A stretch of 58,644 nt of DNA. Source: a virus. Its lineage: Duplodnaviria; Caudoviricetes. The stretch is from the IMG/VR virus record IMGVR_UViG_3300006917_000003, positions 1 through 58,644 of that record. The stretch is one strand, 5' to 3'. Position numbers and translations under genes: made by a program. The notes under the pieces are model-generated. The model worked only from the letters and a program-made list of their open reading frames with translations. It made no database searches and was not told the origin of the DNA. This document shows positions 1 through 58,644 of the stretch, piece by piece (the stretch's first letter is position 1; every line of letters begins with the position of its first letter).

Positions 1-123
1 CGATGTTGGGCAGGAACAGGAACGGGATCGGCAGCTTGCGCGAGTCGCACGCCAGCGGGAGGCCGTTCTGAACCGCGATGCCCGTGTTAAGGCCGAAACC
101 AACCGCAGTCGGCGGTTCCCACA
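1..123. repeat. Terminal direct repeat copy 1 (circular assembly overlap)
   Basis: cgatgttggg...ggttcccaca is identical to 58522-58644. Confidence 0.97.
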
Positions 124-625
124 CGCCACCACCCTGCGGGTAGCCGATCAGAGCGCCCGCGTTGCGGATGATGCCGTCACCGATCTGGAACTCCCAAGAC
201 AGGCTCTTGAGAGCCGAGAGCAAGCCCTGCACGGTCGAGACGGTGGTCTGCGAGCTACCCGTCAGCGTGGCAAGGCTCGCGCCGTTGTCCTTGTTGACGT
301 GCTTGTAGACCGACACCAAGCACTTGATGCCGATGAACACTTCGTTCGCAGGCAAGCGGCCCTGCGAATCGAGCACGTTGGTCTGACCACGGGTCATGGT
401 CACGCCAGCGGCGAGGCCCTGACCGCTATCACCGATCGCCGCTTGGAACAGATCCGCGTCGGTGTTGGCACCGATCGTGTCCGCGTTGAGCGGCGAGATG
501 AAGGTGGTGCTGAAGTAGCTCTGGGCGCTGCTGAAGTTCAGATCGCCCACCGTAACGCCCGGGACTACGGTCATGCGAGCGTAGGGCTGGAGATCCTTGA
601 GGTACTCGACGTTCTTGATTGCCAT
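1..625 (-). CDS. Putative major capsid protein, large paralog 2, 5' part (252 aa in total; continues across the junction to the stop at 58388)
   Basis: Translated by hand, absent from the ORF track: MAIKNVEYLKDLQPYARMTVVPGVTVGDLNF...QTNVLDSQGRLPANEVFIG...LSWEFQIGDGI...; aligns end to end with 653..1348; AAGGAG RBS upstream. Confidence 0.8.
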   Translation of the reverse strand, partial: MAIKNVEYLKDLQPYARMTVVPGVTVGDLNFSSAQSYFSTTFISPLNADTIGANTDADLFQAAIGDSGQGLAAGVTMTRGQTNVLDSQGRLPANEVFIGIKCLVSVYKHVNKDNGASLATLTGSSQTTVSTVQGLLSALKSLSWEFQIGDGIIRNAGALIGYPQGGGVWEPPTAVGFGLNTGIAVQNGLPLACDSRKLPIPFLFLPNI

Positions 626-652
626 GGTAGTTCTCCTTGGATGCTCCAGCGG

Positions 653-1348
653 TTAGCCGCCCACCGGCATGGTCATGAGGAAGCCGCGCAGAGTCGTGCG
701 GACTTCGATGACCGAGTTGTCCTCTACGTCCAGCAGCGCGAAGCTGTTGCCGCACTTGGCAGTCAGGCCCACGTTGACGAGGGGCGGGAAGATGATCGGG
801 ATCGACAGCTTGGCCGTCCAAGAGCTGGGGTCGCCGTTCTGCGCCGCCGAGGTGGCCGCAGTGTCTTCCAGCGAGGCCCACGCGCCGCCAGCGGAGGGGT
901 ACTCCAGCAGCGAGCCGATCGTCCGCTGGATGCCGCGACCGATCTGCAAGTCCCACGAGAAGTTCTGGATCAGCGAGAACAGGTCACGCGACGACAGAAG
1001 CGTCACAGCCTGCTCCACGCTGGGGTTGTCGCTGGTGGTCTTCCACGCGGTGAAGCCGAGATGCGTAGCAATGTACACTTGGTTCGCAGGCGGCTGACCC
1101 TTGCTGAACTTGCTGTTGGTCTGGTTGAGCGTCAGCGGCCCGCTGAAACCCTGCCCCACCTCCGACTGCGCGGCGGTGAAGAACTGCAACTCAGTGTTGG
1201 CGCCGACAGTCTTGGTGTTCAGGGTGAACACCGCGTCGCTGTACAGGTCTTGGGTGTTGGCGTAGTTCAGACGGCCAACGGTCACGTCCTTGACTACGGT
1301 CATCTTGGCATACGGAGCAAGCTGCTCAAAGATCGTCTGGTCTGCCAT
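653..1348 (-). CDS. Putative major capsid protein, large paralog 1 (231 aa, single-jelly-roll-like)
   Basis: Start revised to ATG 1348 (MADQTIF), AAGGAAG upstream; beta-rich; shares PYAxMTVV, QTN..GxxPAN, SW.xQIG.GI, QNG.P, KL.IP..F.P and G..xTMPV with the junction gene. Confidence 0.7.
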   Translation of the reverse strand: MADQTIFEQLAPYAKMTVVKDVTVGRLNYANTQDLYSDAVFTLNTKTVGANTELQFFTAAQSEVGQGFSGPLTLNQTNSKFSKGQPPANQVYIATHLGFTAWKTTSDNPSVEQAVTLLSSRDLFSLIQNFSWDLQIGRGIQRTIGSLLEYPSAGGAWASLEDTAATSAAQNGDPSSWTAKLSIPIIFPPLVNVGLTAKCGNSFALLDVEDNSVIEVRTTLRGFLMTMPVGG

Positions 1349-1388
1349 GTTCGTCTTCCTTGTGCGGTGACCCGCGTGATCTGTTGCA

Positions 1389-1420
1389 GGGAGGGAGGGC
1401 ACTCACGCACCCTCCCTCCC
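1389..1420 (-). terminator. GC-rich hairpin between the core-protein and capsid genes
   Basis: gggagggagg...cctccctccc inverted repeat; no clear U tract. Confidence 0.4.
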
Positions 1421-1429
1421 GTGGCTTGC

Positions 1430-2086
1430 CTACAGGCCGTACAGGTTCGCCCCCGGCATGATGCCAGCCATGGCGTGGCCACCACCAGTGGTGGTGTCGA
1501 TGTACATGCCGCCGCTCAGGGCGTAGTTGCCCGAGACGGGGACGTAAGCGCCGCTGCTGCCCGGGAGCAGCTTCTGCACGCCTTCCTTGACCTGCGTACC
1601 AACCGAGTCGTCGATCGCCTTGAAGACCGACAGCGCGATCGTGACCTTGGCCACGTCCTTCACCATCTGGTTCTTCATGTACTTGTGCGCGAGGAACGCA
1701 GCACCAGCGACCAACAGGTTCGGGGTGACCTTGCGGAGCGTCTCGTTCTGGATGGTGTTCGACAGGTACTTGTCAAACACGGCCTGACCGATCGAGCCGA
1801 GCGCGATGGTCGCCAGCGAGCCGACGCCCACGTTCACCAGATTGACGCCACCAAAATCGACGCCGCCGATCGACGGGTTGCGGCGCTTGCGGCGGTACGA
1901 GATCGGGTTGCGGCGCTTGTGGCTGCGCTTCGGGTTGGCCCGCTTCTTGCGGCGCGGGTTGGCCATGAGTGCCGACAGGCTGCGGTGCTTGCGCTTCGCG
2001 CCGTGGCGCTTCTTGCCACTGCGCTTCTTGCGCGGGTTGGCGACGAGGGTGCCGTGCGAGCGGCGAGCAGACAGACGCTTGATCAT
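1430..2086 (-). CDS. Basic DNA-condensing/core-membrane virion protein with repeated NP motifs (218 aa)
   Basis: Very R/K-rich N-terminus with VANP, MANP, RANP, RRNP, RRNP, then hydrophobic segments; lies directly upstream of the capsid genes. Confidence 0.65.
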   Translation of the reverse strand: MIKRLSARRSHGTLVANPRKKRSGKKRHGAKRKHRSLSALMANPRRKKRANPKRSHKRRNPISYRRKRRNPSIGGVDFGGVNLVNVGVGSLATIALGSIGQAVFDKYLSNTIQNETLRKVTPNLLVAGAAFLAHKYMKNQMVKDVAKVTIALSVFKAIDDSVGTQVKEGVQKLLPGSSGAYVPVSGNYALSGGMYIDTTTGGGHAMAGIMPGANLYGL

Positions 2087-2195
2087 CGTTCGACCTCTTG
2101 GAAAGGAGGAGAGCAAGCCGCTCTCACGACGTGCAAGCTACGCACACTTTGCAGGACGAATCAAGTGTCAAGTGAACGCGGGTTCACTTTTTGGG

Positions 2196-2966
2196 CTAGT
2201 CTACAATGCCCCGGTCTTCGACGTGCATGCCGCCACCGTTGATCACCAGCGTGCGGTAGTGGCCGTTCTTGTCCGCAGGCCCGAGGGCGTAGACGCTGGG
2301 GTAGGTGCCCGACTCCTCACCAAAGAGGTGGTAGTACTCCTCCCACTTGCCTTCCTTCTTGGCCCCGTACTCGATGCGCCGTCCGATCCCAAGCAGCACC
2401 AACGGGCCTGCCACGCCGGGGATGTCCTTGACGCTCATGGTCTTGGACTCGTCGCCCCAATGGAAGTCTTCGTACTGCTTCTTGGCGTCCTCGTAGCTCT
2501 CTTCCTGTTCTTCCGCCATGCGGATCACCCGCATGAGTTCGTTGCGGTCGTAGTCGAGCGCCAAGATCTCGTCGGGATCTTCGTACACGTCCCACTTGTC
2601 GGGGTCGAGGTTGTGGGTGTCGTTGTACTCCTGAAGGTCCTCGATGCGGCCAAAGTAGGCCCGCCCGTCATCGTAGACCGCGACCACGTCGTCGCTGGTG
2701 CCGAGCACACGGTAGGCCGCAGCCGCCGTGCTCAGATTGCGCTCCGCGTCGGGGTACTCAAAGCACCACGAAGACCCGTCGCTGACTTCGTCGTCGCCGT
2801 CGTCGTCATCGTCCTCGTCGTCGCCGTCGTCTTCACCACCCAGATCTTCGGGATTGATCTGCAAGGCTTCCGGCAGCGAGCCGTTAATCTTCTTGGTGAT
2901 CTCGTTGCGGGCTTTGGTACGCAGCGCGTCTGCAAGTCGCGAGAAGTCCTTCACAATAGCCTCCAC
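2196..2966 (-). CDS. Hypothetical protein with an acidic tract (possibly the 3' part of a frameshifted gene starting at 3244)
   Basis: ORF track 256 aa; poly-Asp stretch; globular-looking C-terminus (YEDFHWG...YHLFGEE...GIVD). Confidence 0.75.
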   Translation of the reverse strand: MEAIVKDFSRLADALRTKARNEITKKINGSLPEALQINPEDLGGEDDGDDEDDDDDGDDEVSDGSSWCFEYPDAERNLSTAAAAYRVLGTSDDVVAVYDDGRAYFGRIEDLQEYNDTHNLDPDKWDVYEDPDEILALDYDRNELMRVIRMAEEQEESYEDAKKQYEDFHWGDESKTMSVKDIPGVAGPLVLLGIGRRIEYGAKKEGKWEEYYHLFGEESGTYPSVYALGPADKNGHYRTLVINGGGMHVEDRGIVD

Positions 2967-3244
2967 AGTCCCTTGAGGGTCACGGCTACGAACGTCTTGG
3001 CCACTTCGGTGGTCACGTCCTGTAGGAAAGTCGGGTCGGGGACGACTTCCGCGTCCACCACCAGATCACGCCCGCTCCCAACAGGAGCAGGGGCAGGCTC
3101 CACTTCGTCGGTGAACTCCGCGTCCACGAACCGTTCGTGAAGGACGATTGCCCCTGCACTGGCGGGTGCTGGCGCAGCCGTGCGTCGAGGGCGCTTTGCC
3201 CGGGGGCTTGATCCACCATCGCCCACTCGCGTTCGCTTTGCCAT
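2951..3244 (-). CDS. Hypothetical protein (97 aa) overlapping the protease gene in another frame
   Basis: MAKRTRVGDGG...VDAEFTDEVEPAPAP...; protein-like composition; may join 2196..2966. Confidence 0.45.
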   Translation of the reverse strand: MAKRTRVGDGGSSPRAKRPRRTAAPAPASAGAIVLHERFVDAEFTDEVEPAPAPVGSGRDLVVDAEVVPDPTFLQDVTTEVAKTFVAVTLKGLWRLL

Positions 3245-3687
3245 ACGGGATCCACGATGACCCACTGGGTCGGGTTGTGGGGAGGCATCCCGACGCGAGC
3301 GCGAACGTGGAAGCCCCAACCCTGCTGGTCTTTCAAGATCTCGACCACCGACTGGACGCCCAGCGAGCGGATGCCGCCCACCAGCAAGATCGTAAGGTCG
3401 TCGCAGTCGCCGCCCGTGGGCACGCCTGTGTCGTAGCCCACGATCTCCTTCCACGCCCGATACACCTCGCCGTTCTCGCGGCGGTACGGGAGGCTCTCGA
3501 CGTAGGCGCACCACGCGGCCACCTGCTGGTCGGCAGGGTTGCCTGCGCCTGCAATCTTACGCAGCACAAACTCGTTGAAGTCACGATCCATCGACAGGGA
3601 GTCCGCGACTTCCGTCATGAGGATTGCCTTGTCGAGCGCCCCCTCGTCCTTGTCCCGTGTAGGCACATCTGCGTAGCCAAGCGCCAT
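3013..3687 (-). CDS. Transglutaminase-like cysteine protease with C-terminal membrane anchor (candidate virion maturation protease)
   Basis: GDCDD (Cys), FHV (His) and WVIVDP (Asp) in triad order; C-terminal LPLLLLGAGVIWWW-TRK. Confidence 0.75.
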   Translation of the reverse strand: MALGYADVPTRDKDEGALDKAILMTEVADSLSMDRDFNEFVLRKIAGAGNPADQQVAAWCAYVESLPYRRENGEVYRAWKEIVGYDTGVPTGGDCDDLTILLVGGIRSLGVQSVVEILKDQQGWGFHVRARVGMPPHNPTQWVIVDPVWQSEREWAMVDQAPGQSALDARLRQHPPVQGQSSFTNGSWTRSSPTKWSLPLLLLGAGVIWWWTRKSSPTRLSYRT

Positions 3688-3688
3688 G

Positions 3689-4870
3689 CTAGTCCTCGTC
3701 GCCCCCGCCTTCCTTCTCGATCGCGTTGAGCACCGCGCTCTCCAAGGCAGGGTTCGCCTTCAATGCTTGCATGAAGCTCTTGGCGATGCCAGTGGGATTC
3801 CGCATGGCGATCTTCTGGATGATCTCTGGCGACTGGAACGCCTGCTCGATCATGCCGTCCACCATCTCAGGCGGCAGTTGCGGCGCAGCCCCGCCGCTCT
3901 TGCCCGCGAGGATCGACGGCAACATCGAGGTCAGCATGGTCTTCATCATGCCGTCGTCTTCGTCGTCGTCATCGTCGCGGCTCGACCGCTCTGCACGCGC
4001 AGCGCGAGACTCCGCGAGCTTGTCCAGCACCACCAACAACTCCAGCGAGTCGCGCATGCCGTTGGCCTGCGGCGTGCGGTTGCGGCGCTCGTCCAGCAGT
4101 TCGCGCAGGAGCACATCGTTCACGTCCTTCTGCGGTGGCGCGGCCTGCGGCTTGGTCAGGAACGCTTGGGCAAGGCCAAGGCCAGCGGTCAGCAAGGTGT
4201 TCATGCGGTCGTCGCGGCGCTGGGCCTCTGCCTCCCGCTGCTTGCGCTCCGCTTCCTTCTGGCGCTCCTCGCGCTCTTGGCGCTCAAACTCGCGCAGCGC
4301 CAGCTTCTCCTCAAACGCCGCCTGCCGCGCTGCGGCCTCGTCGGCCCGCCGACGCTGCTCTGCACGCTCTTCTGCGGCCTGCTGCATCTGCCACCGCATC
4401 CACGCAGGCATCTCGTCCATGGCTGCCATGCCACCCAGCGGCATGGGGTTGTACGTTTCCTCCGCTGCGCGGGGGAAGGGGAGCACACCGCCGCCCCCGG
4501 GCTGACCGACTGCCGCCGAGATCAGCCGCACCTTGCGAAGCTGCTTGACCGGCTTGCCGCTGCGAGGGTCGATGGGGTAGATCTCGTACTTGCCTGCCCC
4601 ATAGTTGTCGCGCAGGTCATGGTCGAACGGACGCGAGTCCACGCGCTCCAAGAACTCCCAACCGTCTGCCGTCTGCTTGCGAACTTCCCACTCCGCGTCC
4701 TCAAAGTCCTCTTCGGTGGGCATGCGGTCGTCTTCGACAGCGCGACCAGACCCGACTTGCTTGGCGAACGAGGTCGTGAACACCACCGGGGTGCCGTCGT
4801 CGGGCAGATCGTGCGGGGCTACGGGCAACGTGGCGGAAGCAGCAGGGTTCTTCACGGTCTTGGTCGGCAT
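3689..4870 (-). CDS. Hypothetical coiled-coil protein (393 aa)
   Basis: E/R/Q-rich helical centre; AAGGAG RBS; VKNP near the N-terminus. Confidence 0.8.
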   Translation of the reverse strand: MPTKTVKNPAASATLPVAPHDLPDDGTPVVFTTSFAKQVGSGRAVEDDRMPTEEDFEDAEWEVRKQTADGWEFLERVDSRPFDHDLRDNYGAGKYEIYPIDPRSGKPVKQLRKVRLISAAVGQPGGGGVLPFPRAAEETYNPMPLGGMAAMDEMPAWMRWQMQQAAEERAEQRRRADEAAARQAAFEEKLALREFERQEREERQKEAERKQREAEAQRRDDRMNTLLTAGLGLAQAFLTKPQAAPPQKDVNDVLLRELLDERRNRTPQANGMRDSLELLVVLDKLAESRAARAERSSRDDDDDEDDGMMKTMLTSMLPSILAGKSGGAAPQLPPEMVDGMIEQAFQSPEIIQKIAMRNPTGIAKSFMQALKANPALESAVLNAIEKEGGGDED

Positions 4871-4898
4871 GGTTGCTCCTTGGGGTAGGTGGCGCTAG

Positions 4899-4927
4899 AG
4901 TATCTCTCAACTGGAAGATCTAGTCAA
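4899..4927 (-). promoter_or_regulatory. Putative sigma70-type promoter for the leftward operon
   Basis: Minus strand TTGACT-N17-GATACT upstream of 4870. Confidence 0.5.
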
Positions 4928-4935
4928 CAAGGGAG

Positions 4936-6294
4936 GTGTGCGTGGGAGCCAGACCCTACCAGAGTGCGTTGATCTACGAGGTCACCAAGCTGTTCGCCAA
5001 GGGGCACACCCGCCTCATGGTTCAGCTTGCCACGGGTGGCGGCAAGACGAAGATCGCAAGCGAACTGGTCAGGCGGGCACAATGTAAGCGGCTGCTGTAC
5101 ATCGTGCCATCGGACGAGATCTTGGAGCAGACCAGCGAGACGCTCGACGCGGTCGGCATCGCCCACGCCACGCTGACGGCGGGCAAGTACGTCGATCTGG
5201 ACGGGGTGTCGTGCCTGCTCGCGATGTCGCAGACGCTCCAGCGGCGGCTGGGCACCGACATGTTCGCCCGCTGGAAGCCAGACCTGATCTTCGTGGACGA
5301 GGCCCACAAGCTGATCGAGCAGCACCGCCGCGTGCTGGGCCACTGGAAGTGCCCCGTGATCGGCATGAGCGCCACGCCTGTGCGTCTGGACAACAAGCCT
5401 CTCAGCACCTTGTGGCCTGTACTGGTCTGCGGCCCGTCGATCAAGTCGTTGCAGCGGCAAGGCTTCTTGGTCAACTGCCGCACGGTCAACGCCTACATGC
5501 CCGATCTGTCGCTGATCCGAAAGCGCGGGCACGACTACGACGCCGACGCCCTCGACCTCGCCTACAGCGACGACCGCATCATCCGCAGCGCCCCCGACTG
5601 GTGGCTCAAGTTCGCCAAGGGCAAGCGCACCATCGCGTTCACGCCGGGGATCCGCTCCTCCCTGCGCCTCATGGAAGCCTACAAGCGCCGAGGCATCCGC
5701 GCCGAGCATGTGGACGGCACCACACCCCGCACCGAGCGCAAGGCTGCACTGGAACGCCTGCGGCGGCACCAGATCGACGTGCTCTTCAACTGCAACCTGT
5801 TCGTCGAAGGGCTTGATCTGATCGAGACACAGTGTGTCCAGCTACTTACAGCCTCTGAAAGCCTCGCAAGGTTCATGCAACAAGTGGGCCGGGGCCTCAG
5901 AGTAGCCCCCGGCAAGCGCGAGCTTCTGTTGCTCGACCACGGGGGCAACTCCGCACGGCACGACCGCGTGGACGCTGATCGCGACTGGTACAACGGCGGC
6001 ATCTCGCTGGAGAACAGCAAGAAGACTTGCCTGTGCTGCGGGACGCTGATCGAAGCCGAGCGCAACCTGTGTCCTGCGTGCTTCAAGGATCCAGAGCCTA
6101 AGCCCAAGCACAGCCCGCTGGCAGAGGGTCGCGCCGAGCAAGCCACCTCCCGAGCTACCCCGCCCCGGCCTTGCCCCTCTTGGGCGCTCGCCGTGCGCCC
6201 GCAGTGGGAGCAGATGGAGCAGGAGCGATACGCCCAAGCCCTGCCCCTGTCGGAGACGGAACGGTACTGCCGTCGTCTGCTGCGGGTGGCTTGA
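4936..6294 (+). CDS. Superfamily 2 (DEAD/ResIII-like) helicase with C-terminal Zn ribbon
   Basis: RPYQ, ATGGGKT, DEAH, SATP, EGLD, QQVGRGLR; CLCC..CPAC; the start may be GTG 4942. Confidence 0.92.
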   Translation: MCVGARPYQSALIYEVTKLFAKGHTRLMVQLATGGGKTKIASELVRRAQCKRLLYIVPSDEILEQTSETLDAVGIAHATLTAGKYVDLDGVSCLLAMSQTLQRRLGTDMFARWKPDLIFVDEAHKLIEQHRRVLGHWKCPVIGMSATPVRLDNKPLSTLWPVLVCGPSIKSLQRQGFLVNCRTVNAYMPDLSLIRKRGHDYDADALDLAYSDDRIIRSAPDWWLKFAKGKRTIAFTPGIRSSLRLMEAYKRRGIRAEHVDGTTPRTERKAALERLRRHQIDVLFNCNLFVEGLDLIETQCVQLLTASESLARFMQQVGRGLRVAPGKRELLLLDHGGNSARHDRVDADRDWYNGGISLENSKKTCLCCGTLIEAERNLCPACFKDPEPKPKHSPLAEGRAEQATSRATPPRPCPSWALAVRPQWEQMEQERYAQALPLSETERYCRRLLRVA

Positions 6295-6640
6295 GGTAGC
6301 CAAGCTCCACAAGCGTAGCGTGCAACTCTGCGTATCCTTTGACGACCCGTGCTTCCCACCCACGGTCGCGAAAGGCTTGCAACCAGCCCTCCTGTTGCGC
6401 CGTTGTTGCACCACCGACGCGCCGCTTCAACTCCAACGCTGCGCCAACCTTGCCCGTGCTCGTCGGGTCGATGATGATCAGGTCAGGGACGCCCGCTTGA
6501 ACGCCTTCTGCCCACAGTTTCGCGGCTGTAGCCTTGCTACGCAGGCCACCGTTCGGCACGGCAAAGAACTTGACACGGGCTTCCCGTAGTGCGAGTACAG
6601 CCCTCCTCTGCACCTCATGCTCTGACCACTCTTTAGCCAT
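6155..6640 (-). CDS. VRR-NUC domain nuclease
   Basis: SEHEVQ..., AVPNGG, GVQAGVPDL, LELKR, Q..W motifs. Confidence 0.88.
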   Translation of the reverse strand: MAKEWSEHEVQRRAVLALREARVKFFAVPNGGLRSKATAAKLWAEGVQAGVPDLIIIDPTSTGKVGAALELKRRVGGATTAQQEGWLQAFRDRGWEARVVKGYAELHATLVELGYLKPPAADDGSTVPSPTGAGLGRIAPAPSAPTAGARRAPKRGKAGAG

Positions 6641-6673
6641 GCTGCACCTTGGGTTGCGGTCGTTTCGGAGGCT

Positions 6674-6950
6674 TTGGGCACAAGAGCTACAAGTACCGGC
6701 TACAAGCCCAAAAAACTGGGGTCAACTGCCGGATAGTACTAGGCAACAAGGACTACCAAGACTTTTTTGCCCCATAGTTTCTATCGCCAACAAGGATCGA
6801 GGAGGTACTACTATGCCCCGTCGTGACCATGATCACGATGAAAAGTTTGGGCCAAAAAAGTGCTGGTAGTCCTTGTTGGGCCGTGATCTCGCGGGGTTGA
6901 CCCCCGTTTCTGCCCCTCGTAGCTGGTGCTTGTAGGTCTTGTGCGCCCAA
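6674..6950. repeat. Long imperfect inverted repeat (arms 6674-6780 and 6842-6950), candidate replication origin
   Basis: Arms share cacaaga.ctacaag.acc.gctac, ggggtcaac and caacaaggactacca..acttttttg in opposite orientation; non-coding, next to the 3' end of the primase-helicase. Confidence 0.75.
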
Positions 6951-7060
6951 CCCTGTAAACCACCGCAACTACAGACACTGCAAGGCGAAAGTGCGGTCGT
7001 GGCGCGAAGTGCGGTAGACGTGCAACCGACACTTCTGGAAGTCCTAGTCAAGCCCCCTGC

Positions 7061-8689
7061 TTACGCTTTCAGTTCCAAGGGATAGCGGTAGTTCCGCACC
7101 CCGTTGTCATAGAACCTCTTGCAGCGCCTGTCAACCGCCTGCAAGAACTTCTGCCGGTTCCGCACGACGTAGCCGTTGGCTTGCGCCCAGACGGCGTAGC
7201 TGGCGTACAAGCTCGCGCCATCGCTGCCCTTTCCGCGCACCGGCTCGCAGTGGTTGCACACGTCCGTGATGAACTGGCTGATCTCGTCTTGGCCCAGCCG
7301 CCAACTGTTGACCTCGTCCACGCTCTGCTGCGGCTCATGGTAGCGCCCACGCTGGAGCAGGGTGGCTGCGTGGCGCAGTGCCCAGCACACGATGGCGTCC
7401 CGCTCTTCGGCCAAGATGGTCTGCGCCAGCGCGTTGCCTTCTGCCGTGGCCTCAAACTTGCGGGCGAAGTCGAACAGCATGAAGCGACGGAAGAAGCCAA
7501 AGCTATCGTCCTCGACCTCTGGCAGCGCGTTGCAAGATGCGAGGTGGCCCGCCTTGGGCCGGAAGAAGAACGGCGACTCGCGAATCACACGCCCGTCGAT
7601 CTGATCACCCGACACCAGCGCCTTGATCGCCGCCGCCGCGTTCTGGTCGAGGCGCTTCTCAGGCAGTTCGCCCACCACATTGAGCAGCGCACCCGAGAGC
7701 ATGGCGCGGTAGTACTGCTGCCCAAAGTTCTGCGGGGTCACGTTGGTCACCGTGCCCTCTGGGAACAGCCCCGTCACGACCGTGATCACAGTAGACTTGC
7801 CGTTGGAGCCGCTGCCCTTCAAGATCACAGCCTTCTGCATCCGAGTGGCCACGCCACACAGGGCCGCACCGATAAACTCGATGAACGCCTGCACCTTGTC
7901 GCCCCGGCCCGCTTCGCCCTCCCACACGTCGTCCAGCAGCTTCAAGAACTTGACCGGCTTCTTGTCGCTCCAACCAAACTCGTAGCCCACCCGCGACCGC
8001 TGCGCGGGGCTGTGGTGGTGGAAGTTCAGCTTGTTGTCGCAGACCTCGACCCAGCGGTCAGCCAGCGTCAGGCCAGCCGGGGCGTTGGCAAAGAAGTCCT
8101 TCTGCGCCCGCGACTGACACAGCACCTCGTAGGTGCCCGCGACCGTCGAGGCGTTGATCTTCAAGGGGTGCAAAGCCCAGCCACCCTGCGGGCGAGCCAC
8201 GCGCACCTGCAAGCCAGCGAAAGAGTGAATCACCTGCTCGACCCGAGACTTGGCCAACTCAACCCACACCCCAGCGTTGCCGTACAACCACAGCTTGCCC
8301 AAGTCGAACACCAGCCGCTCTGTGCCCTTCTCCAGCACCCGTGCTACGCGCTCTGCCAACTCGACATGGTCGCCGCGCTCCAGCCGCTCCTCTTGCCCTT
8401 CTGGGTCAACCCCCTCGCCGTCGCCGTCACCCCCGCCCCCACCACCCCCGCCGCCGTCGTCCTCGTCTGCCCCCAACCGCGCCGCCCAGCGGGCGATCCC
8501 CTCAAGCTCGCCCATGTTCTCGTCTTGCACGGGCGGGTCGCACCGACGCCGGTCGAACAAGACCAGCAGGGCAAGGATCGTCTCCTCGTCGCCCTTGTGC
8601 TTGTTGGCGATGTGGCCAGCGTAGCGCGTCAGTTCCTTGTGCCGCTCACCCTGCCCCACGCGCTCAGGCGGGACGTAGGGCATGAACAC
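7061..8689 (-). CDS. Primase C-terminal (PriCT-like) plus D5-type SF3 helicase
   Basis: GERH..LTRYAG...CDPP (PriCT-like); GSGSNGKST Walker A; LNVVGE; IKALVSGD; GFFRRF. Confidence 0.9.
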   Translation of the reverse strand: MFMPYVPPERVGQGERHKELTRYAGHIANKHKGDEETILALLVLFDRRRCDPPVQDENMGELEGIARWAARLGADEDDGGGGGGGGGDGDGEGVDPEGQEERLERGDHVELAERVARVLEKGTERLVFDLGKLWLYGNAGVWVELAKSRVEQVIHSFAGLQVRVARPQGGWALHPLKINASTVAGTYEVLCQSRAQKDFFANAPAGLTLADRWVEVCDNKLNFHHHSPAQRSRVGYEFGWSDKKPVKFLKLLDDVWEGEAGRGDKVQAFIEFIGAALCGVATRMQKAVILKGSGSNGKSTVITVVTGLFPEGTVTNVTPQNFGQQYYRAMLSGALLNVVGELPEKRLDQNAAAAIKALVSGDQIDGRVIRESPFFFRPKAGHLASCNALPEVEDDSFGFFRRFMLFDFARKFEATAEGNALAQTILAEERDAIVCWALRHAATLLQRGRYHEPQQSVDEVNSWRLGQDEISQFITDVCNHCEPVRGKGSDGASLYASYAVWAQANGYVVRNRQKFLQAVDRRCKRFYDNGVRNYRYPLELKA

Positions 8690-9363
8690 TTCGGCGTGCT
8701 CGATCCCCGCGAACAGCCCGCCCCGAGGCGGCAGCGGTGGCGGGGAGTGAACACCGCAGGCTCGACCAGTTCAGCCGCCAGCGCCCGCTTCTTGCCGTCC
8801 ACAATCGAGTACGGCAGCCAGTAGAACTGCAACGGGTTGGAGATCTCGTCCACCCGCTCAAGCCCGCCGTCGCGCAAGCACTGCCGGAAGTCCTTGCACC
8901 ACCGTGCGTACTCTTCAACCTCCATCGTGTGCGGCAGCGCAACGACCACGCGCATCCCACGCGGGGTGTCGTAGATCAGCGAGCCGGGGGCGATGAACCT
9001 CGCTTTGGCCCACATCTCGTCACGCCACTGCTGCGGCACCTTGTTCTTCTTGTTGCGGTGGGCGTCGGGGTTGTCCACGTCGGCCACGGCCACGTCGAAC
9101 ACCAGCCGCAGCCCGTAGTCCGCGAGCCTGCCAAGCGCGTCCGAGTCCAACCACGGGCACCTGTCCACGTCCGCGCCGCTTGCGTCCACCAGCCGGTAGG
9201 GCACGAAGAACGCGGGCGAGGCGTACTCCGTGCTCGCTGCCTCGACCAGCGGCATCGTGCGGTAGCTGACGACCTGACTTCCCGGCTTGCCGTCCCACGC
9301 AGTCTGACCCGCGACCAGACCGTTGGGCTTGACTGTGACCTTCACCATCTTGCCATCCTTCAC
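8629..9363 (-). CDS. Probable primase/primpol N-terminal domain, apparently frameshifted from the helicase ORF
   Basis: VADVD and YDTPRGMRVV resemble AEP-like motifs; a -1 shift at about 8743 joins it to 7061..8689 through a Pro-rich linker. Confidence 0.6.
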   Translation of the reverse strand: MKDGKMVKVTVKPNGLVAGQTAWDGKPGSQVVSYRTMPLVEAASTEYASPAFFVPYRLVDASGADVDRCPWLDSDALGRLADYGLRLVFDVAVADVDNPDAHRNKKNKVPQQWRDEMWAKARFIAPGSLIYDTPRGMRVVVALPHTMEVEEYARWCKDFRQCLRDGGLERVDEISNPLQFYWLPYSIVDGKKRALAAELVEPAVFTPRHRCRLGAGCSRGSSTPKCSCPTSRLSAWGRVSGTRN

Positions 9364-9396
9364 TGGCCTTGCCAGCCTTGTAGAACGCGGTCAACC

Positions 9397-9654
9397 TTAC
9401 TTGTCGTCTGGCGGCGTCAAGGTGTCGCTAGGAGCACCAAGCGGCTCCACCAGCGACCGCCCACCCGACACGAACGACCGCGCCGAGATCTCACCCTTGG
9501 ACAGCACCTCCAGCTTGGCCAGCGCCTCCGCGCTGGGGCGGCTATCCCCCTGTTTCCAAGCGTAGATCGTCTGACGAGACACCCCCAGCAAGTCGGCCAG
9601 TTCGTTGGTCTTCCAGCCGGTCACCTGCATCCACTTGCGAAAGAACCCACTCAT
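9397..9654 (-). CDS. XRE/Cro-family HTH transcriptional regulator
   Basis: ELADLLGVSRQTIYAWKQGDSRP; GGAGGT RBS. Confidence 0.88.
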   Translation of the reverse strand: MSGFFRKWMQVTGWKTNELADLLGVSRQTIYAWKQGDSRPSAEALAKLEVLSKGEISARSFVSGGRSLVEPLGAPSDTLTPPDDK

Positions 9655-9675
9655 GCGATCACCTCCGAGGCGCGG

Positions 9676-9739
9676 ACTCTAGCCGCCGGTCTGGGCGGCG
9701 TCAAGATCTCTTGACACTTTCGGCCCACCGGCCTATGCT
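9676..9739. promoter_or_regulatory. Back-to-back divergent sigma70-type promoters
   Basis: Plus: TTGACA(9711)-N17-TATGCT, 6 nt before ATG 9746 (near-leaderless). Minus: TTGACG(9704)-N17-TAGAGT toward the HTH gene. Confidence 0.7.
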
Positions 9740-9745
9740 GCGGCC

Positions 9746-11179
9746 ATGAACTTGAAGCCCCTGCGACATGTCAGCGCGAGCCAGATCAAGACCTTCTCCC
9801 AGTGCGCCCGCAAGCACTTCTACGAGAAGATCATGGGCATCGAGGTGCCGGTCAGCGCAGGCGCACAGTTCGGCACGCGGGGCCACACGGCAGTTGAGAC
9901 GCGCATCCAGACCGGGGCGTGGCCGACTGACGACCCCGAGGCCGTGCAGCGTGCCATGGCGGGCTGGAAGTTCGTACCCCAGAACACCAAGCTGCTGGTC
10001 GAAGAAGAGATGCAGCTAGACGACGCGGCTCTGCCGGTCATCGGGCGCGTGGACTTGGTTGCACCGCACGCGAGCGTCATCCTCGACCACAAGTTCATGT
10101 CGAGCTTTCGCTACGCCAAGACGCCAGCGCAGTTGCGCGTAGACCCGCAGGCGATCCTCTACTCGACGTGGGGCTTGCGGGCGGGCTACCTGCGCCCCCG
10201 GGAGATCACCTTCCGGCACATCACCTACCTGACGCGAGGCAACCCCGACGCGCAGACCTCGCAGGTGCAGTTCGAGATTCGCGAATTGCAAATGGCCTAC
10301 GACGGCCTGCGGGGTGTGATCGACCGCATGGTTGAGGCGAGCCACAAGGACGACCCCCGCGCCGTGCAAGGTGCGATGGAGTCGAGCGACCCATCGCCCT
10401 GCGAGGCGTATGGAGGCTGCCCCCACAAGGGCAGGTGTTTGGCGCTCACAGGCAAGGGCCTGTGGGGGCAGTTGGGAGTGACGGACAAGGCAAAGGAGAA
10501 GGAGACTGCGATGAACCTGTTGGACAAGTTGAAGAGCCGCAAGGCCACACCGGCCCCCATGTTGGAGGCGCTGCCGCTCGACTACGGGGCGGTCAACCCC
10601 CCAGACGGCACCGACGAGGCTCCCACGCCGGTCGAGAAGCCCAAGAAGACCAAGGCCGCGACCAAGCCCGCCCCGGGCATGGACTTGCAGGCCGAGTTGG
10701 CCATGGAGTTCTTGCCTGTGGTCAAGGTGGGCGAGGGCCAGAACGGCAAGCGCACGGTGGGCGTCGTTGCAGCGGTCAACGACGCACTGGCGTCGATGGG
10801 CAGCGTCGAGGCTGCGCCCGACTTGAGCTTCCCGCCCAGCGATGCCGAGATGTCCGAGTTTCGCGCCAAGGAGACGCGGCGGCAGGCCAACGCCAGTACG
10901 CTGTTCATCGGGTGTCTGCCCAGCGGCGAGGGCTACGACCACCTCGACAACTGGCTCGCCCCCCTGCTCGCGCAGGCTGCCGAGACGATGGGCGTTGACC
11001 ACTACACCCAAGCCGACTTCGGCAAGGGCAAGGCGGCGCTCTTGGCGCTGATCGTCCACAAGGCCAAGTCGGGCGACCTGCCGACTGCGATGGTGGTTGA
11101 TCCCCGCTCGCCGTCTGCGGACTTGGCGGTCGAGATCTTGCGTCCCCACTACGGGCGCGTCATCCAGCGGTTCAGCTAG
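9746..11179 (+). CDS. PD-(D/E)XK (RecB/Cas4-like) exonuclease with long C-terminal extension
   Basis: SASQI..F.QC.RK, GT.GH, GRVDL...ILDHK, QAILY, C..YGGCP...C. Confidence 0.85.
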   Translation: MNLKPLRHVSASQIKTFSQCARKHFYEKIMGIEVPVSAGAQFGTRGHTAVETRIQTGAWPTDDPEAVQRAMAGWKFVPQNTKLLVEEEMQLDDAALPVIGRVDLVAPHASVILDHKFMSSFRYAKTPAQLRVDPQAILYSTWGLRAGYLRPREITFRHITYLTRGNPDAQTSQVQFEIRELQMAYDGLRGVIDRMVEASHKDDPRAVQGAMESSDPSPCEAYGGCPHKGRCLALTGKGLWGQLGVTDKAKEKETAMNLLDKLKSRKATPAPMLEALPLDYGAVNPPDGTDEAPTPVEKPKKTKAATKPAPGMDLQAELAMEFLPVVKVGEGQNGKRTVGVVAAVNDALASMGSVEAAPDLSFPPSDAEMSEFRAKETRRQANASTLFIGCLPSGEGYDHLDNWLAPLLAQAAETMGVDHYTQADFGKGKAALLALIVHKAKSGDLPTAMVVDPRSPSADLAVEILRPHYGRVIQRFS

Positions 11180-11188
11180 GAGGCCAGC

Positions 11189-11521
11189 ATGACACGGGAA
11201 GAACTGAAGAGCGTGCTGCAACAAGGCTTGGCCGAGATTGAAGCAGGGAGCGCAGGTGAGCTTGCTGCTGCCCGCAACGAGGTCAAACGGTGGAAGGACG
11301 AGTGGCAGTCGCTCATGGGGTACGTCAGCAACATCCGCGAGTCGCGCATCTGGGCAGACCAAGCCTACTTCAAGGCCAAACAGGAGGCCAGCGACTTGGC
11401 CAAGCGTGCGGAAGAGCTTGAGCGCGAGAACGGTCAGCTTCGCGAGTTGATCGGTGCAAACACCATTCAGATCGCACTGCTTGAGCGCAAGGTTGAGCGT
11501 TTGACCAAGGGGGCAGCGTGA
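11189..11521 (+). CDS. Hypothetical coiled-coil protein
   Basis: GGAGG RBS; heptad-like pattern; coupled to the next gene. Confidence 0.7.
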   Translation: MTREELKSVLQQGLAEIEAGSAGELAAARNEVKRWKDEWQSLMGYVSNIRESRIWADQAYFKAKQEASDLAKRAEELERENGQLRELIGANTIQIALLERKVERLTKGAA

Positions 11522-11712
11522 GCGTGTATTACCCGAGTGCAGAGGCAACGTGCGACCGTTGCGGCCACACCGAGTCGATTGACGGCGACAGCATCGGCTC
11601 TGGCCACTACATGTTCCCCACGCTCGACGAGATCGGCTGGGGTTGGGGCGAGGAGGGCGACCTGTGCCCCGAGTGCTTGGATGGAGGCAACAAGGGCGAG
11701 GCCGAGCCATGA
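11518..11712 (+). CDS. Small Zn-finger protein
   Basis: CDRC...GW....DLCPEC; overlapping GTGA and ATGA junctions. Confidence 0.7.
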   Translation: MSVYYPSAEATCDRCGHTESIDGDSIGSGHYMFPTLDEIGWGWGEEGDLCPECLDGGNKGEAEP

Positions 11713-12176
11713 CGGGCCGGAACTACTCACCAGAGCACTACCTGCTCGCGGCTGACCTCTTGCCCCACGCCAAGGAGGAGGTCGCCCGAGTGTCGTGGCA
11801 CGACCTTGAGGAGTCGCTGGAGCGCCACGCACACGGGCGCATCCCGCTTGCCTGTGCGGACACGCGGCGGGAGCTTGCCTTCGCTCGTGAGGTGGGGATG
11901 TTTCCTGAAGACGGGGTTGAGGAGCGGGTGTGCGCTATTGAACTGTCCAAGATTGTCGCAAAGTTGCTTGCCGACTTGCATCCCCGAGAGGAGAAGGTGC
12001 TGCGGATGCGCTTTGGGTTCGATGGCGGGGACGGTGCCACGCTGGAAGCTGTTGGCAAGCGTTTCGGCCTTCACAAGACGCGCATCCGGCAGATTGAGGC
12101 CAAGGCGATCCTCAAGCTGCGCCACACTTCGCGAGCCAGACTGCTCAAGCCGCACACCGAGTGGGGTGACCTGTGA
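11709..12176 (+). CDS. Stand-alone sigma70 region-4 domain protein
   Basis: LHPREEKVLRMRFG...TLEAVGKRFGLHKTRIRQIEAKAILKLRH matches RpoD region 4; start revised to ATG 11709. Confidence 0.88.
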   Translation: MTGRNYSPEHYLLAADLLPHAKEEVARVSWHDLEESLERHAHGRIPLACADTRRELAFAREVGMFPEDGVEERVCAIELSKIVAKLLADLHPREEKVLRMRFGFDGGDGATLEAVGKRFGLHKTRIRQIEAKAILKLRHTSRARLLKPHTEWGDL

Positions 12177-12349
12177 GCCAGACCAAGCGGTACTTGGAAG
12201 ACCACCCGTACATGGAGCCGTGCTGGTGGGAGCACTGGTGCCCCCACTGCGGGCACACCCATGTGTGCTGCGGGCTGCCGTGTGAGGACTGCATCGAGAC
12301 GGACGAGGAGGTGGAGCGTGAACCTGTGGGAGAGGCTGGCGGCGCGTAA
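12173..12349 (+). CDS. Small Cys/His-rich protein (58 aa, below the ORF-track cutoff)
   Basis: GTG start overlaps the upstream stop; ...WCPHCGHTHVCCGLPCEDC...; TAA 12347-12349. Confidence 0.55.
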   Translation: MSQTKRYLEDHPYMEPCWWEHWCPHCGHTHVCCGLPCEDCIETDEEVEREPVGEAGGA

Positions 12350-14069
12350 GCAGCCGCACCAAGGCTTGGTCGTGTGGCGCGGGGGAGAGCCGGAAGCAGG
12401 CAACGAGATGCACCGCATCATCGGCCTGCCCACGGTCGAGCCTACGCCGTGGGACGGTAGCAGTGTCCGCAAGTCGGCGGGCATCGACCTGCGCCCCTTG
12501 CAGCAGCAGGCGCTTGGGGCGATCCATGAGGCCAAGGGCGGGTTCTTCCCGCTCGCAGTCGGCGCGGGCAAGACCTACGTCAGCGTGCTGGCGGGTGCGG
12601 CCTTGGGCTGTGACTTGGCGATTCTCTTGGTGCCGCCGCGCACCGTGCAGCAGACCTACGACGCACTGGCCAAGGCAGACGGCTGCTTCCGGCTGCCGCG
12701 TACCGAGGTCGTGCCCTACAGCATCCTCAGCCGCCCCGAGGCGAGCGACCTGCTGGAGCGGTTGATCAGCGGCTACGCCCCCGAGCGGGTGGTCATCGTG
12801 GCAGACGAGGCCCACAACTTGAAGCGGTTCACCAGCGCCCGCACCAAGCGGGTCGTGCGCTTCTTCGACGCCCACCCGGGCGTGCGCTTCGTCGCCATGA
12901 GCGGGACGCTGACCAGCCGGTCGATCAAGGACTTCGCTCACCTTGCCGAGTGGGCGCTGGGCGAGGGGTCGCCCGTGCCGCGCATGAGCCACCCGCATGG
13001 ACGGACAGCCCTCGCACACTGGTCAAGCTGCATCGACAGCGAAGGCAGGCCCGGGACGCTTGAGTGGACATGGTGCGAGCCGCTGTGGCGCTGGGCGGGC
13101 ATGGAGCCAGCCAACATCCTCATGGCGCACTACACCGACCGCCGCGAGGGAGTACGCAAGGCGCTGGCGCGGCGCATCGCCACAGCCCCCGGGGTGGTGT
13201 CCACGACCGAGTCGAGCTTGGGCACTGCGCTCTACATCGAGCGGTGGACGAGCTTGAAGACGCCCAGCGAGATCACTGCTGCGATGTCCGACGTGGAGGA
13301 CACCCAGTGCAGGCCAGACGGCGAGGCGCTGGAGTCGCCGGTCGAGCAGTGGCGCGTGCAGCGGCAGTTGTCCTTGGGCTTCTACTACCGCTGGGTCTGG
13401 CCCAACGGCGAGCCTGACGTGGAGTGGCTGGTCGCACGCTCCGACTGGAACAAGGCCGTGCGCCAGCAGCTAGACCGGCACGCGGGCGAAGGCTACGACA
13501 GCCCCCTGCTGGTGTTCAACCGCACGGCCCGCGAACACGCCGCAGGCCAGCGCCGCGCCATTCACCGCGCTTGGGAAGAGTGGTGCCGAGTCAAAGACCG
13601 GCCCACGCCCCCGACCGAGGCCGTCTGGGTGTCACGCAAGGTCGTTGACACAGTAAGTGCAGAAGTGCTACACTCCAAGGAACCCGTGCTGGTCTGGTAC
13701 TCAGACGACGCGGTGGCGACTGCGCTCGCGCAGTGCGGGATGGAGGTCGTGCCAGCGGGCAAGCCAGTCCCTGTGGACAGGCCGCGCACGCTGGCGGTGT
13801 CGGTGCGGAGCCACGGGACAGGGTTGAACCTGCAACCGTGGGCGCACAACCTGATCTTGACGCCAGACCAGAGCGGTCTGGTGTGGGAGCAACTGCTTGG
13901 CCGGACGCACCGGCCCGGGCAGGAGGCAGACGAAGTGTGGGCGACCGTGCTGGCGCACACCTTTGCCTTCCGTGACGCCTTGGCAGCCGCCAAGGTGAAC
14001 GCGGAGTACATCCAGCACACCACGGGTCAAAAGCAGAAGCTGCTGCTGGCGACCCACCTTGAGAAGTGA
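12318..14069 (+). CDS. SNF2-like/SF2 helicase
   Basis: LRPLQ, VGAGKT, DEAH, MSGT, GTGLNLQ, EQLLGRTHRPGQ; start revised to GTG 12318 after GAGGAGG. Confidence 0.9.
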   Translation: MNLWERLAARKQPHQGLVVWRGGEPEAGNEMHRIIGLPTVEPTPWDGSSVRKSAGIDLRPLQQQALGAIHEAKGGFFPLAVGAGKTYVSVLAGAALGCDLAILLVPPRTVQQTYDALAKADGCFRLPRTEVVPYSILSRPEASDLLERLISGYAPERVVIVADEAHNLKRFTSARTKRVVRFFDAHPGVRFVAMSGTLTSRSIKDFAHLAEWALGEGSPVPRMSHPHGRTALAHWSSCIDSEGRPGTLEWTWCEPLWRWAGMEPANILMAHYTDRREGVRKALARRIATAPGVVSTTESSLGTALYIERWTSLKTPSEITAAMSDVEDTQCRPDGEALESPVEQWRVQRQLSLGFYYRWVWPNGEPDVEWLVARSDWNKAVRQQLDRHAGEGYDSPLLVFNRTAREHAAGQRRAIHRAWEEWCRVKDRPTPPTEAVWVSRKVVDTVSAEVLHSKEPVLVWYSDDAVATALAQCGMEVVPAGKPVPVDRPRTLAVSVRSHGTGLNLQPWAHNLILTPDQSGLVWEQLLGRTHRPGQEADEVWATVLAHTFAFRDALAAAKVNAEYIQHTTGQKQKLLLATHLEK

Positions 14070-14082
14070 GAAGGAGGACAAG

Positions 14083-14541
14083 ATGGGTCTTTTCAGTGGG
14101 ATTGAGAACGCGGAGAGCTACAAGCAGGGTCGCTACCTCGACCCGGGCAAGTACACGCTGAAGGTGACCGGCATCACGCTGGTGGACAGCAAGAAGGAGC
14201 GTGGCCGCAAGTTCTTCGTCGTCGAGGCCGAGGTCGTGAAGTCGAGCAACGAGGACTTCCGCGAGGGCGACGGCGTGACTTGGATGGTCGATGTGACCCC
14301 CAAGCTGGTCGATGGCGGGCTGGAGATCGCCCCCACGGCCAAGGCCAACTGCTCGCAGTTCGCCTGCGCGGTGCTGGATTGCAGCCCTCGCGAGGTCAAC
14401 GAAGAGGTCATGGACAAGCTGCTGGGGCCTGAGCAGCCTGCGAGCGGCGTGCTGGTGAAGGCTGAGGCTTTCGTCATCCAGACCAAGGCGGGCAACGACT
14501 TCACCAAGGTGCAGTGGAGCGCGATCCCGGTCGCGAGCTAG
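14083..14541 (+). CDS. Probable single-stranded DNA-binding protein (OB-like)
   Basis: AAGGAGG RBS; PGKY.LKV beta pattern; located between helicase and polymerase. Confidence 0.6.
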   Translation: MGLFSGIENAESYKQGRYLDPGKYTLKVTGITLVDSKKERGRKFFVVEAEVVKSSNEDFREGDGVTWMVDVTPKLVDGGLEIAPTAKANCSQFACAVLDCSPREVNEEVMDKLLGPEQPASGVLVKAEAFVIQTKAGNDFTKVQWSAIPVAS

Positions 14542-14561
14542 AGCAAGTCGAGAGGGCCAAG

Positions 14562-14599
14562 GGCAGGGCAGCGCGGGGCGACCTCCGCGCTGCCCTGCT
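14562..14599 (+). terminator. Stem-loop after the SSB gene
   Basis: gcagggcagcgcgg...ccgcgctgccctgc inverted repeat. Confidence 0.45.
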
Positions 14600-14616
14600 C
14601 GCTGCGGAGGTGCGTC

Positions 14617-16455
14617 TTGCGTTGGTTTGCACTTGATCTTGAGACTTGGCTGATCTCCCCGGGCAACCTTGCCCCGCACCCCGTGTCGATCGCATGGGCC
14701 GACGTGGAGACGCCGCAAGCGGTCACGATCTGCAAGTGGGATGCTCCGTCTATCGAGAGGCACTTGCGCGACGTGCTGGTTTGCGGCGTCGTCGGGCACC
14801 ACGTCGCGTTCGACCTTGGCGTGATCGCCCAGTGGTATCCCAGCCTGCGCCCGCTCGTCTGGCAAGCCTACGACGAGGGGCGGGTGCGGGATACCAAGCT
14901 GGCCTGTCAGTTGGCCGACGTAGCATCTGGCGAGCCGTTGGGCAAGTACGACCTCGCGACGTGTTGCCAGCGCCTGTTGGGCGTGACGGTCACCGGCAAG
15001 CATGGCCCCGACGTGTGGCGCTTGCGCTACCGTGAACTGACCGACGTGCCGCTTGACCAGTGGCCCGCCGCCGCCCGCAACTACGCCGAGGCTGACGTGA
15101 CGCACACCGCTGAACTGTGGCGCAAAGTGCGAACCCATCCTCAAGATGTGAACTTCGATTCAACTGTGGAGTTTCACACCCGTGCTGGGTGGGCGCTCCA
15201 CTTGTCGGGTGCGTGGGGCTTGCGTACTGACCCCGAGGCGGTCGAGACGCTGGGCGTGCGGCTGGAGCAGCAGGTGCAGGCTTGCACCGACGCGCTGGCA
15301 GCGCACGGCGTCTTGCGGCGCGACGGCACCCGCGACCAGACGCTGGTGGCCAAGCTGGTCGAGGACGACTACAAGGCCCGAGGCGCGGCAGTGCCCAAGA
15401 CGCCCACAGGCCGCACCAAGACCGACACCGACGCGCTTGGCCCCTGCACGCACCCTGCGCTGGTGGCACTGCGGGAGTCGAGCAAGGCCCGCACCTTGAG
15501 CGGCACGTTCCTGCCGGTGCTCAAGAGCGGCACCAAACTGCCGATCAACCCCAACTACACGGTCGTGCGCGAGTCGGGCCGCACAAGCTGCTCCAACCCC
15601 AACATCCAGAACCTGCCCCGGGACGGCGGCGTGCGCGAGGCGTTCGTCGCCCGCAAGGGGTACGTTTACGCCTGCGCCGACTTCCATGTGGCCGAGTTGG
15701 TGTGCTTGGCCCAAGTGTGCCTCAAGCTGTTCGGGCGCAGCAGCATGGCCGACGCGCTGCGGGCGGGCATGGATCTGCACCTCACCACGGCGTCCAAGAT
15801 CTTGGGCCGCGAGTACGAGGAGACGGTCGCGCTTTACAAGGCGGGCGACAAGAAGGCCAAGGAGGCTCGCCAACTGGCCAAGGCGATGAACTTTGGCGTC
15901 CCGGGCGGCATGGCTGCGCCCAAGCTCCGCGAGTATCTGGAGGGCTACGGCATCCACCTGAGCGAAGCTGACGTGAAGAGCCTGCGCGACGGCTGGCTTG
16001 CGCTCTACCCTGAGATGGGCGAGTACTTCCGGCACCTGAAGGGGCTGGCTCGCGCCCGCGAGTTCAAGATCGTACACCCGCTGACCGGCTTCGTGCGTGG
16101 CGGCTGCGAGTACACCAGCGGGGCCAACCACTACTTCCAGCACCTGTGTGCTCAAGTGGCCAAGCAGGCGCTCTGGGACGTGTCGGTCGAGTGCTACACC
16201 GTGCCCGAGTCGGCGCTGTACGGCAGCCGCATCGTGGCGTTCGTCCACGATGAGATCATCTTGGAGTCGCCCGAGCACAAGGCTCCCGAGGCCGCAGAAC
16301 TGCTGGCCAAGCTCATGCAGTGGGCATCGCACACATGGATGCCCGACCTGCCGCTGCACGCCGAGGCACACCTCATGCGCCGCTGGTACAAGGCGGCGGG
16401 GCCTGTGCGCGACGAGCGTGGGCGACTAGTACCGTGGGAGCCAAAAGCGGTGTAG
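14617..16455 (+). CDS. polA: Family A DNA polymerase (3'-5' exonuclease plus polymerase)
   Basis: Exo motifs DLET, H..AFD, YAEAD; SGRTS..PNIQNLP; motif A ADF..AEL; motif B RQLAKAMNFG; motif C VHDEI. Confidence 0.93.
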   Translation: MRWFALDLETWLISPGNLAPHPVSIAWADVETPQAVTICKWDAPSIERHLRDVLVCGVVGHHVAFDLGVIAQWYPSLRPLVWQAYDEGRVRDTKLACQLADVASGEPLGKYDLATCCQRLLGVTVTGKHGPDVWRLRYRELTDVPLDQWPAAARNYAEADVTHTAELWRKVRTHPQDVNFDSTVEFHTRAGWALHLSGAWGLRTDPEAVETLGVRLEQQVQACTDALAAHGVLRRDGTRDQTLVAKLVEDDYKARGAAVPKTPTGRTKTDTDALGPCTHPALVALRESSKARTLSGTFLPVLKSGTKLPINPNYTVVRESGRTSCSNPNIQNLPRDGGVREAFVARKGYVYACADFHVAELVCLAQVCLKLFGRSSMADALRAGMDLHLTTASKILGREYEETVALYKAGDKKAKEARQLAKAMNFGVPGGMAAPKLREYLEGYGIHLSEADVKSLRDGWLALYPEMGEYFRHLKGLARAREFKIVHPLTGFVRGGCEYTSGANHYFQHLCAQVAKQALWDVSVECYTVPESALYGSRIVAFVHDEIILESPEHKAPEAAELLAKLMQWASHTWMPDLPLHAEAHLMRRWYKAAGPVRDERGRLVPWEPKAV

Positions 16456-16501
16456 CCTTGCACGCCTGTCCGTGTATGATTGCGGGCAGGTGAGGTCGAG
16501 C

Positions 16502-18595
16502 ATGGCGCAGCGAGTCTATGTGGTACTGGACGGCAAGGGCACGCCCCTTGGCTTTGGCACACGGCTGGAAGCGGTTGCCGCCGCACAAGACGAGGCGGCA
16601 AAGACAGGCGGCATCGCGGTCGTGCAAGAGCCAGACCCTCGCGACGTGGACAAGGTTCGCAACCCAGTCGAGCCTGAGAAGCAGCCCGAGGCTGCGTACA
16701 AGATGTCGGGCCTTCCCGAGATCTGCATGGCCAAGTACGGGCAGTACAACCTCGACATCAACTTGGTCGAAGCCCTGAGCCTGCAAGAGGCGCTCGACCT
16801 CGTTCGCCCGCACCTGCCGCAGAGCGCCAAGTACAGCAAGATCTCCGACGACCTCTTGGGTGGACAGAGTGCGAACCTGCAAGACGAGAACCTGAACCAG
16901 TTTGGTATGCTGGGCCGCAACGCCAAGCTGGCCAAGGGCGACTCGCCAGACGGGCGCATGGCGCTGGCGTTTGGCCTGTCCTTGGCTCCGCACCAAGCGG
17001 GCCTGCGGCTGACGGGCAAGGCTACGCCCCACGGCTGGGAGCCGCCTGCTGACTTTGGCGAGAAGAAGTTTGGCGACAAGCTGTTCGACTCCAAGTACCG
17101 AGACGTGTCCGGCGAACTGTACGAGTTGAGCGAGGCCAAGCTGGGCGAGCGCGGTGCGTACACCACCTGCTACCTGTCCACGTCCGACTGCCGTGCGTCC
17201 TGCCTCGTCCACAGTGGGCAGAACGCAGCCAGCATCGAGGCGCTGACCGCCAAGTTGTGCCTGACCCGGGCGCTGTACGCCGAGCCTGCGGCCTTCTGCC
17301 GCCTGCTCTTGGAGAACCTGCGCCGCTACTTCACTTGGGGCGGCTGCGGCGACTTCGACCTGTTCGTTCGGCTCAACGTGTTCAGCGACATCCCGTGGGA
17401 ACTGTTCTTCCCCGACCTGATCGACCCCTTCAAGAAGGTGGCGATGCGTGCGCCGGACGGCAACAAGGACAGCAAGTACCCGCCACCCGTGTGGGACGGC
17501 AAGAAGTGGCAGAACAAGGACGCCTACCTTCAGCGTCCGCAGACAGGCCACGGCAGCTTCTACGACTACACCAAGGTGCCCGCCCGCATGGAGGTGTTTG
17601 CACACCTCCTGTCGATGGTTCACAAGACCAAGAAGACCGACGTGTTGCAAGCGGCCAAGAGCTTCTACCACCTCACCTTCTCGTTCAGCGGCAACAACGA
17701 GGCCGACAGCGTCTGGCACTTGGAGCGTGGCGACAAGGTCGCGGTGGTGTTCGTGCTGGAGCGGCTGGAGAAGTACGGCGGCGAGCAGGTGCGTCGTGGG
17801 GCCAAGACTGTTGGCGTGACGCCGGACACCACTCGACGAACGCTGCGGCTGCCGCGTGACACCCCAACCAAGACGATCACCGTTCTGGGGCAACTGCTCA
17901 AGTACGCAGACTCTGGCACCTACAGCAAGGACTCCGATCTTGGGCGGTTCTTGAAAGCCAACGGACTGGCACTCCCCGCTGACCCTCACCCGCGAGAGCG
18001 CGAGTTCTGGGCAGCCGAGACGGCCAGTCACTTGGGCTTCCGCTTTGCGCCCAACGACTTCAGGCTCCCCGTCAGTCCAGACAGCGAGGGCAACCTGCGC
18101 GGCGAGTTTGAGGGCGACTGGTTCTACAACCTCAAGTTTCCGTCTGGGCCGTTCGCGGGCTATCCGATCCTCAACGCTGACCGCAACGACTTGCGGGCCA
18201 AGGACGGGCTGATCTTGCACAAGACGTTCGGCAAGGACAGTGGCGCGATCGTCGGCTTGGACTTCAAGGTGGCCAAGATCCGCATCGCACTCGACGAGTA
18301 CGCCGTCGTCAAGCGGCTGGGTGGCAAGAAGCTCCAGTACTACGACGCCAGCGGTGAGCCGGTCAGCAGCAAGTACCAAGCAGCGTTGTGGCCCACGCAG
18401 CGCGAGGCCGAGGACGCTATCCGCGCCGGTCGCTTCCCCCGCGACGTGATCGTGCGCCGAGAGGGCGAGCTTGCACAGGTGAAGCTCGATCTGGAAAAGA
18501 ACCGCTTCGTCACGCCGGTCTACAAGGAGGGCGACGTGTTCTACGTTGCCCAGACCCCGCCGCAGACGATGGACGGCTCGCAGGAGCATGGATGA
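16502..18595 (+). CDS. GP88-like protein with a short N-terminal module ending at VRNP
   Basis: CRASCL..SG, VRLNVFSDIPWE, FYDYTK, YHLTFSFS, VAVVF, D.NDLR..D, IVGL.FK recall the phage gene product 88 family; start ATG 16502. Confidence 0.7.
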   Translation: MAQRVYVVLDGKGTPLGFGTRLEAVAAAQDEAAKTGGIAVVQEPDPRDVDKVRNPVEPEKQPEAAYKMSGLPEICMAKYGQYNLDINLVEALSLQEALDLVRPHLPQSAKYSKISDDLLGGQSANLQDENLNQFGMLGRNAKLAKGDSPDGRMALAFGLSLAPHQAGLRLTGKATPHGWEPPADFGEKKFGDKLFDSKYRDVSGELYELSEAKLGERGAYTTCYLSTSDCRASCLVHSGQNAASIEALTAKLCLTRALYAEPAAFCRLLLENLRRYFTWGGCGDFDLFVRLNVFSDIPWELFFPDLIDPFKKVAMRAPDGNKDSKYPPPVWDGKKWQNKDAYLQRPQTGHGSFYDYTKVPARMEVFAHLLSMVHKTKKTDVLQAAKSFYHLTFSFSGNNEADSVWHLERGDKVAVVFVLERLEKYGGEQVRRGAKTVGVTPDTTRRTLRLPRDTPTKTITVLGQLLKYADSGTYSKDSDLGRFLKANGLALPADPHPREREFWAAETASHLGFRFAPNDFRLPVSPDSEGNLRGEFEGDWFYNLKFPSGPFAGYPILNADRNDLRAKDGLILHKTFGKDSGAIVGLDFKVAKIRIALDEYAVVKRLGGKKLQYYDASGEPVSSKYQAALWPTQREAEDAIRAGRFPRDVIVRREGELAQVKLDLEKNRFVTPVYKEGDVFYVAQTPPQTMDGSQEHG

Positions 18596-19296
18596 CCAAG
18601 GACTTGACCATCCCCGAGTTGCCGCGCTTCCAGTACGACACGCCGACCGTGGCCGTGGACGAACTTGTGCTCGACGCCGAGGCGCTCAACGCCTACATCC
18701 GGCGAGCCGAGAGCGCCTACAACCGCGCCAACGTCAAGTACTGCATCGGGCAGGACTGCCCCGACAAGGGCAAGGGCAAGGCCGACTTGGAGGCCGACAC
18801 GGGTGCAGAACTGTACCTCGACTGCTCAGGCTTCGCTTGGTGGGCGACCTACCGGCGCGGCATCTGGGCGCACGCCCCGGGTAAAGATCCCAAGGGCAGC
18901 GAGAACTGGGTGGTCATCTCGCAGCCGCTCCCGGGCACGACTGTGCGCTACGGGGCAGCACCGGGACGCAGCTACGGGCACTCAGGCGTCATCATCGCAC
19001 CGGGGCCAGACGGCAACTTCCAGACGCTCGACTCGACCAACGAAGGCCCGCCCAAGGCGTCCGAGGGGTCGATCGTCTACCGTCCAGACGGGCGCAAGAA
19101 GTGGCTGGCACCCAACCGCCCCAACCCGCAGTTCCTTGTGTCGAGCGAGGCGATCATCTCCAAGGGCGGGCAGCCCTACCCGCGCAAGCAGAACCTGCTG
19201 CTGGCTGCGGCCAAGCACCCGATTGCCACGCTCAGTCTGGCGACGGTTGCACTGATCGGACTGGGCTACTACCTCTACCGCAGGCAGACAGCATGA
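18592..19296 (+). CDS. NlpC/P60-like cysteine peptidase with C-terminal membrane anchor
   Basis: LDCSGFAWW and GHSGVI; C-terminal TLSLATVALIGLGYYLY-RR; ATGA coupling. Confidence 0.75.
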   Translation: MTKDLTIPELPRFQYDTPTVAVDELVLDAEALNAYIRRAESAYNRANVKYCIGQDCPDKGKGKADLEADTGAELYLDCSGFAWWATYRRGIWAHAPGKDPKGSENWVVISQPLPGTTVRYGAAPGRSYGHSGVIIAPGPDGNFQTLDSTNEGPPKASEGSIVYRPDGRKKWLAPNRPNPQFLVSSEAIISKGGQPYPRKQNLLLAAAKHPIATLSLATVALIGLGYYLYRRQTA

Positions 19297-20129
19297 AGCA
19301 GCGCAACCCCGCAAGAACCGTGGCTGACCTGCCCGCCGGGGTGGTGGTCAAGCTGGTCAAGACGCCGAAAAACATCTCTGCGATGTTGCAACGCAAAGGA
19401 GAGCAGAGGATCGTCGGAGTCATGGCCACCAAGGCGTGGTGGCGGCGAGGCAAGGCCGACCCTTACACCGTCGATTTTGCCCAAGCCCCCAAGGGCTGGG
19501 GACCGCTGCTGTACGACGTGGTCATGGAGGCTGCGGGCGCAAGCGGCCTCACGTCCGACCGCAAAGAGGTCAGCGACGCAGCACGCGCCGTGTGGCAGCA
19601 CTACAGGGACAAGCGCCCCGACGTGCGTAGCGAGATCACCACGCTGGACCATGAGCCAGATCTCGACCCACGCTACAGCGAGCGCGGCTTCAGCCTGTCT
19701 CCACTGGCCCGGGTCTACTATGCCACCGGCACGCCGACGATCGACGCCCTGCGGCGGGCAGGAAGGCTGGTGGTCGAGGGCGAGGCCGCGCCGCTGGCGG
19801 CGGTGGCCAACCCTAGCCCGCGCACCTTCATCCCACCCAAGGCCGTGGCCGACCAAGCCCGCATGGGTCTGGCGCTGCGCGAGTCCTTGCCGCCGTCGCA
19901 AAGGTGCTGTACTACTGTGGGCATCCGCAGGGCTGTGCAGTTGGCCAACCGACAGCCCGTGAGCGTGTCCACGCTCAAGCGGATGCGGTCCTACTTTCAG
20001 CGTCATGCTGTGGATTCACGCGGCGTGGGCTGGCGAGAGACCAGCAAGGGTTGGCAGGCCCACCTCGCGTGGGGTGGCGACGCTGGACGCAAGTGGTGCA
20101 ACGAGATCTTGGACAGGCTGGGGGAATAG
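19293..20129 (+). CDS. Two-module protein: GNAT-like domain plus a conserved phage domain, delimited by NP motifs
   Basis: MKQRNP start; KGWGPLLYD...LTSD...SDAARAVW (GNAT-like); VANP; then PPKAVA...RMRSYF.RH...AWGGDAG..W. Confidence 0.65.
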   Translation: MKQRNPARTVADLPAGVVVKLVKTPKNISAMLQRKGEQRIVGVMATKAWWRRGKADPYTVDFAQAPKGWGPLLYDVVMEAAGASGLTSDRKEVSDAARAVWQHYRDKRPDVRSEITTLDHEPDLDPRYSERGFSLSPLARVYYATGTPTIDALRRAGRLVVEGEAAPLAAVANPSPRTFIPPKAVADQARMGLALRESLPPSQRCCTTVGIRRAVQLANRQPVSVSTLKRMRSYFQRHAVDSRGVGWRETSKGWQAHLAWGGDAGRKWCNEILDRLGE

Positions 20130-21044
20130 ATGGCTGGACGACCCTTGCGACGGATGCGCCTGCGGAACCCTGAGACGCGGCAGTGGATTGAGTACGTCCC
20201 CGGCTTGCCCAACGACACCTTCGTGTCTTACGGTGGTCCCAACTTCAAGCCCGAGCGCAAGAAGCTGCACAAGAAGATCTTGCAGCAGGTCCTGAGCGAC
20301 TGCACCAAGGACAAGAAAAAGCAGGCCATCATGACGATGGGCGGCCCCGCTTCGGGCAAGTCGTTTGCGCTGAAGTCCTTGGACACCAGCGGCTTTGTCC
20401 ACATCGACAGCGATGCGATCAAGGGCCTCTTGCCCGAGTATCTGGTGGCCATTGAAGCCCATGCTCGCAACGCCGCTTCGATGGTGCATGACGAGTCGAG
20501 CGAGTTGGCCGAGGCCGCACTGGCGACGGCGATCCAGCGCGGTTGCAATCTGGTCTACGACGGCACGGGCAAGAACGCCGCCAAGTACGCACGGATCATC
20601 GACCAGTTGCACGACGCTGGCTACTCTGTGCGGCTGATCTACGTCCATGTGGACCCCAGCGTTGCAGTGCCCCGGGCGCTCGACCGCGCCGAGCGGTCAG
20701 GTCGCTACGTCCCCGACTACGTCATCCAAGAAGCCTACGCCAGCATCCCGTACAACTTCGCGGAGATCGCCAACCGCGCCGACGCTTGGACGCTGTTCGA
20801 CACCACCGAGACGCCTGCGCGGCTGGTCGCGTCCAAGGAGTCGCACCAGCGCCCGCAGGTGTTCAAGCCCATGCTGCTGGAGTCGTTCGTTTCCAAGTAC
20901 CCGCAGAAGGCTGAGTTGAAGCTCAACCCGCGCCGCAACCCTGTCCGCAACCCCGTGCAGATCGACGCCAAGGCGTTTGAGCAGGCCCTGTCGAGCTACC
21001 TGCGCTCGCGCAGCGCCGACGACGGCGACACTGGCCTGAGCTAG
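20130..21044 (+). CDS. Zeta-toxin-like P-loop kinase
   Basis: GGPASGKS, DSDAIK..LPEY, VHDESS, NLVYDGT, GY.V.LIYV, RAERSGRYVP. Confidence 0.8.
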   Translation: MAGRPLRRMRLRNPETRQWIEYVPGLPNDTFVSYGGPNFKPERKKLHKKILQQVLSDCTKDKKKQAIMTMGGPASGKSFALKSLDTSGFVHIDSDAIKGLLPEYLVAIEAHARNAASMVHDESSELAEAALATAIQRGCNLVYDGTGKNAAKYARIIDQLHDAGYSVRLIYVHVDPSVAVPRALDRAERSGRYVPDYVIQEAYASIPYNFAEIANRADAWTLFDTTETPARLVASKESHQRPQVFKPMLLESFVSKYPQKAELKLNPRRNPVRNPVQIDAKAFEQALSSYLRSRSADDGDTGLS

Positions 21045-21053
21045 GAGCGAGTC

Positions 21054-21863
21054 ATGGCTGGTCAGCTTTCTTCCGACGACCTCAACAAGCTCACTGCCGT
21101 CAAGCTCAAGCACATCAGCGCGGGGGGTAAACTCCCCCCGCGCTGTAAGATTACCTATGCCCCACTGCGATCCGAGTACCTGCTTGATGGGATCGATCTG
21201 TACGGTTACATCTCCCCCCCAGTGTCGGAAAAGTACCAATACTACTATGTTATGGAAGGGTTTTGGTACGAAAGAGCCGGGGCTTTCTTCGCGGGGCGAG
21301 TTGTTGGCACCTTCTCGACGTTGAAAGAAGCGGAAAAAGCCCTAAAGCGCCTTGCCAAGCGATACCAGCGATGGGGCATCGAGCGCAACCCCGCCGAGGT
21401 GGTGGACGCGGGCTACTCGCCGCTGACCTACTTCGGCAGCAAGCATCACGGCAAGAAGCGGCTGGTGGCGATCGACCTCGACGCACCAGACGCTGCCCCG
21501 GGCACCGAATACTACAAGACCAAGGAGGTCTGGCGGCGGTGGTCAAAGCGCGGGGGCAAGCTCAAGAAGCCCGTGCTGGACGAGGTGATCCCGGGCGCAC
21601 CGCCGCACGCGGTGGCGTTCCTCGATTGGCACTACGACGGCAGCCCGCAGTGGATCTACATCGACTACCTGCACGTTCGCGGCGACATGCGCGGGCGCAA
21701 GCTCGCCCGCAAGCTGATCCAGACCCTGATCGACCTCAACCCGCAGTTGACCCTGCTTGACTTCGGGAAGATGATGCAGGAGGAGATCGGCCACCTGATG
21801 CAGTCCATGCGCGAGAAATACAAGGGCCAGATCGAGGTGATCGGCAAGAACTGGTACTCGTAG
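21054..21863 (+). CDS. Two-module protein with C-terminal GNAT acetyltransferase
   Basis: YIDYLHVRGDMRGRKLARKLI resembles GNAT motif A; modules separated by ERNP. Confidence 0.7.
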   Translation: MAGQLSSDDLNKLTAVKLKHISAGGKLPPRCKITYAPLRSEYLLDGIDLYGYISPPVSEKYQYYYVMEGFWYERAGAFFAGRVVGTFSTLKEAEKALKRLAKRYQRWGIERNPAEVVDAGYSPLTYFGSKHHGKKRLVAIDLDAPDAAPGTEYYKTKEVWRRWSKRGGKLKKPVLDEVIPGAPPHAVAFLDWHYDGSPQWIYIDYLHVRGDMRGRKLARKLIQTLIDLNPQLTLLDFGKMMQEEIGHLMQSMREKYKGQIEVIGKNWYS

Positions 21864-21871
21864 GAGAGAGC

Positions 21872-23656
21872 ATGGCAGGCCGTCGCAACCCCAATGCCTA
21901 CACCCAGCGCAACCCGCGCCAACCCGCGCAGAAGGCGTGGGTCGCCAAGTACCCGCAGAGCCACTTCGATCACCCGCCTGCGATGGCGGGAGAGACGCGC
22001 ACGCACTTCAACTTGCACACGGGCGGCTACACCATCGACGCCAAGAAGCCGGAAGGCTGGCGAGCGCGTGACAAGAAGGCCATGTCGGTGGTCATGCTGG
22101 GGGCGACGTTTGAGTACGCCCCCGCTGGCCACCGAGAGTACAGCGAGGGGCCAAAGGCTGGGCGGCGCAACGTCCATGCTTGGGTGTACGGTCAAGAGAG
22201 CCTTGAGCAGGTCGATCTGTCGAAAGGCTGGCGACCGTGCCGCTACAGCCAAAACCCGCCCTGCTTCGTGGACATGCAGACCAAGCAGTGCCTGCCCAAC
22301 GACCGCTCGATCGACGTCTACTTGGGCAGCAAGCCAAATGTCGAGTACACGATCGCGACTCGCAAGAGCAAGCCCGACGTGCTTGCCGTGTTCGACACCG
22401 CGCAAGAGGCCGAGCAGGCGCTGCGTGCTGGCGGCTACCCCGCCAAGGCGTTCGTGCTGCGCCGGTCCAAGCCATCCAAGTACGAGCATGGCAAGGCCGT
22501 ACCGTGGGCACCCACCATGTTTTGGCGACCCTCTGCTGCCAAGGTCCGCAACCCCGACGCGATGCTGGAAGCTATCGAGAGGGAGAACTTGCGAGCAGCA
22601 GAGCAGCTTGCAAAGCACAACTCGCGAGAGCTTGCGGTTCTTGCGAGCATCGCACGCGAGTCCGGCTGGGACGTCGAGCGGCTGACCTCTTCCGCGCAAG
22701 CCTTCACGCGGGAAGGCTCGCGGCTCTTCGTCATGCAGCGAGGCAAGGGATGGTACGTTGAAGTCGGACCCGTGCTTGACCCCACACAAGCAAAGCGCGG
22801 CTACTATGGCGGCACCGTTGCCCGCGTGCTTGAAGGGCCGGACGGCAAGCGGGTGCATGTGTCGAGGCGTGCAGCCTTCCGCACTGCGGCCAAGTTCATG
22901 CGATTGAACGCCACCAAGGTCCGCAACCCCTACATCGACAAGTTCATCCCACCGGGGGGCAAGGGCTACCAATACGTCTACAGCGAGGAGGACGTGGCCC
23001 TGCGCCACGCCAAGAAGGCCCAACGCATCGAGGCGCTCAAGCACAAGGAAGCCCAGTTGCGCCAAGCCATCGAGCGCGACGTGGCCAAGGGCGACGACAC
23101 CGCGCTGGCGGCGGGGCTGATCTTGGCCACCTACGAGCGCCCCGGCAACCCCGAGTCTGCCAAGGAGGGCCACTACGGAGTGACCGGCTGGGAGTGCCGC
23201 CACCTGTCGGTGGACGGGCGCAAGGCCGTGATCGACTACATCGGCAAGAGCGGCGTCCACCAGACCAAAGAGGTGGACAACCCGACGCTGGTGCGGGCGC
23301 TCTCCCGCAAGGCCAAGGGTTGCACGCGCCGGGGCGGCAAGCTCATGCGAGTGTCAGCGTCTGCGGTCAATCGCTACCTCGATAGCTTTGACATTAGCTC
23401 CAAAGATCTTCGCACCTTTGGTGCAAACACTGAAATGCAAAAGGAACTTCGCCTCGCACGTCGCGCCGGGCCTGACCTGAGCACGCTCAAGTCTAGGGAC
23501 GTGAGGAGGGTGCTCAAGGCCGAGTTCAACGCGGCGCTAGGCGTCGTAGCCGGTCGGCTGGGACACACCACCAGCGTGCTCCGCAAGCAGTATCTGGTGT
23601 CAAGCATCGAGCCTACCTACTTGGAATCTGGCTCGATTGTTCAGACCTTTGCGTAA
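21872..23656 (+). CDS. Multi-module protein with C-terminal DNA topoisomerase IB
   Basis: From 22921: YQYVY, ERPGN (R), GKSG (K), SKDLRT (K/R), LGHT (H), RKQYL (Y), the Top1B catalytic residues in order. Confidence 0.88.
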   Translation: MAGRRNPNAYTQRNPRQPAQKAWVAKYPQSHFDHPPAMAGETRTHFNLHTGGYTIDAKKPEGWRARDKKAMSVVMLGATFEYAPAGHREYSEGPKAGRRNVHAWVYGQESLEQVDLSKGWRPCRYSQNPPCFVDMQTKQCLPNDRSIDVYLGSKPNVEYTIATRKSKPDVLAVFDTAQEAEQALRAGGYPAKAFVLRRSKPSKYEHGKAVPWAPTMFWRPSAAKVRNPDAMLEAIERENLRAAEQLAKHNSRELAVLASIARESGWDVERLTSSAQAFTREGSRLFVMQRGKGWYVEVGPVLDPTQAKRGYYGGTVARVLEGPDGKRVHVSRRAAFRTAAKFMRLNATKVRNPYIDKFIPPGGKGYQYVYSEEDVALRHAKKAQRIEALKHKEAQLRQAIERDVAKGDDTALAAGLILATYERPGNPESAKEGHYGVTGWECRHLSVDGRKAVIDYIGKSGVHQTKEVDNPTLVRALSRKAKGCTRRGGKLMRVSASAVNRYLDSFDISSKDLRTFGANTEMQKELRLARRAGPDLSTLKSRDVRRVLKAEFNAALGVVAGRLGHTTSVLRKQYLVSSIEPTYLESGSIVQTFA

Positions 23657-23671
23657 GGCAAAGAGCTTTTC

Positions 23672-23878
23672 CTAACGCTGAACGAGCTTCACAGTCGGCG
23701 GGGCGATCAAGTCAATCTTGACCTCGATGCGCTCCAGCCGCTTGTCGACCTGATTGACGCGCTCTTCGATCCGACCTTGGTACATGGCCACTGTCGTGAT
23801 AATGCCGGCAGCCCCAAGGAGCAAGGTCACGATGCCAACGACCACGCTAGTCTTGCTGGTCCAATCGGGGCGGCTCAC
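23672..23878 (-). CDS. Small membrane protein (TM plus coiled coil)
   Basis: VVVGIVTLLLGAAGIITTVAM followed by a heptad pattern. Confidence 0.65.
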   Translation of the reverse strand: MSRPDWTSKTSVVVGIVTLLLGAAGIITTVAMYQGRIEERVNQVDKRLERIEVKIDLIAPPTVKLVQR

Positions 23879-24075
23879 TTGGTCCCCGTCGTCTCGCTGG
23901 CAGCATCCGAGGGGCTGACCGCCGCCGCAGGACTGACCGCCACCGGCACGTCCACAGCCTCACTCGCAGCGTCGGCCACAGCCTCAACGACTGCGTCAGC
24001 GACAGCATCCGAGCCAGCAGTTGCAGCCTTGTTGCACGCGGCCAGTAGCATCACACACCAAAGAACTCGCTTCAT
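23875..24075 (-). CDS. Small lipoprotein
   Basis: MKRVLWCVMLLAAC lipobox; Ala/Asp-rich mature part; GGAGGT RBS. Confidence 0.7.
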   Translation of the reverse strand: MKRVLWCVMLLAACNKAATAGSDAVADAVVEAVADAASEAVDVPVAVSPAAAVSPSDAASETTGTK

Positions 24076-24134
24076 TGCTTACCTCCGACGCCAAGCCTAC
24101 CGCTGAAGGGCAACAGAGGCAACAGGCAAGCTGC

Positions 24135-24163
24135 TTGACAAGCTATTCTAGGCGTGATACCAT
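24135..24163 (+). promoter_or_regulatory. Sigma70-type promoter
   Basis: TTGACA-N17-TACCAT. Confidence 0.65.
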
Positions 24164-24180
24164 CCCGGCTGGAGGTGAAG

Positions 24181-24504
24181 ATGGACAAGGAGATCAAGAC
24201 GTTGTTGGTGGAGGTGGCAAAGACGGTCTTGCGGGTGCTGGATGCGCCTGCCCGTGTGGAGCAGCCCGAGCGCCCGAGCAAGCCGCAGGCGAGCCTGCCG
24301 TTGTCGGACGCTGCGCCGCCGATTGCGCGGGGGGACGCTGTGCGGATCTGGACCGGCGACAAGTACGCCGTGGGCACGGTGGACAGCATCTGCCGTGGCA
24401 CGCCCAAGAAGGTCAAGGTGCGCGTGAGTCGGGGCGAGGGTCGCCGCGACTCGCTGCACACGGTCGAGGCCATCCGAGCGGTGGTGGTCAAGGGGGTCGC
24501 ATGA
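24181..24504 (+). CDS. Hypothetical protein (possible SH3/KOW-like C-terminus)
   Basis: GGAGGT RBS; RGDAVRI..G...GTV pattern. Confidence 0.65.
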   Translation: MDKEIKTLLVEVAKTVLRVLDAPARVEQPERPSKPQASLPLSDAAPPIARGDAVRIWTGDKYAVGTVDSICRGTPKKVKVRVSRGEGRRDSLHTVEAIRAVVVKGVA

Positions 24505-24611
24505 AGAAGGACGAGGGGCCGATGCGGCTGGTGGAAGAGGTGGTGGTGCTGGGCTGCGGGGCGGTGCTGCTCTACGCCTTCGACGTGCTGATCTGCGCGT
24601 TGCGGGGGTAG
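24501..24611 (+). CDS. Small membrane peptide (36 aa)
   Basis: ATGA-coupled; hydrophobic VVVLGCGAVLLYAF. Confidence 0.5.
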   Translation: MKKDEGPMRLVEEVVVLGCGAVLLYAFDVLICALRG

Positions 24612-24616
24612 GGTAC

Positions 24617-24705
24617 TTGACAAGGAACGTCAGATCTGCAATACTCCAATCGTGAGGTGAGAGGGAGAGTGGAGAGGGAGAAGGAAACCAAACAGGAGGT
24701 GCGAG
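24617..24705 (+). repeat. Promoter-leader-RBS repeat unit (isolated copy)
   Basis: TTGACAAGGAACGTCAGATCTGCAATACTC...GGAAACCAAACAGGAGGTGCGAG-ATG, the same as the copies at 34430-38160. Confidence 0.9.
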
Positions 24706-25077
24706 ATGCGATACACCAAGACTCCTTTCAAGATCGACGATGCCAGCAACGAGCGGGTGCTGGAGATGCTGGGCAACGTGGCCGGCATCCTCAAAGTTGA
24801 GTGCAGCAAGGTTGGCTTGGACCGCGCTCTGACTCTGGAGGGCTTTGGTCGGACGCTGGACCAGCAGGCGTGGGGCGACGAGGTGGGTTGGTACGTCAGC
24901 TACCGCAAGTCGGCGTTCTACGACGGCAACCAGAAGGCAACACGCGCAGCAGAGGCGGCAGAGCAGCGGTTCTTCGCGCTCTTCCCCAACCCTCGCGGCA
25001 AGGACCGCAAGGTGGAGGACGACGGGCGCACGGTGACGCTGGCGGTGGCCACCGACTACTTCTCGATCGGTGACTGA
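24706..25077 (+). CDS. Hypothetical early protein
   Basis: Starts immediately after the repeat RBS. Confidence 0.75.
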   Translation: MRYTKTPFKIDDASNERVLEMLGNVAGILKVECSKVGLDRALTLEGFGRTLDQQAWGDEVGWYVSYRKSAFYDGNQKATRAAEAAEQRFFALFPNPRGKDRKVEDDGRTVTLAVATDYFSIGD

Positions 25078-25118
25078 GCAAGACGAGACGGACAACGAAA
25101 CCAAACAGGAGGTGTGAG

Positions 25119-25496
25119 ATGGCTCTCTACGTTGACACCAGCAAGTGCGCGGCTGACGCGCAGATCCGCAACGATGGCGCGATCCAGTACAACCTTGGCC
25201 TGATCATGATGGTCTTGGGCGTGCCCGAGTTGACCGACAAGACCCTGCCCGAGTTCCACGCACGGCTGGAGTTCTACCAGCGGTTGAGCGAGTTCTTGCA
25301 GCCCGACGAGGCCGACGCCTACTGGACGGCGGCGCAGGCGGCAAAGGGCGTGCGGATCAACTGCACGGCAGAGAAGCAGACGGCGTGGATCAAGCGCATG
25401 TCCACCGAGCGGTTCCGCGACATTGTGTACTCGCAGAAGCGCCGCGCCGAGCAGGCGCAAGGGCAGACCAGCAACCAACTGCCGCTGGCGGTCTGA
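25119..25496 (+). CDS. Hypothetical early protein
   Basis: Follows GAAACCAAACAGGAGGTGTGAG. Confidence 0.75.
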   Translation: MALYVDTSKCAADAQIRNDGAIQYNLGLIMMVLGVPELTDKTLPEFHARLEFYQRLSEFLQPDEADAYWTAAQAAKGVRINCTAEKQTAWIKRMSTERFRDIVYSQKRRAEQAQGQTSNQLPLAV

Positions 25497-25516
25497 GTCA
25501 ACCAAGGAGGTGTGAG

Positions 25517-25771
25517 ATGTTCATTGCATACGACGGAAACGGGGCGATCTGGGGCTTGGGCGAGGACCGCACCGACGCGCTGGCCGACGCGGCAGCGCAG
25601 GGCATCCCGGGGTTCGCGCTCGCCCTGAGCGTGGCACCCTGCACGACCAAGCTGGCCCACGACGTTCTGGAGATCGGCGGGCGCGTGCGCTGGCTGATCG
25701 TGGACGGGGTGGCGCACTCGATGGTCCCCGCGTGGGACGACGACTTGGACGTCGAGGCGCAGTACAACTAG
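25517..25771 (+). CDS. Hypothetical early protein
   Basis: Start revised to the ATG after AAGGAGGTGTGAG. Confidence 0.7.
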   Translation: MFIAYDGNGAIWGLGEDRTDALADAAAQGIPGFALALSVAPCTTKLAHDVLEIGGRVRWLIVDGVAHSMVPAWDDDLDVEAQYN

Positions 25772-25774
25772 GGG

Positions 25775-25803
25775 TTGACAAGAAAGCTCAGATCGACTAT
25801 ACC
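25775..25803 (+). promoter_or_regulatory. Variant repeat promoter
   Basis: TTGACA-N17-TATACC. Confidence 0.65.
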
Positions 25804-25861
25804 AAGGGTGTCAGCAGGGTGCTGGCAGGAAGTGGAAACCGAGACGGAGATGGAGGTAAAG

Positions 25862-26653
25862 ATGGCGACGATGATGCTTCACTGCGGCGGCGAACTGGTG
25901 ACCCGCGAGCAGGTGGATCTGGTGTACAAGCCCGAGGCGACTGCGACTTACCAGCCGGTCGGACACGGGCAGGTGGTGGACTTGGCCAAAGAGATCGTGG
26001 ACTACCGCTTGGGCTACAAGCTGCGGTCGGAGCAGTACGGCCTCAACCAAGAGGGGATGCAGTTCTTCTTCGCCCTGACCTACGACACGGGCAGGGAGCA
26101 GGGCTTCACCATCGCGGGCCGCAACAGCTACAACAAGACGCTGAAGGTGGCCTACGTTGGCGGGGCGCGAGTGTTCGTCTGCGACAACCTCGCCCTGAGT
26201 GGGGACGCGATGTTCATCCAGCGCAAGCACACCAAGAATGTGCTGCAAGACATCCAAGACCTCTGCGACACGGCGGTGCAGGGCAGCGTGAAGGCCCACC
26301 AGAGCCTGACGGACTTGTGGCACCAGATGCGGCTGATCGATGTGGACGAGGACCGGGGCTACGAGATCATGGGCCGTGCGCTGGGCCACGATGTGGTCAA
26401 GCCGCAGCAGGTGACGCTCGCCATGGAAGCGTGGCGGGAGAACCTGCACGGCTTCGGGCGCAACATGTACGGCGTGTACCAAGCCTTCACCGAGGGGTGC
26501 AAGCGGGGCGTGCCCGCGCAGGTGGTCGACCGGCTGACCGACGTGAACAGCTTCATGGTGCAGGAGTTGGGTCGGGTGCGCGACGGCGCTCCGATGACGG
26601 ACGCAGGCGAGCGCCTGCTGGCTGCCCCGGTCGCGGGGCTTGAGATCGACTAG
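25862..26653 (+). CDS. DUF932-like protein
   Basis: MLHCGG, T.TYQPV.H, GRNS.NKT, GARVFVCDNLA.SG, RKHT. Confidence 0.8.
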   Translation: MATMMLHCGGELVTREQVDLVYKPEATATYQPVGHGQVVDLAKEIVDYRLGYKLRSEQYGLNQEGMQFFFALTYDTGREQGFTIAGRNSYNKTLKVAYVGGARVFVCDNLALSGDAMFIQRKHTKNVLQDIQDLCDTAVQGSVKAHQSLTDLWHQMRLIDVDEDRGYEIMGRALGHDVVKPQQVTLAMEAWRENLHGFGRNMYGVYQAFTEGCKRGVPAQVVDRLTDVNSFMVQELGRVRDGAPMTDAGERLLAAPVAGLEID

Positions 26654-26680
26654 CAGCGGCACTCTCCCTGCTAGTCCAGC

Positions 26681-26715
26681 CCAAGGCCCCGGGGATGCGC
26701 CCCCCGGGGCTTTGG
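26681..26715 (+). terminator. Stem-loop after the DUF932 gene
   Basis: ccaaggccccgggg...ccccggggctttgg. Confidence 0.55.
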
Positions 26716-26732
26716 TGCGTCGGGAGGTTGCC

Positions 26733-26978
26733 TTGGACACTGAGAAGTTGTTGCAGTTGCGCGAAGTGCTGAAAGAGGTACGCAGCCGGTGGGACTGGGA
26801 GTTGCAGCAGGCCGAGAACGCCCGACTGGCAGGCGACGAGCAGCCATTCCTGCGTGTGGCTGCGGGATTCCGCGCCACCCAAGACGCGCTCGACTTGGTC
26901 GAGAATCTGATCGGCCACCACACCGACTGGCCGGACATGTTCCCTGACCAGCCCGCGCCGTGGGAGGTGCTGCCGTGA
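26733..26978 (+). CDS. Hypothetical protein
   Basis: TTG start after GGAGG; coupled to the next gene. Confidence 0.55.
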   Translation: MDTEKLLQLREVLKEVRSRWDWELQQAENARLAGDEQPFLRVAAGFRATQDALDLVENLIGHHTDWPDMFPDQPAPWEVLP

Positions 26979-27169
26979 CCTGCGACAAGTGCGGCAAAGA
27001 CCGCAGTATTGCGTTCAAGACGACCTGCTGGGCCTGCTACCAGCGAGAGCGCCGCGCCAAGCTACCGCCCAAGCGGGTGCCAGCGTGCATCTCGCCCCGG
27101 CGCTACCACGCCTACGGTCTGGACGACCGCTGCACCCACTGTGGGGCGGTCAAGGTGTTTGCAAACTGA
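26975..27169 (+). CDS. Small Zn-finger protein
   Basis: CDKC, CWAC, CTHC. Confidence 0.6.
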   Translation: MTCDKCGKDRSIAFKTTCWACYQRERRAKLPPKRVPACISPRRYHAYGLDDRCTHCGAVKVFAN

Positions 27170-27182
27170 GAAGGGGGATGAA

Positions 27183-27908
27183 GTGGGAGCGATTCACAAC
27201 GTGCGCCTGTATCAGGGGCGCTGGCAGGATACCGTGGCCGACGAGGGGGCCGATCACCTGATCATCGACGCACCCTACAGCGACCGCGTCCATGCCAGCA
27301 AGTATGAGCACAGCCAAGGGGATCTTCACGGCAGCAGTCGCAGGGCAGTTGGTGAGAGCTTCGCCTCTTGGGGCGTGGACGAGATCCGCGAGGTCTGCGC
27401 GTGGGCCAAGACCCACGTCCGGCACTGGGTGGTGAGCCTGACCGACCACATCCTGTTTCCGATCTGGGAAGCCGAGTTGCAAGCGCAGGGGTACTTGGTG
27501 TTCGCGCCGGTCATCTTGGTCGAGACGAACCGCACGGTGCGTCTGGCGGGCGACGGGCCAGCGTGCTGGGCCACCATGATGGTGGTCGCACGTCCGCGTG
27601 GGGCCGAGTTCCTCAAGTGGCGCTCGCTGCCGGGGGCCTACGTCACCCACAGGACTAACGACAAGATGCAGGGCGGCAAGTCGCTGGAGGTCATGCGGCA
27701 GATCGTGCGCGACTACAGCAACCCCGGCCACCGCATCATCGACCTGTGCGCGGGCTTTGGCACGACCCTGCTCGCTGCTGCCATCGAGGGACGCAAGGCT
27801 GTGGGTGCGGAGGTTGATCCCGCCACCTACGCCAAGGCCCGCGCTCGCATGTATGAGCGCCTGCACAACCCCCTGTTCGACGGGGTCGAGCAGCCTGCGC
27901 TCTTCTAG
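27183..27908 (+). CDS. DNA methyltransferase (N6-adenine/N4-cytosine, beta-class motif order)
   Basis: Catalytic DAPY precedes SAM-binding IIDLCAGFGTT; start revised to GTG 27183. Confidence 0.85.
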   Translation: MGAIHNVRLYQGRWQDTVADEGADHLIIDAPYSDRVHASKYEHSQGDLHGSSRRAVGESFASWGVDEIREVCAWAKTHVRHWVVSLTDHILFPIWEAELQAQGYLVFAPVILVETNRTVRLAGDGPACWATMMVVARPRGAEFLKWRSLPGAYVTHRTNDKMQGGKSLEVMRQIVRDYSNPGHRIIDLCAGFGTTLLAAAIEGRKAVGAEVDPATYAKARARMYERLHNPLFDGVEQPALF

Positions 27909-28111
27909 GGCCGGGGCGTCGTCTTGTCTTGTTCGTCCACGACCTTGGCGTTCTTGCAGTGGCCGTAGTTGGCAGCGACCAAGTCGAGCACCTTGAACAC
28001 GGTCGAGGCAGTGGCACGGTACTGCGTCGGCACCAGCGTCAGCACATGCGGGAAGACGGCAAGGCCCAGCACTGCGTACTGGATCCACTCAGGAGCTTGG
28101 CAGATGTCCAT
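27905..28111 (-). CDS. Small membrane protein, holin candidate
   Basis: Hydrophobic YAVLGLAVFPHVLTLV; last gene of the endolysin cassette. Confidence 0.55.
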   Translation of the reverse strand: MDICQAPEWIQYAVLGLAVFPHVLTLVPTQYRATASTVFKVLDLVAANYGHCKNAKVVDEQDKTTPRP

Positions 28112-28113
28112 GG

Positions 28114-28317
28114 TCACCTCGACGTGGCAGTGGGGCAGGTAGGCGTCGGCAGGGGCGTCGGACTGTCGCACAGCACACGCGGTGGCTTGCCGTCGCAGAC
28201 CTCGACCGCGTAGAAGGGGCGCTTGGTTGCGCCCCCGTCGTTGCGTAGGTAGACGGTGCAGGGCTTGACCGGCAGGCAGCAGCCGCCGAGCACAAGGATC
28301 GGCAAGAGTCGCATCAT
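28114..28317 (-). CDS. Small Cys/Pro-rich lipoprotein (spanin-like candidate)
   Basis: MMRLLPILVLGGC lipobox-like; directly downstream of the endolysin. Confidence 0.55.
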   Translation of the reverse strand: MMRLLPILVLGGCCLPVKPCTVYLRNDGGATKRPFYAVEVCDGKPPRVLCDSPTPLPTPTCPTATSR

Positions 28318-28964
28318 GGGCAGGCACGCTGGAAGTGCATGTCGTCCTTCATCTTCCAGTCGCCGCCCCACGTCCAGCCCGCATCCGTGAACACCCGCAC
28401 AAACGCTTGCCCTTCTGGTGTGCGGAGCTTGCTGTTGTTGCCGCCCATGGGGTTGGACGGCGGGTCGAAGTCCACGGCGATGCCCCAGCTATGCAGGCTC
28501 AACGACTTGGCGGGATCCCACAGGGTGTGCCGAGGCACAAACGTCTGCACGCTGGCAGGAGTGTAACCCGAGGTCGCACACGCCGCCGCGAACAACTGCG
28601 CGAACTCCACCGCCGCCAGCACATGGAACTGCACTGTCTTGCCTGTGTGCAGCTTGGCCGACATGATGTTGGCCCGCACCCAAGCGGGGTCGATCATGAT
28701 GCGCCCGCCTTGGCCTTCCTTGTAGTTGAACTTGCCGTAGGTGAACTCGACGCCACTGCGCCCCGTGGGGATCGGCGTGATGCCCGAGTACAGCGCCGCC
28801 AACACCCGCTGGGTCGCGGGGCCAGCCTTGCCGTCAGCCGCTAGACCGTACTTGCGCTGCACGGCAACGATGCCACCCGCCGCTGCCGCCACGTCAAGCA
28901 TGGCTTGGGTCAGCCGCCCTGCGGCCTGCTCGCTTGCGTTGTACTGGTCAGGAGAGGTGGGCAT
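28314..28964 (-). CDS. Endolysin: peptidoglycan-binding segment plus M15 peptidase
   Basis: ADGKAGPAT; SLHSWGIAVD; WGGDW; DDMHFQ. Confidence 0.88.
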   Translation of the reverse strand: MPTSPDQYNASEQAAGRLTQAMLDVAAAAGGIVAVQRKYGLAADGKAGPATQRVLAALYSGITPIPTGRSGVEFTYGKFNYKEGQGGRIMIDPAWVRANIMSAKLHTGKTVQFHVLAAVEFAQLFAAACATSGYTPASVQTFVPRHTLWDPAKSLSLHSWGIAVDFDPPSNPMGGNNSKLRTPEGQAFVRVFTDAGWTWGGDWKMKDDMHFQRACP

Positions 28965-28973
28965 AGCTGGAGA

Positions 28974-29378
28974 CTACCCCCGCACGACCCCAGCTTGCAA
29001 GGCCAACAATCGGTCTGGCCCATACGCAGTCGGCCCCCCAAGGACGAAGGACTGCACCCGCGCCATGGCCCAAGCGTGCTGGCTCGCCCCTCGCCTGTGC
29101 CCGCCAGTCGACCACGCCGCCAGCCCCCGGTCGTAGACCTGCTGGAGCAGTCGGCGGTCAATGCCGGTCAGATGCGCCACGTCGGTCACGTTGCGCGGTC
29201 GCCGTCCGTAGGCGTTCTCAAACCGCACCGACCACTTGCTGCGGCGGGTCTTGACGCCGACGTCGCTGGGCAGGGGCAGGTAGGTGCCTCGTTCCCGCTC
29301 GCGCAAGATCTCTCGCTTGCGCTGCTCGCGGGCTGCACCCGTGAGGCCAGTCAGGTAGCGGGAGGGGATCTTGGCCAC
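28974..29378 (-). CDS. DUF5824-like protein
   Basis: VYDRGLAAW.TGGHR.GASQHAWAMARVQSF; GTG start 29378. Confidence 0.65.
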   Translation of the reverse strand: MAKIPSRYLTGLTGAAREQRKREILRERERGTYLPLPSDVGVKTRRSKWSVRFENAYGRRPRNVTDVAHLTGIDRRLLQQVYDRGLAAWSTGGHRRGASQHAWAMARVQSFVLGGPTAYGPDRLLALQAGVVRG

Positions 29379-29380
29379 GG

Positions 29381-29707
29381 TCAATACTCGATCTCGCGCC
29401 AAGGGTAGGGCTTGTGCTTCGGTTCGCGCACAAGCGTCAGGACGTAGTGACCGACACCGTGCGTGAAGTCCAAGACCGAGGCTTGGCCTGCCCAGTTGTT
29501 GTGCATGGCTGTGGCGGCGACGCTCTTGGCCATGTGCATCGCACTGGACTTGCGCTTGAAGGTGTCGAACTCTTCGGTGTCCCAACGCACGACGGGGCCG
29601 TTCAGCTTGTCATGGTAGGCGACACTGATCTCCCAGCCGCGCCCAGCGTCGGACGGGAACACGTTGATCAGCACCTTGGCGTACTTCTTCGACTGCTTCG
29701 TGGCCAT
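29381..29707 (-). CDS. Hypothetical protein
   Basis: GAGGGG RBS; co-directional operon. Confidence 0.65.
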   Translation of the reverse strand: MATKQSKKYAKVLINVFPSDAGRGWEISVAYHDKLNGPVVRWDTEEFDTFKRKSSAMHMAKSVAATAMHNNWAGQASVLDFTHGVGHYVLTLVREPKHKPYPWREIEY

Positions 29708-29716
29708 GTTCCCCTC

Positions 29717-29983
29717 TCACTTCCGCTGGTGCGCCGCCGTCCAGAGGATGACGTAGATCTCGATGGCCAGCGTGGCATACGCTGCCTTCTTCCACAGGTG
29801 CTCGCGCTCGCCCGCAAGGTGCAAGCCACCAGCGATGACGAAGCCCCGCAAGGTTGACCAGACCAGAACGTCGATCAGCGCCCCCGGCGTGCCGCTCAAG
29901 AGCCGGTTGGCGGCAACTTGCGACGGAAGAGGGGCCGACCCTCCCTTCTCATGCGGTTCAAGCGACCTCGACATGTCCAGCAT
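29717..29983 (-). CDS. Small membrane protein
   Basis: Two hydrophobic segments. Confidence 0.55.
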   Translation of the reverse strand: MLDMSRSLEPHEKGGSAPLPSQVAANRLLSGTPGALIDVLVWSTLRGFVIAGGLHLAGEREHLWKKAAYATLAIEIYVILWTAAHQRK

Positions 29984-30013
29984 CGACCACCTCGCGCTCG
30001 CAAGCCTACCTTG

Positions 30014-30481
30014 TCAGCGAACTGGCGGCAACGACAACGTCGGCAGTACGTCACGCTTGAGCGTGCGCTTGGCTCCCGGGTACAGATAAGCCGTCAGAGT
30101 CCACGGCTCGACGCGGCAGACGTACAGGTTGCCGCCAGACACCCGTTGCAGTTCGCGCATGGCAGCGTCTGCGTCGTCCACATACTCCAGCACACACGAC
30201 ACGAACACCACGCAGGAGTTGTCGGGCAGCGGGATCTGCTTGCAGATGTCAGCTTGGATCGAGTTGGGGCAGCGGCTGGGAGCGATGTCGATCACCAAGT
30301 CGCCACACCCCGGCCCCGAGGTTGCCCCGAGGTCTGGTGCCCCGACCACCACCAACGGCTTGCCAAGACGCTTCGCAAGCGCCTCTGCCTGCTTGTACAT
30401 GGTCGCACGCTTGCCGTTGCGAATGGCCCACCAGCCACCTTCCCAAGCAGCAACGCCGATTGCGAGCTTCTTCCAGTTCAT
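30014..30481 (-). CDS. Class I SAM-methyltransferase-like protein with N-terminal hydrophobic segment
   Basis: IDI..., QADI..QIPLPDNS, SCVLEYVDD..AAMREL.RV. Confidence 0.6.
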   Translation of the reverse strand: MNWKKLAIGVAAWEGGWWAIRNGKRATMYKQAEALAKRLGKPLVVVGAPDLGATSGPGCGDLVIDIAPSRCPNSIQADICKQIPLPDNSCVVFVSCVLEYVDDADAAMRELQRVSGGNLYVCRVEPWTLTAYLYPGAKRTLKRDVLPTLSLPPVR

Positions 30482-30639
30482 GCCCGCAAGACTACCAGAG
30501 CGCCGACTTCGACAACAGCCCCCCAAACGAGACGACCCAAGACCCGCCCGCATGCAAAAGCGCCCGTCCTAGGGCAAGTGTGTGCGTCGTTTGGTAGGGC
30601 AACTGAGTTCTTGTGTCACCTAGCTTGCAAAACTAGGGG

Positions 30640-30667
30640 TATTCCGATAGCCTCTATTGTCGGAAGT
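30640..30667. other. Candidate tyrosine-recombinase site (11-6-11 imperfect palindrome)
   Basis: tattccgatag-cctcta-ttgtcggaagt in a lower-GC intergenic gap. Confidence 0.35.
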
Positions 30668-30683
30668 CCTTTGGTGGGTGCAG

Positions 30684-30712
30684 TTGACGAGCAACGCGCC
30701 CCGGGCTATACA
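30684..30712 (+). promoter_or_regulatory. Sigma70-type promoter
   Basis: TTGACG-N17-TATACA, then AGGAGGT RBS. Confidence 0.65.
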
Positions 30713-30732
30713 CGGGCGCGAGGAGGTGAGAC

Positions 30733-31236
30733 GTGGACATCGAGGCAGCAAAGAGGGTGGTGGAGGAGGAGTTCGCCCAGCCGGCAGTGGTCTGGTGCAA
30801 GGTGTGTCACAGCCCCAAGGTGGGCTTTGGTGACTGGCTGCCGTGTCGGTGTGCTACGCCGGGGCAGATGCGGGCGCTCAGGCGTGCAGCCAAAGAGTTG
30901 CCCGGGTGGCAGGTGCGCTACGACGTTATCGGCGGCGGGCGCATGTACATGATCCCCAAGAAGCACCCGTGGAAGGACTACTGGCCCATGCACAAGGACG
31001 AGCCGATCGGCTGCGAGCTTGTGGTGCGCGATGGGTTCGACTTCCCACAGCTTGCCGACAAGACCACGACTCTTGCCAAGTGGTACGCATGCTGGGACGA
31101 AGACCCGCTCGAAGGCGACTACGTCGCTTCTGGTCGGACGCCTCTGGAGGTCGTCCGTAAGATTCGCAAGCACCTCGCCCGGGTTGCGGCTTACTATGCC
31201 AAGCTGGCCAAAGCGCCGACCAAGGAGACCAAGTGA
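30733..31236 (+). CDS. Hypothetical protein with N-terminal Cys motif
   Basis: CKVC...CRC; strong RBS. Confidence 0.7.
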   Translation: MDIEAAKRVVEEEFAQPAVVWCKVCHSPKVGFGDWLPCRCATPGQMRALRRAAKELPGWQVRYDVIGGGRMYMIPKKHPWKDYWPMHKDEPIGCELVVRDGFDFPQLADKTTTLAKWYACWDEDPLEGDYVASGRTPLEVVRKIRKHLARVAAYYAKLAKAPTKETK

Positions 31237-31550
31237 GCAAAGAACTGGTGGACGAAGTAGTGTTGGCCGAGGCCGCGCAGATGTTTGACCGCTGGCTGTC
31301 CGAGATCTGCCTTGAAGCAGCCCGTCCCGAGTGCGCCCGGGTCGACAAGCTGCGTCGCAGTCTTCAGAACGCAGAGCGCCTGCCCAACGTCAGCCCCAAG
31401 CGGGTGCAGAACTTGCACCGTGCGCTAGAAGTGGCCTTGGCCGACGTGAGCGACCGCTGCCGCAAGGAGTCGCTGCGGGTGCCGACAGCGGCGGTGGCTT
31501 GCCCAGACGGTGATCACACCCATCGCGTCGTGCAGGTAGGTGTCGGGTGA
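31233..31550 (+). CDS. Hypothetical protein
   Basis: AAGGAG RBS; GTGA overlap. Confidence 0.65.
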   Translation: MSKELVDEVVLAEAAQMFDRWLSEICLEAARPECARVDKLRRSLQNAERLPNVSPKRVQNLHRALEVALADVSDRCRKESLRVPTAAVACPDGDHTHRVVQVGVG

Positions 31551-31768
31551 AGAAGCTACCGTTCGAGGTTGTGCAGATCGACCAAGACCTCGACCCCACC
31601 GCGACGTGGGGCGACTACGCAACCTTCGACGAGGCCCGCGACGTGTTCAACGCGCTGGTCAACGACAAGCCCGACGACGCCGACCACGGCTTTGCCGTCC
31701 GGCACCACAACAAGAGCGTACTGATCAACCCGCCTGCGGGCACGACGACCAAGGTGGTGAAGCCGTGA
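31547..31768 (+). CDS. Hypothetical protein
   Basis: GTGA overlap; GDYATFDEA motif. Confidence 0.65.
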   Translation: MKKLPFEVVQIDQDLDPTATWGDYATFDEARDVFNALVNDKPDDADHGFAVRHHNKSVLINPPAGTTTKVVKP

Positions 31769-32022
31769 ACCTCACCTTCTCAGACGAGCAGGAAAACATG
31801 GCCTTCTTGGCCAAGCAGACAAGCGGCATCTGGCGGCGGCACTTCAACGCCATGTTCACCAGCTACTGCTTCAAGCCGCAGGGCTGCGGCGGCTTGGTTC
31901 GACCAAGCGACGACTACTACCACAACCGTATGAACGGGTACTCCATCCACTGCTCCTGCGCCACCAAGTGGCGCGAGAAGACCGAGGCCGAAGCTAAGGA
32001 GACGACCGATGCCGACGTATGA
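31765..32022 (+). CDS. Hypothetical protein
   Basis: GTGA overlap; start revised. Confidence 0.55.
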   Translation: MNLTFSDEQENMAFLAKQTSGIWRRHFNAMFTSYCFKPQGCGGLVRPSDDYYHNRMNGYSIHCSCATKWREKTEAEAKETTDADV

Positions 32023-32227
32023 CTACAAGTGCAACGCCTGCGGCCACCGCTGGGAAGGCGTGGCCAAGATGAACGACCCCCGCCCGCCGTGCGAGAAGTG
32101 CGGCGGCGAGGCGCAGGTGGTATTTGGCGCGGTCAAGGCCCACTTCCACGGCAGCGGCTGGGCTAAGGACGGCTACGAGAACAAGAATCTCAACCGCTTG
32201 ATCAAGAACCACGGGCTGGAAGAATGA
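32009..32227 (+). CDS. FmdB-family zinc ribbon protein
   Basis: MPTYDYKCNACG...CEKCGG...HFHGSGW. Confidence 0.85.
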   Translation: MPTYDYKCNACGHRWEGVAKMNDPRPPCEKCGGEAQVVFGAVKAHFHGSGWAKDGYENKNLNRLIKNHGLEE

Positions 32228-32400
32228 GACCTTGCGTCCCGGCGCTGCCGCCCGACTTCGTGTGCGCCTACTGTCGCGCACCACTTCGCACGCTGGGGGA
32301 GGCGGTACAGCATGTCTGCCCGCCAAAGCCGCCAGTGGACCGTTGCCCCTGCGGTTTTCCCAAGGGCGTGTGCTGGCGTTGTGCGCCTGTGGAGTGAGTG

Positions 32401-33381
32401 ATGGACGAAACGACCGACTTGGTGCCAGTCGCTGAAGGCGTGCTGGCCCGCCGCGAAGAGATCGAAAGCGCGGCAAGCTACGCCGAGGAGGCGCTGGCCA
32501 AGAACACCCGCAAGGCATACACCGCTGCGTGGCGCAAGTTCACGCGGTGGTGCGACGAACGGCAGTTCGATCCGTATGGCCCCCGGGGGCAGATCGCGAT
32601 CTATCTCGCGTGGCTGGCCGACGAGGGTGCCAAGGTGAGCACACTTTCGATCGCCCTGTGCGCCATCACCAAAGCGTTCGACACCAAGGGCCTGCCGTCG
32701 CCCCGGGAAGACCGCGCCGTGCGGCTGGTGTATCAGGGCATCCGGCGCAAGGTCGGTATCGCGCCCGAGCAGGTCGAGGCAATCCTGCCCCACCACCTGC
32801 GCTCGATGGTGGACAGCTTGCCCGAGCCGCTGGAGCGCGAGCGCCTCCGCACGCTCCGCAACCGCGCCATCCTGACCATGGGCTGGGTGGGCGGTATGCG
32901 CCGCAGCGAGATTGTGGCGCTCGACGTGGCCGACGTGGCTGAAGTCCCTGAAGGGCTGAAGGTCACCATCCGGCGCAGCAAGACCGACCAAGAAGGTCTT
33001 GGCCGCACCATCGCGGTGCCCTACGGTGCATGGCTCCAGACTTGCCCAGTACGCAACTTGAAGGCTTGGCTGGAGGCGTCGGGTGTGAAAGACGGCCCGC
33101 TGTTTCGCACGGTGACGCCTGACGGCTACGACGTGCGCCCGTGGGCGCTGACCGACCGCCAGTTGGCCAACATGGTCCAGCAGGCAGCCAAGCGGGCGGG
33201 CGTCGAGGGCCGGTTCAGCGGCCACAGCCTGCGGGCGGGGCTGGTGACGTCGGCGGTTCGCGCCGGCAAGCAAGTCAAGTCGATCCAAGCCGTGACCGGC
33301 CACAAGACGCTAGAGGTGCTGTACCGCTACGTCCGTGAGCAGGAGGCATTCAAGGACAGCCCCGCTGCGGGGTTGGTGTAG
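32401..33381 (+). CDS. Tyrosine recombinase (Cre-like)
   Basis: RNRAIL..G...MRRSEI (R), RSKTDQ (K), CPV, FSGHSLRAG (HxxR), TGH, RYVR (Y). Confidence 0.92.
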   Translation: MDETTDLVPVAEGVLARREEIESAASYAEEALAKNTRKAYTAAWRKFTRWCDERQFDPYGPRGQIAIYLAWLADEGAKVSTLSIALCAITKAFDTKGLPSPREDRAVRLVYQGIRRKVGIAPEQVEAILPHHLRSMVDSLPEPLERERLRTLRNRAILTMGWVGGMRRSEIVALDVADVAEVPEGLKVTIRRSKTDQEGLGRTIAVPYGAWLQTCPVRNLKAWLEASGVKDGPLFRTVTPDGYDVRPWALTDRQLANMVQQAAKRAGVEGRFSGHSLRAGLVTSAVRAGKQVKSIQAVTGHKTLEVLYRYVREQEAFKDSPAAGLV

Positions 33382-33390
33382 GAGGGTGAA

Positions 33391-33792
33391 GTGGGCAAGC
33401 TGACTGAACTGAAGAAGGGGATCGCCAAGCAGCAGGAGCAGCGCGAGGAGGTGCAGTCGTCGCAGTACGCGGTGGACGGCGAGAAGCCGTCGCGCCTGCC
33501 GCGCCCGGGCGAGGTGGTGGTGATCACATGGGCCGACCCCAACGTGATCGGCTCGCCCAAGTTGTCGCTGGGCCTCTTGGTGAGCCTGCCTACGCAGGGC
33601 AACGAGGCCGAGGGCCGCGTCAACGGCTGGGTGGTCATGGATCCGACCATGTCGATGCCCGGGCCGCAGGGTCGCCCCGTGCAGGTGCCGGCGCTGATCC
33701 CGGTCGCCAACGTGGCCTACTCGAAAGAACCCAAGCCGCTGACTTGGCGCTACCCCGCTGACCTCGTCGAGGTCACTGCGGAGCCGGCGTGA
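33391..33792 (+). CDS. Hypothetical protein
   Basis: GGAGGG RBS; operon position. Confidence 0.7.
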   Translation: MGKLTELKKGIAKQQEQREEVQSSQYAVDGEKPSRLPRPGEVVVITWADPNVIGSPKLSLGLLVSLPTQGNEAEGRVNGWVVMDPTMSMPGPQGRPVQVPALIPVANVAYSKEPKPLTWRYPADLVEVTAEPA

Positions 33793-34151
33793 TCGGCTTG
33801 GCAGCCTTGGCCATCCTCTTGGCGCAGCCCGCGCACCCTGCACCACTTGAGCAGGCGCTGGAGTACGTCGAGAGCCGGGGCAACCCGATGGCCCGCAACG
33901 GCGTCCACCGTGGCCTGTGGCAGGTGAACCCGCGCTTTGCTACCCCGACCGTCCGCAAGCACCCGTGGCTCCTGCACCTGCCGCCAGTAGGCCGTGCAGA
34001 GGGCCGGCGGGCGCTGGCCTACTGGCAGCACCGCTGTGGCGGTCGGCTGCGCTGCGCGCTGGCTGCGTACAACTGCGGCAACGCGGGTGTGCATGGCAAG
34101 TGTGGGCGCGGCTACGCCGCCGAGGTGCTGCGGCTGGCGAGAGCGCCATGA
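33789..34151 (+). CDS. Lytic transglycosylase (SLT domain) with signal/anchor
   Basis: YVESRGNP, GLWQV, ALAAYNCG, YAAEVL. Confidence 0.82.
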   Translation: MIGLAALAILLAQPAHPAPLEQALEYVESRGNPMARNGVHRGLWQVNPRFATPTVRKHPWLLHLPPVGRAEGRRALAYWQHRCGGRLRCALAAYNCGNAGVHGKCGRGYAAEVLRLARAP

Positions 34152-34354
34152 TCAAGCCCCGCTGGAAGCCCGAGGACGACGCCCGCTTGCGCGGGCACAT
34201 CGAGCACACGCACCTGCGTCGGCAGTGCGATTGGTACGCATACGTCGCCACCGACATGGGACGCACCGCCGGGGCCATCCAGCAGCGGTGTCACGTTCTG
34301 GGCATCCACCCGCGCAAGCTCGCGGTGTGCCCCAAGTGCAAGCGCCCCTTGTAG
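34148..34354 (+). CDS. Small HTH (Myb/GcrA-like) protein with CxxC
   Basis: WKPEDD..L...VA..MGRT.GAIQQR; CPKC. Confidence 0.55.
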   Translation: MIKPRWKPEDDARLRGHIEHTHLRRQCDWYAYVATDMGRTAGAIQQRCHVLGIHPRKLAVCPKCKRPL

Positions 34355-34377
34355 CGACTCCATCTTGAGAGGGCCAA

Positions 34378-34414
34378 GTCCCGACCCCGTGCGCGAGTGT
34401 GCGGGGTCGGGACT
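34378..34414 (+). terminator. Stem-loop insulating the cassette array
   Basis: gtcccgaccccg...cggggtcgggac. Confidence 0.55.
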
Positions 34415-34508
34415 CTTGCGCCCAGACACTTGACAAGGAACGTCAGATCTGCAATACTCCAAGGCGTGAGAGGGAGAGAGGAGACGGAAGCCAACGAGGA
34501 GGTGTGAG

Positions 34509-34754
34509 ATGGAGAAGCAGTGGGCAGAGGCGGAAACTTGGCCGGGGGCAAGCAAGCTCAAGCACTTGCTGGAACAAGCCAACAAGGATCGCCAAAACAA
34601 CGACCCCTTCTGGGAGGCGCGGAACCTCAAGGATTGCTTGGAGCACCTGCACGCAGTGGCGATGGAAGACTTCAAGGCTCACAAGTACGAGGACTACTGC
34701 GAGAAGGTGCGGTGGGTGGTCGAGGCTTGGGCTGCCAACTGGGGCGTGAAGTGA
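34509..34754 (+). CDS. Cassette gene, hypothetical
   Basis: ATG directly after the repeat RBS. Confidence 0.75.
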   Translation: MEKQWAEAETWPGASKLKHLLEQANKDRQNNDPFWEARNLKDCLEHLHAVAMEDFKAHKYEDYCEKVRWVVEAWAANWGVK

Positions 34755-34788
34755 AGGACGGAGACGGAAACCAAACAGGAGGTGTGAG

Positions 34789-35115
34789 ATGGAGAAGGTG
34801 ACTTACCGCAAGACGCAGGACGGGGCTTGGGTGGCCTTCGGCCCCGCCCACACGGTGCAGCCCGGGTGCGCGGTGACCGTGACCAAGCGCGACGGCACGA
34901 CCAAGGTCGAGTTCGTGGAGCGCATCGGACGGCCCTTCACGGTGGACGGTGTGATGTGCGTCTACGGCTACCTGCGAGCACCCGACTTGCCGCGAGGCCA
35001 AGCCATCCGGCGCATGATGGCGCAGGGGAAGGTGGGCGGTCGGGCTTGCCCGCTCTGCGGAGCGCGGGACTGCCCCAAGGCGTGGGACCAGCGCGACCTC
35101 TGCCAAGAGGACTAG
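34789..35115 (+). CDS. Cassette gene, hypothetical with C-terminal Cys motif
   Basis: ATG after the repeat; VTVTKRDG; CPLC..DC. Confidence 0.75.
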   Translation: MEKVTYRKTQDGAWVAFGPAHTVQPGCAVTVTKRDGTTKVEFVERIGRPFTVDGVMCVYGYLRAPDLPRGQAIRRMMAQGKVGGRACPLCGARDCPKAWDQRDLCQED

Positions 35116-35203
35116 GGGTTGACAAGGAACGTCAGTTCTGCAATACTCTAGGCGTGAGGTGAGGGAGAGAGGACGGAGACGGAAACCAAACAGGAGGTGT
35201 GAG

Positions 35204-35401
35204 ATGGAAAACACTGGGGACGACCTCAAGGCTCTGGAACTGCTGGCAGAGACGCACAAGCTGCTGGGCGACACCAAGGGCTACATCGCGACGATGATGG
35301 TGCTGGCGGCAGAGCACCTGCGGCTGGGCAACACCGACGCCTACTGCGAGACGGTGTGGGCGCTGGTCATTGACGAGAACTGCACCATCGAGGAGGTGTG
35401 A
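35204..35401 (+). CDS. Cassette gene, hypothetical
   Basis: Start revised; its TGA stop lies inside the next GGAGGTGTGAG. Confidence 0.7.
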   Translation: MENTGDDLKALELLAETHKLLGDTKGYIATMMVLAAEHLRLGNTDAYCETVWALVIDENCTIEEV

Positions 35402-35402
35402 G

Positions 35403-35723
35403 ATGAAGCACCTGCCACCGATCACGCTCAAGAACGCCAAGCGGCCTGTGCGCTGGCGCTACTTCCCAGAGGTCAACCGCTACGGGCTGGGTGTGGTGGA
35501 GGTCGCCCCCGACACGCCGTGGGGCGAGCGACTGCGCTGGCTGGTGATCTACAACCAGACCGATTGGGAAAACCCCGACCTGCGCGGCTTTGGCCTGTGG
35601 GAGCGCGCCCGCGACGACAGCATGATCGCCCACTTTGGCAACTTCAAGTCCCTGCGCGAGGCGCAGGAGGCGAGCTACGACCTGCTGCGAGAACTCTTTG
35701 ACGGCGACGACGCAGGGGCTTGA
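35403..35723 (+). CDS. Cassette gene, hypothetical
   Basis: Start revised; the stop is the TGA of the next TTGACA. Confidence 0.72.
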   Translation: MKHLPPITLKNAKRPVRWRYFPEVNRYGLGVVEVAPDTPWGERLRWLVIYNQTDWENPDLRGFGLWERARDDSMIAHFGNFKSLREAQEASYDLLRELFDGDDAGA

Positions 35724-35796
35724 CAAGGAACGTCAGTTCTGCAATACTCTAGGCGTGAGGTGAGAGAGGAGACGGAAGTCAACGAGGAGGTGCGAG

Positions 35797-36096
35797 ATGG
35801 AGATCAAGATCACAAACGCCAAGGTCAACTACCACCGCAACGGTGTGGGCGGCTGGCCCTTCTACCTCGTCACGTTCGATTGGAAGGACGACGACGGCAA
35901 GGACCGCAAGATGCTGGCCACGGTGCCATGCACGACCGAGAGCGGCGACAAACTGACCCGCGAGGACCGCGTCCTGAGCGTGCTGGACATTGGCCTGCTG
36001 GCCAGCGGCGGCGACCCAACCGACCCCTACAGCAACCACTGGCGCGGCGACAAGTTCGCGGACGAGGTGTGGAACGCAATCGACAACCTTGCGTGA
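35797..36096 (+). CDS. Cassette gene, hypothetical
   Basis: ATG after the repeat; YHRNGVGG.PF. Confidence 0.75.
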   Translation: MEIKITNAKVNYHRNGVGGWPFYLVTFDWKDDDGKDRKMLATVPCTTESGDKLTREDRVLSVLDIGLLASGGDPTDPYSNHWRGDKFADEVWNAIDNLA

Positions 36097-36186
36097 GGGG
36101 CTTGACAAGGAACGTCAGTTCTGCAATACTCTAGGCGTGAGGTGAGGGAGAGAGGACGGAGACGGAAACCAAACAGGAGGTGTGAG

Positions 36187-36531
36187 ATGAAGTACGGTAG
36201 CATGATGAATCTGCTGGCGAGTCGGAGCAAGAACCCCACCCCCGAGGTCGGCATGGGCGCGACCATGCTGCTGTGGAGCGACCGGCACGCGGGCACGGTG
36301 GTGGAGGTCAAGGGCAAGCGGCTGGTGTGGCAGCGGGACAAGGCCACGCGGGCAGACACCTACGGCATGAGCGACTGCCAGAGCTACACCTACGAGGCCA
36401 ACCCCGAGGGGGAAACCGAGGCGTTCACCCTGCGGAAGAACGGCGAGTGGGTGCGGGAAGGCTCCTCGATGAAGAGCGGCACGACCCTTGGGCTGGGATA
36501 CCGGCGGGAGTACTACGACTACAGCTTCTAG
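36187..36531 (+). CDS. Cassette gene, hypothetical phage protein
   Basis: Start revised; PEVGMGAT..WSDR...YYDYSF. Confidence 0.75.
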   Translation: MKYGSMMNLLASRSKNPTPEVGMGATMLLWSDRHAGTVVEVKGKRLVWQRDKATRADTYGMSDCQSYTYEANPEGETEAFTLRKNGEWVREGSSMKSGTTLGLGYRREYYDYSF

Positions 36532-36545
36532 GTGAGGGGTGAGGT

Positions 36546-36582
36546 CAAGGCCCGTGCGAGAGCGCGGGCCTTGGTGTTTTTT
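36546..36582 (+). terminator. Intrinsic terminator (near-identical copy at 38026-38059)
   Basis: caaggcccgtgc-GAGA-gcgcgggccttg then gtgtttttt. Confidence 0.75.
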
Positions 36583-36681
36583 GGGCCGTGCGCGACAAAG
36601 TACTTGACAAGGGATACCAGATCTCGTACCATCTAGACGTGAGAGGGAGAGAGGACGGAGACGGAAACAAGGAGGTGTGAG

Positions 36682-36759
36682 ATGGTGGTGGAGATGCTGG
36701 TGCTGACGGTGTTGTTGGCGGTATGTTTGGCCTGCCCCAAGGAAGGGGAGGAGGTCTGA
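36682..36759 (+). CDS. Cassette micro-gene (25 aa hydrophobic peptide)
   Basis: MVVEMLVLTVLLAVCLACPKEGEEV after a full promoter-RBS unit. Confidence 0.55.
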   Translation: MVVEMLVLTVLLAVCLACPKEGEEV

Positions 36760-36789
36760 CCGAGACGGAAACCAAACAGGAGGTGTGAG

Positions 36790-36966
36790 ATGTGGCGAGT
36801 GAGCGACTTGGGCAAGGGCTACTACATGGGTCGGTGGGGTGCAAGGGACGCCTCTACCGGCGAGGTGCGGCTGGTATCGAACAGCCACCGGCTCGTCACC
36901 ACGTTGGGCAACACACGCAAGGCGGCGCGAGAGCTTGCCCGCCTGCTGAACGCACGGGAGGTGTGA
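36790..36966 (+). CDS. Cassette gene (58 aa, below the ORF-track cutoff)
   Basis: MWRVSDLGKG...LLNAREV; stop inside the next RBS motif. Confidence 0.65.
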   Translation: MWRVSDLGKGYYMGRWGARDASTGEVRLVSNSHRLVTTLGNTRKAARELARLLNAREV

Positions 36967-36967
36967 G

Positions 36968-37237
36968 ATGGTTGAGTTCGACAAGGCGCAGGGCGCGCGC
37001 CGGGACGAGGACAGGGAGTGGTGGGTGATGGTCGATGGCAAGTCGGTCGGCTTAGTGACCGGCAACGTGATCAACGAGAACCAGCGAGGGTTGTACTCCT
37101 TCAGCTTGCAGCCGGCGCGGTATGTGATCAAGGACTACAGCGTCGAGGTGGAGGACGCCCACGGCCAAGAGTACACGGGCACGTTCGCGACTCTCAAGGA
37201 GGCCAAGCAGTTCGTGCGGTCGTTGTTCAAGGCGTGA
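36968..37237 (+). CDS. Cassette gene, hypothetical
   Basis: ATG after the repeat; GTFATLKEAK. Confidence 0.72.
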   Translation: MVEFDKAQGARRDEDREWWVMVDGKSVGLVTGNVINENQRGLYSFSLQPARYVIKDYSVEVEDAHGQEYTGTFATLKEAKQFVRSLFKA

Positions 37238-37277
37238 GAGGGGGAGACGGAGACGGAAACCAACAAGGAGGTGCGAG

Positions 37278-37637
37278 ATGGAGACGTTGAAGCTGATGGA
37301 GACGCCCAAGGACATGCCGGTGTGGCTCAAGCGCGACGTGGACAACATGCGCGAGCGATTGGCCGACACGGGGCTGGCGTTTGAGCGAGACGGTGTGCGG
37401 TACTGGCACGCCAACGGTCGGGTGGTGCCGACCGAGGTCTACCAGAACGCCTACGTCGAGTGCCCCAAGGCCCAGCGGGTCGCCTACGAGGCGCAGACCC
37501 GCCAGTTCTTGGACGAGTACCTCGCAGCCGAACGCGACCGCCAGCCCTCTGCGGAGGAGCAGTACGAGATGCGAGCGGCCTTTGGCACCAACGCCACGGT
37601 GGTCAACGTGCTCACGGGGCGGCGGTGGCGCACCTGA
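37278..37637 (+). CDS. Cassette gene, hypothetical
   Basis: ATG after the repeat; EMRAAFG...VVNVLTG. Confidence 0.75.
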   Translation: METLKLMETPKDMPVWLKRDVDNMRERLADTGLAFERDGVRYWHANGRVVPTEVYQNAYVECPKAQRVAYEAQTRQFLDEYLAAERDRQPSAEEQYEMRAAFGTNATVVNVLTGRRWRT

Positions 37638-37722
37638 TAGGGGGTTGACAAGGAACGTCAGATCTGCAATACTCCAAGGCGTGAGAGGGAGACGGAGACG
37701 GAAACCAAACAGGAGGTGTGAG

Positions 37723-38004
37723 ATGGCGACCAAGTTGGGCGAGATGACTTTCTGGCACTTGAAGCGGGACTCCAAGGTGTGGACGCGGGTCTGGGTTGAG
37801 TTGGCCGGCTTGCAGCCCGGGCAGTGGAAGGGCAACACCGAGTGCGAGGACGAGGACACGGGCGAGGTCTGGCAGTACATGGGCAGCTACTGCGACGACG
37901 CGATGGACCCCGTGGGCGTGCATGAGTTCCGGCACCGCTGCCACCCTGCGGACGGCGAGCGGTGGTACTTGCAGATCCCGGCCAAGCAGGTCAAGGAGGC
38001 TTGA
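37723..38004 (+). CDS. Cassette gene, hypothetical
   Basis: Start revised; EVWQYMGS...HEFRHR.HP. Confidence 0.72.
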   Translation: MATKLGEMTFWHLKRDSKVWTRVWVELAGLQPGQWKGNTECEDEDTGEVWQYMGSYCDDAMDPVGVHEFRHRCHPADGERWYLQIPAKQVKEA

Positions 38005-38025
38005 GCCTCACGCAAGTCGAGGCCG

Positions 38026-38059
38026 AGGCCCGTGCGAGAGCGCGGGCCTTGGTGTTTTT
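38026..38059 (+). terminator. Intrinsic terminator, copy 2
   Basis: aggcccgtgc-GAGA-gcgcgggcct then tggtgttttt. Confidence 0.72.
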
Positions 38060-38159
38060 GGGCCGTGCGCGAGAGGGTACTTGACAAGGAACGTCAGATC
38101 TGCAATACTCCAAGGCGTGAGAGGGAGAGAGGACGGAGACGGAAACAAGGAGGTGTGAG

Positions 38160-38366
38160 ATGGCAAAGGTCAAGTGGGTGTCTTGCGGCGACTGTGAACA
38201 CTGCTGGCGGGGCGACAGCGACTACTGCAACTACCGGCGCGAGGTGAAGGTCGCGGCCAAGCCGCGCAAGCGGAAGGTGGCTGACGACGGCTGGCGGCGG
38301 GAGATGGCGATGGAAGCCGGCATGGGGCTGGGAGTTGAAGCCTACAACGACGCGATGGGTTGCTAA
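38160..38366 (+). CDS. Cassette gene, small Cys-containing protein
   Basis: CGDCEHC...C; ATG after the repeat. Confidence 0.7.
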   Translation: MAKVKWVSCGDCEHCWRGDSDYCNYRREVKVAAKPRKRKVADDGWRREMAMEAGMGLGVEAYNDAMGC

Positions 38367-38377
38367 GGAGGTGTGAG

Positions 38378-38569
38378 ATGGAGACGACGGTCGAGGAGAA
38401 GGTCAAGCTGGAGCACTACTTGGGCAGGGTGTGTCCCTACTGCCACGCCCGAGCGGTGCGGGGTCATGAGGACAACGGCCTGCGGGGTTGGGAGCGGGCC
38501 TACTTGTGCGGGAACTGCCGCGAGCAGTGGGACGCCGAGAACTACGCCCCCGACAACGAGGGGGGTTGA
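38378..38569 (+). CDS. Cassette gene, Zn-ribbon protein
   Basis: CPYC...CGNC; start revised. Confidence 0.7.
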   Translation: METTVEEKVKLEHYLGRVCPYCHARAVRGHEDNGLRGWERAYLCGNCREQWDAENYAPDNEGG

Positions 38570-38645
38570 CAAGGAATGTCCCTTGTGCAATACTCCAAGG
38601 CGTGAGAGGGAGAGAAGAGACGGAAACCAACACAGGAGGTGTGAG

Positions 38646-39095
38646 ATGGGCAACCGAGTTGTGGTGACGTTGGACAGCAAGCCGACCAAGAACAGCATGG
38701 GCCTCTACCTGCACTGGAACGGCGGGCCGGAGAGCGTGCTGGCCTTTGCGGAGTACGCCCGGGAAGTTGGGTTGTGCAGCGGCGGGGACAACTGCTACGG
38801 GATCGCCCAGTTGGCGCGGATCGTGGGCAACTTCTTCGGGGACAACCTGAGCGTGGGTGTGGGGACGCTGGGGACGCTGGACTGCGACAACGGCGACAAC
38901 GGGCTGGTGGCGGTCGAGTGGGACACGGTCGGGGTGCGGATGCGGCAGGCCAAGCGGGGCGAGATCGACAAGCTGGAGCCGGTGGACTTGGCCAAGGTCC
39001 GGCAGCACCCCTACTGGACACACAGCGAGGGCGACGAGGCGATGCTCAAGGTGGTGCGGGAGAAGAACTGGGCTAGCCGCCACGGGAGCCTGTAG
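38646..39095 (+). CDS. Cassette gene, hypothetical phage protein
   Basis: Start revised; MGNR...LYLHWNGGPESV. Confidence 0.75.
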   Translation: MGNRVVVTLDSKPTKNSMGLYLHWNGGPESVLAFAEYAREVGLCSGGDNCYGIAQLARIVGNFFGDNLSVGVGTLGTLDCDNGDNGLVAVEWDTVGVRMRQAKRGEIDKLEPVDLAKVRQHPYWTHSEGDEAMLKVVREKNWASRHGSL

Positions 39096-39183
39096 GGGCT
39101 TGACAAGGGATTCCACTTGTGGGATGCTCTGGGCGTGAGGTGAGGAGAGAGACGGAGACGGAAACCAACACAGGAGGTGCGAG

Positions 39184-39519
39184 ATGGCAACAACAGACTT
39201 CAGCACGGACCACTTGAACGGCTACAGAGCGGATCTGGCTTGGGGCATCGTCAAGTGGCTGGCCGCTCGCACGGGTGAGCACCCTGACGGTGGCGGCTGC
39301 AAGGCGTTCTACAGCCCCCGGGAGTGGGTGAAGCGCGGCGAGAGCTACGGCAAGGACGCGGTGCTCATCCTCTGCCACGACGGCGGGGCGCTGGCCCCCT
39401 TCTGCAACTACAACTACGGCAACTGGGAAGGGATGAAGGCTTTCAGCGACTTCCTGAGCAGCAAGGGCTACTACGTCGAGTGCTGCACAAGCTGGTACAG
39501 CGCGGTCTACCGCGCCTGA
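39184..39519 (+). CDS. Cassette gene, hypothetical
   Basis: ATG after the repeat; FYSP.EW..RGE. Confidence 0.75.
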   Translation: MATTDFSTDHLNGYRADLAWGIVKWLAARTGEHPDGGGCKAFYSPREWVKRGESYGKDAVLILCHDGGALAPFCNYNYGNWEGMKAFSDFLSSKGYYVECCTSWYSAVYRA

Positions 39520-39552
39520 GCGACCCAACCAACAACGAGACGGAGGTGTGAG

Positions 39553-39813
39553 ATGCACAAGGACGCGCTGCGGGCAGTCGAGAAGAGCATGTCTTGCGAC
39601 AGTGTGGAGTGGTGCGAGGCGACCGAGTACAACATCTACTGGTTGCGCCGCTGGTCGAATGACGCAGCACGCACGGACGGCTCGCCCTACGGTGAGACGC
39701 ACCACCACGACCGCTGGATGTTTCGCGGCCTCGACTATGACGAGAACAACTGGGAGTGCGACTGGTGTGTGGCAATCGAGCCGCCCGCCGATGGTGCGGA
39801 GGTGGAGCCATGA
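39553..39813 (+). CDS. Cassette gene, acidic hypothetical protein
   Basis: ATG after GGAGGTGTGAG. Confidence 0.7.
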   Translation: MHKDALRAVEKSMSCDSVEWCEATEYNIYWLRRWSNDAARTDGSPYGETHHHDRWMFRGLDYDENNWECDWCVAIEPPADGAEVEP

Positions 39814-40841
39814 AGGCGCTGGTGGTAGGTGGCTTTGCCGCCAAGACACGCGGATCGTGGGCCAAGGCGTTGCGAGAGCACTGCGGCATTGAAGTCGCGC
39901 ATGTGTACGGAGCCGACAACGACTTCAAGGGCCTGCCAAGCACCCTGCCCTCCGACGTGGGCTTGGTGCTGGCGGTGGTTGGCACCTGCTCGCACAAGGC
40001 AAGCAATCGCGCAAAGGCGTTGGCGGTTGCAGCCGGGGCACGCTGGGAGCCTGTGAGCAAGGACACCACCCGGGCGGTGCAGTGGCTCAGGCAGAAGGGG
40101 TTCACGTCCGCGCCGCAGCCTGTGTCCACGGTCGAGGTTCACATGGGCGAGCCAACGTGGCTGGTCGAGGGGATGCAGCAGGAAACTACACCCGAGGTTG
40201 AGCAGGAGGTCAAGGTGGAGGCGCAGACCAAAACAGAGTTCGCAGACTGGCTGGACTTCTCGCAGGTGCGTGAGCTACTGCCAGACCTGCACCCGGCGAC
40301 GTTCTACGGGCTGACGCGCAAGCTGGTGAAGCGCGACGAGGTGCGCGAGCCGCGCACACGCATCGATGCCACGGGGCGCACAGTGACCACCAACATGCTC
40401 CTTTGGTCGCTGGCCGAGGTCGAGGAGGTGGAGGCGCTGGCCAAGTCGCGTGGGTTGCTCAAGCCCAAGGTCAAGCCCGAGCCTGCGCCCGAGCCGCCCA
40501 AGTCCAACGCGATCATGGGCACGCCGTTTCGCCCCCTGTCCGAGGCTCCCAAGTGGAGGTTCGTACCGGCTGAGTCCGAGCCGCTCAAGCCGGTGTCCGA
40601 AGCGCCGCCGCTATACAAGCTCGTTGCATCGGAGCAGTACTCCGCGCCAGCGGTTCACGCCTCGCCCGAGGCGGTGTCCGTGCTTCGCGACTACCACGCC
40701 GAGATGGCGACGCTCATGGACGAGTACGCCCACAAGAAGACCCGCGACCTGCGCGGGATGCTCGACAAGGTCGTGGCCGAGCGGGACGCCCTGCGGGCGC
40801 AGTTGGACAAGATCAAGCTCGCCTTGGGGCTTGACAAGTGA
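39810..40841 (+). CDS. Hypothetical protein, N-terminus resembles DUF2325
   Basis: MKALVVGG...VLAVVGTCSH...AKALA; C-terminal coiled coil; ATGA coupling. Confidence 0.6.
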   Translation: MKALVVGGFAAKTRGSWAKALREHCGIEVAHVYGADNDFKGLPSTLPSDVGLVLAVVGTCSHKASNRAKALAVAAGARWEPVSKDTTRAVQWLRQKGFTSAPQPVSTVEVHMGEPTWLVEGMQQETTPEVEQEVKVEAQTKTEFADWLDFSQVRELLPDLHPATFYGLTRKLVKRDEVREPRTRIDATGRTVTTNMLLWSLAEVEEVEALAKSRGLLKPKVKPEPAPEPPKSNAIMGTPFRPLSEAPKWRFVPAESEPLKPVSEAPPLYKLVASEQYSAPAVHASPEAVSVLRDYHAEMATLMDEYAHKKTRDLRGMLDKVVAERDALRAQLDKIKLALGLDK

Positions 40842-40895
40842 TTCCAGATCTCCTATCTTCTGGGTGTGGGGCGAGAGGCCCCGGGGAGGTGGGAG

Positions 40896-41162
40896 ATGGT
40901 GGCGACGATGGAGGAGATGGTGGCGGCGGTGAAAGCCCACGCCCAAGCCAACTACGGCAAGGACGGCTGGGACACCATCGTCGAGTGCTACGAGGACGAC
41001 GAGCTTGCCAAGCTGATCGAGGATAACGGATCGACCACGGTGGCCGAGGCCATCCGCGAGGTAGGTGAGGGGTGCAAGGTGCGGGCTGACTACGAGGCCG
41101 ACATTCGGGCCGAGGGTGGCTGGGGACCTTACGCCGGGGGCAAGCACTGGTGGGAAGTCTGA
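40896..41162 (+). CDS. Cassette gene, hypothetical
   Basis: After TTGACA-N17-TATCTT and GGAGGTGGGAG. Confidence 0.72.
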   Translation: MVATMEEMVAAVKAHAQANYGKDGWDTIVECYEDDELAKLIEDNGSTTVAEAIREVGEGCKVRADYEADIRAEGGWGPYAGGKHWWEV

Positions 41163-41190
41163 GGTGGTGAAGCCAACACGGAGGTGGGAG

Positions 41191-41535
41191 ATGGAAGTTA
41201 CTTGTGTGAAGACGTACAAGGGTGAGCATGAGATCAAGGGCGTGGCCTATGGCATCGAGGACGACCGAGGCCGCGAGGTCGGCATCCTCGCCATCCTTTG
41301 GGAAGAAGCCTACATGCAGGCCACGCGGGAGCAAGAACGGACAGGCATGTGGCATCGGAGTGTGGAGCCGGGGCGCTACTTCGTCGCCAACATCCAGACC
41401 ACGCGAGGTGGCAAGCGGTACGGGGCGGTCCAGCCCGACCAGCTATTCAAGACGACAGAGGAGCGGGACGCCTACGTTGCCAAGCGGGTCGAGGACGGGC
41501 GAAAGCAGGCTACCAAGAAGTTCGGGGTCTGCTAG
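41191..41535 (+). CDS. Cassette gene, hypothetical
   Basis: After GGAGGTGGGAG; start revised. Confidence 0.72.
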   Translation: MEVTCVKTYKGEHEIKGVAYGIEDDRGREVGILAILWEEAYMQATREQERTGMWHRSVEPGRYFVANIQTTRGGKRYGAVQPDQLFKTTEERDAYVAKRVEDGRKQATKKFGVC

Positions 41536-41554
41536 ACTGGCAGTGGGGGATCGT

Positions 41555-41596
41555 ACCAAGCCCTCGCGGGGAGACTCGCGGGGGCTTGGTGCTTTT
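41555..41596 (+). terminator. Intrinsic terminator ending the array
   Basis: accaagccctcgcgg...cgcgggggcttggt then gctttt. Confidence 0.7.
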
Positions 41597-41655
41597 GGAC
41601 TCTGGACGACTTCTGACCTTGGGCGTACAGTAGCCCCACAACCTGCGAGGCTGCT

Positions 41656-42009
41656 ATGCCCCTGTCCTCCTTCTACGCCTTCCCGCCCAAGACTGTGGTC
41701 AAGCTGGTGAACACTGGCGGCGGCAACACGTTTCTGACCGGCGACGGCATGTCCAAGTCCGTCAACGCCACGACGACCGCCGACGTAGTGGTGGTGCTCG
41801 ACGGCGGCGAGTACGCCTACGAGAACTGCAAGCTGGAGGTGCTCAACCCCACTTGCCTCGCGGGCTTCTTGGACGCCACCCAAGCCTACACTTACACAGG
41901 CTCCAACCTCGCGACTGAGGCGATCACCTACGCTGGCTCGACCTACACCCGCACCTACAGCTATACTGGCTCCAACCTGACCAGCGTCAGCGCATGGGTG
42001 GTGACATGA
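41656..42009 (+). CDS. Small putative virion protein with a YTY(T)GSNL repeat
   Basis: YTYTGSNLA and YSYTGSNLT; coupled to the fibre gene. Confidence 0.65.
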   Translation: MPLSSFYAFPPKTVVKLVNTGGGNTFLTGDGMSKSVNATTTADVVVVLDGGEYAYENCKLEVLNPTCLAGFLDATQAYTYTGSNLATEAITYAGSTYTRTYSYTGSNLTSVSAWVVT

Positions 42010-43454
42010 GTTGCGGCCCCACTTACGGTCAGTTCGTCGCTTGGCTGCACGCAGCGGGGCTGTTGCCGCCAAGTCCGTCACCGAGCACCTCCCTCACGGC
42101 GACCGCTGGCCTGCTCAACGCGGGCGGGCCTGCCATCGCGGCGGGGACGCTGGTGTTCGTATCGGGCTGGGACAACGTCAACAACTGCCCGATGGTGTGG
42201 CCTGCCGATCCTGCCGACTTGCTGACGTGCGCCACCTACCTCGCCACGGCGACGATACCCACCGGCTTGGTGGCCGCAACCCCGGGCACCATCGCCAAGC
42301 AGGGCACCATCACAGGCTTGGCGCTGGTCGCGGCCATTGGCGACCCCGCCTACTTGGCGGCAGCAGGCGCGGGTGCAGTGCAGGCAGGCACGACCGGCCT
42401 GACCACGTCCAACATCTGTCAGCAGGTGGCGGGCTACTTCGTCACGGCTGGCACCAGCGTGTACGTTGACCTGACCTCTGCGCCTGTCAGCGTGCTTGGC
42501 ACCAGCGAGTTGCAGAACCAGTCGGTGACGCCTGCCAAGGCCGACTTGACCCAGAAGTGGACGTGGACAGGCACGCACCCGCAGATCCAGCTTGGCCAGA
42601 ACGGCGTCTTGGGTGCCATCGACTTTGGCGACGGTGGCACCAAGCTGGTGCGTGTGGAGCCTGCGACGTTTGCGGCCAACCGCACGCTGACCATCCCCGA
42701 CCCGGGGGCCAACGCCACCTTCATCCTGTCGGTGGGCACAACTGCGCTTCAGATCACAAGTGCGGCTCCACAGATCACCATTGGTGACGGTGCTGGCGTG
42801 TCGGGTGTGCTGCGCTTGAACGATGGCACAGCGTCTGTGCGCCACGCTGACATCACGCAGGCCACGCTGGCCGCGAACCGCACCTACACCGTGCCGGATG
42901 CAGGGGCCGACGCCACCTTCATCTTGTCGCAGGGCACGACTGCCATGACCAACACGGCGGCGTCCCCGCAAGTCACGCTGGGCAACGGTGGTGTGGCGGG
43001 TGGCTTGGCCTTGCGCGATGGTACAAGCGCCAACGCGGGCACGCTCAAGGCCACCACGCTGACCGGCGCACGCACCTACACCTTCCCCAACGCCACGGGC
43101 AACGTGCCTGTGACCGCTGGTGCGATGGTGTCGCTGCCGCAGGCGAGCTACTCCAACACCAACCCTGCCAACATCCGTTTCGGTGACGTGGGCATCGCGC
43201 CCAGCACCAGCAGCATCGCAGTGACCGTGACCGGCGTACCTGACACCAGCGCAGCCAGCGGGTCTGTGGTGTTCGTGCAGTTCAACGGGTTGGCTGCCGC
43301 CCCGGGGCCGGTGGTTTACCCGGGGGCGTTCGTGCTCCGCGCTTCGATCAGCGGTGGCACCTTGAACATCTCACTGCTGAACGCAACAACGGGTGCGGCG
43401 CTCGCTATGGGCGCGGCCACCGCCATGAGCCTGAGCTACGTCATCCTGTACTAG
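42006..43454 (+). CDS. Putative spike/receptor-binding fibre protein
   Basis: A/G/T-rich; three repeats of Q(I/V)xxG..G..G...DG...AT..(A/G).RT.T.P(D/N). Confidence 0.7.
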   Translation: MSCGPTYGQFVAWLHAAGLLPPSPSPSTSLTATAGLLNAGGPAIAAGTLVFVSGWDNVNNCPMVWPADPADLLTCATYLATATIPTGLVAATPGTIAKQGTITGLALVAAIGDPAYLAAAGAGAVQAGTTGLTTSNICQQVAGYFVTAGTSVYVDLTSAPVSVLGTSELQNQSVTPAKADLTQKWTWTGTHPQIQLGQNGVLGAIDFGDGGTKLVRVEPATFAANRTLTIPDPGANATFILSVGTTALQITSAAPQITIGDGAGVSGVLRLNDGTASVRHADITQATLAANRTYTVPDAGADATFILSQGTTAMTNTAASPQVTLGNGGVAGGLALRDGTSANAGTLKATTLTGARTYTFPNATGNVPVTAGAMVSLPQASYSNTNPANIRFGDVGIAPSTSSIAVTVTGVPDTSAASGSVVFVQFNGLAAAPGPVVYPGAFVLRASISGGTLNISLLNATTGAALAMGAATAMSLSYVILY

Positions 43455-43461
43455 CCGAGGC

Positions 43462-43644
43462 TCACTTCTTGGCGTACTTGTGGAAGCAGTAGCCAACCAG
43501 AAGGCCGAGCAGCAACACACCTACGATCGGGCCTGCGGGCAGGCGCTTGGGCGTGCGGAAGGAGTTGGGGTCGCGGTTGCTTCCAGCCAAAGCGTAGCCT
43601 TGGGTGGTGTAGCCGTAGCCGATCGGGGACTCTTGAACCATCAT
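43462..43644 (-). CDS. Small virion membrane protein
   Basis: C-terminal TM plus KK tail. Confidence 0.6.
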   Translation of the reverse strand: MMVQESPIGYGYTTQGYALAGSNRDPNSFRTPKRLPAGPIVGVLLLGLLVGYCFHKYAKK

Positions 43645-43657
43645 GGTGTGCCTTCCT

Positions 43658-43789
43658 CTAGCGCCGCTTGCGCGACTTGACGTTCAGGCCCTTGTACACA
43701 GCGTAGGCCAGTCCAGCAAGGACTACCACGCCAGCCACGGTCAGGCCGACGTTGCGGGTGGAGATGTATCCGTTGGTCGAGTGCATCAT
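43658..43789 (-). CDS. Small membrane protein (43 aa, not in the ORF track)
   Basis: MMHSTNGYISTRNVGLTVAGVVVLAGLAYAVYKGLNVKSRKRR. Confidence 0.6.
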   Translation of the reverse strand: MMHSTNGYISTRNVGLTVAGVVVLAGLAYAVYKGLNVKSRKRR

Positions 43790-43791
43790 GG

Positions 43792-44226
43792 TCAGTCCTT
43801 CTTGCGGAAGATGAAGTACAGCACTGCTGCCCCGCCCAGCAGCAGCGCGATGGTGGGGATGCCCCCAGACGGCGGGGCAGCAGCGGGCACAGTGGCAGGC
43901 ACCAGCTTGTCGAGAGTGACCTTGGTGACTCCCAACTTGAAAGACTCTGCCAAGTCGCTGGCAAGGTCGTCGATCGATTGGAGGCCACCACCAATGGCCT
44001 GCACCTTGTCGTTGGCTTGCCCAGCAGAGAAGGCGAAGAGCAGCCCACCAGCGACCATCTGCTTGTCTGGGATCTTGAACACGCCCGATGGCGTGTAGAG
44101 CGTCATCAGATACGGCCCGTTGAGGCGCGGTGCCAAAGCCTTGAACAGGTCAACAGTCGTCACCGTCTGCTGGGCAGTCGGATCGACCACATAGGGCTTG
44201 CCTTCGATCACAATCGCTTCAGCCAC
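43792..44226 (-). CDS. Virion membrane protein
   Basis: C-terminal IALLLGGAAVLYFIF-RKKD; GGGGAG RBS. Confidence 0.72.
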   Translation of the reverse strand: MAEAIVIEGKPYVVDPTAQQTVTTVDLFKALAPRLNGPYLMTLYTPSGVFKIPDKQMVAGGLLFAFSAGQANDKVQAIGGGLQSIDDLASDLAESFKLGVTKVTLDKLVPATVPAAAPPSGGIPTIALLLGGAAVLYFIFRKKD

Positions 44227-44229
44227 GGC

Positions 44230-44871
44230 TTACTCCCCCTTCTGGTTCAAGAGCCACAGCAGCCCGCCTGCGATAGCCAGAGCAGCCAAACCGCCGCCGC
44301 CCTCTTCCTTCTTCGGTGGCGGGGGTGGAGGCGTGGCGGCGGGTGTCTTTGCTGGTGCCGCCGTGCCGATCGCATTGAACGTGGCGTCGGTCACCTGCTT
44401 GTCTTCACCCTTGGACAAGGGCAGAAGATCGACAGGGTCTTGCGGGCCAGCGAAGAGGCGCGAGAAGCGGTCGCTCTTGTTGGCTTGCGTGATCAGTACG
44501 CCGTCCGCGCCCTCGTAGAACATCCACTGGTTGGGCGCAGTCGGGGCAGACTCGATGATCCAGTTGCCGTTCTTGCCCGGGATCTTGACCACGTCAGCGG
44601 CCTTGTCGTACCCCAGCAGGTCAGCAGCCTGCTTGATCGAAAGCTCGCCCTCGTAGATGCGAACTGGCGTGCCCTTCTTGAGCGTCTTGGGCTGACCCAC
44701 GGCGTTGGTCAACAGGTCGCTGACGTACTGAACGTCCACGTCAACGGGCAGGTAGCCGTTTCGCCACTTGAGCTTGCCCGACTTGGTCGCAAACTGCGGC
44801 GCAGGCTCCACTGGGGCACCCGCCAAGAAGTGTTCGTCTTCGCTATCGTCTCCGATGCCAAACATGCTCAC
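44230..44871 (-). CDS. Virion membrane protein, paralog of 44868..45482
   Basis: GKLKWRNG / KKGTPVRIY.G shared with its neighbour; Pro linker, GGGG and TM. Confidence 0.75.
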   Translation of the reverse strand: MSMFGIGDDSEDEHFLAGAPVEPAPQFATKSGKLKWRNGYLPVDVDVQYVSDLLTNAVGQPKTLKKGTPVRIYEGELSIKQAADLLGYDKAADVVKIPGKNGNWIIESAPTAPNQWMFYEGADGVLITQANKSDRFSRLFAGPQDPVDLLPLSKGEDKQVTDATFNAIGTAAPAKTPAATPPPPPPKKEEGGGGLAALAIAGGLLWLLNQKGE

Positions 44872-45482
44872 TCCTTGCTGCCAAACAGCGCCAGCGCCCC
44901 GATGCCCAAGAGCGCCAAGAGGCCGACGCCACCGCCGCCCTTGTCGCCCTTGTCGCCGTCTTTCGTACCCGAACTCTTGCGCTTGGGCTTGCCAGCAGCA
45001 TCGAGCACCGGGAACCCTTGGGCGTCGACCTCGTAGACGGCGGGGTCGAACATGCCCTGCGCGTTGGCCGCGTTGTCGGTGGTGCCAGCCTTGTCGATCG
45101 GCAGCAAGTCCTTGGGGGCGAGCTTGGCCGACAGCATCCGCTTGCGGATGGTGGGCAGAGCCGCCGCGTAAGCAGGCGAGGACATGAGCGCCTGCGCCTC
45201 TGGGGTGTCAGGGTAGGCTGCCCAGTAGCCGCCGCCCGCAAGCTCGACCAAGTACTGGTCGTTGGTGGGGCTTTGGATCGTAGCTTGATCCGTCCACGGG
45301 ATGGTGCCCACATACACGCGCACGATGGTGCCCTTCTTGATCACCGTGTCCGGCTCCGCGCCGCCCCAGTTGGGCAGCGTCTTGGCGGGCGTATCTTCAG
45401 CCACGACGCCGTTCGACCAGCCGAACTTGCCGACGTTGAACTTGGTGCCTGTCGTCGCTTCGCCGTTGCCTGCCAGCATCAT
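44868..45482 (-). CDS. Virion membrane protein
   Basis: Start revised (MMLAG); GKFGWSNG / KKGTIVRVY.G; C-terminal TM. Confidence 0.75.
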   Translation of the reverse strand: MMLAGNGEATTGTKFNVGKFGWSNGVVAEDTPAKTLPNWGGAEPDTVIKKGTIVRVYVGTIPWTDQATIQSPTNDQYLVELAGGGYWAAYPDTPEAQALMSSPAYAAALPTIRKRMLSAKLAPKDLLPIDKAGTTDNAANAQGMFDPAVYEVDAQGFPVLDAAGKPKRKSSGTKDGDKGDKGGGGVGLLALLGIGALALFGSKE

Positions 45483-45808
45483 CACACACCCCGCTTGGCC
45501 AAGCACCACGCCTCGACGGCGGGGATCGGCCCTGAGAACTTGGCCACCTGCTCACCTTGCGCTGCCCAGCCGCCGCCTTCTTTGGCGAAGGTACGCACAG
45601 GCCGCACGGTGGTATAGTACCCCGCATCTCCCTTGCCCACCAGCCCCCAAAAGTTGTGACCGAGGGCGTAGCGCCCCCAGCCAGACTTGGCGGCTGCCTC
45701 TGCCAAGCACTGCTTGGGGTCGAGGCCGTAGCGCGGGCACACGGTGGCCGCAGCGGGCACCAGCGCCCGCAGGAACGCCTCCTGCTGCTGGCGGGTGGGC
45801 TGGTTCAC
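45482..45808 (-). CDS. GH73/FlgJ-like glucosaminidase domain, short and possibly inactive
   Basis: FL..L.PAA....YGL.P...LAEAAAKSGWG...NFWGL; Lys where the catalytic Glu of ESGWG is expected. Confidence 0.6.
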   Translation of the reverse strand: MNQPTRQQQEAFLRALVPAAATVCPRYGLDPKQCLAEAAAKSGWGRYALGHNFWGLVGKGDAGYYTTVRPVRTFAKEGGGWAAQGEQVAKFSGPIPAVEAWCLAKRGV

Positions 45809-46656
45809 TTGCTGCCCTTCTTGAGCAGGGCAGGCCCAAAGGTGACCGCAGCGTAGATGACCGCGCCCCACAAGAGGTACTTGGTCAGTTCGCCAAAGGT
45901 GCCGCTGAACGACTTGGCGATGTTCTCTTCTGCGTCCTTCTTGAAGATCGGGGCCTTGGTGGCCAGCTTGGCGCTACCGCGCTCCCGCAGCAGCTTGATC
46001 AGCCGCGCAGGCGCACCAGCCTTTACCAACGCCTTGAAGGCGTCGTCGTACTGGTTGCCGTAGGAGTGGTCGCCACAGCCTTGCGGAGGGTCGGCCTCCA
46101 GCACGGGGGCCGTCCACCACTTCTTGACCGACGAACCAAAGCCGAGGTCATCCTCAGACGGCGTGCCGTTGAGCCAGTGGTTGATCGTGCAACGCTCCCA
46201 GCCCTTGGGGTCGAGGTAGTAGTCCACCTCCACCATCGTGGCCAGAATCATGGGGCCGTCCAAGGCCATGGGCAAGTCAGTGCCTTGAGCGCGGCTTTGG
46301 CCTGCGTACTCAGGCGACTGCGCCTTGGCCCGCGCCTCTGCCCACTGCTGCTCCAGCACTTCGGCGCGGCCCTCTGGGGTCGTGCCCTCTGGGGGGTTTA
46401 CTGCACCAGCCTGCACGCCAGCCAGCGACCCGCTCAGGGGCACAGCCCGTGACACCAAAGGTGCCATGCTGGGCGTCTGCGCGGCTTCGCGCAGGTAGTA
46501 GGGCTGCTCGCCCACCGTGGGGTTCAGCGGGGCAAGACGGGGCAGGACGACGGCGCGGTTGGCGTAGGTCGAGTGCGGGGTGGTGTAGCTGCGGTAGTTG
46601 TACGGGTCGCCGCACTCGCAGCCGCTCAGGGCGTAGGGGTCGTCGTGCAGCATCAT
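45805..46656 (-). CDS. Virion membrane protein
   Basis: C-terminal YLLWGAVIYAAVTFG TM. Confidence 0.72.
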   Translation of the reverse strand: MMLHDDPYALSGCECGDPYNYRSYTTPHSTYANRAVVLPRLAPLNPTVGEQPYYLREAAQTPSMAPLVSRAVPLSGSLAGVQAGAVNPPEGTTPEGRAEVLEQQWAEARAKAQSPEYAGQSRAQGTDLPMALDGPMILATMVEVDYYLDPKGWERCTINHWLNGTPSEDDLGFGSSVKKWWTAPVLEADPPQGCGDHSYGNQYDDAFKALVKAGAPARLIKLLRERGSAKLATKAPIFKKDAEENIAKSFSGTFGELTKYLLWGAVIYAAVTFGPALLKKGSK

Positions 46657-46665
46657 GGTGGCACC

Positions 46666-47043
46666 TTACTTGCGGGAGCCAAAGTAGTAGCCCACCGCCA
46701 GACCTACCACGAACAGTGGGATCGAGATCGTCATCACCGACTTCTGGACGCTGCCCTTGACCGTCTCGATCGTCTCTTGGCCCTTGGGCGAGGCGACGAA
46801 CTTCTGGCCGGTCTTGCTCAGTACGTCGGAGAAGAACTCCGTGCGATCCGCACGCTCCTTCGATCCGGCAGGGCCACCTTGGATGGTCTTGTTGATCGCC
46901 TCTGCAAGGGCGTTGGCGATCGGGTCGCCGCCCAGCGGGTCACCCGGGCCAGCCAAGTTGCCCGCCATGTAGCCACGCGGGAAGTTGGTGCGCGGAGGGG
47001 CTTGGGCAGGCCCAAGGATCTCGACGTAGTCAGGCTGGATCAT
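46666..47043 (-). CDS. Virion membrane protein
   Basis: C-terminal ISIPLFVVGLAVGYYF-GSRK. Confidence 0.72.
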   Translation of the reverse strand: MIQPDYVEILGPAQAPPRTNFPRGYMAGNLAGPGDPLGGDPIANALAEAINKTIQGGPAGSKERADRTEFFSDVLSKTGQKFVASPKGQETIETVKGSVQKSVMTISIPLFVVGLAVGYYFGSRK

Positions 47044-47993
47044 CGCTTCTCCCCTTGCATGACGTAGCCGACGAACGCGGCAGGGTCAGTGATGTGCGGC
47101 ATGTGGCGGCGAACGTAGCGCATCTTCTTGCGGAAGGTGTCAGCGCCGGCCCTGTGCATGGTCTGGATCAGGTGTCGCTTACCCGCCTTGGTCAGGCCGG
47201 GGTTCTGCTTGGCCGACTCACGCTTCTTGCTGTACTCGTCAGCCGCCTGCTTGGCCTTCTCTGCCGCGTGCTTGGCACCCGCGCCGGCTGCGCGAGCCAG
47301 CGAGTGGACGCTCGCCCGCACCGTCTCCGACCGCCCATAAGCGTAAGCGCCGCCGGCCAAGAGCGCGGTGGTGAGCCACGTCGGGTTGCGCTTGGGGTTG
47401 CGACGATAGGGCGCTGACACCGACGTGTAGCCCAGCCGCTTGTTGGCCGACACCTTGTCGGCCCACTCCTTGGCACCCTCGTAGGTGGCAAACTTCAACT
47501 CGCCAGTGTAGTCGCCGGAAAGCCACCTAGTCGTCTTGCCAAGGTCTTGGACGTATGTGACCGCCCACGGGTAGATACGCTTCATCGCTTCATCGTATTC
47601 GTCGTAGTCGGGGTTGCGGTGCTTGGCATCGCGCTTCTCGACCAAGTGCGCCACCGGCAGGCCCACGGCCTCGCGGCGCTCGATCTCGCGCTCCAGCGAG
47701 CGGCCGGGGTTCTTGCGGGTCTTGAGGGCGTACACCTTGCGAACTCGGCTCTCGATCTCTGGCCAGCGCGAGGCAGCCACGCCCAAGTCGGCGGTCCGGC
47801 CAAGGTACACGCTATCGGTGGAGTCGCCCACCCTGCCGGGATGCGGCAGGAACACATACCAGCCGCGATCGTCGCCGTGCCGGCTGTCGTTGCCGATGTA
47901 GCCAAAGGTGATGCCGGGGAGTTCCTTGGACAGGTGCCCGATGGCGTCACTCAGCGAGGCGAGCGACGAGGGGTTGCGCTTGTACTTGGACAT
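47040..47993 (-). CDS. Basic multi-module protein with six NP motifs
   Basis: KRNP, RKNP, HRNP, RRNP, KRNP, KQNP; GAGGA RBS. Confidence 0.78.
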   Translation of the reverse strand: MSKYKRNPSSLASLSDAIGHLSKELPGITFGYIGNDSRHGDDRGWYVFLPHPGRVGDSTDSVYLGRTADLGVAASRWPEIESRVRKVYALKTRKNPGRSLEREIERREAVGLPVAHLVEKRDAKHRNPDYDEYDEAMKRIYPWAVTYVQDLGKTTRWLSGDYTGELKFATYEGAKEWADKVSANKRLGYTSVSAPYRRNPKRNPTWLTTALLAGGAYAYGRSETVRASVHSLARAAGAGAKHAAEKAKQAADEYSKKRESAKQNPGLTKAGKRHLIQTMHRAGADTFRKKMRYVRRHMPHITDPAAFVGYVMQGEKR

Positions 47994-48012
47994 GGTCTTC
48001 CTCGCTGTCGGC

Positions 48013-49623
48013 TCAGTAGTCGTTCGCCTCGTAGCTCATGTATCTGGGCTTGAATCCCGCCTTGAGCGCAGCGAGATACTCCTTGAGCGTCTTGCCGTGG
48101 GCCTTGGCTTCCAGTTGGAAGGCCACCAACCCGGGATCAGGAGGCGATGCAGTGATCCAATCTGGCTTGTCTGCTGGCTTCAAGGTGAAGCGGGTGGCGT
48201 CCTTGCCACCATAGGAGCCTCCCCGACCGACCTTGTCTGCCTTGGTGCGCGCCGTAAGCTCGTTGACCGGCTTGTCAAACTCCAGCCAATTATCATCCCA
48301 GCCAAGGTAATCGCTTACTTTCCAACTACTAGCCTTGCCAAGATCTCGTTTGGGCGGCACCTTGGCCTCTCCACCAAAGGAGAAGCCGTAAGCCAGCGGG
48401 GGGTTCTTGCGCTTGCGGGACTTGGTGTACCCAACGTGGGCGTGAAGGGGCAACTGCCAGCGGTGCTTGGCGAGCTTGACGGCGCAGGAGGTGACGGCAC
48501 GGGCCGGCGGCGGGGGAACGTGCCACCGCTTGCCGATCAGGATGGTGCCGCACTCGCTGACCGACCGCGACGGCTCGGCGTCGAACAGCGACTCCTGCCG
48601 CTTGGACGCCTTCTTCTTGCCGTTGCGCTGCAAGCCGCCCATGGCGCGGTGCCACGCGGGGGTCATTTCGCCGCTGGGGGCGACAAACGGGATCTGCACC
48701 GACGTGTCCCAGCCGTCTTTGCTGCTGAACTGGATGGTGTGGTCACCCACTTTCGTCACCGTGTACTTGCCGACCTTGGAGCCGACACGCAGCGGCTTGG
48801 TGTCCATGGCGTGTGCAAGCACAGCCTCTTGAAGCGTGGCGGGGTTGCGCTGGAAGCCCACCATGCTCGCGCTGGGGTTCTTGCTGGTGGCATAGTGCCG
48901 CTTCACCCACGCGGACACCGCTGCCTTGGCGGCGGCCTTCGTCGCGTGTTTGTGTGAGTCAACCGTCTCCCAAGGCGTCCAAACGCCAGACACCGCCTCG
49001 CAGCGATCAGCATGGTAGCTACCGCCCTCTCGGATGATGCGTGCCGCACCCAAGATCCCGCCTTTGCCGCGCTCGATGTAGGCGACCTCAATGCTCGCAG
49101 GAGCACCAGCCGGCGTGTGCCACTTCGTCAACTTGACGCTTGCGGGGTTGCGCTGGAAGCCCACCATGTGCGCGGTGGGGTTCTTGGCGATCCAGTTGCG
49201 CGGGGCCTCCTTGAGGACGGCCCGAATCACCACGTCGCCGGTCTTGCCGCCGGTTTCGCGCAGGTGGATCTTGTCGCCCGACCACCGTGCGATGCCGCTG
49301 CCGCCCATGTAGTTGCCGCTCAGGGTGTCGCCGTCGCTGGTCAGCAGCTTGCTGCTCGCCGCACGGTGCTCGGTGAACGCACGAATGACCGCCTTGTCGG
49401 TCTTGGTCAGGCTCGGGTTGCGCTGGAAGCCCACCATGCTCGCGCTGGGGTTCTGCGTCGTGTAGCGCATCGAGGCCATCGCCACGATCTTGCCGCTCTT
49501 GCCAGCCTCGGCCTTGGCCTCCTTGAGCGTCGTGCAGTAGCACTTGCGAGCGCCCGTGGGCGACAGGACGAGGAACTTGAACCCGTCGCGGGCGGCTTTC
49601 TTGTCGGCAGAAGTCAGGTGCAT
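48013..49623 (-). CDS. Multi-module protein with repeated NPxAxMVGFQRNP linkers
   Basis: Three linker copies plus RKNP separate unrelated segments; AAGGAG RBS. Confidence 0.8.
   Translation of the reverse strand: MHLTSADKKAARDGFKFLVLSPTGARKCYCTTLKEAKAEAGKSGKIVAMASMRYTTQNPSASMVGFQRNPSLTKTDKAVIRAFTEHRAASSKLLTSDGDTLSGNYMGGSGIARWSGDKIHLRETGGKTGDVVIRAVLKEAPRNWIAKNPTAHMVGFQRNPASVKLTKWHTPAGAPASIEVAYIERGKGGILGAARIIREGGSYHADRCEAVSGVWTPWETVDSHKHATKAAAKAAVSAWVKRHYATSKNPSASMVGFQRNPATLQEAVLAHAMDTKPLRVGSKVGKYTVTKVGDHTIQFSSKDGWDTSVQIPFVAPSGEMTPAWHRAMGGLQRNGKKKASKRQESLFDAEPSRSVSECGTILIGKRWHVPPPPARAVTSCAVKLAKHRWQLPLHAHVGYTKSRKRKNPPLAYGFSFGGEAKVPPKRDLGKASSWKVSDYLGWDDNWLEFDKPVNELTARTKADKVGRGGSYGGKDATRFTLKPADKPDWITASPPDPGLVAFQLEAKAHGKTLKEYLAALKAGFKPRYMSYEANDY
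48842..49452 (-). repeat. Three 38-bp direct repeats (48842-48879, 49145-49182, 49415-49452) encoding the linker
   Basis: gggttgcgctggaagcccaccatg(ct/tg)cgcg(c/g)tggggtt; the outer two copies are identical. Confidence 0.92.
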
Positions 49624-49679
49624 GGTCGTCTCCTTGAGCGTACTCTACAGCGGAAAGTTCAAGTGCGCCAGATGGGATC

Positions 49680-50066
49680 TCACTGGTGCAGGTGCTTGGG
49701 TCGAGGTGCGCGGCCCCGGTCGAGGTTCTGCACGTCGCGCTCGTCGTACAGGATGGGTTGGCCCAGCGCCTCAAACGCCAGCCGGTCGGCCCGCCGCTCC
49801 GCGCCACGGCGGTCAGAGTGCTCGTCGGCGGCGTGGCCAAGCTCATGCGCCAAGATGCCCGCCACGCGGCCTTCGGGCTGCTCTAGCAGCCGCTCGACAA
49901 CGTACACGGTGCGCTCGTCGGGGATGTACCAGCCAAAGTCGCGGTAGCCGCTGCGGGGCAGGTAGTGGCGATCCACCACCACCAGCCGCACGTCGCCCAC
50001 CGGGAACCGCTGTGCGAAGCGTTTCCGCAGGCGCAGGAACAGCCTGTGCGCCCCGGCCCGGGTCAT
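49680..50066 (-). CDS. Small zinc metallopeptidase-like protein (HExxH)
   Basis: ILAHELGH...AERRAD; start revised. Confidence 0.65.
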   Translation of the reverse strand: MTRAGAHRLFLRLRKRFAQRFPVGDVRLVVVDRHYLPRSGYRDFGWYIPDERTVYVVERLLEQPEGRVAGILAHELGHAADEHSDRRGAERRADRLAFEALGQPILYDERDVQNLDRGRAPRPKHLHQ

Positions 50067-50068
50067 GG

Positions 50069-50512
50069 TCAGTCCCGCAGAGCGAAGAACGCGGCAGCGG
50101 CGATGCCCACAGGCAACAGCCAGCCCATGCCGCCCTTGTCCTTGCCAGCGACGTAGTTGTCCAGCGCCTTCTTGACCGCATCGCGGAACGCCGTGGCGCT
50201 CTCGACCGTCCAAGCCGCGCCCATGGCAGTGGCCTTCTGGGTGTCGTAGTCGGCCTGCTTCAGCGCACCCGCAGTGATCAGCGTGGCAGCGTAGCCGTCA
50301 GCTTCCGCGATGATAGCGGGGATCGGATCGTAGAAGGTGGGCTTGATCCCAAACTTCACTTGCGCTTCTGACTGCGAGACGGTCTGCTTCTCGGGGGTCT
50401 TGAACTCGATCTCCTTCTGGATCTCAAGGGCCGACTTCTCGCTCGTCTTCTTCGGAGGAGCGCCCGCCAAAGCGTGGCTGTAGGAACCGTAGTTGTCACC
50501 TTCAAGCATCAT
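50069..50512 (-). CDS. Virion membrane protein
   Basis: Start MMLEG; C-terminal WLLPVGIAAAAFFAL. Confidence 0.72.
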   Translation of the reverse strand: MMLEGDNYGSYSHALAGAPPKKTSEKSALEIQKEIEFKTPEKQTVSQSEAQVKFGIKPTFYDPIPAIIAEADGYAATLITAGALKQADYDTQKATAMGAAWTVESATAFRDAVKKALDNYVAGKDKGGMGWLLPVGIAAAAFFALRD

Positions 50513-50520
50513 TGGGAACC

Positions 50521-53448
50521 TCACTTCTTGCTCTGGGAGTATGCCACAGCGCCGCCAAGGAGCAACCACAACCACGGGAAAGGCTTCTTTTCTTCTTCGG
50601 AGATAACGAGCTTTGTCGCCACCTCTTCGTTCTTCTTGATCGTCTCCGATACAGCGGGAGGGATTGGCAGATTGTAGTCTTGGCCCAGCGCCTGCAATGC
50701 TTCGCCGGATCCAGCAACGTAGTCAAGGGCGTTTTCCACCTGCTCCTTGGTCTTGTCGTTCTGCTCCTTGGTCTCCTCGGCCTTCGCTTTCTCCTTGTCG
50801 GGCATGAGCGGGACGACGACGATCGTGCCGCCGCCAAGGTTGAGGCTGATCTTGTCGTCCTTGTGCTTGCGAGCCTCCCCCAAAGCCTTGCTCGACAGGT
50901 CCAAGTTCGACAGCACACCGCCCTTGTCGGTGGTGTTGTCTAGCAGACGGTTGCGCCGCGCACCGCGCAGACTGGCAAGCGCCGCCATCTTGGCCTGCAA
51001 TTCGCTAATCTTTGCCGACACGGCGTTGAGTGCGGCAATCGCCGTCTGGTCGCCCGCGTCGACTCGCTCCTTGAGCTTGGCGTACTCCACCAGCAGTTCG
51101 TTGAGCTTGTAGGCCAGCGAACCCTTCTTGGGATTCTTGGCGCACTCGGTCATGGTCTGCTTGTAATAATCGAGCTTGGCTTGCGGGTCGGTCAGCGTCT
51201 TGGGCGGGTCGGGGATGCTGCACCCGTACAGTTCGATTGCCATGTCGTTGAGCGCCACGATCATGTCCTCGGACAAGTCTTGAGACTCGCTTGCCAACTG
51301 CGAGGCCATCATGCCCAAGAGCAGTTGAGACTTGACCTCGCTCCGCGCATCAACATACGCCTTCTGCGGCTCGGTCAGTCCAGCCGTCTGAGCCTTGGCC
51401 TCTTCGGTAGCCTGCTTGTGCAGTTCCATCACCTTGTCGGCCACCAGCTTGAAGCCAAGCGGTATCGGCATGGGTTTGCTCTTGTCAGGCTGCCACGCAT
51501 AGAGCTTGGCCACGTTGCCACTCAGCTTGCTTGCGCGGGGTGGGGTGAACACTTTACCTGCAAAGAAGTCGGCCTTTTCGCTAATGGTAACAGCCATCTC
51601 TAGCTGCTTCTTGGTGTAGGTGGGGACAACGATGCTCTCGACCGGCCACGCGCCCATCATCTCCAGCAGCTTGTCTGGGTCTAGCTTCTCGCTGCCAAGG
51701 CAGTCCTTGTTGATCTGGGCAACACGGGATTGGAAGTTGGCGTAAGCAGTGGTGCCTTTGACTTCGGAGTACCACTTGTTCACCAGCAGCGTCAGCTTGG
51801 GTGCTACATCGGTGATCACCTTGCCTGACGGGGTCGTGTACGGTTCGTAGGTCCAGCCGACCTCCATCGGGGGCAAGAAGCAGACGAACTCAATCGCTGC
51901 CACCAGCATATCCCGGGCAGTCTTGACCTTGGCCCACGGGCCACCCTCTTCCTTGACGATGGGGTAGGTTGGCTTGTTGGGGTCGGTGTTGTCCTTCTTG
52001 GCGTAGAGAGAGGCTTGCATCAGCGTGAGGCGTTTGGCGTCTTGTGCAATGCGAATCAAAGGCAGAATAATGTCGGCCACTTGGTGAGGCGTTTTGGCAA
52101 CGCCGCCATACTCGCTTGACCACTCGGGATCTTCAGACAGGCCCTTCCAGATGAACATACCCAGCGTCTTTTCGGAGTACAAGCGATTGGTCTCGTCCTC
52201 GAACGGCGGGTGGAAAGCGGGTGGGCAAGCCCCCTTCTCTGGGCAGACCGGGATCTTGGCTCCCGGCTGCTTGGTCTTGAAGGCGTCCACGAACGGCTTC
52301 CCGCCGATACGATCCCACTGGTGGTGCAAGAAGTCGGCCAGAGCAATCGACGGCTCGATGTACTCGGCGTTTGCGCTCGCGGCCAGCTTCTCGTAGCCGA
52401 TCGATGCGACCGGCACAGACAGCCCGGGGAGCGTCTCGCCCCACTTGTCAGCCGGCACGTCCCAGCCAGAGCCTTGCACAGCTGAAAGCGTACCAGAGAA
52501 GAGAGGGTTGGTGGTCACGACCACGTTGGCGTCGCTGCCCTTGTAGGCGTACAGCGAGTGCAGCTTATAGTCGGCCAAGCCCGGGACGCTTGCACCGTAA
52601 ACTAGCGCCTGCTTGTTGCCGCTAGGGTTGTACTGCAAGTAGGGCATGTAGAGATCGGCAATCGGGAACTCCAGCGAGTCCACGCTCACCATCTTCTTGG
52701 CGTCTTGATCGTACTGCTGAATCGTGATCGGCTTTGCGACCTTGGGGTCGCATGCGACAGGGCCAAGCCACTGCACAGCGTTGATCTTGCTGAACGCCTC
52801 CGACAGCAGGAAGCCGATCCCGCCAGCTTCGCCAGCAACGGTCACCTGCGCCTTCATGTACTCAACTTCAGCCGCCTTCGCGTTCTTGACCAGCGTAGGG
52901 ATGCTCGATACCACGTTGCGCCAAGTGTCGCCAGTCAGCGACCCCTTGGGCGGGAGCCACGACAGCGTCTGGTCCACCAGCTTCTGAACCTGCGCTTGGG
53001 TGCCGTTCGGCCCCGGGTAGTCTTGCCAGTTGCAAGCCAGCGCGTAGACGAGGTTGAGAAGTTCCCAGCACCGCAAGCGGGTCTGGAACGCCAGCAGGTC
53101 AAACGCCCGCTTGTCGGCGGCTTCAGACACGATGCCGTAGAGGTCAACGCCCGGGGCTTGGCCGCTCTTCTGCGTCAACGGATTGAAGGGTGCAAGGTAC
53201 TTGGCCAGCGACACTGCCGACAGTGCCTGCATGGCCTTGGGCGAAAGCACGGCTGCCAGCTTGGCTGCATCCTCGGGCTTCAAGCCAGTCGGCAGGGCGT
53301 CGGGTGTCGAAAGGATCTCCTTGCCACCGATCGGCAAGTAGGTGTCGTACACGTCCTTGACGACGCCGCCTGCGCCAGCACCTGCGTCTGCGCCCTTGCC
53401 CCCGGGGGGCAAGCCGTTCAAGTTCCCCTCGTTGTTGAACAGCAACAT
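50521..53448 (-). CDS. Large (975 aa) membrane-anchored virion protein
   Basis: AGGAG RBS; C-terminal coiled coil and KKPFPWLWLLLGGAVAY TM. Confidence 0.78.
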   Translation of the reverse strand: MLLFNNEGNLNGLPPGGKGADAGAGAGGVVKDVYDTYLPIGGKEILSTPDALPTGLKPEDAAKLAAVLSPKAMQALSAVSLAKYLAPFNPLTQKSGQAPGVDLYGIVSEAADKRAFDLLAFQTRLRCWELLNLVYALACNWQDYPGPNGTQAQVQKLVDQTLSWLPPKGSLTGDTWRNVVSSIPTLVKNAKAAEVEYMKAQVTVAGEAGGIGFLLSEAFSKINAVQWLGPVACDPKVAKPITIQQYDQDAKKMVSVDSLEFPIADLYMPYLQYNPSGNKQALVYGASVPGLADYKLHSLYAYKGSDANVVVTTNPLFSGTLSAVQGSGWDVPADKWGETLPGLSVPVASIGYEKLAASANAEYIEPSIALADFLHHQWDRIGGKPFVDAFKTKQPGAKIPVCPEKGACPPAFHPPFEDETNRLYSEKTLGMFIWKGLSEDPEWSSEYGGVAKTPHQVADIILPLIRIAQDAKRLTLMQASLYAKKDNTDPNKPTYPIVKEEGGPWAKVKTARDMLVAAIEFVCFLPPMEVGWTYEPYTTPSGKVITDVAPKLTLLVNKWYSEVKGTTAYANFQSRVAQINKDCLGSEKLDPDKLLEMMGAWPVESIVVPTYTKKQLEMAVTISEKADFFAGKVFTPPRASKLSGNVAKLYAWQPDKSKPMPIPLGFKLVADKVMELHKQATEEAKAQTAGLTEPQKAYVDARSEVKSQLLLGMMASQLASESQDLSEDMIVALNDMAIELYGCSIPDPPKTLTDPQAKLDYYKQTMTECAKNPKKGSLAYKLNELLVEYAKLKERVDAGDQTAIAALNAVSAKISELQAKMAALASLRGARRNRLLDNTTDKGGVLSNLDLSSKALGEARKHKDDKISLNLGGGTIVVVPLMPDKEKAKAEETKEQNDKTKEQVENALDYVAGSGEALQALGQDYNLPIPPAVSETIKKNEEVATKLVISEEEKKPFPWLWLLLGGAVAYSQSKK

Positions 53449-53456
53449 GGCGGCTC

Positions 53457-54113
53457 CTACCCAAGACCTTTGAAACCCTTGGCGACGTACTGCTTGTAGG
53501 CAGCTTCCATCTTGTCGTCGTACCCGCGCTGGCCCTTGCCGTTGTAGCCCCGGGCAAACGTTGTCCAGTCGCCCTTGCGGGCAGCGTCCTCCAGCCCCTT
53601 GTTCTGCACGAAGTCGAAGAAGCCACGGATCTGTGCCTCCTCGCTGGTCGAGTAGGCGTCAAACATGGCTTGCACGGTGGGGAACTTCACCAGCTTGTGG
53701 TTGAAGCCCATGATCTGGGCCGACCCCATGCTGATCGACTTCATTGCGGCCTCGCGGTCAAGAGCAGCGGCGCGGGCAAAGTTGTCCCACTCGGCCTTCT
53801 GGCCAGCACGCACAACGCCAACATCCTTGCCGCCTGAGTACTCGCGGAAGACGTGCGGCTCAAAGCGAATGATCATGCGACCGTCTTTGCCAAAGCCCTT
53901 GCCGCCAGACTCCACAGTGAAGATTGCCAGCGCCACGGCCTCGGGGATGCCCCGCTCGGCTGCCAACGCCCTGATCTGCTTGATCCGCTCTTCCTTGCTC
54001 AGGATCTCTGCGACCATCTCCTTGACCTGCTTGCCATAGGTGACCACCAGCAGCAGCGCCGCGCCACCCAGCGCCCACCACAACCATGGCTGGACTTCTG
54101 GATTGCGCTTCAT
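53457..54113 (-). CDS. N-acetylmuramidase (DUF3380-like) with N-terminal RNP and TM; likely virion-associated lysin
   Basis: VESGG.GF, IRFEPHVF, SMG..QIMGFNH, W..FARGYNG, YD.KM. Confidence 0.85.
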   Translation of the reverse strand: MKRNPEVQPWLWWALGGAALLLVVTYGKQVKEMVAEILSKEERIKQIRALAAERGIPEAVALAIFTVESGGKGFGKDGRMIIRFEPHVFREYSGGKDVGVVRAGQKAEWDNFARAAALDREAAMKSISMGSAQIMGFNHKLVKFPTVQAMFDAYSTSEEAQIRGFFDFVQNKGLEDAARKGDWTTFARGYNGKGQRGYDDKMEAAYKQYVAKGFKGLG

Positions 54114-54114
54114 A

Positions 54115-54969
54115 CTACCGCCCGTGCAGCTTGGCGGCGGCGTCCTTCATGCTCAGACGCTCGCCGTCGATCACGGCGTAGCCCTTGGACAGCTTACGCA
54201 CGCGGTGGGAGCCAGCCTGCACCGTCTTGCCGATCGGCAGTCGGGAAAGCATCGAAGCGAAGATCTTCTCCTCTTCCTTCTCATGGGCGAGGTGGGATTT
54301 GGACATGCCGTTGCGCTTCTTGGGATTCAGCACAGCCGGGACGTAGCGCGGGTCGGGGTTGCGGCTCTTGTAGCCGATGGCTTCGTAGACCTGCGCTTTG
54401 GTCATGCCACCCTTGAGGTAGCTCTTCCAGCACGACTCGTAGTAGTCCCGCTTGATGTCGCCAGAGTAGCCACGGGACAGCTTGCTCTCCTGCTCGTTGA
54501 TCGCGGCCCGCACGACAGCCCGGTCTCCAGCGGACGGCTGGTTGAGCGGATTCTGGCTCATGTACCGTTCGGCTTCAAACTTGCTGACCACCCCGCGCCG
54601 TTGCAGGTACGCCAGCGCCGCATTGAATCGCTCTCGGGCGTAGGTGTCGCGCTTGAGGAAGTCCCGCATGGCCTCGCCTTGGCGGCGACTCTGGGAAAGG
54701 GTAGTCAGCGCGTTTCGCGCCTCCTGCAAGGCTACACGGGGATCTAGACGCTCAATACGCTCCCAAGAGTACTCGATGCCAGTCTTGGTAGGGTTGCGGC
54801 GCTTCTTGGGGCCGCAGTGCGGGTTGCCGCACGCGCCCGCGCAGCCGCAGCCGCCGTTGCGCTTCTTGGTCTTGCGGAACTTGAAGCCGCCTTCCACCTG
54901 TTTGACCTCCGCGATGGAGTCGCACTGGTAGGCTTGGCCGTTGGGGCTGTGGGCGATGAACTTGGCCAT
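54115..54969 (-). CDS. Basic multi-module protein with NP/NG motifs
   Basis: KRNG, RRNP, SQNP, SRNP, VLNP, KRNG. Confidence 0.75.
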   Translation of the reverse strand: MAKFIAHSPNGQAYQCDSIAEVKQVEGGFKFRKTKKRNGGCGCAGACGNPHCGPKKRRNPTKTGIEYSWERIERLDPRVALQEARNALTTLSQSRRQGEAMRDFLKRDTYARERFNAALAYLQRRGVVSKFEAERYMSQNPLNQPSAGDRAVVRAAINEQESKLSRGYSGDIKRDYYESCWKSYLKGGMTKAQVYEAIGYKSRNPDPRYVPAVLNPKKRNGMSKSHLAHEKEEEKIFASMLSRLPIGKTVQAGSHRVRKLSKGYAVIDGERLSMKDAAAKLHGR

Positions 54970-54978
54970 GGCAGACTC

Positions 54979-55971
54979 CTAGCTCGACTTCTTGTTGCTC
55001 GACAAGACCAGCAGCAGCACCACGCCGCCTGCGACGTAGGGCAGCACTGAGGCGGCATCGCTCTTCTTGTCGTCTCCAGACTTGCCCGCAGCGGCAGCGG
55101 TGCTGTTGCCCACCAGACCGCCCGACTTGACCTTGAACGCCTGCTCCAGCCACGCCTCTTCGCGCTTGGGGTTGGGGCCAACCATGGCGAGGTACTTGTC
55201 GATGGTGCCAGCAGGCACGGAACTGATCCGCTTGTTGCCGTCGACTGCACCAGCGAGCTTGATCGGCACCCCAAACACGTCCTTGTTCGTGCCCTTCTGC
55301 GGCACGATGCTGGGCATACGGGTGCCCACCATCTGGGCATAGCCTGCCGCTGCTGCGGCTTCGTAGGGCTTGGCCCCGGCTGCAACCGCCTTCTGGTAGA
55401 TGAAGTCAGCGAGGCGGCTGGTCACGTTGAGGTCAGCGCCCATGAGACTCAGCACCTTCTCCCACAGCCAGCCCAAGATGGTGTCGCGGCCTTGCTTGAG
55501 GTCTGTCGCTGGCGAGCCGGTCGGCTTCATGCGGTAGGCGACCGCCACCATGGCGTCCTTGAGTGCATCCATGAAGACGGTGCCCTTGGCGTCGTTCATG
55601 GCTGCCAACACGCTGTTGGCCTGCGCTTCAGGCAGGTAGGTGATCACGCCTTCTGCACTGGACTTGACCGTCCAGTTGGCCTGCTCAACGATCCATGCCG
55701 CCATGTCGGCCAGCACGTTGAGCACTTCGCCCAGACCGGGGAGGGCCTTGTCGAGGTACGGCTTGATCACCGTGCCGCCCTTGTCCACCAGCCCGCCGAT
55801 GATGCCAGCGCCAACGCTGCCCGGGATGAACGCCTGTGCGGCCTCCGTGCCCAGACCCTCCAGCGTCGGGGGGCCTTGGTGCGTCAGTTGCTGGGTGTTG
55901 CCCACATACGAACTGACCGGCATGGAGTGCTTGGGCGCTTGTGCTGGGTGCAAGCTGGGGACGATCATCAC
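54979..55971 (-). CDS. Virion membrane protein
   Basis: C-terminal VLPYVAGGVVLLLVL-SSNKK. Confidence 0.75.
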   Translation of the reverse strand: MMIVPSLHPAQAPKHSMPVSSYVGNTQQLTHQGPPTLEGLGTEAAQAFIPGSVGAGIIGGLVDKGGTVIKPYLDKALPGLGEVLNVLADMAAWIVEQANWTVKSSAEGVITYLPEAQANSVLAAMNDAKGTVFMDALKDAMVAVAYRMKPTGSPATDLKQGRDTILGWLWEKVLSLMGADLNVTSRLADFIYQKAVAAGAKPYEAAAAAGYAQMVGTRMPSIVPQKGTNKDVFGVPIKLAGAVDGNKRISSVPAGTIDKYLAMVGPNPKREEAWLEQAFKVKSGGLVGNSTAAAAGKSGDDKKSDAASVLPYVAGGVVLLLVLSSNKKSS

Positions 55972-56327
55972 ACACCTCCCGCCGCGAGGGCGGTCGCCTT
56001 GTAGTACTCCAACGTGTGTGGCTCTGTGTCCGCTGGTGGCCCCATCGAGAGTACCTTAGCACGCACCGTCTTGGCTACGGCTTCCAGATCTTCAACACGC
56101 ACCTTGCTGGCAATCTCCAGCACCCAGCCGATCGGCAGGCCCGCAGCCGCCGACACCATGGCCACCGTCTCGTACTTCTTCTGCTGCTCAGGGTCGACGG
56201 GGCGCGGCGGGGGCACTTGGTCTTTGGCGTAGGCCCGCAGCATGAGGTCTTGATACCAGTTGGGTCGCGTGGCCTTGAGCAACGCGAACCCAACCGCACC
56301 GATGATCAGCCACGTCCGCAGCTTCAC
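55968..56327 (-). CDS. Membrane protein (N-terminal TM)
   Basis: MKLRTWLIIGAVGFALLKA. Confidence 0.68.
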   Translation of the reverse strand: MKLRTWLIIGAVGFALLKATRPNWYQDLMLRAYAKDQVPPPRPVDPEQQKKYETVAMVSAAAGLPIGWVLEIASKVRVEDLEAVAKTVRAKVLSMGPPADTEPHTLEYYKATALAAGGV

Positions 56328-56699
56328 TTACGACCTCGCCGCAGTCCACAGCTTGACTTGGCCTGCGCCAGCCTCGCCGTTGGTCACCACCACGTCGTAG
56401 ACCTGCCCTATGCCGTTGTTGGTGCCCAAGCCGTAGCGCAGCACAGTCGGGGTGTTGGCTGGGATCGCTGCTGAGATCGGCACGGTCACTGCGATCGTCT
56501 TGCTGCGTGCGTAGAGCACCAGCGAGACGGATTGCAGCGCCACCGTGCAAGTCAGCATGACGGTGATCTGCGTGGCGTGCAGCGACGACACCTCTTCGAC
56601 CACCGTAGTAGCCTGCCCAATGCCAGCCGCAACAGCGAGCGGCCCCGACGCTTCGATCACAAGCGGCGTGCGGATGTCTTGCCCAAACGCGCCTGCCAT
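56328..56699 (-). CDS. Small all-beta virion protein (penton/vertex candidate)
   Basis: Start revised (MAGAFG); alternating beta-strand pattern; GGGAGG RBS. Confidence 0.6.
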   Translation of the reverse strand: MAGAFGQDIRTPLVIEASGPLAVAAGIGQATTVVEEVSSLHATQITVMLTCTVALQSVSLVLYARSKTIAVTVPISAAIPANTPTVLRYGLGTNNGIGQVYDVVVTNGEAGAGQVKLWTAARS

Positions 56700-56700
56700 C

Positions 56701-57195
56701 TTAGGCCTCCCTGTAGCCCAGCCGCTCGCCTTCCCACTCTTCGGGCCGGATGCGACCGTAGATCTGGGTGTAGACCAGCGCGTTCTGTGCGCTTGCGTCA
56801 AAGTTGACAATACGCAAGGACACTTCCGTCACGCCCGAGAGCGCCACCGAGAAGTTGAGCTTGCCTTGGAACAAGGTCAGCAGACCCGACACATCGCGCT
56901 CCAGCAAAGGGAAGCTGGAAGCACCATTGTCGTCCACATCCACACCCAGCACAGGGAAGGGTCGGATGCGGAGGAACGCCTGCATGCTGGCGAGGCCAGC
57001 AGAAGCGTTGTCGGGGCGGATCTGAAAGCTCACTTGAGCCTCGTCCGCGAACCGCGCAAACAGCGCCTTGCCACGCAGGGCCGTCTCGTATCCCTCCAGA
57101 CGCGGGCGCAGCACCATGGTCGAGACAATGGTGGAGCTTTCGCCGCCTGCGGGAAGCGTGAAGGTGGAGGCTTGCTCGTAGACCAGTGCCAGCAT
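56701..57195 (-). CDS. Beta-rich virion protein (minor capsid candidate)
   Basis: Start revised (MLALVY), TAATG coupling; ends in LRIVN...YTQIYG. Confidence 0.6.
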   Translation of the reverse strand: MLALVYEQASTFTLPAGGESSTIVSTMVLRPRLEGYETALRGKALFARFADEAQVSFQIRPDNASAGLASMQAFLRIRPFPVLGVDVDDNGASSFPLLERDVSGLLTLFQGKLNFSVALSGVTEVSLRIVNFDASAQNALVYTQIYGRIRPEEWEGERLGYREA

Positions 57196-57746
57196 TATGC
57201 CCCCGTGTTGAGGTAAGCGACCTTCCACGTCAGCGTGACGCTCACTGCCAGCGGGCCGGTGTTGGTCACCAGCAGCCGCCGCTTGAGCTTGTCGCGCCAC
57301 GTCTCAGGGGCGGGGAGGATCTGAGGCGACCAACCCACACCAAAGACGTTGCAGAGCGCCGAGTCTTGGATCTCAAGGAAACCCTCGACCAACTGCTGCC
57401 GCACCAGAATGTAGCCCCACGTCTGCGTAGGCAACTGCTGGGCGATGCCCGAGCCAAAGGCCAGCCCGGGGGTGGCGATCGCGTAGCGGCTGAACAGGAT
57501 GCCGTTACGACCACCAGTCAAGTCGAGTGCAACCTCTTCGGTGTTGGTCGGGTCGAACGGCGGAACGCCTGACCCTGCGGGCAGTTCGACCGTCACCGAT
57601 CGATCCTGCACCTGCACATAGCCCGCAGTGGGCCAGCGCGACGGATCATCGCAAGAGTCGGGGTTCGACTGCGGATCACCGTAGAGCCAGCCAGTGTACT
57701 GCTCACCCAGATCGAACTGCGCGAACGCAGGAGCTACCCAGCGCAT
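57195..57746 (-). CDS. Putative small capsid protein paralog 2 (183 aa)
   Basis: YT.W.Y.D.QSNP, NVFG.GWSP...PAPE.W, TN..., TWK.AYLNTG shared with 57766..58296. Confidence 0.72.
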   Translation of the reverse strand: MRWVAPAFAQFDLGEQYTGWLYGDPQSNPDSCDDPSRWPTAGYVQVQDRSVTVELPAGSGVPPFDPTNTEEVALDLTGGRNGILFSRYAIATPGLAFGSGIAQQLPTQTWGYILVRQQLVEGFLEIQDSALCNVFGVGWSPQILPAPETWRDKLKRRLLVTNTGPLAVSVTLTWKVAYLNTGA

Positions 57747-57765
57747 GGTCGCCTCCCTGAGCCAC

Positions 57766-58296
57766 TTAGCGGCCCGTGTTGAGGTAGGCGATCTTCCACG
57801 TCATGAACACGTTGACCGTGACGCCCGTGAGGTTGGTCACGGCGATGTTGCGCTGCTGGTTGCCCTGCCACCGCTCAGGAGCCGGGAAGCAGTGCGGCGA
57901 CCAGCCAAAGCCAAACACGTTGACGATCGGGGTCGACTCGATCTCCACCACACCATCCAGCCGAGTCTCGACCACGTTGACGTAGCCCGAGATCTGGTTG
58001 GGAAGCACCTTGGAGTTCGGAGTGTCTGCCGTCGTCGGGATCACAATGCACGTCCGCGTGTACACGATGACGTTCTTACCACCGCCGAGGTTCAACGACT
58101 GGGTCACCGTCGCGTTGTTAGCCACGCTGAAGAAGTTCAGCGAGCGATCAACAAACGTCACCTGCCCCGACACCGGCCACTTGTCCGGCTGGTCGTAGTA
58201 GGGGTTCGACTGCCGGTCGGCGTAGATCCAGCGGGTGTACGCATCCCCAAGGTTGGGGCCGTAGGGGGTGAACAGAGGGTCGATGTAGCCAGCCAT
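57766..58296 (-). CDS. Putative small capsid protein paralog 1 (176 aa)
   Basis: Start revised to ATG 58296 after AGGAG; beta-rich; follows the two large paralogs. Confidence 0.72.
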   Translation of the reverse strand: MAGYIDPLFTPYGPNLGDAYTRWIYADRQSNPYYDQPDKWPVSGQVTFVDRSLNFFSVANNATVTQSLNLGGGKNVIVYTRTCIVIPTTADTPNSKVLPNQISGYVNVVETRLDGVVEIESTPIVNVFGFGWSPHCFPAPERWQGNQQRNIAVTNLTGVTVNVFMTWKIAYLNTGR

Positions 58297-58320
58297 GGTT
58301 GACTTCTCCTGCAAACACGA

Positions 58321-58353
58321 GGGGGCGCGGTGCTTGTCGCGACCGCGCCCCCC
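58321..58353 (-). terminator. Hairpin after the large capsid genes
   Basis: gggggcgcggt...accgcgccccc. Confidence 0.5.
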
Positions 58354-58387
58354 CAGAGTACCCCAGATCGAGGCGCTTGACTACAGC

Positions 58388-58644
58388 TTAGACCGGCATG
58401 GTCAGCTTGTAGCCTTGGAAGGTCATGCGAACGGCGAGGAACTCAGCCGGGGACTGAGCGTTACCCGGGGCAATGCCCGGGACGGTGAACTCGCCACCGC
58501 TCTTGATCTTCACGCGGGTCACGATGTTGGGCAGGAACAGGAACGGGATCGGCAGCTTGCGCGAGTCGCACGCCAGCGGGAGGCCGTTCTGAACCGCGAT
58601 GCCCGTGTTAAGGCCGAAACCAACCGCAGTCGGCGGTTCCCACA
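58388..58644 (-). CDS. 3' part of the junction-spanning capsid paralog 2
   Basis: ...KLPIPFLFLPNIVTRVKIKSGG...VRMTFQGYKLTMPV*; 625+134 nt = 253 codons. Confidence 0.8.
   Translation of the reverse strand, partial: WEPPTAVGFGLNTGIAVQNGLPLACDSRKLPIPFLFLPNIVTRVKIKSGGEFTVPGIAPGNAQSPAEFLAVRMTFQGYKLTMPV
58522..58644. repeat. Terminal direct repeat copy 2
   Basis: Identical to 1-123. Confidence 0.97.

What the first reader, a model, noticed from the sequence alone, without database searches (positions are those of the whole stretch)
1430..54969. Genome-wide [R/K]-N-P peptide tag that starts proteins and delimits unrelated modules: candidate cargo-packaging or polyprotein-processing system
Seen: by manual count about 28 [RK]NP motifs (plus ANP, QNP, LNP and RNG variants) cluster in about 11 proteins: 1430, 3689, 16502, 19293, 20130, 21054, 21872, 47040, 48013, 53457, 54115. 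I saw none in the helicases, PolA or recombinase. The motif sits at N-termini (MKQRNP, MAGRRNP, MSKYKRNP, MKRNP) or at domain boundaries: before topoisomerase IB, before a GNAT, before GP88, and on both sides of the zeta kinase. It is also repeated in the basic core protein beside the capsid genes. Established: some phages route internal head proteins using short targeting or cleavage sequences (for example the T4 capsid-targeting sequence with protease gp21). Inference: NP is a maturation-protease site and/or a nucleoid/capsid docking tag that loads swappable effectors into a tailless virion. I know of no description of this motif system.
Basis: partly seen in the sequence, partly recalled or inferred. 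Interest (0 to 1): 0.93.

Follow-up and report, generated by a model that had tools for sequence, protein, structure and literature searches.

The report
Arg-Asn-Pro junction tag in modular phage proteins
A three-residue motif (Arg/Lys-Asn-Pro) is massively over-represented in one class of proteins of a novel, probably tailless phage; it marks the exact joints at which protein modules and short leader peptides are swapped between related phages, and it is most likely a processing or addressing signal read by a small phage protease.

Summary
The window is a complete 58.6-kb phage genome. RNP is its most over-represented tripeptide (23 seen, 2.0 expected). [RK]NP occurs 30 times against about 3.4 in shuffles (maximum 11). 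29 of the 30 lie in two gene blocks. Six proteins carry the motif in their first 10 residues. The signal is at protein level, not DNA level.

A related complete genome (G001, 58,052 nt) shows the same enrichment: 24 against 3.5. Homologues from other assemblies share modules that begin and end at NP. Cassettes are present or absent exactly at these joints. One basic leader ending in RNP heads a zeta-like kinase here and topoisomerase IB in G001.

A 128-aa M48-like zinc protease lies directly upstream of the modular protein in 3 of 3 loci. In G001 it is fused to five RNP-delimited modules.

My best reading is a proteolytic junction/leader signal of virion-associated, swappable cargo proteins (confidence 0.45). 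Cleavage and packaging are not shown. The rivals are an uncleaved docking tag, Asn-Pro self-cleavage, and a passive linker. I call it a new variant of known phage processing and polyvalent-protein systems, in an undescribed virus group.

The parts
1430..2086 (-). Basic NP-repeat protein (218 aa). The N-terminal 75 residues are highly basic and hold 5 NP (ANP x3, RNP at aa 59 and 69). A hydrophobic C-terminal domain follows. It lies next to the capsid-like genes.
   Evidence: The G001 orthologue (56% identity) keeps both RNP sites.
3013..3687 (-). Transglutaminase-like (papain-fold) Cys/His/Asp enzyme with a C-terminal membrane anchor. This is the second candidate protease.
   Evidence: Pfam Transglut_core, E 9e-4, below the curated cut-off. 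Sequence. The G001 orthologue is 63.5% identical.
3689..4870 (-). Scaffold-like protein (393 aa) with an E/R-rich coiled-coil stretch. KNP at aa 7 and RNP at aa 357, which is 36 residues from the C-terminus.
   Evidence: The C-terminal site AMRNP is conserved in G001.
16472..18595 (+). GP88-domain protein. A small N-terminal domain ends in KVRNP (aa 63), before the GP88 domain.
   Evidence: Pfam GP88, E 8e-11. The L010 relative has the same architecture with KEQNP at the joint, and its gene lies inside the structural block.
19293..20129 (+). Two-module protein with leader MKQRNP. Its second module starts after ANP (aa 173).
   Evidence: Residues 178-278 match the whole 105-aa G001 protein 33344-33661 at 72% identity.
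20130..21044 (+). Zeta-toxin-like kinase with basic leader MAGRPLRRMRLRNP. It has LNP-RRNP-VRNP after the kinase domain.
   Evidence: Pfam Zeta_toxin, E 1e-32. Start and leader. The same leader heads topoisomerase IB in G001.
21054..21863 (+). GNAT-like protein. RNP at aa 111 separates an N-terminal module from the acetyltransferase part.
   Evidence: Pfam Acetyltransf_1, E 3e-4. Sequence.
21872..23656 (+). Topoisomerase IB with leader MAGRRNP...QRNP and two extra N-terminal modules. Each module ends in KVRNP (aa 226 and 351).
   Evidence: Pfam Topoisom_I 380-573. G001 encodes only the leader plus the catalytic module, with RNP at the same joint.
47040..47993 (-). Modular protein (317 aa) with 5 [RK]NP: the leader MSKYKRNP, two internal joints, and RRNPKRNP just before a membrane helix.
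   Evidence: Its modules recur in P0007 and P0008 and in the G001 protease fusion.
48013..49623 (-). Bead-on-a-string modular protein (536 aa). A conserved 58-aa N-terminal domain is followed by modules separated by three 11-residue spacers ([QK]NP[ST]A[SH]MVGFQRNP) and a KNP.
   Evidence: Ten homologues share the N-terminal domain but carry different NP-delimited modules.
49680..50066 (-). Mini-M48-like zinc metalloprotease (128 aa; HELGH plus AERRAD). This is the prime candidate for the enzyme that reads the motif.
   Evidence: Pfam Peptidase_M48, E 3e-5, above the cut-off. PHROG metallo-protease, E 3e-6. Both motifs are invariant in 4 of 4 sequences. Synteny and fusion.
53457..54113 (-). 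Membrane-anchored N-acetylmuramidase with N-terminus MKRNP followed by a TM helix. It is distinct from the lysis-cassette endolysin at 28314-28964, which has no motif.
   Evidence: Pfam Muramidase, E 7e-41. Pfam M15 endolysin. G001 has an unrelated enzyme at this position with the same MPRRNP-plus-TM start.
54115..54969 (-). Modular protein (284 aa) with 5 NP: 2 RNP, plus GNP, QNP and LNP. It contains a Cys-rich mini-module.
   Evidence: The module at aa 56-141 is 71% identical to P0010 186-271 and is bounded by NP in both.
653..1402 (-). Capsid-like jelly-roll protein. Its paralogue runs from 625 across the circular junction to 58388. This is context for the virion type.
   Evidence: AlphaFold2 with a 52-sequence alignment: pLDDT 88.9. 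Weak Foldseek matches to jelly-roll capsids. 62 homologues.
50521..53448 (-). 975-aa tail-anchored protein with a single KNP (aa 771). This is probably a background occurrence.
   Evidence: KNP is kept in P0002 but reads KTP in P0003 and NNP in G001.

Best explanation
[RK]NP, usually preceded by further basic residues, is a short linear processing signal. It is shared by one functional class of proteins in this phage group. That class holds virion-associated and accessory 'cargo' proteins: muramidase, topoisomerase IB, zeta-like kinase, GNAT, GP88, the scaffold-like and basic core-like proteins, and strings of small modules.

Precursors are made as leader-plus-module or module-module-module chains. 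A phage-encoded protease then recognises the basic-NP joints. The most likely enzyme is the mini-M48 zincin at 49680-50066; the membrane-anchored transglutaminase-like Cys enzyme at 3013-3687 is the alternative or a second enzyme. Cleavage would trim the leaders and separate the modules, during particle assembly or after delivery. Because each module is autonomous once released, cassettes can be gained, lost and exchanged at these joints.

Shown: the enrichment, its protein-level nature, its restriction to a gene class, its conservation in relatives, the coincidence with module boundaries, the portable leaders, and the protease synteny and fusion.

Inferred: that the joints are cut, by which enzyme, at which bond, and that the products are packaged.
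For: 1. Enrichment. RNP is the top tripeptide in both complete genomes: 23 vs 2.0 in the window and 18 vs 1.85 in G001. [RK]NP is 30 vs 3.4 and 24 vs 3.5, with a shuffle maximum of 11 in each.

2. Protein level.
- 20 of 23 CGCAACCC copies are in the RNP frame on the coding strand of genes on both strands.
- K alternates with R.
- The CGC preference in RNP (21 of 23) is a general Arg-Asn codon-pair effect: 31 of 39 in the window and 28 of 34 in G001 for R-N not followed by P.

3. Gene class. 29 of 30 motifs lie in two blocks. The NP proteins are the mosaic part of an otherwise collinear genome pair.

4. Module joints.
- P0012 and P0013 differ by cassettes bounded exactly by NP.
- Window modules recur in other proteins, bounded by NP.
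- 68% of 174 internal BLAST alignment ends lie within 6 aa of an NP, against a random mean of 22% and a maximum of 32%.

5. Portable leaders. MAGRPLRR.R.R..RNP heads the zeta kinase here and topoisomerase IB in G001. A [KR]RNP start followed by a TM helix (MKRNP here, MPRRNP in G001) heads two unrelated wall hydrolases.

6. Protease link.
- The mini-M48 gene lies directly upstream of the modular gene in the window, L001 and L002.
- In G001 it is fused to five RNP-delimited modules.
- HELGH and ERRAD are invariant in 4 of 4 sequences.

7. Sites that make sense for maturation.
- An RNP 36 aa from the C-terminus of the scaffold-like protein, conserved in G001.
- Five NP in the basic head of the core-like protein.

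8. Asymmetry typical of a recognised site. The 8 residues upstream have net charge +1.4 (window) and +1.9 (G001). Downstream the values are about 0 and +0.9.

9. Concept precedent. Phage polyvalent proteins are predicted to be cut into units by an embedded zincin peptidase (PMC5512222, passages read).
Against: - No direct evidence of cleavage or of virion incorporation.
- Pro next to the presumed scissile region is disfavoured by most proteases (recalled general knowledge).
- Leaders of only 3-5 residues (MKRNP, MKQRNP) give little reason for trimming. They fit a recognition tag at least as well.
- Conservation is incomplete. Of 10 window sites that fall in segments alignable to G001, 6 are kept as [RK]NP and 7 as xNP. 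Three of the misses are in weak alignments.
- The preceding residue is variable in homologues (R 30, Q 9, A 5, K 3 of 62 NP), so the recognised element may be NP plus context rather than [RK]NP.
- The Pfam M48 match covers only about 40 of 186 profile positions. The best solved structure match has E 0.12.
- Only two complete genomes and a few fragments are available.
- Many of the alignment ends counted repeat one boundary, the end of the shared N-terminal domain, so they are not independent.
- The gene calls are my own heuristic.
Confidence: 0.45

Rival explanations
1. An uncleaved address or docking tag. Basic-NP is a short linear motif that binds a virion component (packaged DNA, the inner membrane face, the scaffold-like or a capsid protein). 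It recruits each tagged module into the particle, with no proteolysis at the motif.
For: - Very short N-terminal tags and tags placed directly before membrane helices: MKRNP+TM, RRNPKRNP+TM and G001 MPRRNP+TM.
- Strongly basic upstream context.
- NP repeats in the basic core-like protein.
- Restriction to structural and accessory gene blocks.
- A portable leader on different cargo.
Against: - It does not by itself explain why unrelated modules are strung together with double-NP spacers.
- It does not explain why a protease is syntenic with them and fused to them.
- No binding partner has been identified.
- This rival is compatible with the best explanation if tags are bound first and cut later, as in T4 (recalled).
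Confidence: 0.25
2. A passive joint. Asn-Pro is a helix N-cap or turn that makes a good domain start. The basic-NP linkers persist because in-frame recombinants at such flexible linkers are viable. The motif would mark the history of module shuffling and have no biochemical reader.
For: - Many NP are followed by helix-like segments with an acidic residue two or three positions on: NPDAMLE, NPETRQ, NPDYDE, NPALESAV. The capping rule itself is recalled.
- Module boundaries coincide with NP.
- The three 45-nt spacer-coding repeats are 89-100% identical and could support recombination (family D14).
Against: - Ordinary helix capping cannot give a roughly nine-fold excess confined to one gene class, with 1 motif in the other 9361 aa.
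- It cannot explain the requirement for R/K and an upstream basic run.
- It cannot explain leaders at the extreme N-terminus of single-domain enzymes, where no linker is needed.
- It cannot explain retention of the motif across about 35-50% sequence divergence.
Confidence: 0.15
3. Self-cleavage. The Asn-Pro bond breaks by asparagine cyclisation, as in FlhB/YscU (NPTH), the anti-sigma factor RsgI and reovirus mu1. The strings would then fall apart without a protease.
For: - Asn-Pro is the scissile pair in those systems. Basis: abstract of PMC10328401; titles and abstracts of T3SS and FlhB papers in the listing, which also counts their NPTH mentions; the reovirus case is recalled.
- NP, rather than the preceding residue, is the invariant core in homologues.
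Against: - Known cases need a folded catalytic context (recalled). Here the flanks are unrelated from site to site, and several sites are 3-6 residues from the N-terminus.
- There are 0 NPTH and 0 NPGP in either proteome.
- No conserved residue follows the Pro.
- The conserved basic upstream context and the linked protease are left unexplained.
Confidence: 0.07
4. A chance, composition or DNA-level signal (for example a recombination, uptake or packaging octamer) that merely happens to read RNP.
For: CGCAACCC occurs 23 times in the genome. By my own arithmetic from base composition the expectation is about 4. CGC is used for 21 of 23 motif arginines.
Against: - 20 of the 23 octamers are in one of six frames, always on the coding strand, for genes on both strands.
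- KNP (AAGAACCC) is also enriched.
- The third Pro base varies.
- The CGC bias equals that of any Arg-Asn pair.
- No shuffle reaches the observed count: maximum 11 against 30.
- Homologues from other assemblies keep the peptide.
Confidence: 0.01

Closest known systems
Phage T4 capsid-targeting sequences and prohead protease gp21; giant-phage (phiKZ/SPN3US) prohead protease with its ejection proteins
   Same: Many head-internal and ejected proteins share a short signal. The signal is read by one phage protease that removes N-terminal propeptides and cuts scaffold and core proteins. The cargo proteins are diverse. (For SPN3US and T4 I saw only the listing and abstracts. The motifs L-x-E and A-x-E are recalled.)
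   Different: - The motif here is basic-Asn-Pro, not x-x-Glu.
- No S77-, U9- or U35-type prohead protease family was hit in the 50 of 91 ORFs scanned with Pfam.
- The candidate enzymes are a mini-M48 zincin and a transglutaminase-like Cys enzyme.
- The virus shows no tail, portal or terminase families and has jelly-roll capsid-like proteins.
- The motif also joins strings of unrelated modules.
Polyvalent proteins of phages and conjugative elements with an embedded zincin peptidase (MPTase) (Iyer et al. 2017, PMC5512222; passages read)
   Same: - Multi-domain proteins of mobile elements with extensive mosaicism, often next to virion genes.
- They are predicted to travel with the DNA and to be cut into functional units by a zincin-like metallopeptidase domain in the same polypeptide.
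- G001 2923-4539 has exactly this protease-plus-modules layout.
   Different: - No defined junction motif is mentioned in the passages I read.
- Here the peptidase matches Pfam M48, not an MPTase model.
- It is usually a separate 128-aa gene.
- The modules are mostly small (about 40-150 aa) and of unknown function.
- The same joint also forms N-terminal leaders on separate genes across the genome.
Adenovirus protease with core and precursor proteins (pVII, pre-Mu, pVI, pTP)
   Same: A non-tailed jelly-roll-lineage virus in which one protease cuts several precursors at a short consensus. The precursors include very basic DNA-condensing proteins that yield short basic peptides (recalled, no call). 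The basic NP-repeat protein 1430-2086 would behave similarly.
   Different: - Different consensus, (M/I/L)xGx-G (recalled).
- Different protease fold.
- A eukaryotic host.
- No homology was detected or tested.
Asparagine-Pro autoproteolysis (FlhB/YscU NPTH; RsgI anti-sigma factors; reovirus mu1)
   Same: An Asn-Pro pair sits at the breaking point (PMC10328401 abstract; listing).
   Different: Those sites lie in conserved folded domains. Here the flanks are variable and often terminal, there are 0 NPTH in the proteome, and an upstream basic run is needed.
Tailless internal-membrane phages and archaeal viruses with two single-jelly-roll capsid proteins (Sphaerolipoviridae, Simuloviridae, Thermus phages)
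   Same: - Paralogous small capsid-like proteins with a beta-sandwich model.
- Many small membrane proteins in the structural block.
- An integrase (family descriptions from the abstracts).
   Different: - The genome is about 58 kb, against 16-31 kb (abstracts).
- No packaging ATPase was recognised.
- Foldseek matches are weak: no PDB hit at E <= 1e-3.
- No sequence-family hit.

Membership tests
T4-type capsid-targeting / prohead-protease system | A prohead serine protease of the gp21 / herpes-assemblin type encoded next to scaffold and capsid genes | tested here: not met
   No such Pfam or PHROG family in the ORFs scanned: 50 of 91 by Pfam and 20 by PHROGs. The 41 unscanned ORFs are all small.
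T4-type capsid-targeting / prohead-protease system | A shared short N-terminal signal on internal head proteins, removed after incorporation | tested here: inconclusive
   Shared N-terminal leaders ending in RNP exist on 6 proteins. Neither removal nor incorporation can be tested with these tools.
Polyvalent proteins with MPTase (Iyer et al. 2017) | Several unrelated domains in one polypeptide of a phage or plasmid, with mosaic architectures among relatives | tested here: met
   48013-49623 and its 10 homologues, and G001 2923-4539.
Polyvalent proteins with MPTase (Iyer et al. 2017) | An embedded zincin-like MPTase domain | tested here: inconclusive
   A zincin (HExxH plus downstream Glu) is fused in G001 and adjacent elsewhere. 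It matches Pfam M48, and no MPTase model appeared at E <= 0.01.
Polyvalent proteins with MPTase (Iyer et al. 2017) | Delivery into the host cell with the DNA | not testable with these tools
   Needs virion and infection proteomics.
Peptidase family M48 | An HExxH zinc site with a third Glu ligand in a downstream E-x-x-A-D-like motif; sequence match above the curated threshold | tested here: met
   Pfam PF01435: 24.2 bits against a cut-off of 20.3, E 3.3e-5. HELGH and AERRAD are invariant in 4 of 4 sequences. Assigning ERRAD as the third ligand is my inference from recalled M48 motifs.
Peptidase family M48 | The full-length catalytic domain (about 186 profile positions, usually membrane-associated) | tested here: not met
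   Only profile positions 47-89 of 186 are matched, in a 128-aa protein without a hydrophobic segment. The best PDB match, 3c37, has E 0.12.
Asparagine peptide lyases (FlhB/YscU type) | An NPTH motif inside a conserved folded domain | tested here: not met
   0 NPTH in 18,270 aa (window) and 18,325 aa (G001). No FlhB-like family hit.
2A-like ribosome-skipping peptides | A C-terminal NPGP with an upstream D-x-E-x motif | tested here: not met
   0 NPGP in either proteome. The consensus is recalled.
Two-jelly-roll-capsid, internal-membrane viruses (Sphaerolipoviridae-like) | Two capsid proteins with a single vertical jelly-roll fold | tested here: inconclusive
   - A paralogue pair is present (D20, 21).
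- The AlphaFold2 model is a beta-sandwich with pLDDT 88.9.
- The best Foldseek hits are jelly-roll capsids, but weak: PDB E >= 5e-3 with TM <= 0.3; BFVD 13 hits at E <= 1e-3 with TM 0.16-0.44.
Two-jelly-roll-capsid, internal-membrane viruses (Sphaerolipoviridae-like) | A packaging ATPase of the FtsK/HerA (A32-like) type | tested here: not met
   A Walker-A scan of the called ORFs and of all six frames finds only the D5-like helicase, the zeta kinase and chance-looking hits. A divergent ATPase could be missed.

The most novel reading that the evidence does not exclude
The basic-Asn-Pro joint is a genome-wide address-and-cut code in a new family of tailless, membrane-containing phages. Any module placed behind a basic-NP leader or between NP joints would be loaded into the particle and released as an independent small protein. 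This would give these phages a plug-and-play cargo system for host-takeover and anti-defence effectors (kinase, acetyltransferase, topoisomerase, wall hydrolases, many unknown modules) that is delivered with the DNA. It would be the first such system outside tailed phages. The most radical version has the Asn-Pro bond self-cleaving in an unstructured context, making it a portable bacterial counterpart of 2A-type separators.
Probability: 0.25. Interest if true: 0.92.

Novelty: new variant of a known kind. Interest (0 to 1): 0.8.

Why it matters
- Size of the signal. A three-residue signal about nine times over expectation, confined to one gene class and conserved in relatives, is a rare, clean case of a virus-wide short linear motif found from sequence alone.
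- If the joints are cut. This would define the specificity of a new minimal zincin, or of a transglutaminase-like protease. It would show that a dsDNA phage uses polyprotein logic with freely exchangeable cassettes.
- Unknown modules. It would flag some dozens of small modules of unknown function as probable delivered effectors, which makes them candidates for anti-defence or host-takeover factors.
- Virus group. The virus itself is undescribed: about 58 kb, temperate-looking, with jelly-roll capsid-like proteins, many tail-anchored membrane proteins, and no recognisable terminase, portal or tail. Only one other complete genome was found in the collections searched.
- Possible tool. A defined, compact cleavage or address tag could also be useful as a tool.
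- Testability. The question can be tested directly with virion N-terminomics and a two-plasmid co-expression assay.

Tried and rejected
**Rejected explanations**
- DNA-level explanation. Rejected by the octamer frame and strand analysis and the codon-pair control.
- Composition artefact. Rejected by the within-protein shuffles.
- Internal-repeat inflation. The three 11-aa spacers in 48013-49623 are repeats (D14). Removing two of them still leaves 26 motifs in 13 proteins.

**Searches for relatives that found nothing**
- tblastn of the 975-aa protein against phage records.
- The search for related loci with that protein or its alignment A1 in viral contigs, metagenome contigs and genome contigs.
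- A2 in viral contigs and A6 in viral contigs.
- A8 returned only G001 again.

**Other steps that led nowhere**
- PHROGs gave almost nothing for the structural proteins.
- AlphaFold2 of 653-1402 without an alignment failed (pLDDT 29.1). It was repeated with alignment A3.
- The Protein Atlas search for the 58-aa N-terminal domain gave only scores below 0.8, so no lead. For 653-1402 it gave unnamed viral clusters, with only weak (0.76-0.77) PRD1 P2/P3-labelled rows.
- Complex prediction of the mini-M48 (alignment A7) with residues 40-100 of the modular protein and zinc returned 'no answer' (score 0.01, mark 0.32, controls not run). This is neither for nor against binding.

**Literature**
- Searches for a described Arg-Asn-Pro or Asn-Pro phage processing motif found none.
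- These searches cover only the held open-access library. No supplementary files were consulted.

**Not done**
Genome-wide enrichment was therefore tested in only one further complete genome.
- 41 of the 91 window ORFs, all small, were not scanned against Pfam.

Full report
**What the window is**

The 58,644-nt window is the whole record. Its first 123 nt are repeated exactly at its end (D13), so it is a complete circular or terminally redundant genome of about 58.5 kb with 64% G+C.

I called genes with a codon-usage and GC3 heuristic of my own: 91 ORFs, 18,270 aa. An earlier attempt miscalled the left end.

The gene map, from Pfam and PHROGs on 50 of the 91 ORFs:
- A rightward replication block: helicases at 4936 and 12318, a PD-(D/E)XK nuclease at 9746, a sigma-70 region-4 protein at 11709, and PolA at 14617.
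- A leftward D5-like primase-helicase at 7061.
- An early region from 24.6 to 41 kb, with at least 10 copies of one strong sigma-70-type promoter and a near-identical ribosome-binding leader (D1-D11).
- An integrase at 32398.
- A lysis cassette with an M15 endolysin at 28314.
- One long leftward block that runs from 4870 across the junction down to 43462.

The long leftward block holds the following:
- two pairs of paralogous small proteins;
- a scaffold-like coiled-coil protein;
- at least ten proteins with a single terminal membrane helix;
- no portal, terminase, tail or HK97-capsid family.

With a 52-sequence alignment, AlphaFold2 models 653-1402 as a beta-sandwich (pLDDT 88.9). Its Foldseek neighbours are jelly-roll capsid proteins, but only weakly so. 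There was no PDB hit at E <= 1e-3, and the best were circovirus, SPV1 and HHIV-2 capsids. BFVD gave 13 hits at E <= 1e-3 with TM 0.16-0.44.

A tailless, membrane-containing virion is therefore a reasonable but unproven reading. No Walker-A packaging ATPase was found.

**The observation**

[RK]NP occurs 30 times in 13 ORFs. Within-protein shuffling gives a mean of 3.4-3.5 and never more than 11 (5000 shuffles; 2000).

Among all tripeptides RNP ranks first: 23 against 2.0 expected, z = 14.9. The next tripeptide has z = 7.1.

The residue before NP is R in 23 and K in 7 of 76 NP dipeptides.

29 of the 30 motifs lie in the leftward late block (19 in 6531 aa) or the 16.4-23.7 kb rightward block (10 in 2378 aa). 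The remaining 57 proteins (9361 aa) hold one.

Six proteins carry the motif in their first 10 residues, against 0.15 expected. Most of these start codons have a credible Shine-Dalgarno sequence.

None of the 10 motifs in the five Pfam-annotated cargo proteins lies inside the matched domain.

The eight residues upstream of the motif are hydrophilic and carry net charge +1.4. The eight downstream are neutral.

**Protein level, not DNA level**

CGCAACCC occurs 23 times. 20 of these are the in-frame RNP codons, always on the coding strand, for genes on both strands. KNP uses a different word.

CGC encodes 21 of the 23 motif arginines, against a genome share of 0.51. This looked like a DNA constraint. 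However, any Arg-Asn pair not followed by Pro uses CGC in 31 of 39 cases here and in 28 of 34 cases in G001. It is an ordinary codon-pair bias.

**Relatives**

The group is rare.
- The 975-aa protein has two homologues among 5.8 billion clusters.
- The modular protein 48013-49623 has ten.
- The capsid-like protein has 62 representatives.

Only one other complete genome could be fetched: G001, an IMG/VR record of 58,052 nt with terminal repeats.

In G001, 46 of the 91 window proteins have a match. The structural and replication core is collinear and aligns full length at 45-77% identity.

In G001, RNP is again the top tripeptide (18 against 1.85, z = 11.9). [RK]NP occurs 24 times in 10 of 87 proteins, against a shuffle mean of 3.5 and a maximum of 11.

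**The motif marks the joints of swappable modules**

Homologues of 48013-49623 share only the first 58 residues, which end in QNP. They then carry different segments separated by RNP, KRNP or the 11-residue spacer NP-x-A-x-M-[VL]-G-x-Q-R-NP. Each has 5-10 NP per 322-437 aa.

P0012 and P0013 are near-identical except for cassettes that are present or absent exactly between NP sites.

Modules move between proteins while keeping their NP borders:
- Window 54115 aa 56-141 equals P0010 186-271.
- Window 48013 aa 68-155 equals P0005 134-221.
- The membrane-helix module of 47040 is in P0007 and P0008.
- The C-terminal module of 47040 is in the G001 protease fusion.

Between the two complete genomes, the tagged proteins match only module by module:
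- Window 19293 aa 178-278 equals a whole 105-aa G001 protein. The joint is an ANP.
- Window topoisomerase IB has two extra N-terminal modules, each ending in KVRNP. G001 has only a leader plus the catalytic module, with RNP at the same joint.

Of 174 internal BLAST alignment ends among 29 such proteins, 68% lie within 6 aa of an NP. Random placement gives 22%, with a maximum of 32% in 2000 trials. Many of these ends repeat the same boundary, so the test is illustrative rather than independent.

The zeta kinase, GNAT, GP88 protein and muramidase have no counterpart in G001 at all. An 8.3-kb fragment of a more distant relative (L010, capsid-like protein 51% identical) has a GP88-like gene inside the structural block. 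It has the same small N-terminal domain, ending in KEQNP where the window has KVRNP.

**Portable leaders**

The zeta-kinase gene most probably starts at 20130 with MAGRPLRRMRLRNP. G001's topoisomerase IB starts with MAGRPLRRLRRRLVRNP.

The window muramidase starts with MKRNP followed by a membrane helix. At the same position G001 has an unrelated enzyme that starts with MPRRNP plus a membrane helix.

So the same short basic leader, ending in RNP, is attached to different cargo.

**A linked protease**

ORF 49680-50066 is a 128-aa zincin.
- It matches Pfam M48 with E 3.3e-5, above the curated cut-off, but over only about 40 profile positions.
- It matches a PHROG metallo-protease family with E 2.7e-6.
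- The best solved structure match is an M48 peptidase at E 0.12.

It lies immediately upstream of the modular gene in the window and in both metagenome fragments that reach that far, L001 and L002.

In G001 the same domain is the N-terminus of a 538-aa protein. Its remainder is five segments delimited by RNP, the first RNP directly after the protease domain.

HELGH and AERRAD are invariant in all four sequences.

Its Pfam match has E 9e-4, below the cut-off. By eye, a Cys/His/Asp set and a C-terminal membrane anchor are visible in the sequence. It sits next to the scaffold-like gene and is conserved in G001 at 63.5% identity. It remains a second candidate.

**Reading**

The best-supported explanation is that basic-NP is a processing signal of a class of virion-associated and accessory proteins. 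One phage protease reads it, trims leaders and separates modules. This is what allows cassettes to be exchanged freely at the joints.

Sites that would make biological sense are:
- the conserved RNP 36 residues from the C-terminus of the scaffold-like protein;
- the five NP in the very basic head of 1430-2086, next to the capsid-like genes.

The conceptual precedent is the polyvalent proteins of phages and plasmids, predicted to be cut by an embedded zincin (PMC5512222, passages read). A second precedent is the T4 and giant-phage prohead proteases (listing and abstracts; their motifs are recalled).

Cleavage, the scissile bond, the enzyme and packaging are all inferred.

**Evidence against this reading**
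- Pro near the scissile bond is unfavourable for most proteases.
- The leaders are very short.
- Conservation is incomplete: 6 of 10 alignable sites are kept.
- The preceding residue varies in homologues.
- The data set is small.

**Rivals**
- An uncleaved docking tag (0.25).
- A passive linker or helix-cap left by module shuffling (0.15).
- Asn-Pro self-cleavage (0.07). There are no NPTH or NPGP motifs, the flanks are variable, and some positions are terminal.
- Chance or a DNA signal (0.01).

**Novelty**

I found no description of an Arg-Asn-Pro or Asn-Pro junction system in phages in four literature searches of the held library. No supplements were seen.

The kind of system is known: a shared short signal on phage internal proteins, and polyvalent proteins with a zincin. 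The motif, the candidate enzymes, the bead-on-a-string use and the virus group are new. I therefore rate it a new variant of a known kind, with high interest.

Noticed in passing
window 24609-41193: At least 10 copies of one strong sigma-70-type promoter (TTGACAAGGAACGTCAGATCTGCAATACT). It is followed by a purine-rich leader and a near-identical ribosome-binding site (AGGAGGTGTGAGATG) in front of small early genes. This is a very uniform early-gene expression cassette.
   Followed up: no
window 1-123 and 58522-58644: An exact 123-nt direct repeat at the two ends, so the genome is complete (circular assembly overlap or terminal redundancy). The capsid-like gene 2-625(-) continues into 58388-58642(-).
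   Followed up: partly
window 50521-53448 (-): The 975-aa protein has strictly conserved termini in homologues of only 29-57% identity: the start MLLF[ND]NE and the C-terminal membrane anchor WLWL[LI]LGGAVAYSQSKK. Similar W/G-rich helices occur in the muramidase and in 47040-47993.
   Followed up: no
window 43462-56327 and 3013-3687 (-): At least ten late proteins end in a single hydrophobic helix followed by a few basic residues, i.e. they are tail-anchored. This suggests a protein-rich internal membrane.
   Followed up: partly
whole window: No terminase, portal, tail or FtsK/HerA-type packaging ATPase was recognised. The only clear Walker-A motifs are in the D5-like helicase and the zeta-like kinase. 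How the genome is packaged is unexplained.
   Followed up: partly
window 11709-12176 (+): The phage encodes a sigma-70 region-4 protein (Pfam E 2e-14). It may drive middle or late transcription. No late promoter motif was searched for.
   Followed up: no
window 54115-54969 (-) aa 38-60; G001 52692-53735; P0005: Cys-rich mini-modules interleaved with NP (for example GGCGCAGACGNPHCG and CDCHKNPSSCACAGTCRNPACKCGG). They may be metal-binding or disulfide knots inside the modular proteins.
   Followed up: no
window 16472, 21054, 21872, 48013, 54115 and homologues: A recurring small strand-helix-strand unit often precedes an RNP joint. Its pattern is hydrophobic strand, then G, then x-[FY]-x-[ST]-x-x-E-A-x-x-A. 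It may be a common carrier or adaptor domain. This was judged by eye only.
   Followed up: no
L007 2923-4539 (G001): The protease-fused modular protein contains two copies of Pfam DUF6900 (E 2e-27). G001 also has an SNF2-type helicase (55041-57467) at the end of its structural block and a GHKL-ATPase-like 821-aa protein in place of the window's accessory genes.
   Followed up: no
both genomes: A strong codon-pair bias. Arg before Asn is CGC in about 80% of cases, against about 50% overall.
   Followed up: yes
L010 about 6170-6330: The related MAG contig carries a masked run (read as N/X) inside its GP88-like gene. The bin's taxonomic label may not be the host.
   Followed up: no

What the first reader, a model, noticed from the sequence alone, without database searches (positions are those of the whole stretch)
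48013..49623. Beads-on-a-string polyprotein with DNA-level conserved 38-bp linkers
Seen: three 38-bp repeats encoding NP(S/T)A(S/H)MVGFQRNP, spaced 303 and 270 bp apart (both multiples of 3), separate unrelated ~80-90 aa modules; the outer copies are identical even at synonymous sites. Inference: an in-frame cassette array within a gene, where the repeat is both recombination substrate and processing/targeting signal. This is the clearest example of the NP system.
Basis: partly seen in the sequence, partly recalled or inferred. Interest (0 to 1): 0.86.

Follow-up and report, generated by a model that had tools for sequence, protein, structure and literature searches.

The report
Asn-Pro punctuated cassette polyprotein in phage
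A freshwater virus strings unrelated small protein modules into single genes, always separated by an Asn-Pro "punctuation mark" and placed next to a tiny zinc protease. Related viruses carry the same modules reshuffled exactly at those marks, which suggests a little-known way for phages to package and exchange accessory proteins.

Summary
ORF 48013-49623 (minus strand, 536 aa) carries three 39-45 nt in-frame repeats, 303 and 270 nt apart, encoding NP[ST]A[SH]MVGFQRNP. The outer two are identical over 40 nt. The modules between them are not similar to each other.

Relatives confirm a cassette array. Cutting 56 NP-rich metagenomic proteins at every Asn-Pro gave 115 module clusters in many orders. 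Near-identical relatives differ by whole modules inserted or lost exactly at NP. Contigs from two other studies lose homology to the window exactly on NP codons. Module 2 also occurs as a stand-alone protein.

NP is selected at protein level: synonymous codons vary, and it is in frame 63 of 70 times. "MVGFQR" is only one of at least three inter-NP linker types.

The upstream gene is a minimal zinc metallopeptidase (HExxH + ExxxD, selecase-like fold). It lies upstream of the array in three loci, is conserved near it on a fourth contig, and is fused in frame to NP arrays in six relatives.

Cleavage at NP is inferred, not shown. The closest known kind is the "polyvalent proteins" of phages. The strict dipeptide punctuation and junction-precise shuffling did not turn up in my literature searches.

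The parts
48013..49623 (-). Array gene (P0001, 536 aa): six modules M1-M6 joined by NP-bounded linkers
   Evidence: Open frame. GC3 0.83. Homologues. No Pfam, PHROG or NCBIfam family.
49447..49623 (-). M1 (res 1-59), the module found only at the N-terminus; ends in QNP
   Evidence: Conserved in P0002-P0006 and P0009 (alignment A1). Cluster C0 is in first position in all 29 of the 56 array proteins that carry it.
49414..49452 (-). Linker copy nearest the gene's 5' end: NPSASMVGFQRNP (res 58-70)
   Evidence: A contig of run X7 holds this linker alone, between unrelated sequence.
49177..49413 (-). M2 (res 71-149), a widespread phage domain (DKxVIxAF...WMGG...APxNW)
   Evidence: Most of the 399 phmmer hits are to this module. 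It stands alone in 78-180 aa proteins. The AF2 core has pLDDT 88-97 with an alpha-beta4-alpha fold. No functional fold match.
49144..49182 (-). Middle linker copy: NPTAHMVGFQRNP (res 148-160)
48874..49143 (-). M3 (res 161-250), a module with no detected relative among the array proteins
   Evidence: Singleton in the module clustering.
48841..48879 (-). Third linker copy: NPSASMVGFQRNP (res 249-261); 40 nt identical to the first copy
48619..48840 (-). M4 (res 262-335), ending in a decayed linker MGGLQRNG (48619-48642)
   Evidence: M4 recurs in P0012, where it ends in ERNP, and in P0070, P0151, P0028 and P0136. The decayed repeat is family D2.
48400..48618 (-). M5 (res 336-408), ending in KRKNP
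   Evidence: Matches P0136 and P0028. NP at res 407-408.
48016..48399 (-). M6 (res 409-536), the C-terminal module
   Evidence: 65-67% identical to the C-terminal module of P0011, where it follows a different (transmembrane) module after RKRKGKRKNP.
49683..50066 (-). Minimal zinc metallopeptidase (128 aa from ATG 50066), directly upstream of the array
   Evidence: Pfam Peptidase_M48 at 6.7e-5, 23.2 bits against a cut-off of 20.3; phrog_87 metalloprotease. H74, E75, H78, E90 and D94 are invariant in 8 of 8 sequences. AF2 pLDDT 93.3. Best PDB matches are selecase, abylysin and jannalysin. Fused to NP arrays in P0156-P0160 and L002.
47040..47993 (-). Second NP array gene (317 aa, 6 NP), directly downstream
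   Evidence: NP map. Its modules match P0030, P0011 and P0156-P0160. The homology breakpoint of X7 and X23 contigs at 47204 is the first base of its Asn264 codon.
54115..54969 (-). Third NP array gene (284 aa, 5 NP)
   Evidence: Its module at res 54-141 is 70% identical to a module that lies inside M1-arrays P0016 and P0005.
21872..23656 (+). NP-punctuated protein (594 aa, 7 NP) ending in a type IB topoisomerase domain
   Evidence: PF01028 at 8.3e-16, res 380-573. NP map.
20130..21044 (+). P-loop kinase (zeta/PezT-like, weak) flanked by NP motifs (res 13; 266-275)
1430..2116 (-). Protein with a very basic N-terminal run of five NP motifs

Best explanation
The ORF is one of several in-frame cassette arrays in a 58.6-kb freshwater virus. 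An array is a single gene that strings together independent small protein modules of about 50-150 aa. Every junction is marked by the dipeptide Asn-Pro, usually within a basic or short conserved linker.

The 39-nt repeat is one linker class: an inter-NP peptide [ST]A[RSH]M[VL]G[FLMY]QR. Its copies are kept identical by recent duplication or gene conversion.

Related viruses draw on a shared pool of modules and exchange, insert or lose them exactly at the NP marks.

The most likely purpose of the mark is proteolytic processing. A minimal zinc metallopeptidase is encoded directly upstream, and in six relatives it is fused to the N-terminus of such arrays. It is proposed to cut the exposed NP linkers and release the modules as separate accessory proteins, making this a polyprotein strategy.

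Shown here: the array architecture, the shuffling at NP, protein-level selection on NP, and the protease linkage. Inferred: that NP is cleaved, by this protease, and what the modules do. The confidence given is for the whole statement including cleavage; the cassette-array part alone I hold at about 0.9.
For: Architecture:
- Three in-frame repeats and six mutually dissimilar modules.

Shuffling:
- Cutting 56 NP-rich relatives at every NP gave 247 segments of at least 25 aa in 115 clusters, 35 of them multi-member, arranged in many orders. P0082 versus P0090 and P0019 versus P0020 are examples.
- P0015, P0016, P0005 and P0006 share near-identical first and last modules and differ by whole internal modules.
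- P0156 and P0157 have the same ends, with five extra modules in P0157.
- A module of gene 54115-54969 lies inside M1-arrays elsewhere.

Breakpoints:
- Of 1481 internal BLAST HSP endpoints among 59 array proteins, 35.5% lie within 3 residues of an NP boundary. The null is 11.2%, with a maximum of 13.4% in 200 randomisations. The median distance is 6 against 20.7.
- A contig of run X7 matches 46000-47204, then only the linker 49413-49452, then M1 and the protease. Runs X7 and X23 both break at 47204, the first base of an Asn codon of QNP.
- X23 breaks at 49444, straight after M1-QNP-S, and continues with LNVRNP.

Protein-level selection:
- The 70 NP in the window use 7 codon pairs. AACCC falls in frame 0, 1 and 2 at 63, 6 and 1 times.
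- NP is observed 70 times against 26 expected in the proteome, and 335 against 39 in the array proteins, where it is the top dipeptide.

Module termini:
- Stand-alone M2 proteins begin and end within a few residues of the NP marks of M2.
- The linkers have low pLDDT (54-59) beside a confident core.

Protease:
- HExxH + ExxxD are invariant in 8 of 8 sequences. Pfam M48 is above its cut-off. The fold is selecase/abylysin-like.
- It lies directly upstream of the array in the window, L002 and L003. On the X7 contig it lies about 110 nt beyond the conserved M1.
- All 5 'longer' homologues, plus the L002 ORF, are N-terminal protease fused to an NP array.
Against: - No cleavage was observed, and none can be with these tools.
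- Zincins generally disfavour Pro next to the scissile bond (recalled knowledge), so an NP-specific zincin would be unusual.
- A more distant protease homologue (L006, 40% identity) has no NP array beside it. The protease family therefore has other uses.
- Some modules are transmembrane segments, which fits a tethered protein as well as a released one.
- The array set was collected by similarity to P0001, so M1 and M2 are over-represented. The NP enrichment is partly circular, because those proteins were chosen for being NP-rich.
- Module functions are unknown.
Confidence: 0.5

Rival explanations
1. The arrays are never cleaved and act as multi-domain 'beads on a string' polyvalent proteins. 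Asn-Pro-containing basic linkers are simply the junctions that tolerate recombination: a helix cap or breaker in a flexible spacer. Selection would then leave only recombinants joined there.
For: - Polyvalent proteins such as N4 vRNAP, ArdC and TraC1 are reported to be delivered full-length despite carrying a metallopeptidase domain (passages of PMC5512222).
- The linkers are predicted to be flexible.
- Some modules are membrane anchors.
Against: - A generic flexible linker does not need one invariant dipeptide. NP is 8.6x over expectation, while no other X-Pro or Asn-X dipeptide stands out.
- NP persists across linker classes and across clades in which the flanking residues change.
- NP also flanks single-domain proteins and sits 4-14 residues from N-termini.
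- Tandem NPs only 4-11 residues apart are hard to explain as spacers.
Confidence: 0.24
2. NP is a short linear docking or targeting motif rather than a cut site. It could load modules into the virion, a membrane or an export route, or bind a host factor.
For: - The arrays lie in an operon with a muramidase and many tail-anchored membrane proteins.
- NP-containing leaders occur at several N-termini.
- M1 occurs only at the N-terminus, like a leader.
Against: - Two residues carry little binding information.
- The motif sits at both ends of every module rather than once per protein.
- The recurrent fusion to a peptidase is not explained.
Confidence: 0.1
3. The Asn-Pro bonds cleave themselves through Asn cyclisation (asparagine peptide lyase chemistry), as in FlhB/YscU NPTH, reovirus mu1/VP5 and RsgI. 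The protease would have another role.
For: Asn|Pro is the scissile bond in RsgI, and the same chemistry is cited there for VP5/mu1 (passages of PMC10328401). NPTH autocleavage papers were seen in a search listing only.
Against: - The known cases need a conserved folded context around NP. Here the context differs at each junction and the linkers are low-confidence and flexible.
- Uncatalysed Asn-Pro cleavage is slow, on a scale of weeks (recalled: Geiger and Clarke 1987).
Confidence: 0.07
4. The repeat or NP codons are a DNA-level site for a site-specific recombinase, for example the phage's tyrosine recombinase or type IB topoisomerase. The peptide would be a by-product.
For: - The outer copies share 40 nt of identical DNA.
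- The phage encodes an integrase-like protein and a Topo IB domain.
- CCC is somewhat preferred for Pro in NP: 41 of 70 (about 59%) against 39% genome-wide.
Against: - All synonymous NP codon pairs are used. AAT is not depleted (7 of 70 against 6% genome-wide).
- The motif is almost only in frame 0 of the coding strand (63:6:1).
- The linker classes differ completely in DNA.
Confidence: 0.05
5. The gene is a simple tandem duplication, or a repeat-domain protein whose units have diverged.
For: Three regularly spaced repeats.
Against: - The modules show no mutual similarity.
- Each module has its own separate set of homologues in other contexts.
- The unit lengths differ: 59, 79, 90, 74, 73 and 128 aa.
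Confidence: 0.01

Closest known systems
Polyvalent proteins of phages and conjugative elements (Iyer et al. 2017, PMC5512222; passages read via 'find')
   Same: - Many unrelated domains in one polypeptide of a mobile element, with architectures that vary between relatives.
- A zincin-like metallopeptidase is the commonest associated domain and is proposed to release the domains.
- The authors draw an analogy to RNA-virus polyproteins.
   Different: - The modules here are small, and none of P0001's matches a known family.
- Every junction carries one invariant dipeptide (Asn-Pro), with a few stereotyped linker peptides.
- Close relatives differ by clean module indels at that mark.
- The peptidase is a 128-aa stand-alone or N-terminal minimal zincin.
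- The word 'linker' does not occur in that paper's main text (0 occurrences), so no conserved junction motif is described there in those terms.
Viral polyproteins with a leader or embedded protease and consensus cleavage sites (picorna-, poty-, nidovirus type; established knowledge)
   Same: One ORF, several products, a short consensus at each junction, and a protease encoded at the start of or beside the polyprotein.
   Different: - This is a dsDNA virus of (presumably) bacteria.
- The module set is combinatorial rather than fixed.
- The protease would be a zinc metallopeptidase rather than a Cys or Ser protease.
- Cleavage has not been demonstrated.
Minigluzincins (selecase, abylysin/projannalysin; PDB 4qhf, 4qhg, 4qhi, 4jiu, 4jix) and the M48 catalytic core. 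The family name is recalled.
   Same: - About 100-130 aa soluble HExxH peptidase.
- Best fold matches have probability 1.00 and TM 0.47-0.64.
- Pfam M48 hit above its cut-off.
   Different: - Viral, and linked or fused to substrate-like arrays.
- The third ligand appears thermolysin-like (ExxxD).
- Sequence searches of the PDB find nothing.
Asn|Pro self-cleaving proteins: RsgI periplasmic domain (PMC10328401, passages), reovirus mu1 / aquareovirus VP5 (cited there), FlhB/YscU NPTH (search listing)
   Same: The same dipeptide marks a functional break in the chain.
   Different: Those have a single site inside a conserved fold. Here there are many sites in variable, flexible linkers.
Multi-core RiPP precursors such as the cyanobactin PatE type (recalled)
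   Same: Conserved recognition sequences, conserved even at DNA level, flank swappable cassettes. There is an N-terminal leader-like element.
   Different: The cassettes here are folded domains of 47-147 aa (M2 core pLDDT 88-97), not 6-20 aa peptides. No modification enzymes were seen.
Pro-Pro endopeptidases (PPEP-1, M34). The specificity xNP|P is recalled; preprint 10.1101/2022.11.15.516584 was seen only in a listing.
   Same: A zinc metallopeptidase that reads Asn-Pro next to the scissile bond, with substrates carrying several repeated sites.
   Different: It belongs to a different peptidase family and needs Pro at P1'. Here S, R, A and T are the commonest residues after NP.

Membership tests
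Polyvalent proteins (Iyer et al. 2017) | Several (2-15) unrelated domains in one polypeptide of a phage or plasmid | tested here: met
   Six mutually dissimilar modules in a complete virus record with direct terminal repeats.
Polyvalent proteins (Iyer et al. 2017) | Domain architecture varies strongly among relatives | tested here: met
   115 module clusters in many orders among 56 proteins.
Polyvalent proteins (Iyer et al. 2017) | Zincin-like metallopeptidase in the same protein or neighbourhood | tested here: met
   Adjacent in the window. Fused in P0156-P0160 and L002.
Polyvalent proteins (Iyer et al. 2017) | Domains belong to known conflict-related families (ART, ParB, primase, RNases and so on) | tested here: not met
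   No Pfam, PHROG or NCBIfam family for any module of P0001. Only other NP genes carry Topo IB and a weak zeta-like kinase.
Polyvalent proteins (Iyer et al. 2017) | Delivered with the DNA or packaged in the virion | not testable with these tools
   No proteome data. Structural genes were not recognised among the ORFs tested.
Protease-processed viral polyprotein | Parts also exist as independent proteins | tested here: met
   M2 stands alone in 78-180 aa proteins whose termini match the NP marks.
Protease-processed viral polyprotein | Short consensus at every junction | tested here: met
   NP at all junctions except one decayed site (NG). 313 NP sites were profiled.
Protease-processed viral polyprotein | Cognate protease with intact catalytic residues | tested here: met
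   H74, E75, H78, E90 and D94 invariant in 8 of 8 sequences. Model pLDDT 93.3.
Protease-processed viral polyprotein | Cleavage at the junctions actually occurs | not testable with these tools
   Needs expression and mass spectrometry.
Asparagine peptide lyase-type N|P autocleavage | Asn-Pro embedded in a conserved folded context that positions the Asn | tested here: not met
   The flanks differ between sites. Linker pLDDT is 54-59.
2A / StopGo translational recoding | D(V/I)ExNPG|P consensus (recalled) | tested here: not met
   After NP the commonest residues are S 81, R 53, A 42, T 27, K 21, L 10 and D 10 of 313. Gly is not among the seven commonest residues at +1. The upstream residues are basic, not D-x-E.
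Tandem-repeat domain protein | Repeat units are homologous | tested here: not met
   Best inter-module E-value is 0.07 in a 6-sequence database.
Minigluzincin / M48-like metallopeptidase (neighbour gene) | HExxH plus a downstream third ligand; compact alpha/beta zincin fold | tested here: met
   Pfam M48 at 23.2 bits against a 20.3 cut-off. HELGH...ERRAD invariant. Foldseek probability 1.00 to selecase and abylysin.

The most novel reading that the evidence does not exclude
This would be a previously undescribed way for dsDNA viruses of bacteria to organise accessory genes: a 'protein-level operon with punctuation'. A shared pool of more than 100 small modules is traded between genomes and between genes as in-frame cassettes at a two-residue Asn-Pro mark. 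A dedicated minimal zinc metallopeptidase with a new, NP-directed specificity releases them. The short inter-NP peptides (MVGFQR, SLNVR) would serve both as homology patches for cassette exchange and as protease handles.
Probability: 0.35. Interest if true: 0.9.

Novelty: new variant of a known kind. Interest (0 to 1): 0.78.

Why it matters
If NP is a true processing mark, several things follow.

- It gives a simple sequence rule for splitting hundreds of unannotated phage 'hypothetical giant ORFs' into their real functional units.
- It points to a small protease with a rare specificity next to proline, which could be useful as a reagent.
- It shows that phages can exchange accessory or counter-defence modules without carrying promoters, ribosome-binding sites or stop codons for each one. 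That would be an in-frame analogue of integron cassettes.
- The same genome also uses the classical solution: a dozen small genes, each with its own copy of a promoter-leader unit. The two strategies can therefore be compared side by side.

Even if the arrays are not cleaved, junction-precise shuffling at one dipeptide is a clean natural example of domain shuffling caught in populations.

Tried and rejected
Searches that found nothing:
- INPHARED phages: no match to P0001 by tblastn, nor to 40000-58644 by megablast.
- IMG/VR scan with P0001 alone: none.
- IMG/VR scan for the back-translated MVGFQRNP pattern: 0 stretches.
- GTDB genome contigs with the M1 alignment: none, so there is no prophage or host clue.
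- Metagenome contig scan with M1: only one short locus, L003.
- Rfam on 46500-50600: no family.
- Promoter/terminator scan of 46500-50700: 0 promoter-like sites and terminator-like sites at chance level.

Structure and function attempts:
- A global MAFFT alignment of P0001 with 78 relatives (A2) misaligned the shuffled modules and was discarded as input for folding. I therefore made no whole-protein model. The Atlas's own model of P0001 has pTM 0.22.
- Complex prediction of the protease with linker residues 236-275: 'no answer'. This counts neither for nor against binding.
- M2 fold searches: no PDB match at E<=0.001. BFVD gave only uncharacterised phage proteins. The Atlas gave nothing usable.
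- PDB sequence search with the protease profile: 0 hits.
- NCBIfam: nothing for the array genes or the protease.

Expression and population variation:
- No RNA holder was listed among the runs. X23 is labelled RNA-Seq but is probably DNA.
- X5 and X6 contigs (99% or more identical) merely break at the three repeats, as expected for k-mer repeats. They show no copy-number variant.

Other points:
- The nearest cultured-type record by DNA polymerase (MW202816.1, 27% identity) is an ordinary myovirus by its annotation, which lists no similar array gene. I did not scan its sequence for NP arrays.
- Five searches for prior descriptions of NP-delimited arrays found none. Paper supplements were not consulted.

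Rejected ideas:
- 2A-like recoding, because the motif does not match.
- Tandem duplication.
- An N-glycosylation sequon.
- A DNA-level site, on the codon evidence.
Full report
**What the window is.** The window is a complete IMG/VR virus record of 58,644 bp with direct terminal repeats and 64% GC. Runs that hold the stretch are recorded as freshwater or drinking-water metagenomes. Among the ORFs scanned, I recognised DNA polymerase I, primase/helicase, helicases, an exonuclease, an integrase-like recombinase, a type IB topoisomerase domain and an N-acetylmuramidase. I recognised no terminase, portal or major capsid protein.

**The observation.** ORF 48013-49623 on the minus strand (P0001, 536 aa) holds three direct repeats at 48839-48883, 49142-49186 and 49412-49456, spaced 303 and 270 nt apart. 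They encode QNPSASMVGFQRNPS, KNPTAHMVGFQRNPA and KNPSASMVGFQRNPA.

The outer copies are identical over 40 nt. With this genome's codon usage, two independent encodings of the 13-residue peptide would coincide with probability about 5e-5. The copies therefore share recent DNA ancestry or are homogenised by gene conversion.

A fourth, decayed copy (MGGLQRNG, 48622-48643) marks the next junction. In relative P0012 the same module ends in ERNP.

Cutting at the marks gives six modules: M1 (res 1-59), M2 (71-149), M3 (161-250), M4 (262-335), M5 (336-408) and M6 (409-536). They show no similarity to one another; the best E-value is 0.07 in a 6-sequence database. None matches Pfam, PHROGs or NCBIfam.

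**The modules are cassettes.** Word-indexed searches found 17 relatives. An exhaustive phmmer search found 399 at E<=1e-3, 95 of them at E<=1e-10, and listed 150.

- M2 is a widespread domain. It stands alone in proteins of 78-180 aa and also lies inside proteins of over 2000 aa.
- Stand-alone M2 proteins start (M-x-L-[ST]-x-x-D-K…) and end (…AP-x-N-W-x-x) within a few residues of the NP marks that bound M2 in the array.
- M4 recurs in P0012, M6 in P0011 behind a transmembrane module, and M5 in P0136 and P0028.
- Of the 155 proteins in hand, 55 or 56 are NP-rich (at least 3 NP and over 2.5x expectation). The count differs by one between because of rounding.
- Cutting 56 of them at every NP gave 247 segments of at least 25 aa, which fall into 115 clusters, 35 of them with more than one member.
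- The architectures are combinatorial. P0082 and P0090, and P0019 and P0020, hold the same modules in different orders.
- M1 (cluster C0) is in first position in all 29 of the 56 array proteins that carry it. M2 (cluster C1) occurs first, internally or last.
- P0015, P0016, P0005 and P0006 share near-identical first and last modules but differ by whole internal modules.
- A module of another window gene (54115-54969) is 70% identical to one inside M1-arrays P0016 and P0005. Modules therefore also move between genes.

Caveat: this set was gathered by similarity to P0001, so M1 and M2 are over-represented.

**Breakpoints fall on Asn-Pro.** I ran full-length all-against-all BLASTP of 59 array proteins, leaving out P0101 (over 1200 aa). 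Of 1481 distinct internal HSP endpoints, 35.5% lie within 3 residues of an NP boundary. Random positions in the same proteins give 11.2%, with a maximum of 13.4% in 200 randomisations. The median distance is 6 against 20.7 residues.

Contigs of other public runs add independent evidence.

- In run X7 (drinking water), a 5089-nt contig matches 46000-47204, then only the linker 49413-49452, then M1 (49448-49587) and the protease (49682-50122). By its record coordinates, the 2.2 kb in between is replaced by about 1.2 kb of other sequence. About 0.3 kb of other sequence is also inserted between M1's QNP and the linker.
- Position 47204 is the first base of the Asn codon of QNP (res 264-265) in gene 47040-47993. 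X23 has a loose end at the same base.
- X23 also diverges at 49444, straight after M1-QNP-S, and continues (read on the minus strand) with LNVRNP, another linker class.

**NP itself is the signal, and it is selected as protein.**

- The window's 72 likely genes hold 70 NP against 26 expected.
- They use seven codon pairs: AAC-CCC 37, AAC-CCG 16, AAC-CCT 9, AAT-CCC 4, AAT-CCG 2, AAC-CCA 1 and AAT-CCA 1. AACCC lies in codon frame 0, 1 and 2 at 63, 6 and 1 times.
- In the 59 array proteins NP is the most over-represented dipeptide, at 335 against 39.2 expected. There, 43% of all Asn are followed by Pro. This figure is partly circular, since those proteins were picked for NP richness.
- Over 313 NP sites, Arg precedes NP in 131. 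Position +1 is mostly S, R, A or T.
- In more distant arrays the preceding residue varies (…GWNP, …EGNP, …GDNP) while NP stays.
- Peptides between two NPs fall into classes: [ST]A[RSH]M[VL]G[FLMY]QR (this finding), S[LI]NVR (often doubled) and short basic runs. The same peptides also end proteins straight after the last NP.
- NP marks also flank single-domain proteins and lie 4-14 residues from several N-termini. Examples are a muramidase (MKRNP…), a P-loop kinase and a Topo IB fusion.

**The linked protease.** The gene directly upstream (128 aa from ATG 50066) hits Pfam Peptidase_M48 above its gathering score and phrog_87 'metallo-protease'.

- H74, E75, H78, E90 and D94 (HExxH…ExxxD) are invariant in 8 of 8 aligned sequences.
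- Its AF2 model (pLDDT 93.3) best matches the minimal archaeal metallopeptidases selecase, abylysin and jannalysin (Foldseek probability 1.00, TM 0.47-0.64, E from 1.5e-3). The ArdC peptidase domain and Wss1 rank lower.
- The protease lies directly upstream of the M1 array in the window and in L003. On the X7 contig it lies about 110 nt beyond the conserved M1.
- In L002 it is fused in frame to an NP array that is followed by the M1 array.
- All 5 of 5 'longer' homologues (P0156-P0160, 249-697 aa) are N-terminal protease fused to an NP array, with the junction …LPENRPxGxMKRNP….
- One more distant homologue (L006, 40% identity) has no array beside it.

**Interpretation.** Four things are shown here:

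- an in-frame cassette array;
- exchange of modules at NP;
- protein-level selection for NP;
- a recurrent physical link to an apparently active zincin.

It is inferred that the zincin cuts exposed NP linkers and frees the modules. Three points support this inference. Module termini coincide with the termini of stand-alone homologues. The linkers are low-confidence and flexible beside a confident core, with pLDDT 54-59 against 88-97. Tandem NPs only a few residues apart and NP-bounded tails are hard to explain otherwise.

The 40-nt identical linkers would also allow homologous exchange or deletion. Junctions that share only QNPS (about 12 nt) suggest that selection for in-frame, linker-located joints matters at least as much as homology.

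**Rivals.** I considered five alternatives:

- uncleaved polyvalent proteins with permissive NP linkers;
- NP as a docking or targeting motif;
- Asn-Pro self-cleavage, as in RsgI (PMC10328401, passages), reovirus mu1/VP5 (cited there) and FlhB/YscU NPTH (listing only);
- a DNA-level recombination site, which the codon data argue against;
- tandem duplication, which is refuted.

**Comparison with what is known.** The closest described kind is the 'polyvalent proteins' of phages and conjugative elements. There a zincin-like peptidase is the commonest domain and autoproteolytic release is proposed (PMC5512222, passages). That paper's main text does not contain the word 'linker'.

Five literature searches found no description of an Asn-Pro punctuated, junction-precise cassette system. 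Supplements were not seen.

I therefore file this as a new variant of a known kind. It would become categorically new if NP-specific processing is demonstrated.

Noticed in passing
window 43792-47043 and 50069-53448 (minus strand); also L002 and L003: Many neighbouring proteins end in a Gly-rich stretch, then one hydrophobic helix and a short basic tail (for example …GGGGVGLLALLGIGALALFGSKE and …WLWLLLGGAVAYSQSKK). They look like tail-anchored membrane proteins. No terminase, portal or HK97-type capsid protein was recognised among the ORFs scanned. The virus may be membrane-containing or otherwise unusual.
   Followed up: partly
window 34404-40887 (plus strand): At least 9 copies of a promoter-like unit TTGACAAGGAACGTCAG.TCTGCAATACT are followed by a conserved purine-rich leader ending …AGGAGGTGTGAGATG. 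Each copy lies in front of a small gene. This is a second, transcription-level way of modularising small genes in the same genome.
   Followed up: partly
window 21872-23656 (+): A eukaryote/poxvirus-type DNA topoisomerase IB catalytic domain (PF01028, 8.3e-16, res 380-573) follows three N-terminal modules separated by RNP marks.
   Followed up: partly
window 20130-21044 (+): A P-loop kinase weakly resembles zeta/PezT toxins and phrog 'minor head protein/polynucleotide kinase'. It has an NP-containing leader and a C-terminal NPRRNPVRNP run.
   Followed up: no
window 1430-2116 (-): The N-terminal 80 residues are extremely basic and carry five NP marks (ANPRKKR…ANPRRKKRANPKRSHKRRNPISYRRKRRNP). 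A Gly/hydrophobic-rich domain follows.
   Followed up: no
window 48619-48642 (-): A decayed linker MGGLQRNG (NP changed to NG) lies between M4 and M5. If NP is needed for processing, these two modules would stay joined in this virus.
   Followed up: partly
window 1-1402 and 57195-58314 (-): There are two pairs of adjacent paralogous genes: 208 and 249 aa (both …L.PYA[RK]MTVV…), and 183 and 182 aa (both …Y.D.QSNP…). They have no family match and may be structural proteins.
   Followed up: no
L006 4863-5276: A more distant homologue of the minimal zincin (40% identity) lies beside integrase-like genes rather than an NP array. This hints at an ImmA-like or other role for the wider family.
   Followed up: no

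What the first reader, a model, noticed from the sequence alone, without database searches (positions are those of the whole stretch)
56328..58644. Tailless virus with duplicated capsid pairs (2 large + 2 small jelly-roll-like paralogs) in an unusually large genome
Seen: four consecutive minus-strand genes across the junction form two paralog pairs (231/252 aa and 176/183 aa), followed by two more beta-rich genes and many membrane proteins. No tailed-phage hallmark genes are visible. Established: Halopanivirales (SH1, SNJ1, Thermus P23-77) build capsids from one large and one small single-jelly-roll protein, in genomes well below this size. Inference: this is a divergent, larger lineage with four or more capsid paralogs and its own PolA replisome, possibly with a higher T number.
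Basis: partly seen in the sequence, partly recalled or inferred. Interest (0 to 1): 0.82.

Follow-up and report, generated by a model that had tools for sequence, protein, structure and literature searches.

The report
Tailless jelly-roll phage, 58 kb genome
This is a complete 58.5-kb virus of bacteria that appears to build a tailless, membrane-containing shell from duplicated jelly-roll proteins and lacks every known DNA-packaging motor, which would make it a new and unusually large kind of non-tailed phage.

Summary
Four consecutive minus-strand genes across the contig junction form two paralog pairs: L1/L2 (231/252 aa, 36% identity, E 3e-35) and S1/S2 (176/183 aa, 39%, E 8e-43). The window is a complete genome with a 123-bp terminal overlap.

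AlphaFold models of L1 (pLDDT 77) and S2 (pLDDT 92) are single eight-stranded jelly rolls. Their Foldseek neighbours are viral jelly-roll capsid proteins. The top PDB hit for L1 is the SPV1 capsid protein, but TM-scores are low. S1 and S2 are predicted to bind (ipSAE 0.80, best control 0.00).

Pfam on 50 ORFs and PHROGs on 30 found no HK97 capsid, portal, terminase or tail gene. They also found no FtsK/HerA packaging ATPase, the hallmark of Helvetiavirae. So "Halopanivirales-like" is not supported. The nearest analogy is the ATPase-less portoglobovirus SPV1.

The module is syntenic in 16 related loci. The L1/L2 tandem is in 14 of 14 assessable loci. The S duplication is in only 5 of 8.

The group has no cultured or annotated relative. 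That these proteins form the capsid is inferred, not shown.

The parts
653..1348 (-). L1, large jelly-roll protein, 231 aa. Candidate major capsid protein.
   Evidence: AF2 with a 50-sequence alignment gives pLDDT 77.3 and pTM 0.74, a single beta-sandwich. Foldseek PDB top hit is the SPV1 capsid chain 6oj0_A (E 1e-3, prob 1.00, TMq 0.38, TMt 0.48), followed by CrPV, PCV2, STNV and PRD1 P5. BFVD hits are CRESS/circovirus capsids. 118 metagenomic homologs.
1..625 (-). L2, N-terminal 208 codons. Paralog of L1. The gene crosses the circular junction.
   Evidence: 36% identity to L1, E 3e-35. Intact 261-aa ortholog at L001:10716-11501.
58388..58644 (-). L2, C-terminal part. Overlaps the N-terminal part by the 123-bp repeat. 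Full protein is 252 aa.
   Evidence: Matches L1 residues 169-230.
57766..58296 (-). S1, small jelly-roll protein, 176 aa.
   Evidence: 39% identity to S2, E 8e-43. Predicted to bind S2.
57195..57746 (-). S2, small jelly-roll protein, 183 aa.
   Evidence: AF2 with a 73-sequence alignment gives pLDDT 92.3 and pTM 0.84, eight strands. Foldseek PDB hits are GOLD domains, Ena fibres, circovirus, STMV, SGIV/PBCV MCPs, IBDV VP2 and HHIV-2, all with TMq at or below 0.41.
56701..57195 (-). b5, 164 aa, conserved. Possible further beta-sandwich shell or vertex protein.
   Evidence: Orthologs in 9 of the 16 loci. Atlas model neighbours are CBM_4_9/MAM sandwiches at TM 0.5-0.58, a low-confidence model. No relation to the L or S profiles.
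56328..56699 (-). b6, 123 aa, function unknown.
   Evidence: Orthologs detected in L001 and L020 only. Start codon fixed.
55968..56327 (-). m119, small conserved membrane protein.
   Evidence: 41-56% identity in 9 loci. Hydrophobic segment 55-73.
54979..55971 (-). g330, C-terminally anchored membrane protein.
   Evidence: TM-like segment 304-326. Ortholog in G001.
54115..54969 (-). g284, basic protein with three [RKQ]NP motifs.
53457..54113 (-). N-acetylmuramidase with a hydrophobic N-terminus. Lysis or entry enzyme.
   Evidence: PF11860, E 7.4e-41. phrog_1224 endolysin, E 1.7e-48.
50521..53448 (-). g975, large protein of unknown function with a hydrophobic C-terminal tail.
   Evidence: No Pfam or PHROG hit. 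27% identity over 906 aa in G001.
49680..50213 (-). HExxH (M48-like) peptidase. Candidate maturation protease.
   Evidence: PF01435, E 6.7e-5.
47040..49623 (-). g536 and g317, basic proteins rich in [RKQ]NP motifs. g536 carries three NPSASMVGFQRNP-like repeats.
43462..47085 (-). Five small genes, each ending in a hydrophobic C-terminal anchor.
41994..43454 (+). Fibre- or spike-like protein with repeated ANRT.T.PD motifs. Candidate receptor-binding protein.
   Evidence: phrog_692 'virion structural protein', E 1.5e-4. Repeats seen. Not conserved in G001.
1430..2116 (-). Very basic protein (pI 11.6) immediately upstream of L1. Candidate DNA-condensing or core protein.
   Evidence: Conserved in 9 loci.
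2196..2966 (-). g256, acidic protein (pI 4.2). Conserved as strongly as the jelly-roll proteins.
   Evidence: 67% identity in G001. Present in 11 loci.
3013..3687 (-). Transglutaminase-like (cysteine-protease fold) protein.
   Evidence: PF01841, E 9e-4, below the curated cut-off. Conserved in 6 loci.
3689..4870 (-). g393, coiled-coil, poorly structured protein. Candidate scaffold.
   Evidence: Sequence. Atlas model has pLDDT 0.52 with no informative neighbour.
4936..23656 (.). Replication block: ResIII helicase, VRR-NUC, D5-like primase-helicase, PD-(D/E)XK exonuclease, SF2 helicase, PolA, GP88-domain protein, CHAP, zeta-toxin-like kinase, GNAT, topoisomerase IB.

Best explanation
The four genes are two tandem-duplicated pairs of single-jelly-roll proteins. 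They sit at the centre of the virion module of a complete, circular or circularly permuted 58.5-kb dsDNA virus of bacteria.

The most likely virion is tailless and icosahedral, with an internal lipid membrane studded with virus-encoded tail-anchored proteins.
- The outer shell would be built of hetero-oligomeric capsomers of the universally paired L1/L2.
- The S protein would be a second shell, sub-capsomer or vertex layer. It is S1+S2 as a heteromer here and a single S in some relatives.
- b5 would be a further shell or vertex component.

Neither a terminase nor an FtsK/HerA ATPase is encoded. The genome is therefore probably condensed by the very basic protein encoded just upstream of L1 and enclosed during assembly, as proposed for SPV1, rather than pumped into a preformed shell.

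Shown:
- paralogy of both pairs;
- jelly-roll folds of L1 and S2 (predicted models);
- predicted S1-S2 binding;
- conserved synteny of the module;
- absence of detectable packaging and tail genes.

Inferred: the capsid role, the internal membrane, the capsomer composition and the packaging mode.
For: Genome:
- Complete DTR genome. The contig ends cut a gene (L2) that is intact in relatives, so the ends are not physical ends.

Folds and binding:
- Paralogy.
- L1 model: pLDDT 77.3, pTM 0.74. S2 model: pLDDT 92.3, pTM 0.84, eight strands.
- Foldseek neighbours are dominated by viral jelly-roll capsid proteins. For L1 these are SPV1 6oj0_A first, then dicistrovirus, circovirus, STNV and PRD1 P5, and 21 BFVD hits at E<=1e-3, mostly CRESS capsids. 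For S2 they are circovirus, STMV, SGIV, PBCV-1, IBDV and HHIV-2.
- S1+S2 complex: median ipSAE 0.80, best of 3 controls 0.00. Partner pLDDT is at least 80 and the runs share at least 62% of contacts. The tool's calibration is 58 of 80 solved complexes and 2 of 110 mismatched pairs reaching the mark; these counts hold only roughly because my own alignments were used.
- The interface is asymmetric. Strands around S1 residues 45-54, 79-86 and 164-170 pack against S2 residues 105-149. My inference is that this is the geometry expected of ring-forming subunits.

Conservation:
- The order TGase-like, g256, basic protein, L1, L2, S, b5, m119 is kept in 16 related loci.
- Tandem L1-L2 is present in 14 of 14 assessable loci.
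- First and second L copies are reciprocally monophyletic, with support 0.77 and 1.0, on a midpoint-rooted tree.

Context:
- At least 9 hydrophobically anchored proteins in the block.
- Muramidase, a pI 11.6 protein next to L1, and two putative proteases.

Absences:
- No capsid, portal, terminase or tail family in 50 ORFs by Pfam, including every coding-like ORF of at least 227 codons.
- None in 30 ORFs by PHROGs.
- Six-frame PF05065 and PF01580 gave 0 hits in G000 and in the complete relative G001.
- The only P-loop proteins are two SF2 helicases, the D5-like helicase and a zeta-toxin-like kinase.
Against: - No experimental evidence that any of these proteins is in a virion.
- The structural matches are generic. 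The best TM-scores normalised to the query are 0.38-0.43. Only 0 (L1) and 2 (S2) PDB hits reach E<=1e-3. The top S2 hits are cellular GOLD domains and spore-appendage proteins.
- L1 has low-confidence stretches (residues 1-26 and 156-178).
- L2, S1, b5 and b6 were not folded by me.
- Absence of a packaging ATPase is negative evidence from profile searches. A very divergent motor could be hidden among the unannotated ORFs (g975, g536, g393).
- The fibre-like protein (phrog_692), the endolysin families and the GP88 domain are otherwise typical of tailed phages.
- The S duplication is not universal (5 of 8 loci), so '2+2' is not the family's basic plan.
Confidence: 0.6

Rival explanations
1. It is a divergent member of Helvetiavirae/Halopanivirales. 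L and S would correspond to the large and small vertical single-jelly-roll capsid proteins of P23-77, SH1 or SNJ1, each duplicated.
For: - Two size classes of single-jelly-roll proteins encoded side by side.
- HHIV-2 capsid chains appear among the S2 Foldseek hits, at ranks 42 and 47, E about 5e-3.
- Many membrane proteins.
- Heteromer predicted for S1/S2.
Against: - No FtsK/HerA ATPase in G000 or G001. That ATPase is the feature shared by helvetiaviruses (PMC8812541).
- No profile match of L or S to any PDB sequence, and the PDB includes P23-77 and HHIV-2 capsid proteins.
- L and S show no profile-profile similarity to each other.
- Neither P23-77 nor HHIV-2 is in the top 50 for L1.
- The genome is about twice the largest member (abstracts).
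Confidence: 0.12
2. It is a tailed phage whose capsid, portal, terminase and tail genes are too divergent to detect. The jelly-roll paralogs would be decoration, fibre or receptor-binding proteins.
For: - A fibre-like protein with tail-fibre-type repeats.
- Several large unannotated ORFs: g975, g536 and g393.
- Atlas neighbours of g393 are unnamed clusters labelled Uroviricota, with scores below 0.9, so these are leads only.
Against: - In 58.5 kb not one of 50 Pfam-scanned or 30 PHROG-scanned ORFs hits a terminase, portal, HK97 capsid, tail tube, tape measure or baseplate family.
- All P-loop proteins are accounted for as helicases or a kinase.
- The Atlas model of g393 is largely disordered, pLDDT 0.52.
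- The block is dominated by tail-anchored membrane proteins, which is unusual for tailed-phage morphogenesis modules.
Confidence: 0.13
3. It is a pleomorphic or enveloped virus, or a vesicle-transferred element, with no icosahedral shell. The jelly-roll proteins would be membrane-associated spikes, fusion proteins or lectin-like proteins.
For: - No packaging motor.
- Very many membrane proteins.
- Cellular sandwich domains (GOLD, CBM, MAM) score as well as capsid proteins.
Against: - L and S have no signal peptide or TM-like segment.
- They are acidic, compact, strongly conserved and paired.
- Viral capsid proteins dominate the L1 neighbour lists.
- Scaffold-like and protease genes sit in the module.
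Confidence: 0.1

Closest known systems
Sulfolobus polyhedral virus 1 (Portogloboviridae)
   Same: - Shell of single-jelly-roll proteins over an internal membrane, and a circular dsDNA genome, per the ICTV profile PMC8459092 (whole text read).
- No packaging ATPase (PMC8812541, passages read).
- SPV1 wraps its DNA with a nucleocapsid protein. Here a pI 11.6 protein is encoded beside L1.
- The SPV1 capsid chain 6oj0_A is the top PDB Foldseek hit of L1.
   Different: - SPV1 is archaeal, 20 kb, has one hexamer-forming MCP plus a penton protein, and encodes no polymerase.
- Here the host is bacterial, judged by the muramidase, M15 and CHAP enzymes and a strong Shine-Dalgarno sequence.
- The genome is 58.5 kb, the MCP candidates are duplicated, and a full replication module is present.
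- The structural match is weak (TMq 0.38) and there is no sequence similarity.
Helvetiavirae: P23-77 (Matsushitaviridae), SH1/HHIV-2 (Sphaerolipoviridae), SNJ1 (Simuloviridae)
   Same: - Two or more different single-jelly-roll proteins encoded side by side that form heteromers (PMC8812541; S1-S2 prediction).
- Internal membrane.
- A bacterial member exists (P23-77).
   Different: - They have an FtsK/HerA ATPase and genomes of 16-31 kb. This virus has no such ATPase.
- No sequence-profile match.
- HHIV-2 appears only at Foldseek ranks 42 and 47 for S2.
Prokaryotic double-jelly-roll viruses (PRD1, PM2, Bam35, FLiP, autolykiviruses)
   Same: Tailless, with an internal membrane and jelly-roll capsomers. 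FLiP also lacks a packaging ATPase.
   Different: - Their MCP is one chain with two jelly rolls, and their genomes are below 20 kb (PMC8812541).
- L and S are single jelly rolls.
- No fused longer homolog of L1 was found among 1,173 candidates. The tool itself rates this as weak evidence.

Membership tests
Helvetiavirae / Halopanivirales | Two different single-jelly-roll major capsid proteins | tested here: inconclusive
   L1 and S2 are predicted single jelly rolls. Whether they are capsid proteins, and whether the barrels stand vertically, cannot be read from these tools.
Helvetiavirae / Halopanivirales | FtsK/HerA-superfamily genome-packaging ATPase | tested here: not met
   No such family in 50 Pfam-scanned ORFs. 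Six-frame PF01580 gave 0 hits in G000 and G001, while it rang in 14 of 14 control genomes. All GK[ST] P-loops belong to helicases or a kinase.
Helvetiavirae / Halopanivirales | Capsid proteins recognisably similar to VP16/VP17 (P23-77) or VP4/VP7 (SH1, HHIV-2) | tested here: not met
   The L profile gave 0 hits against PDB sequences, and the S profile gave only chance hits at E>=0.06. Foldseek places HHIV-2 chains at ranks 42 and 47 for S2 and none in the top 50 for L1.
Helvetiavirae / Halopanivirales | Genome of about 16-31 kb | tested here: not met
   58,521 bp unique sequence. The family sizes come from the abstracts listed.
Portogloboviridae | Single-jelly-roll capsid protein of the VP4 type | tested here: inconclusive
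   6oj0_A is the top Foldseek PDB hit of L1, with prob 1.00 but E 1e-3 and TMq 0.38, TMt 0.48. No sequence similarity.
Portogloboviridae | No packaging ATPase; circular dsDNA | tested here: met
   for the ATPase. DTR with a gene spanning the junction.
Portogloboviridae | About 20 kb genome, hyperthermophilic archaeal host, no own replication genes | tested here: not met
   58.5 kb. PolA, primase-helicase and other helicases. Peptidoglycan hydrolases. Family traits come from PMC8459092.
Portogloboviridae | Nucleoprotein core wound inside a membrane | not testable with these tools
   The only hint is a pI 11.6 protein beside L1.
Caudoviricetes (tailed phages) | HK97-fold capsid protein, portal and large terminase | tested here: not met
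   No Pfam or PHROG family of these kinds. Six-frame PF05065 gave 0 hits in G000 and G001. Very divergent versions are not excluded.
Bamfordvirae, prokaryotic double-jelly-roll viruses | [quoted passage not shown] | tested here: not met
   The L1 and S2 models each hold one eight- or nine-strand sandwich. No longer fused homolog was found (weak evidence).

The most novel reading that the evidence does not exclude
This is the first bacterial representative of an ATPase-less lineage of single-jelly-roll, membrane-containing viruses, otherwise known only from the archaeal portoglobovirus SPV1. It has grown to 58 kb with its own replisome. Its capsomers would be hetero-hexamers of anciently duplicated jelly-roll paralogs (L1/L2, and S1/S2 where present). 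That would be a living example of pseudo-hexameric capsomers made from separate jelly-roll chains without gene fusion and without a packaging motor. It would be a new family at the least, and possibly a new order or class outside the present kingdoms.
Probability: 0.3. Interest if true: 0.88.

Novelty: new variant of a known kind. Interest (0 to 1): 0.72.

Why it matters
Non-tailed, membrane-containing phages are badly under-sampled. All known prokaryotic jelly-roll dsDNA viruses are small: below 20 kb for double-jelly-roll viruses and up to about 31 kb for helvetiaviruses.

A coherent metagenomic group of about 50-58-kb genomes would change several points. The group has 118 L1-like clusters and contigs up to 58 kb. 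Its jelly-roll paralogs lack any sequence link to known capsid proteins, and it has no packaging ATPase.
- It would extend the size range of this architecture.
- It bears on the debated origin of Helvetiavirae from a portoglobovirus-like ancestor (PMC8812541).
- It gives a test case for how jelly-roll shells enclose large genomes without a motor.

Such viruses are also invisible to marker-gene methods that rely on terminase, HK97 or double-jelly-roll profiles.

Tried and rejected
- Sequence routes to a known capsid family all failed:
  - Pfam and PHROGs gave nothing on the six proteins.
  - The L profile gave 0 hits against PDB sequences. The S profile gave 4 chance hits, E 0.06-1.4.
  - hhalign of L against S, b5 against S, and b5 against L gave probabilities below 1%.
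- L1 by tblastn gave no match in 50,697 INPHARED phage records or 72,556 PLSDB plasmids.
- A search for longer (406-2000 aa), possibly fused forms of L1 scored none of 1,173 candidates.
- Atlas look-up of g393 was uninformative: model pLDDT 0.52, unnamed neighbours below 0.9.
- No tRNA genes.
- PolA gives no host clue. The best phage hit is 27% identity to an uncultured record.
- Host assignment was left open. The two MAG contigs carrying relatives are binned to different phyla, Acidimicrobiaceae and Myxococcales, so binning is unreliable here.
- I considered that the SF2-like 602-aa P-loop protein or the PD-(D/E)XK 477-aa protein might be a split terminase. PHROGs calls them DNA helicase (E 2.9e-16) and exonuclease (E 2.6e-11), and they sit in the replication block. 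Rejected.
L2, S1, b5, b6 and the large unknown ORFs were therefore not folded.
Full report
**What is there**

The window is 58,644 bp at 64.1% GC, and its first and last 123 bp are identical. It is an IMG/VR virus record classed as having direct terminal repeats and rated 100% complete.

One gene (L2) runs across the junction. Its ortholog is intact in a relative (L001:10716-11501, 261 aa). The contig ends are therefore not the ends of the molecule, and the genome is circular or circularly permuted, with 58,521 bp of unique sequence.

On the minus strand, in order of transcription, lie:
- g393 (3689-4870), coiled coil;
- a transglutaminase-like protein (3013-3687; PF01841, E 9e-4, below the cut-off);
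- an acidic protein, g256 (2196-2966);
- a pI 11.6 protein (1430-2116);
- L1 (653-1348, 231 aa);
- L2 (across the junction, 252 aa);
- S1 (57766-58296, 176 aa);
- S2 (57195-57746, 183 aa);
- b5 (56701-57195);
- b6 (56328-56699);
- a run of membrane-anchored and basic proteins, a muramidase, a 975-aa protein and an HExxH peptidase, down to about 43.4 kb.

**Check of the observation**

- L1 and L2 share 36% identity over 201 columns (E 3e-35).
- S1 and S2 share 39% over 182 columns (E 8e-43).
- b5 and b6 are unrelated to each other. b5 is unrelated to the L and S profiles. L and S profiles are unrelated to each other.
- 13 of 72 ORFs carry a strongly hydrophobic 19-residue window. 9 of these are in the structural block, mostly as C-terminal anchors.

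**Folds**

None of the six proteins hits Pfam or PHROGs.

L1:
- The model was built on 50 of its 118 metagenomic homologs. It has pLDDT 77.3 and pTM 0.74 and is a single beta-sandwich with three long strands.
- Against the PDB, the best Foldseek match is the capsid protein of Sulfolobus polyhedral virus 1 (6oj0_A; E 1.0e-3, prob 1.00, TMq 0.38, TMt 0.48).
- Next come cricket paralysis virus, circoviruses, satellite viruses and PRD1 P5, interleaved with the furin P-domain. No hit is better than E 1e-3.
- Against BFVD, 21 hits reach E<=1e-3. Most are CRESS-DNA or circovirus capsids, with TMq at or below 0.43.

S2:
- A profile of 14 sequences found 70 relatives among 1.84 billion representatives.
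- The model from 73 sequences is confident (pLDDT 92.3, pTM 0.84) and shows eight strands.
- Its PDB neighbours are GOLD domains (7rrm_A, E 4.6e-4, TMt 0.59), Ena spore-appendage subunits, circovirus, STMV, the iridovirus and chlorovirus capsid proteins, IBDV VP2, and HHIV-2 capsid chains at ranks 42 and 47.

Both families are therefore single jelly rolls. The similarity to any particular capsid protein is generic.

**Do the paralogs bind?**

S1 and S2 were each given as its own clade alignment. They scored a median ipSAE of 0.80 against 0.00 for the best of three controls.
- Partner pLDDT was at least 80, and the runs shared at least 62% of contacts.
- In the tool's calibration this mark was reached by 58 of 80 solved complexes and 2 of 110 mismatched pairs. 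These counts hold only roughly, because my own alignments were used.
- The interface is not two-fold symmetric. One sheet of S1 (around residues 45-54, 79-86 and 164-170) packs on the 105-149 region of S2. I read this, as an inference, as the head-to-tail contact of ring-forming subunits.

**Relatives**

One IMG/VR contig came in (L001; its record G001 is a complete 58,052-bp DTR genome), together with two MAG contigs and 13 metagenome contigs.

- G001 is collinear with the window over the structural and replication blocks. It differs in the small plus-strand genes, the fibre-like gene and some enzymes.
- In these 16 loci the order TGase-like, g256, basic protein, L1, L2, S, b5, m119 is kept wherever the contig reaches.
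- A second L copy follows the first in 14 of 14 loci where it can be judged. L023 ends after L1 and L028 starts in L2.
- First and second L copies form separate clades (support 0.77 and 1.0, midpoint root). The L duplication therefore predates the group.
- Two S copies are present in 5 of 8 assessable loci (L001, L002, L003, L019, L020). In L021 and L028 b5 follows directly after a single S. L022 has one S and 0.9 kb unassigned.
- In the S tree the window, L001 and L003 copies form S1 and S2 sister clades, while the two L002 copies sit together elsewhere. The S duplication is thus younger, recurrent or sometimes lost.
- The basic plan of the family is 'two L, one or two S, b5', not '2+2'.

**What the genome lacks**

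- Pfam was run on 50 ORFs, including every coding-like ORF of at least 227 codons. PHROGs was run on 30 ORFs.
- There is no HK97-type capsid, portal, terminase, tail tube, tape measure or baseplate family.
- Six-frame searches with PF05065 and PF01580 gave nothing in G000 or G001. PF01580 rang in all 14 control genomes.
- The only P-loop proteins are two SF2 helicases, the D5-like helicase and a zeta-toxin-like kinase.

The packaging ATPase that helvetiaviruses share with most double-jelly-roll viruses is also missing. According to PMC8812541 (passages read), SPV1 and FLiP are the known jelly-roll viruses without such an ATPase.

**How it most likely works (inference unless marked)**

- The virus replicates with its own family-A polymerase with a 3'-5' exonuclease domain, a primase-helicase, helicases, nucleases and a type IB topoisomerase. 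These annotations are shown.
- It carries a tyrosine recombinase that could serve integration or dimer resolution.
- Late genes would give a particle in which L1/L2 hetero-oligomers form the shell over a membrane. That membrane would hold the many tail-anchored proteins.
- S (S1/S2 here) and b5 would supply a second layer, sub-capsomer or vertex components.
- g393 would act as scaffold.
- The basic protein would condense the DNA, which would be enclosed during assembly rather than pumped in.
- The TM-anchored muramidase, an M15 peptidase and a CHAP protein would serve entry or lysis of a peptidoglycan-walled host.
- The 486-aa repeat protein (phrog_692, E 1.5e-4) would be the receptor-binding spike. 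It is not conserved in G001, as expected of such a protein.

I put this reading at 0.6. The rivals are:
- a hidden tailed phage, 0.13;
- a true helvetiavirus, 0.12;
- a shell-less enveloped virus or element, 0.10.

**Comparison with known groups**

It works most like SPV1. Both have a jelly-roll shell, a membrane, no motor and circular DNA, and SPV1 has a nucleoprotein core (PMC8459092, whole text read). It fails that family's other traits: an archaeal host, a 20-kb genome and no replication genes.

It fails two defining features of Helvetiavirae, the ATPase and capsid-protein similarity. It has none of the three hallmarks of tailed phages.

No cultured phage or plasmid carries L1. Five literature searches found no description of such a group in the open-access library searched:
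- jelly-roll / two MCPs / Helvetiavirae / metagenome;
- Portogloboviridae / SPV1 / packaging ATPase;
- tailless / internal membrane / new family;
- Singelaviria;
- SPV1 / A-form DNA.

Subscription journals and supplementary files were not covered.

**Verdict**

The finding is a real, coherent and apparently undescribed lineage of large non-tailed bacterial viruses with duplicated single-jelly-roll proteins. Its family assignment is not supported. The capsid role remains an inference that structure prediction of the remaining proteins, or virion proteomics, could settle.

Noticed in passing
window, many ORFs: 1430-2116, 3689-4870, 19293-20129, 20130-21044, 21872-23656, 47040-47993, 48013-49623, 53457-54113, 54115-54969: The tripeptide [RK]-N-P is about nine-fold enriched. 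There are 29 observed against 3.2 expected in the window and 23 against 3.9 in the relative G001. It is often within the first 15 residues (MKRNPE, MKQRNPA, MAGRRNP, SKYKRNP). It is concentrated in basic proteins of the structural block, and the same gene families carry it in G001. Nearly all CGCAACCC octamers are in this frame, and AAGAACCC variants occur too, so the signal is at the protein level. It could be a maturation-protease site or a virion-targeting signal. L and S proteins lack it.
   Followed up: partly
window 24658-39560, + strand: 19 genes are preceded by the same AGGAGGTG(T/C)GAGATG ribosome-binding and start context. Many have a longer shared purine-rich leader (…GGCGTGAGAGGGAGAGAGGAGACGGAAACCAAAC…). 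This looks like a repeated translation or transcription cassette in front of small, poorly conserved, presumably early genes. Most of these genes have no counterpart in G001.
   Followed up: no
window 48013-49623 (-): The 536-aa basic protein holds three copies of an about 13-residue repeat, [QK]NP[ST]A.MVGFQRNP, spaced about 90-100 residues apart. No Pfam or PHROG family.
   Followed up: no
window 20130-23656 (+): A zeta-toxin-like kinase (PF06414, E 1e-32), a GNAT-domain protein and a eukaryotic/poxvirus-type topoisomerase IB (PF01028, E 8e-16) lie side by side. The kinase and the topoisomerase carry N-terminal RNP motifs. They may be packaged enzymes. Only part of the topoisomerase is conserved in G001.
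   Followed up: no
window 43462-47085 (-): Five consecutive small genes each end in a hydrophobic helix followed by a short K/R-rich tail (…GSRK, …KKGSK, …GSKE, …RKKD, …YAKK). This is a uniform tail-anchor design.
   Followed up: no
L002 (Acidimicrobiaceae MAG contig) and L003 (Myxococcales MAG, 52.4-kb contig): Relatives of this virus are binned into MAGs of two different phyla. L003's contig is about the size of a whole viral genome, so these are probably mis-binned viral contigs rather than host evidence.
   Followed up: no
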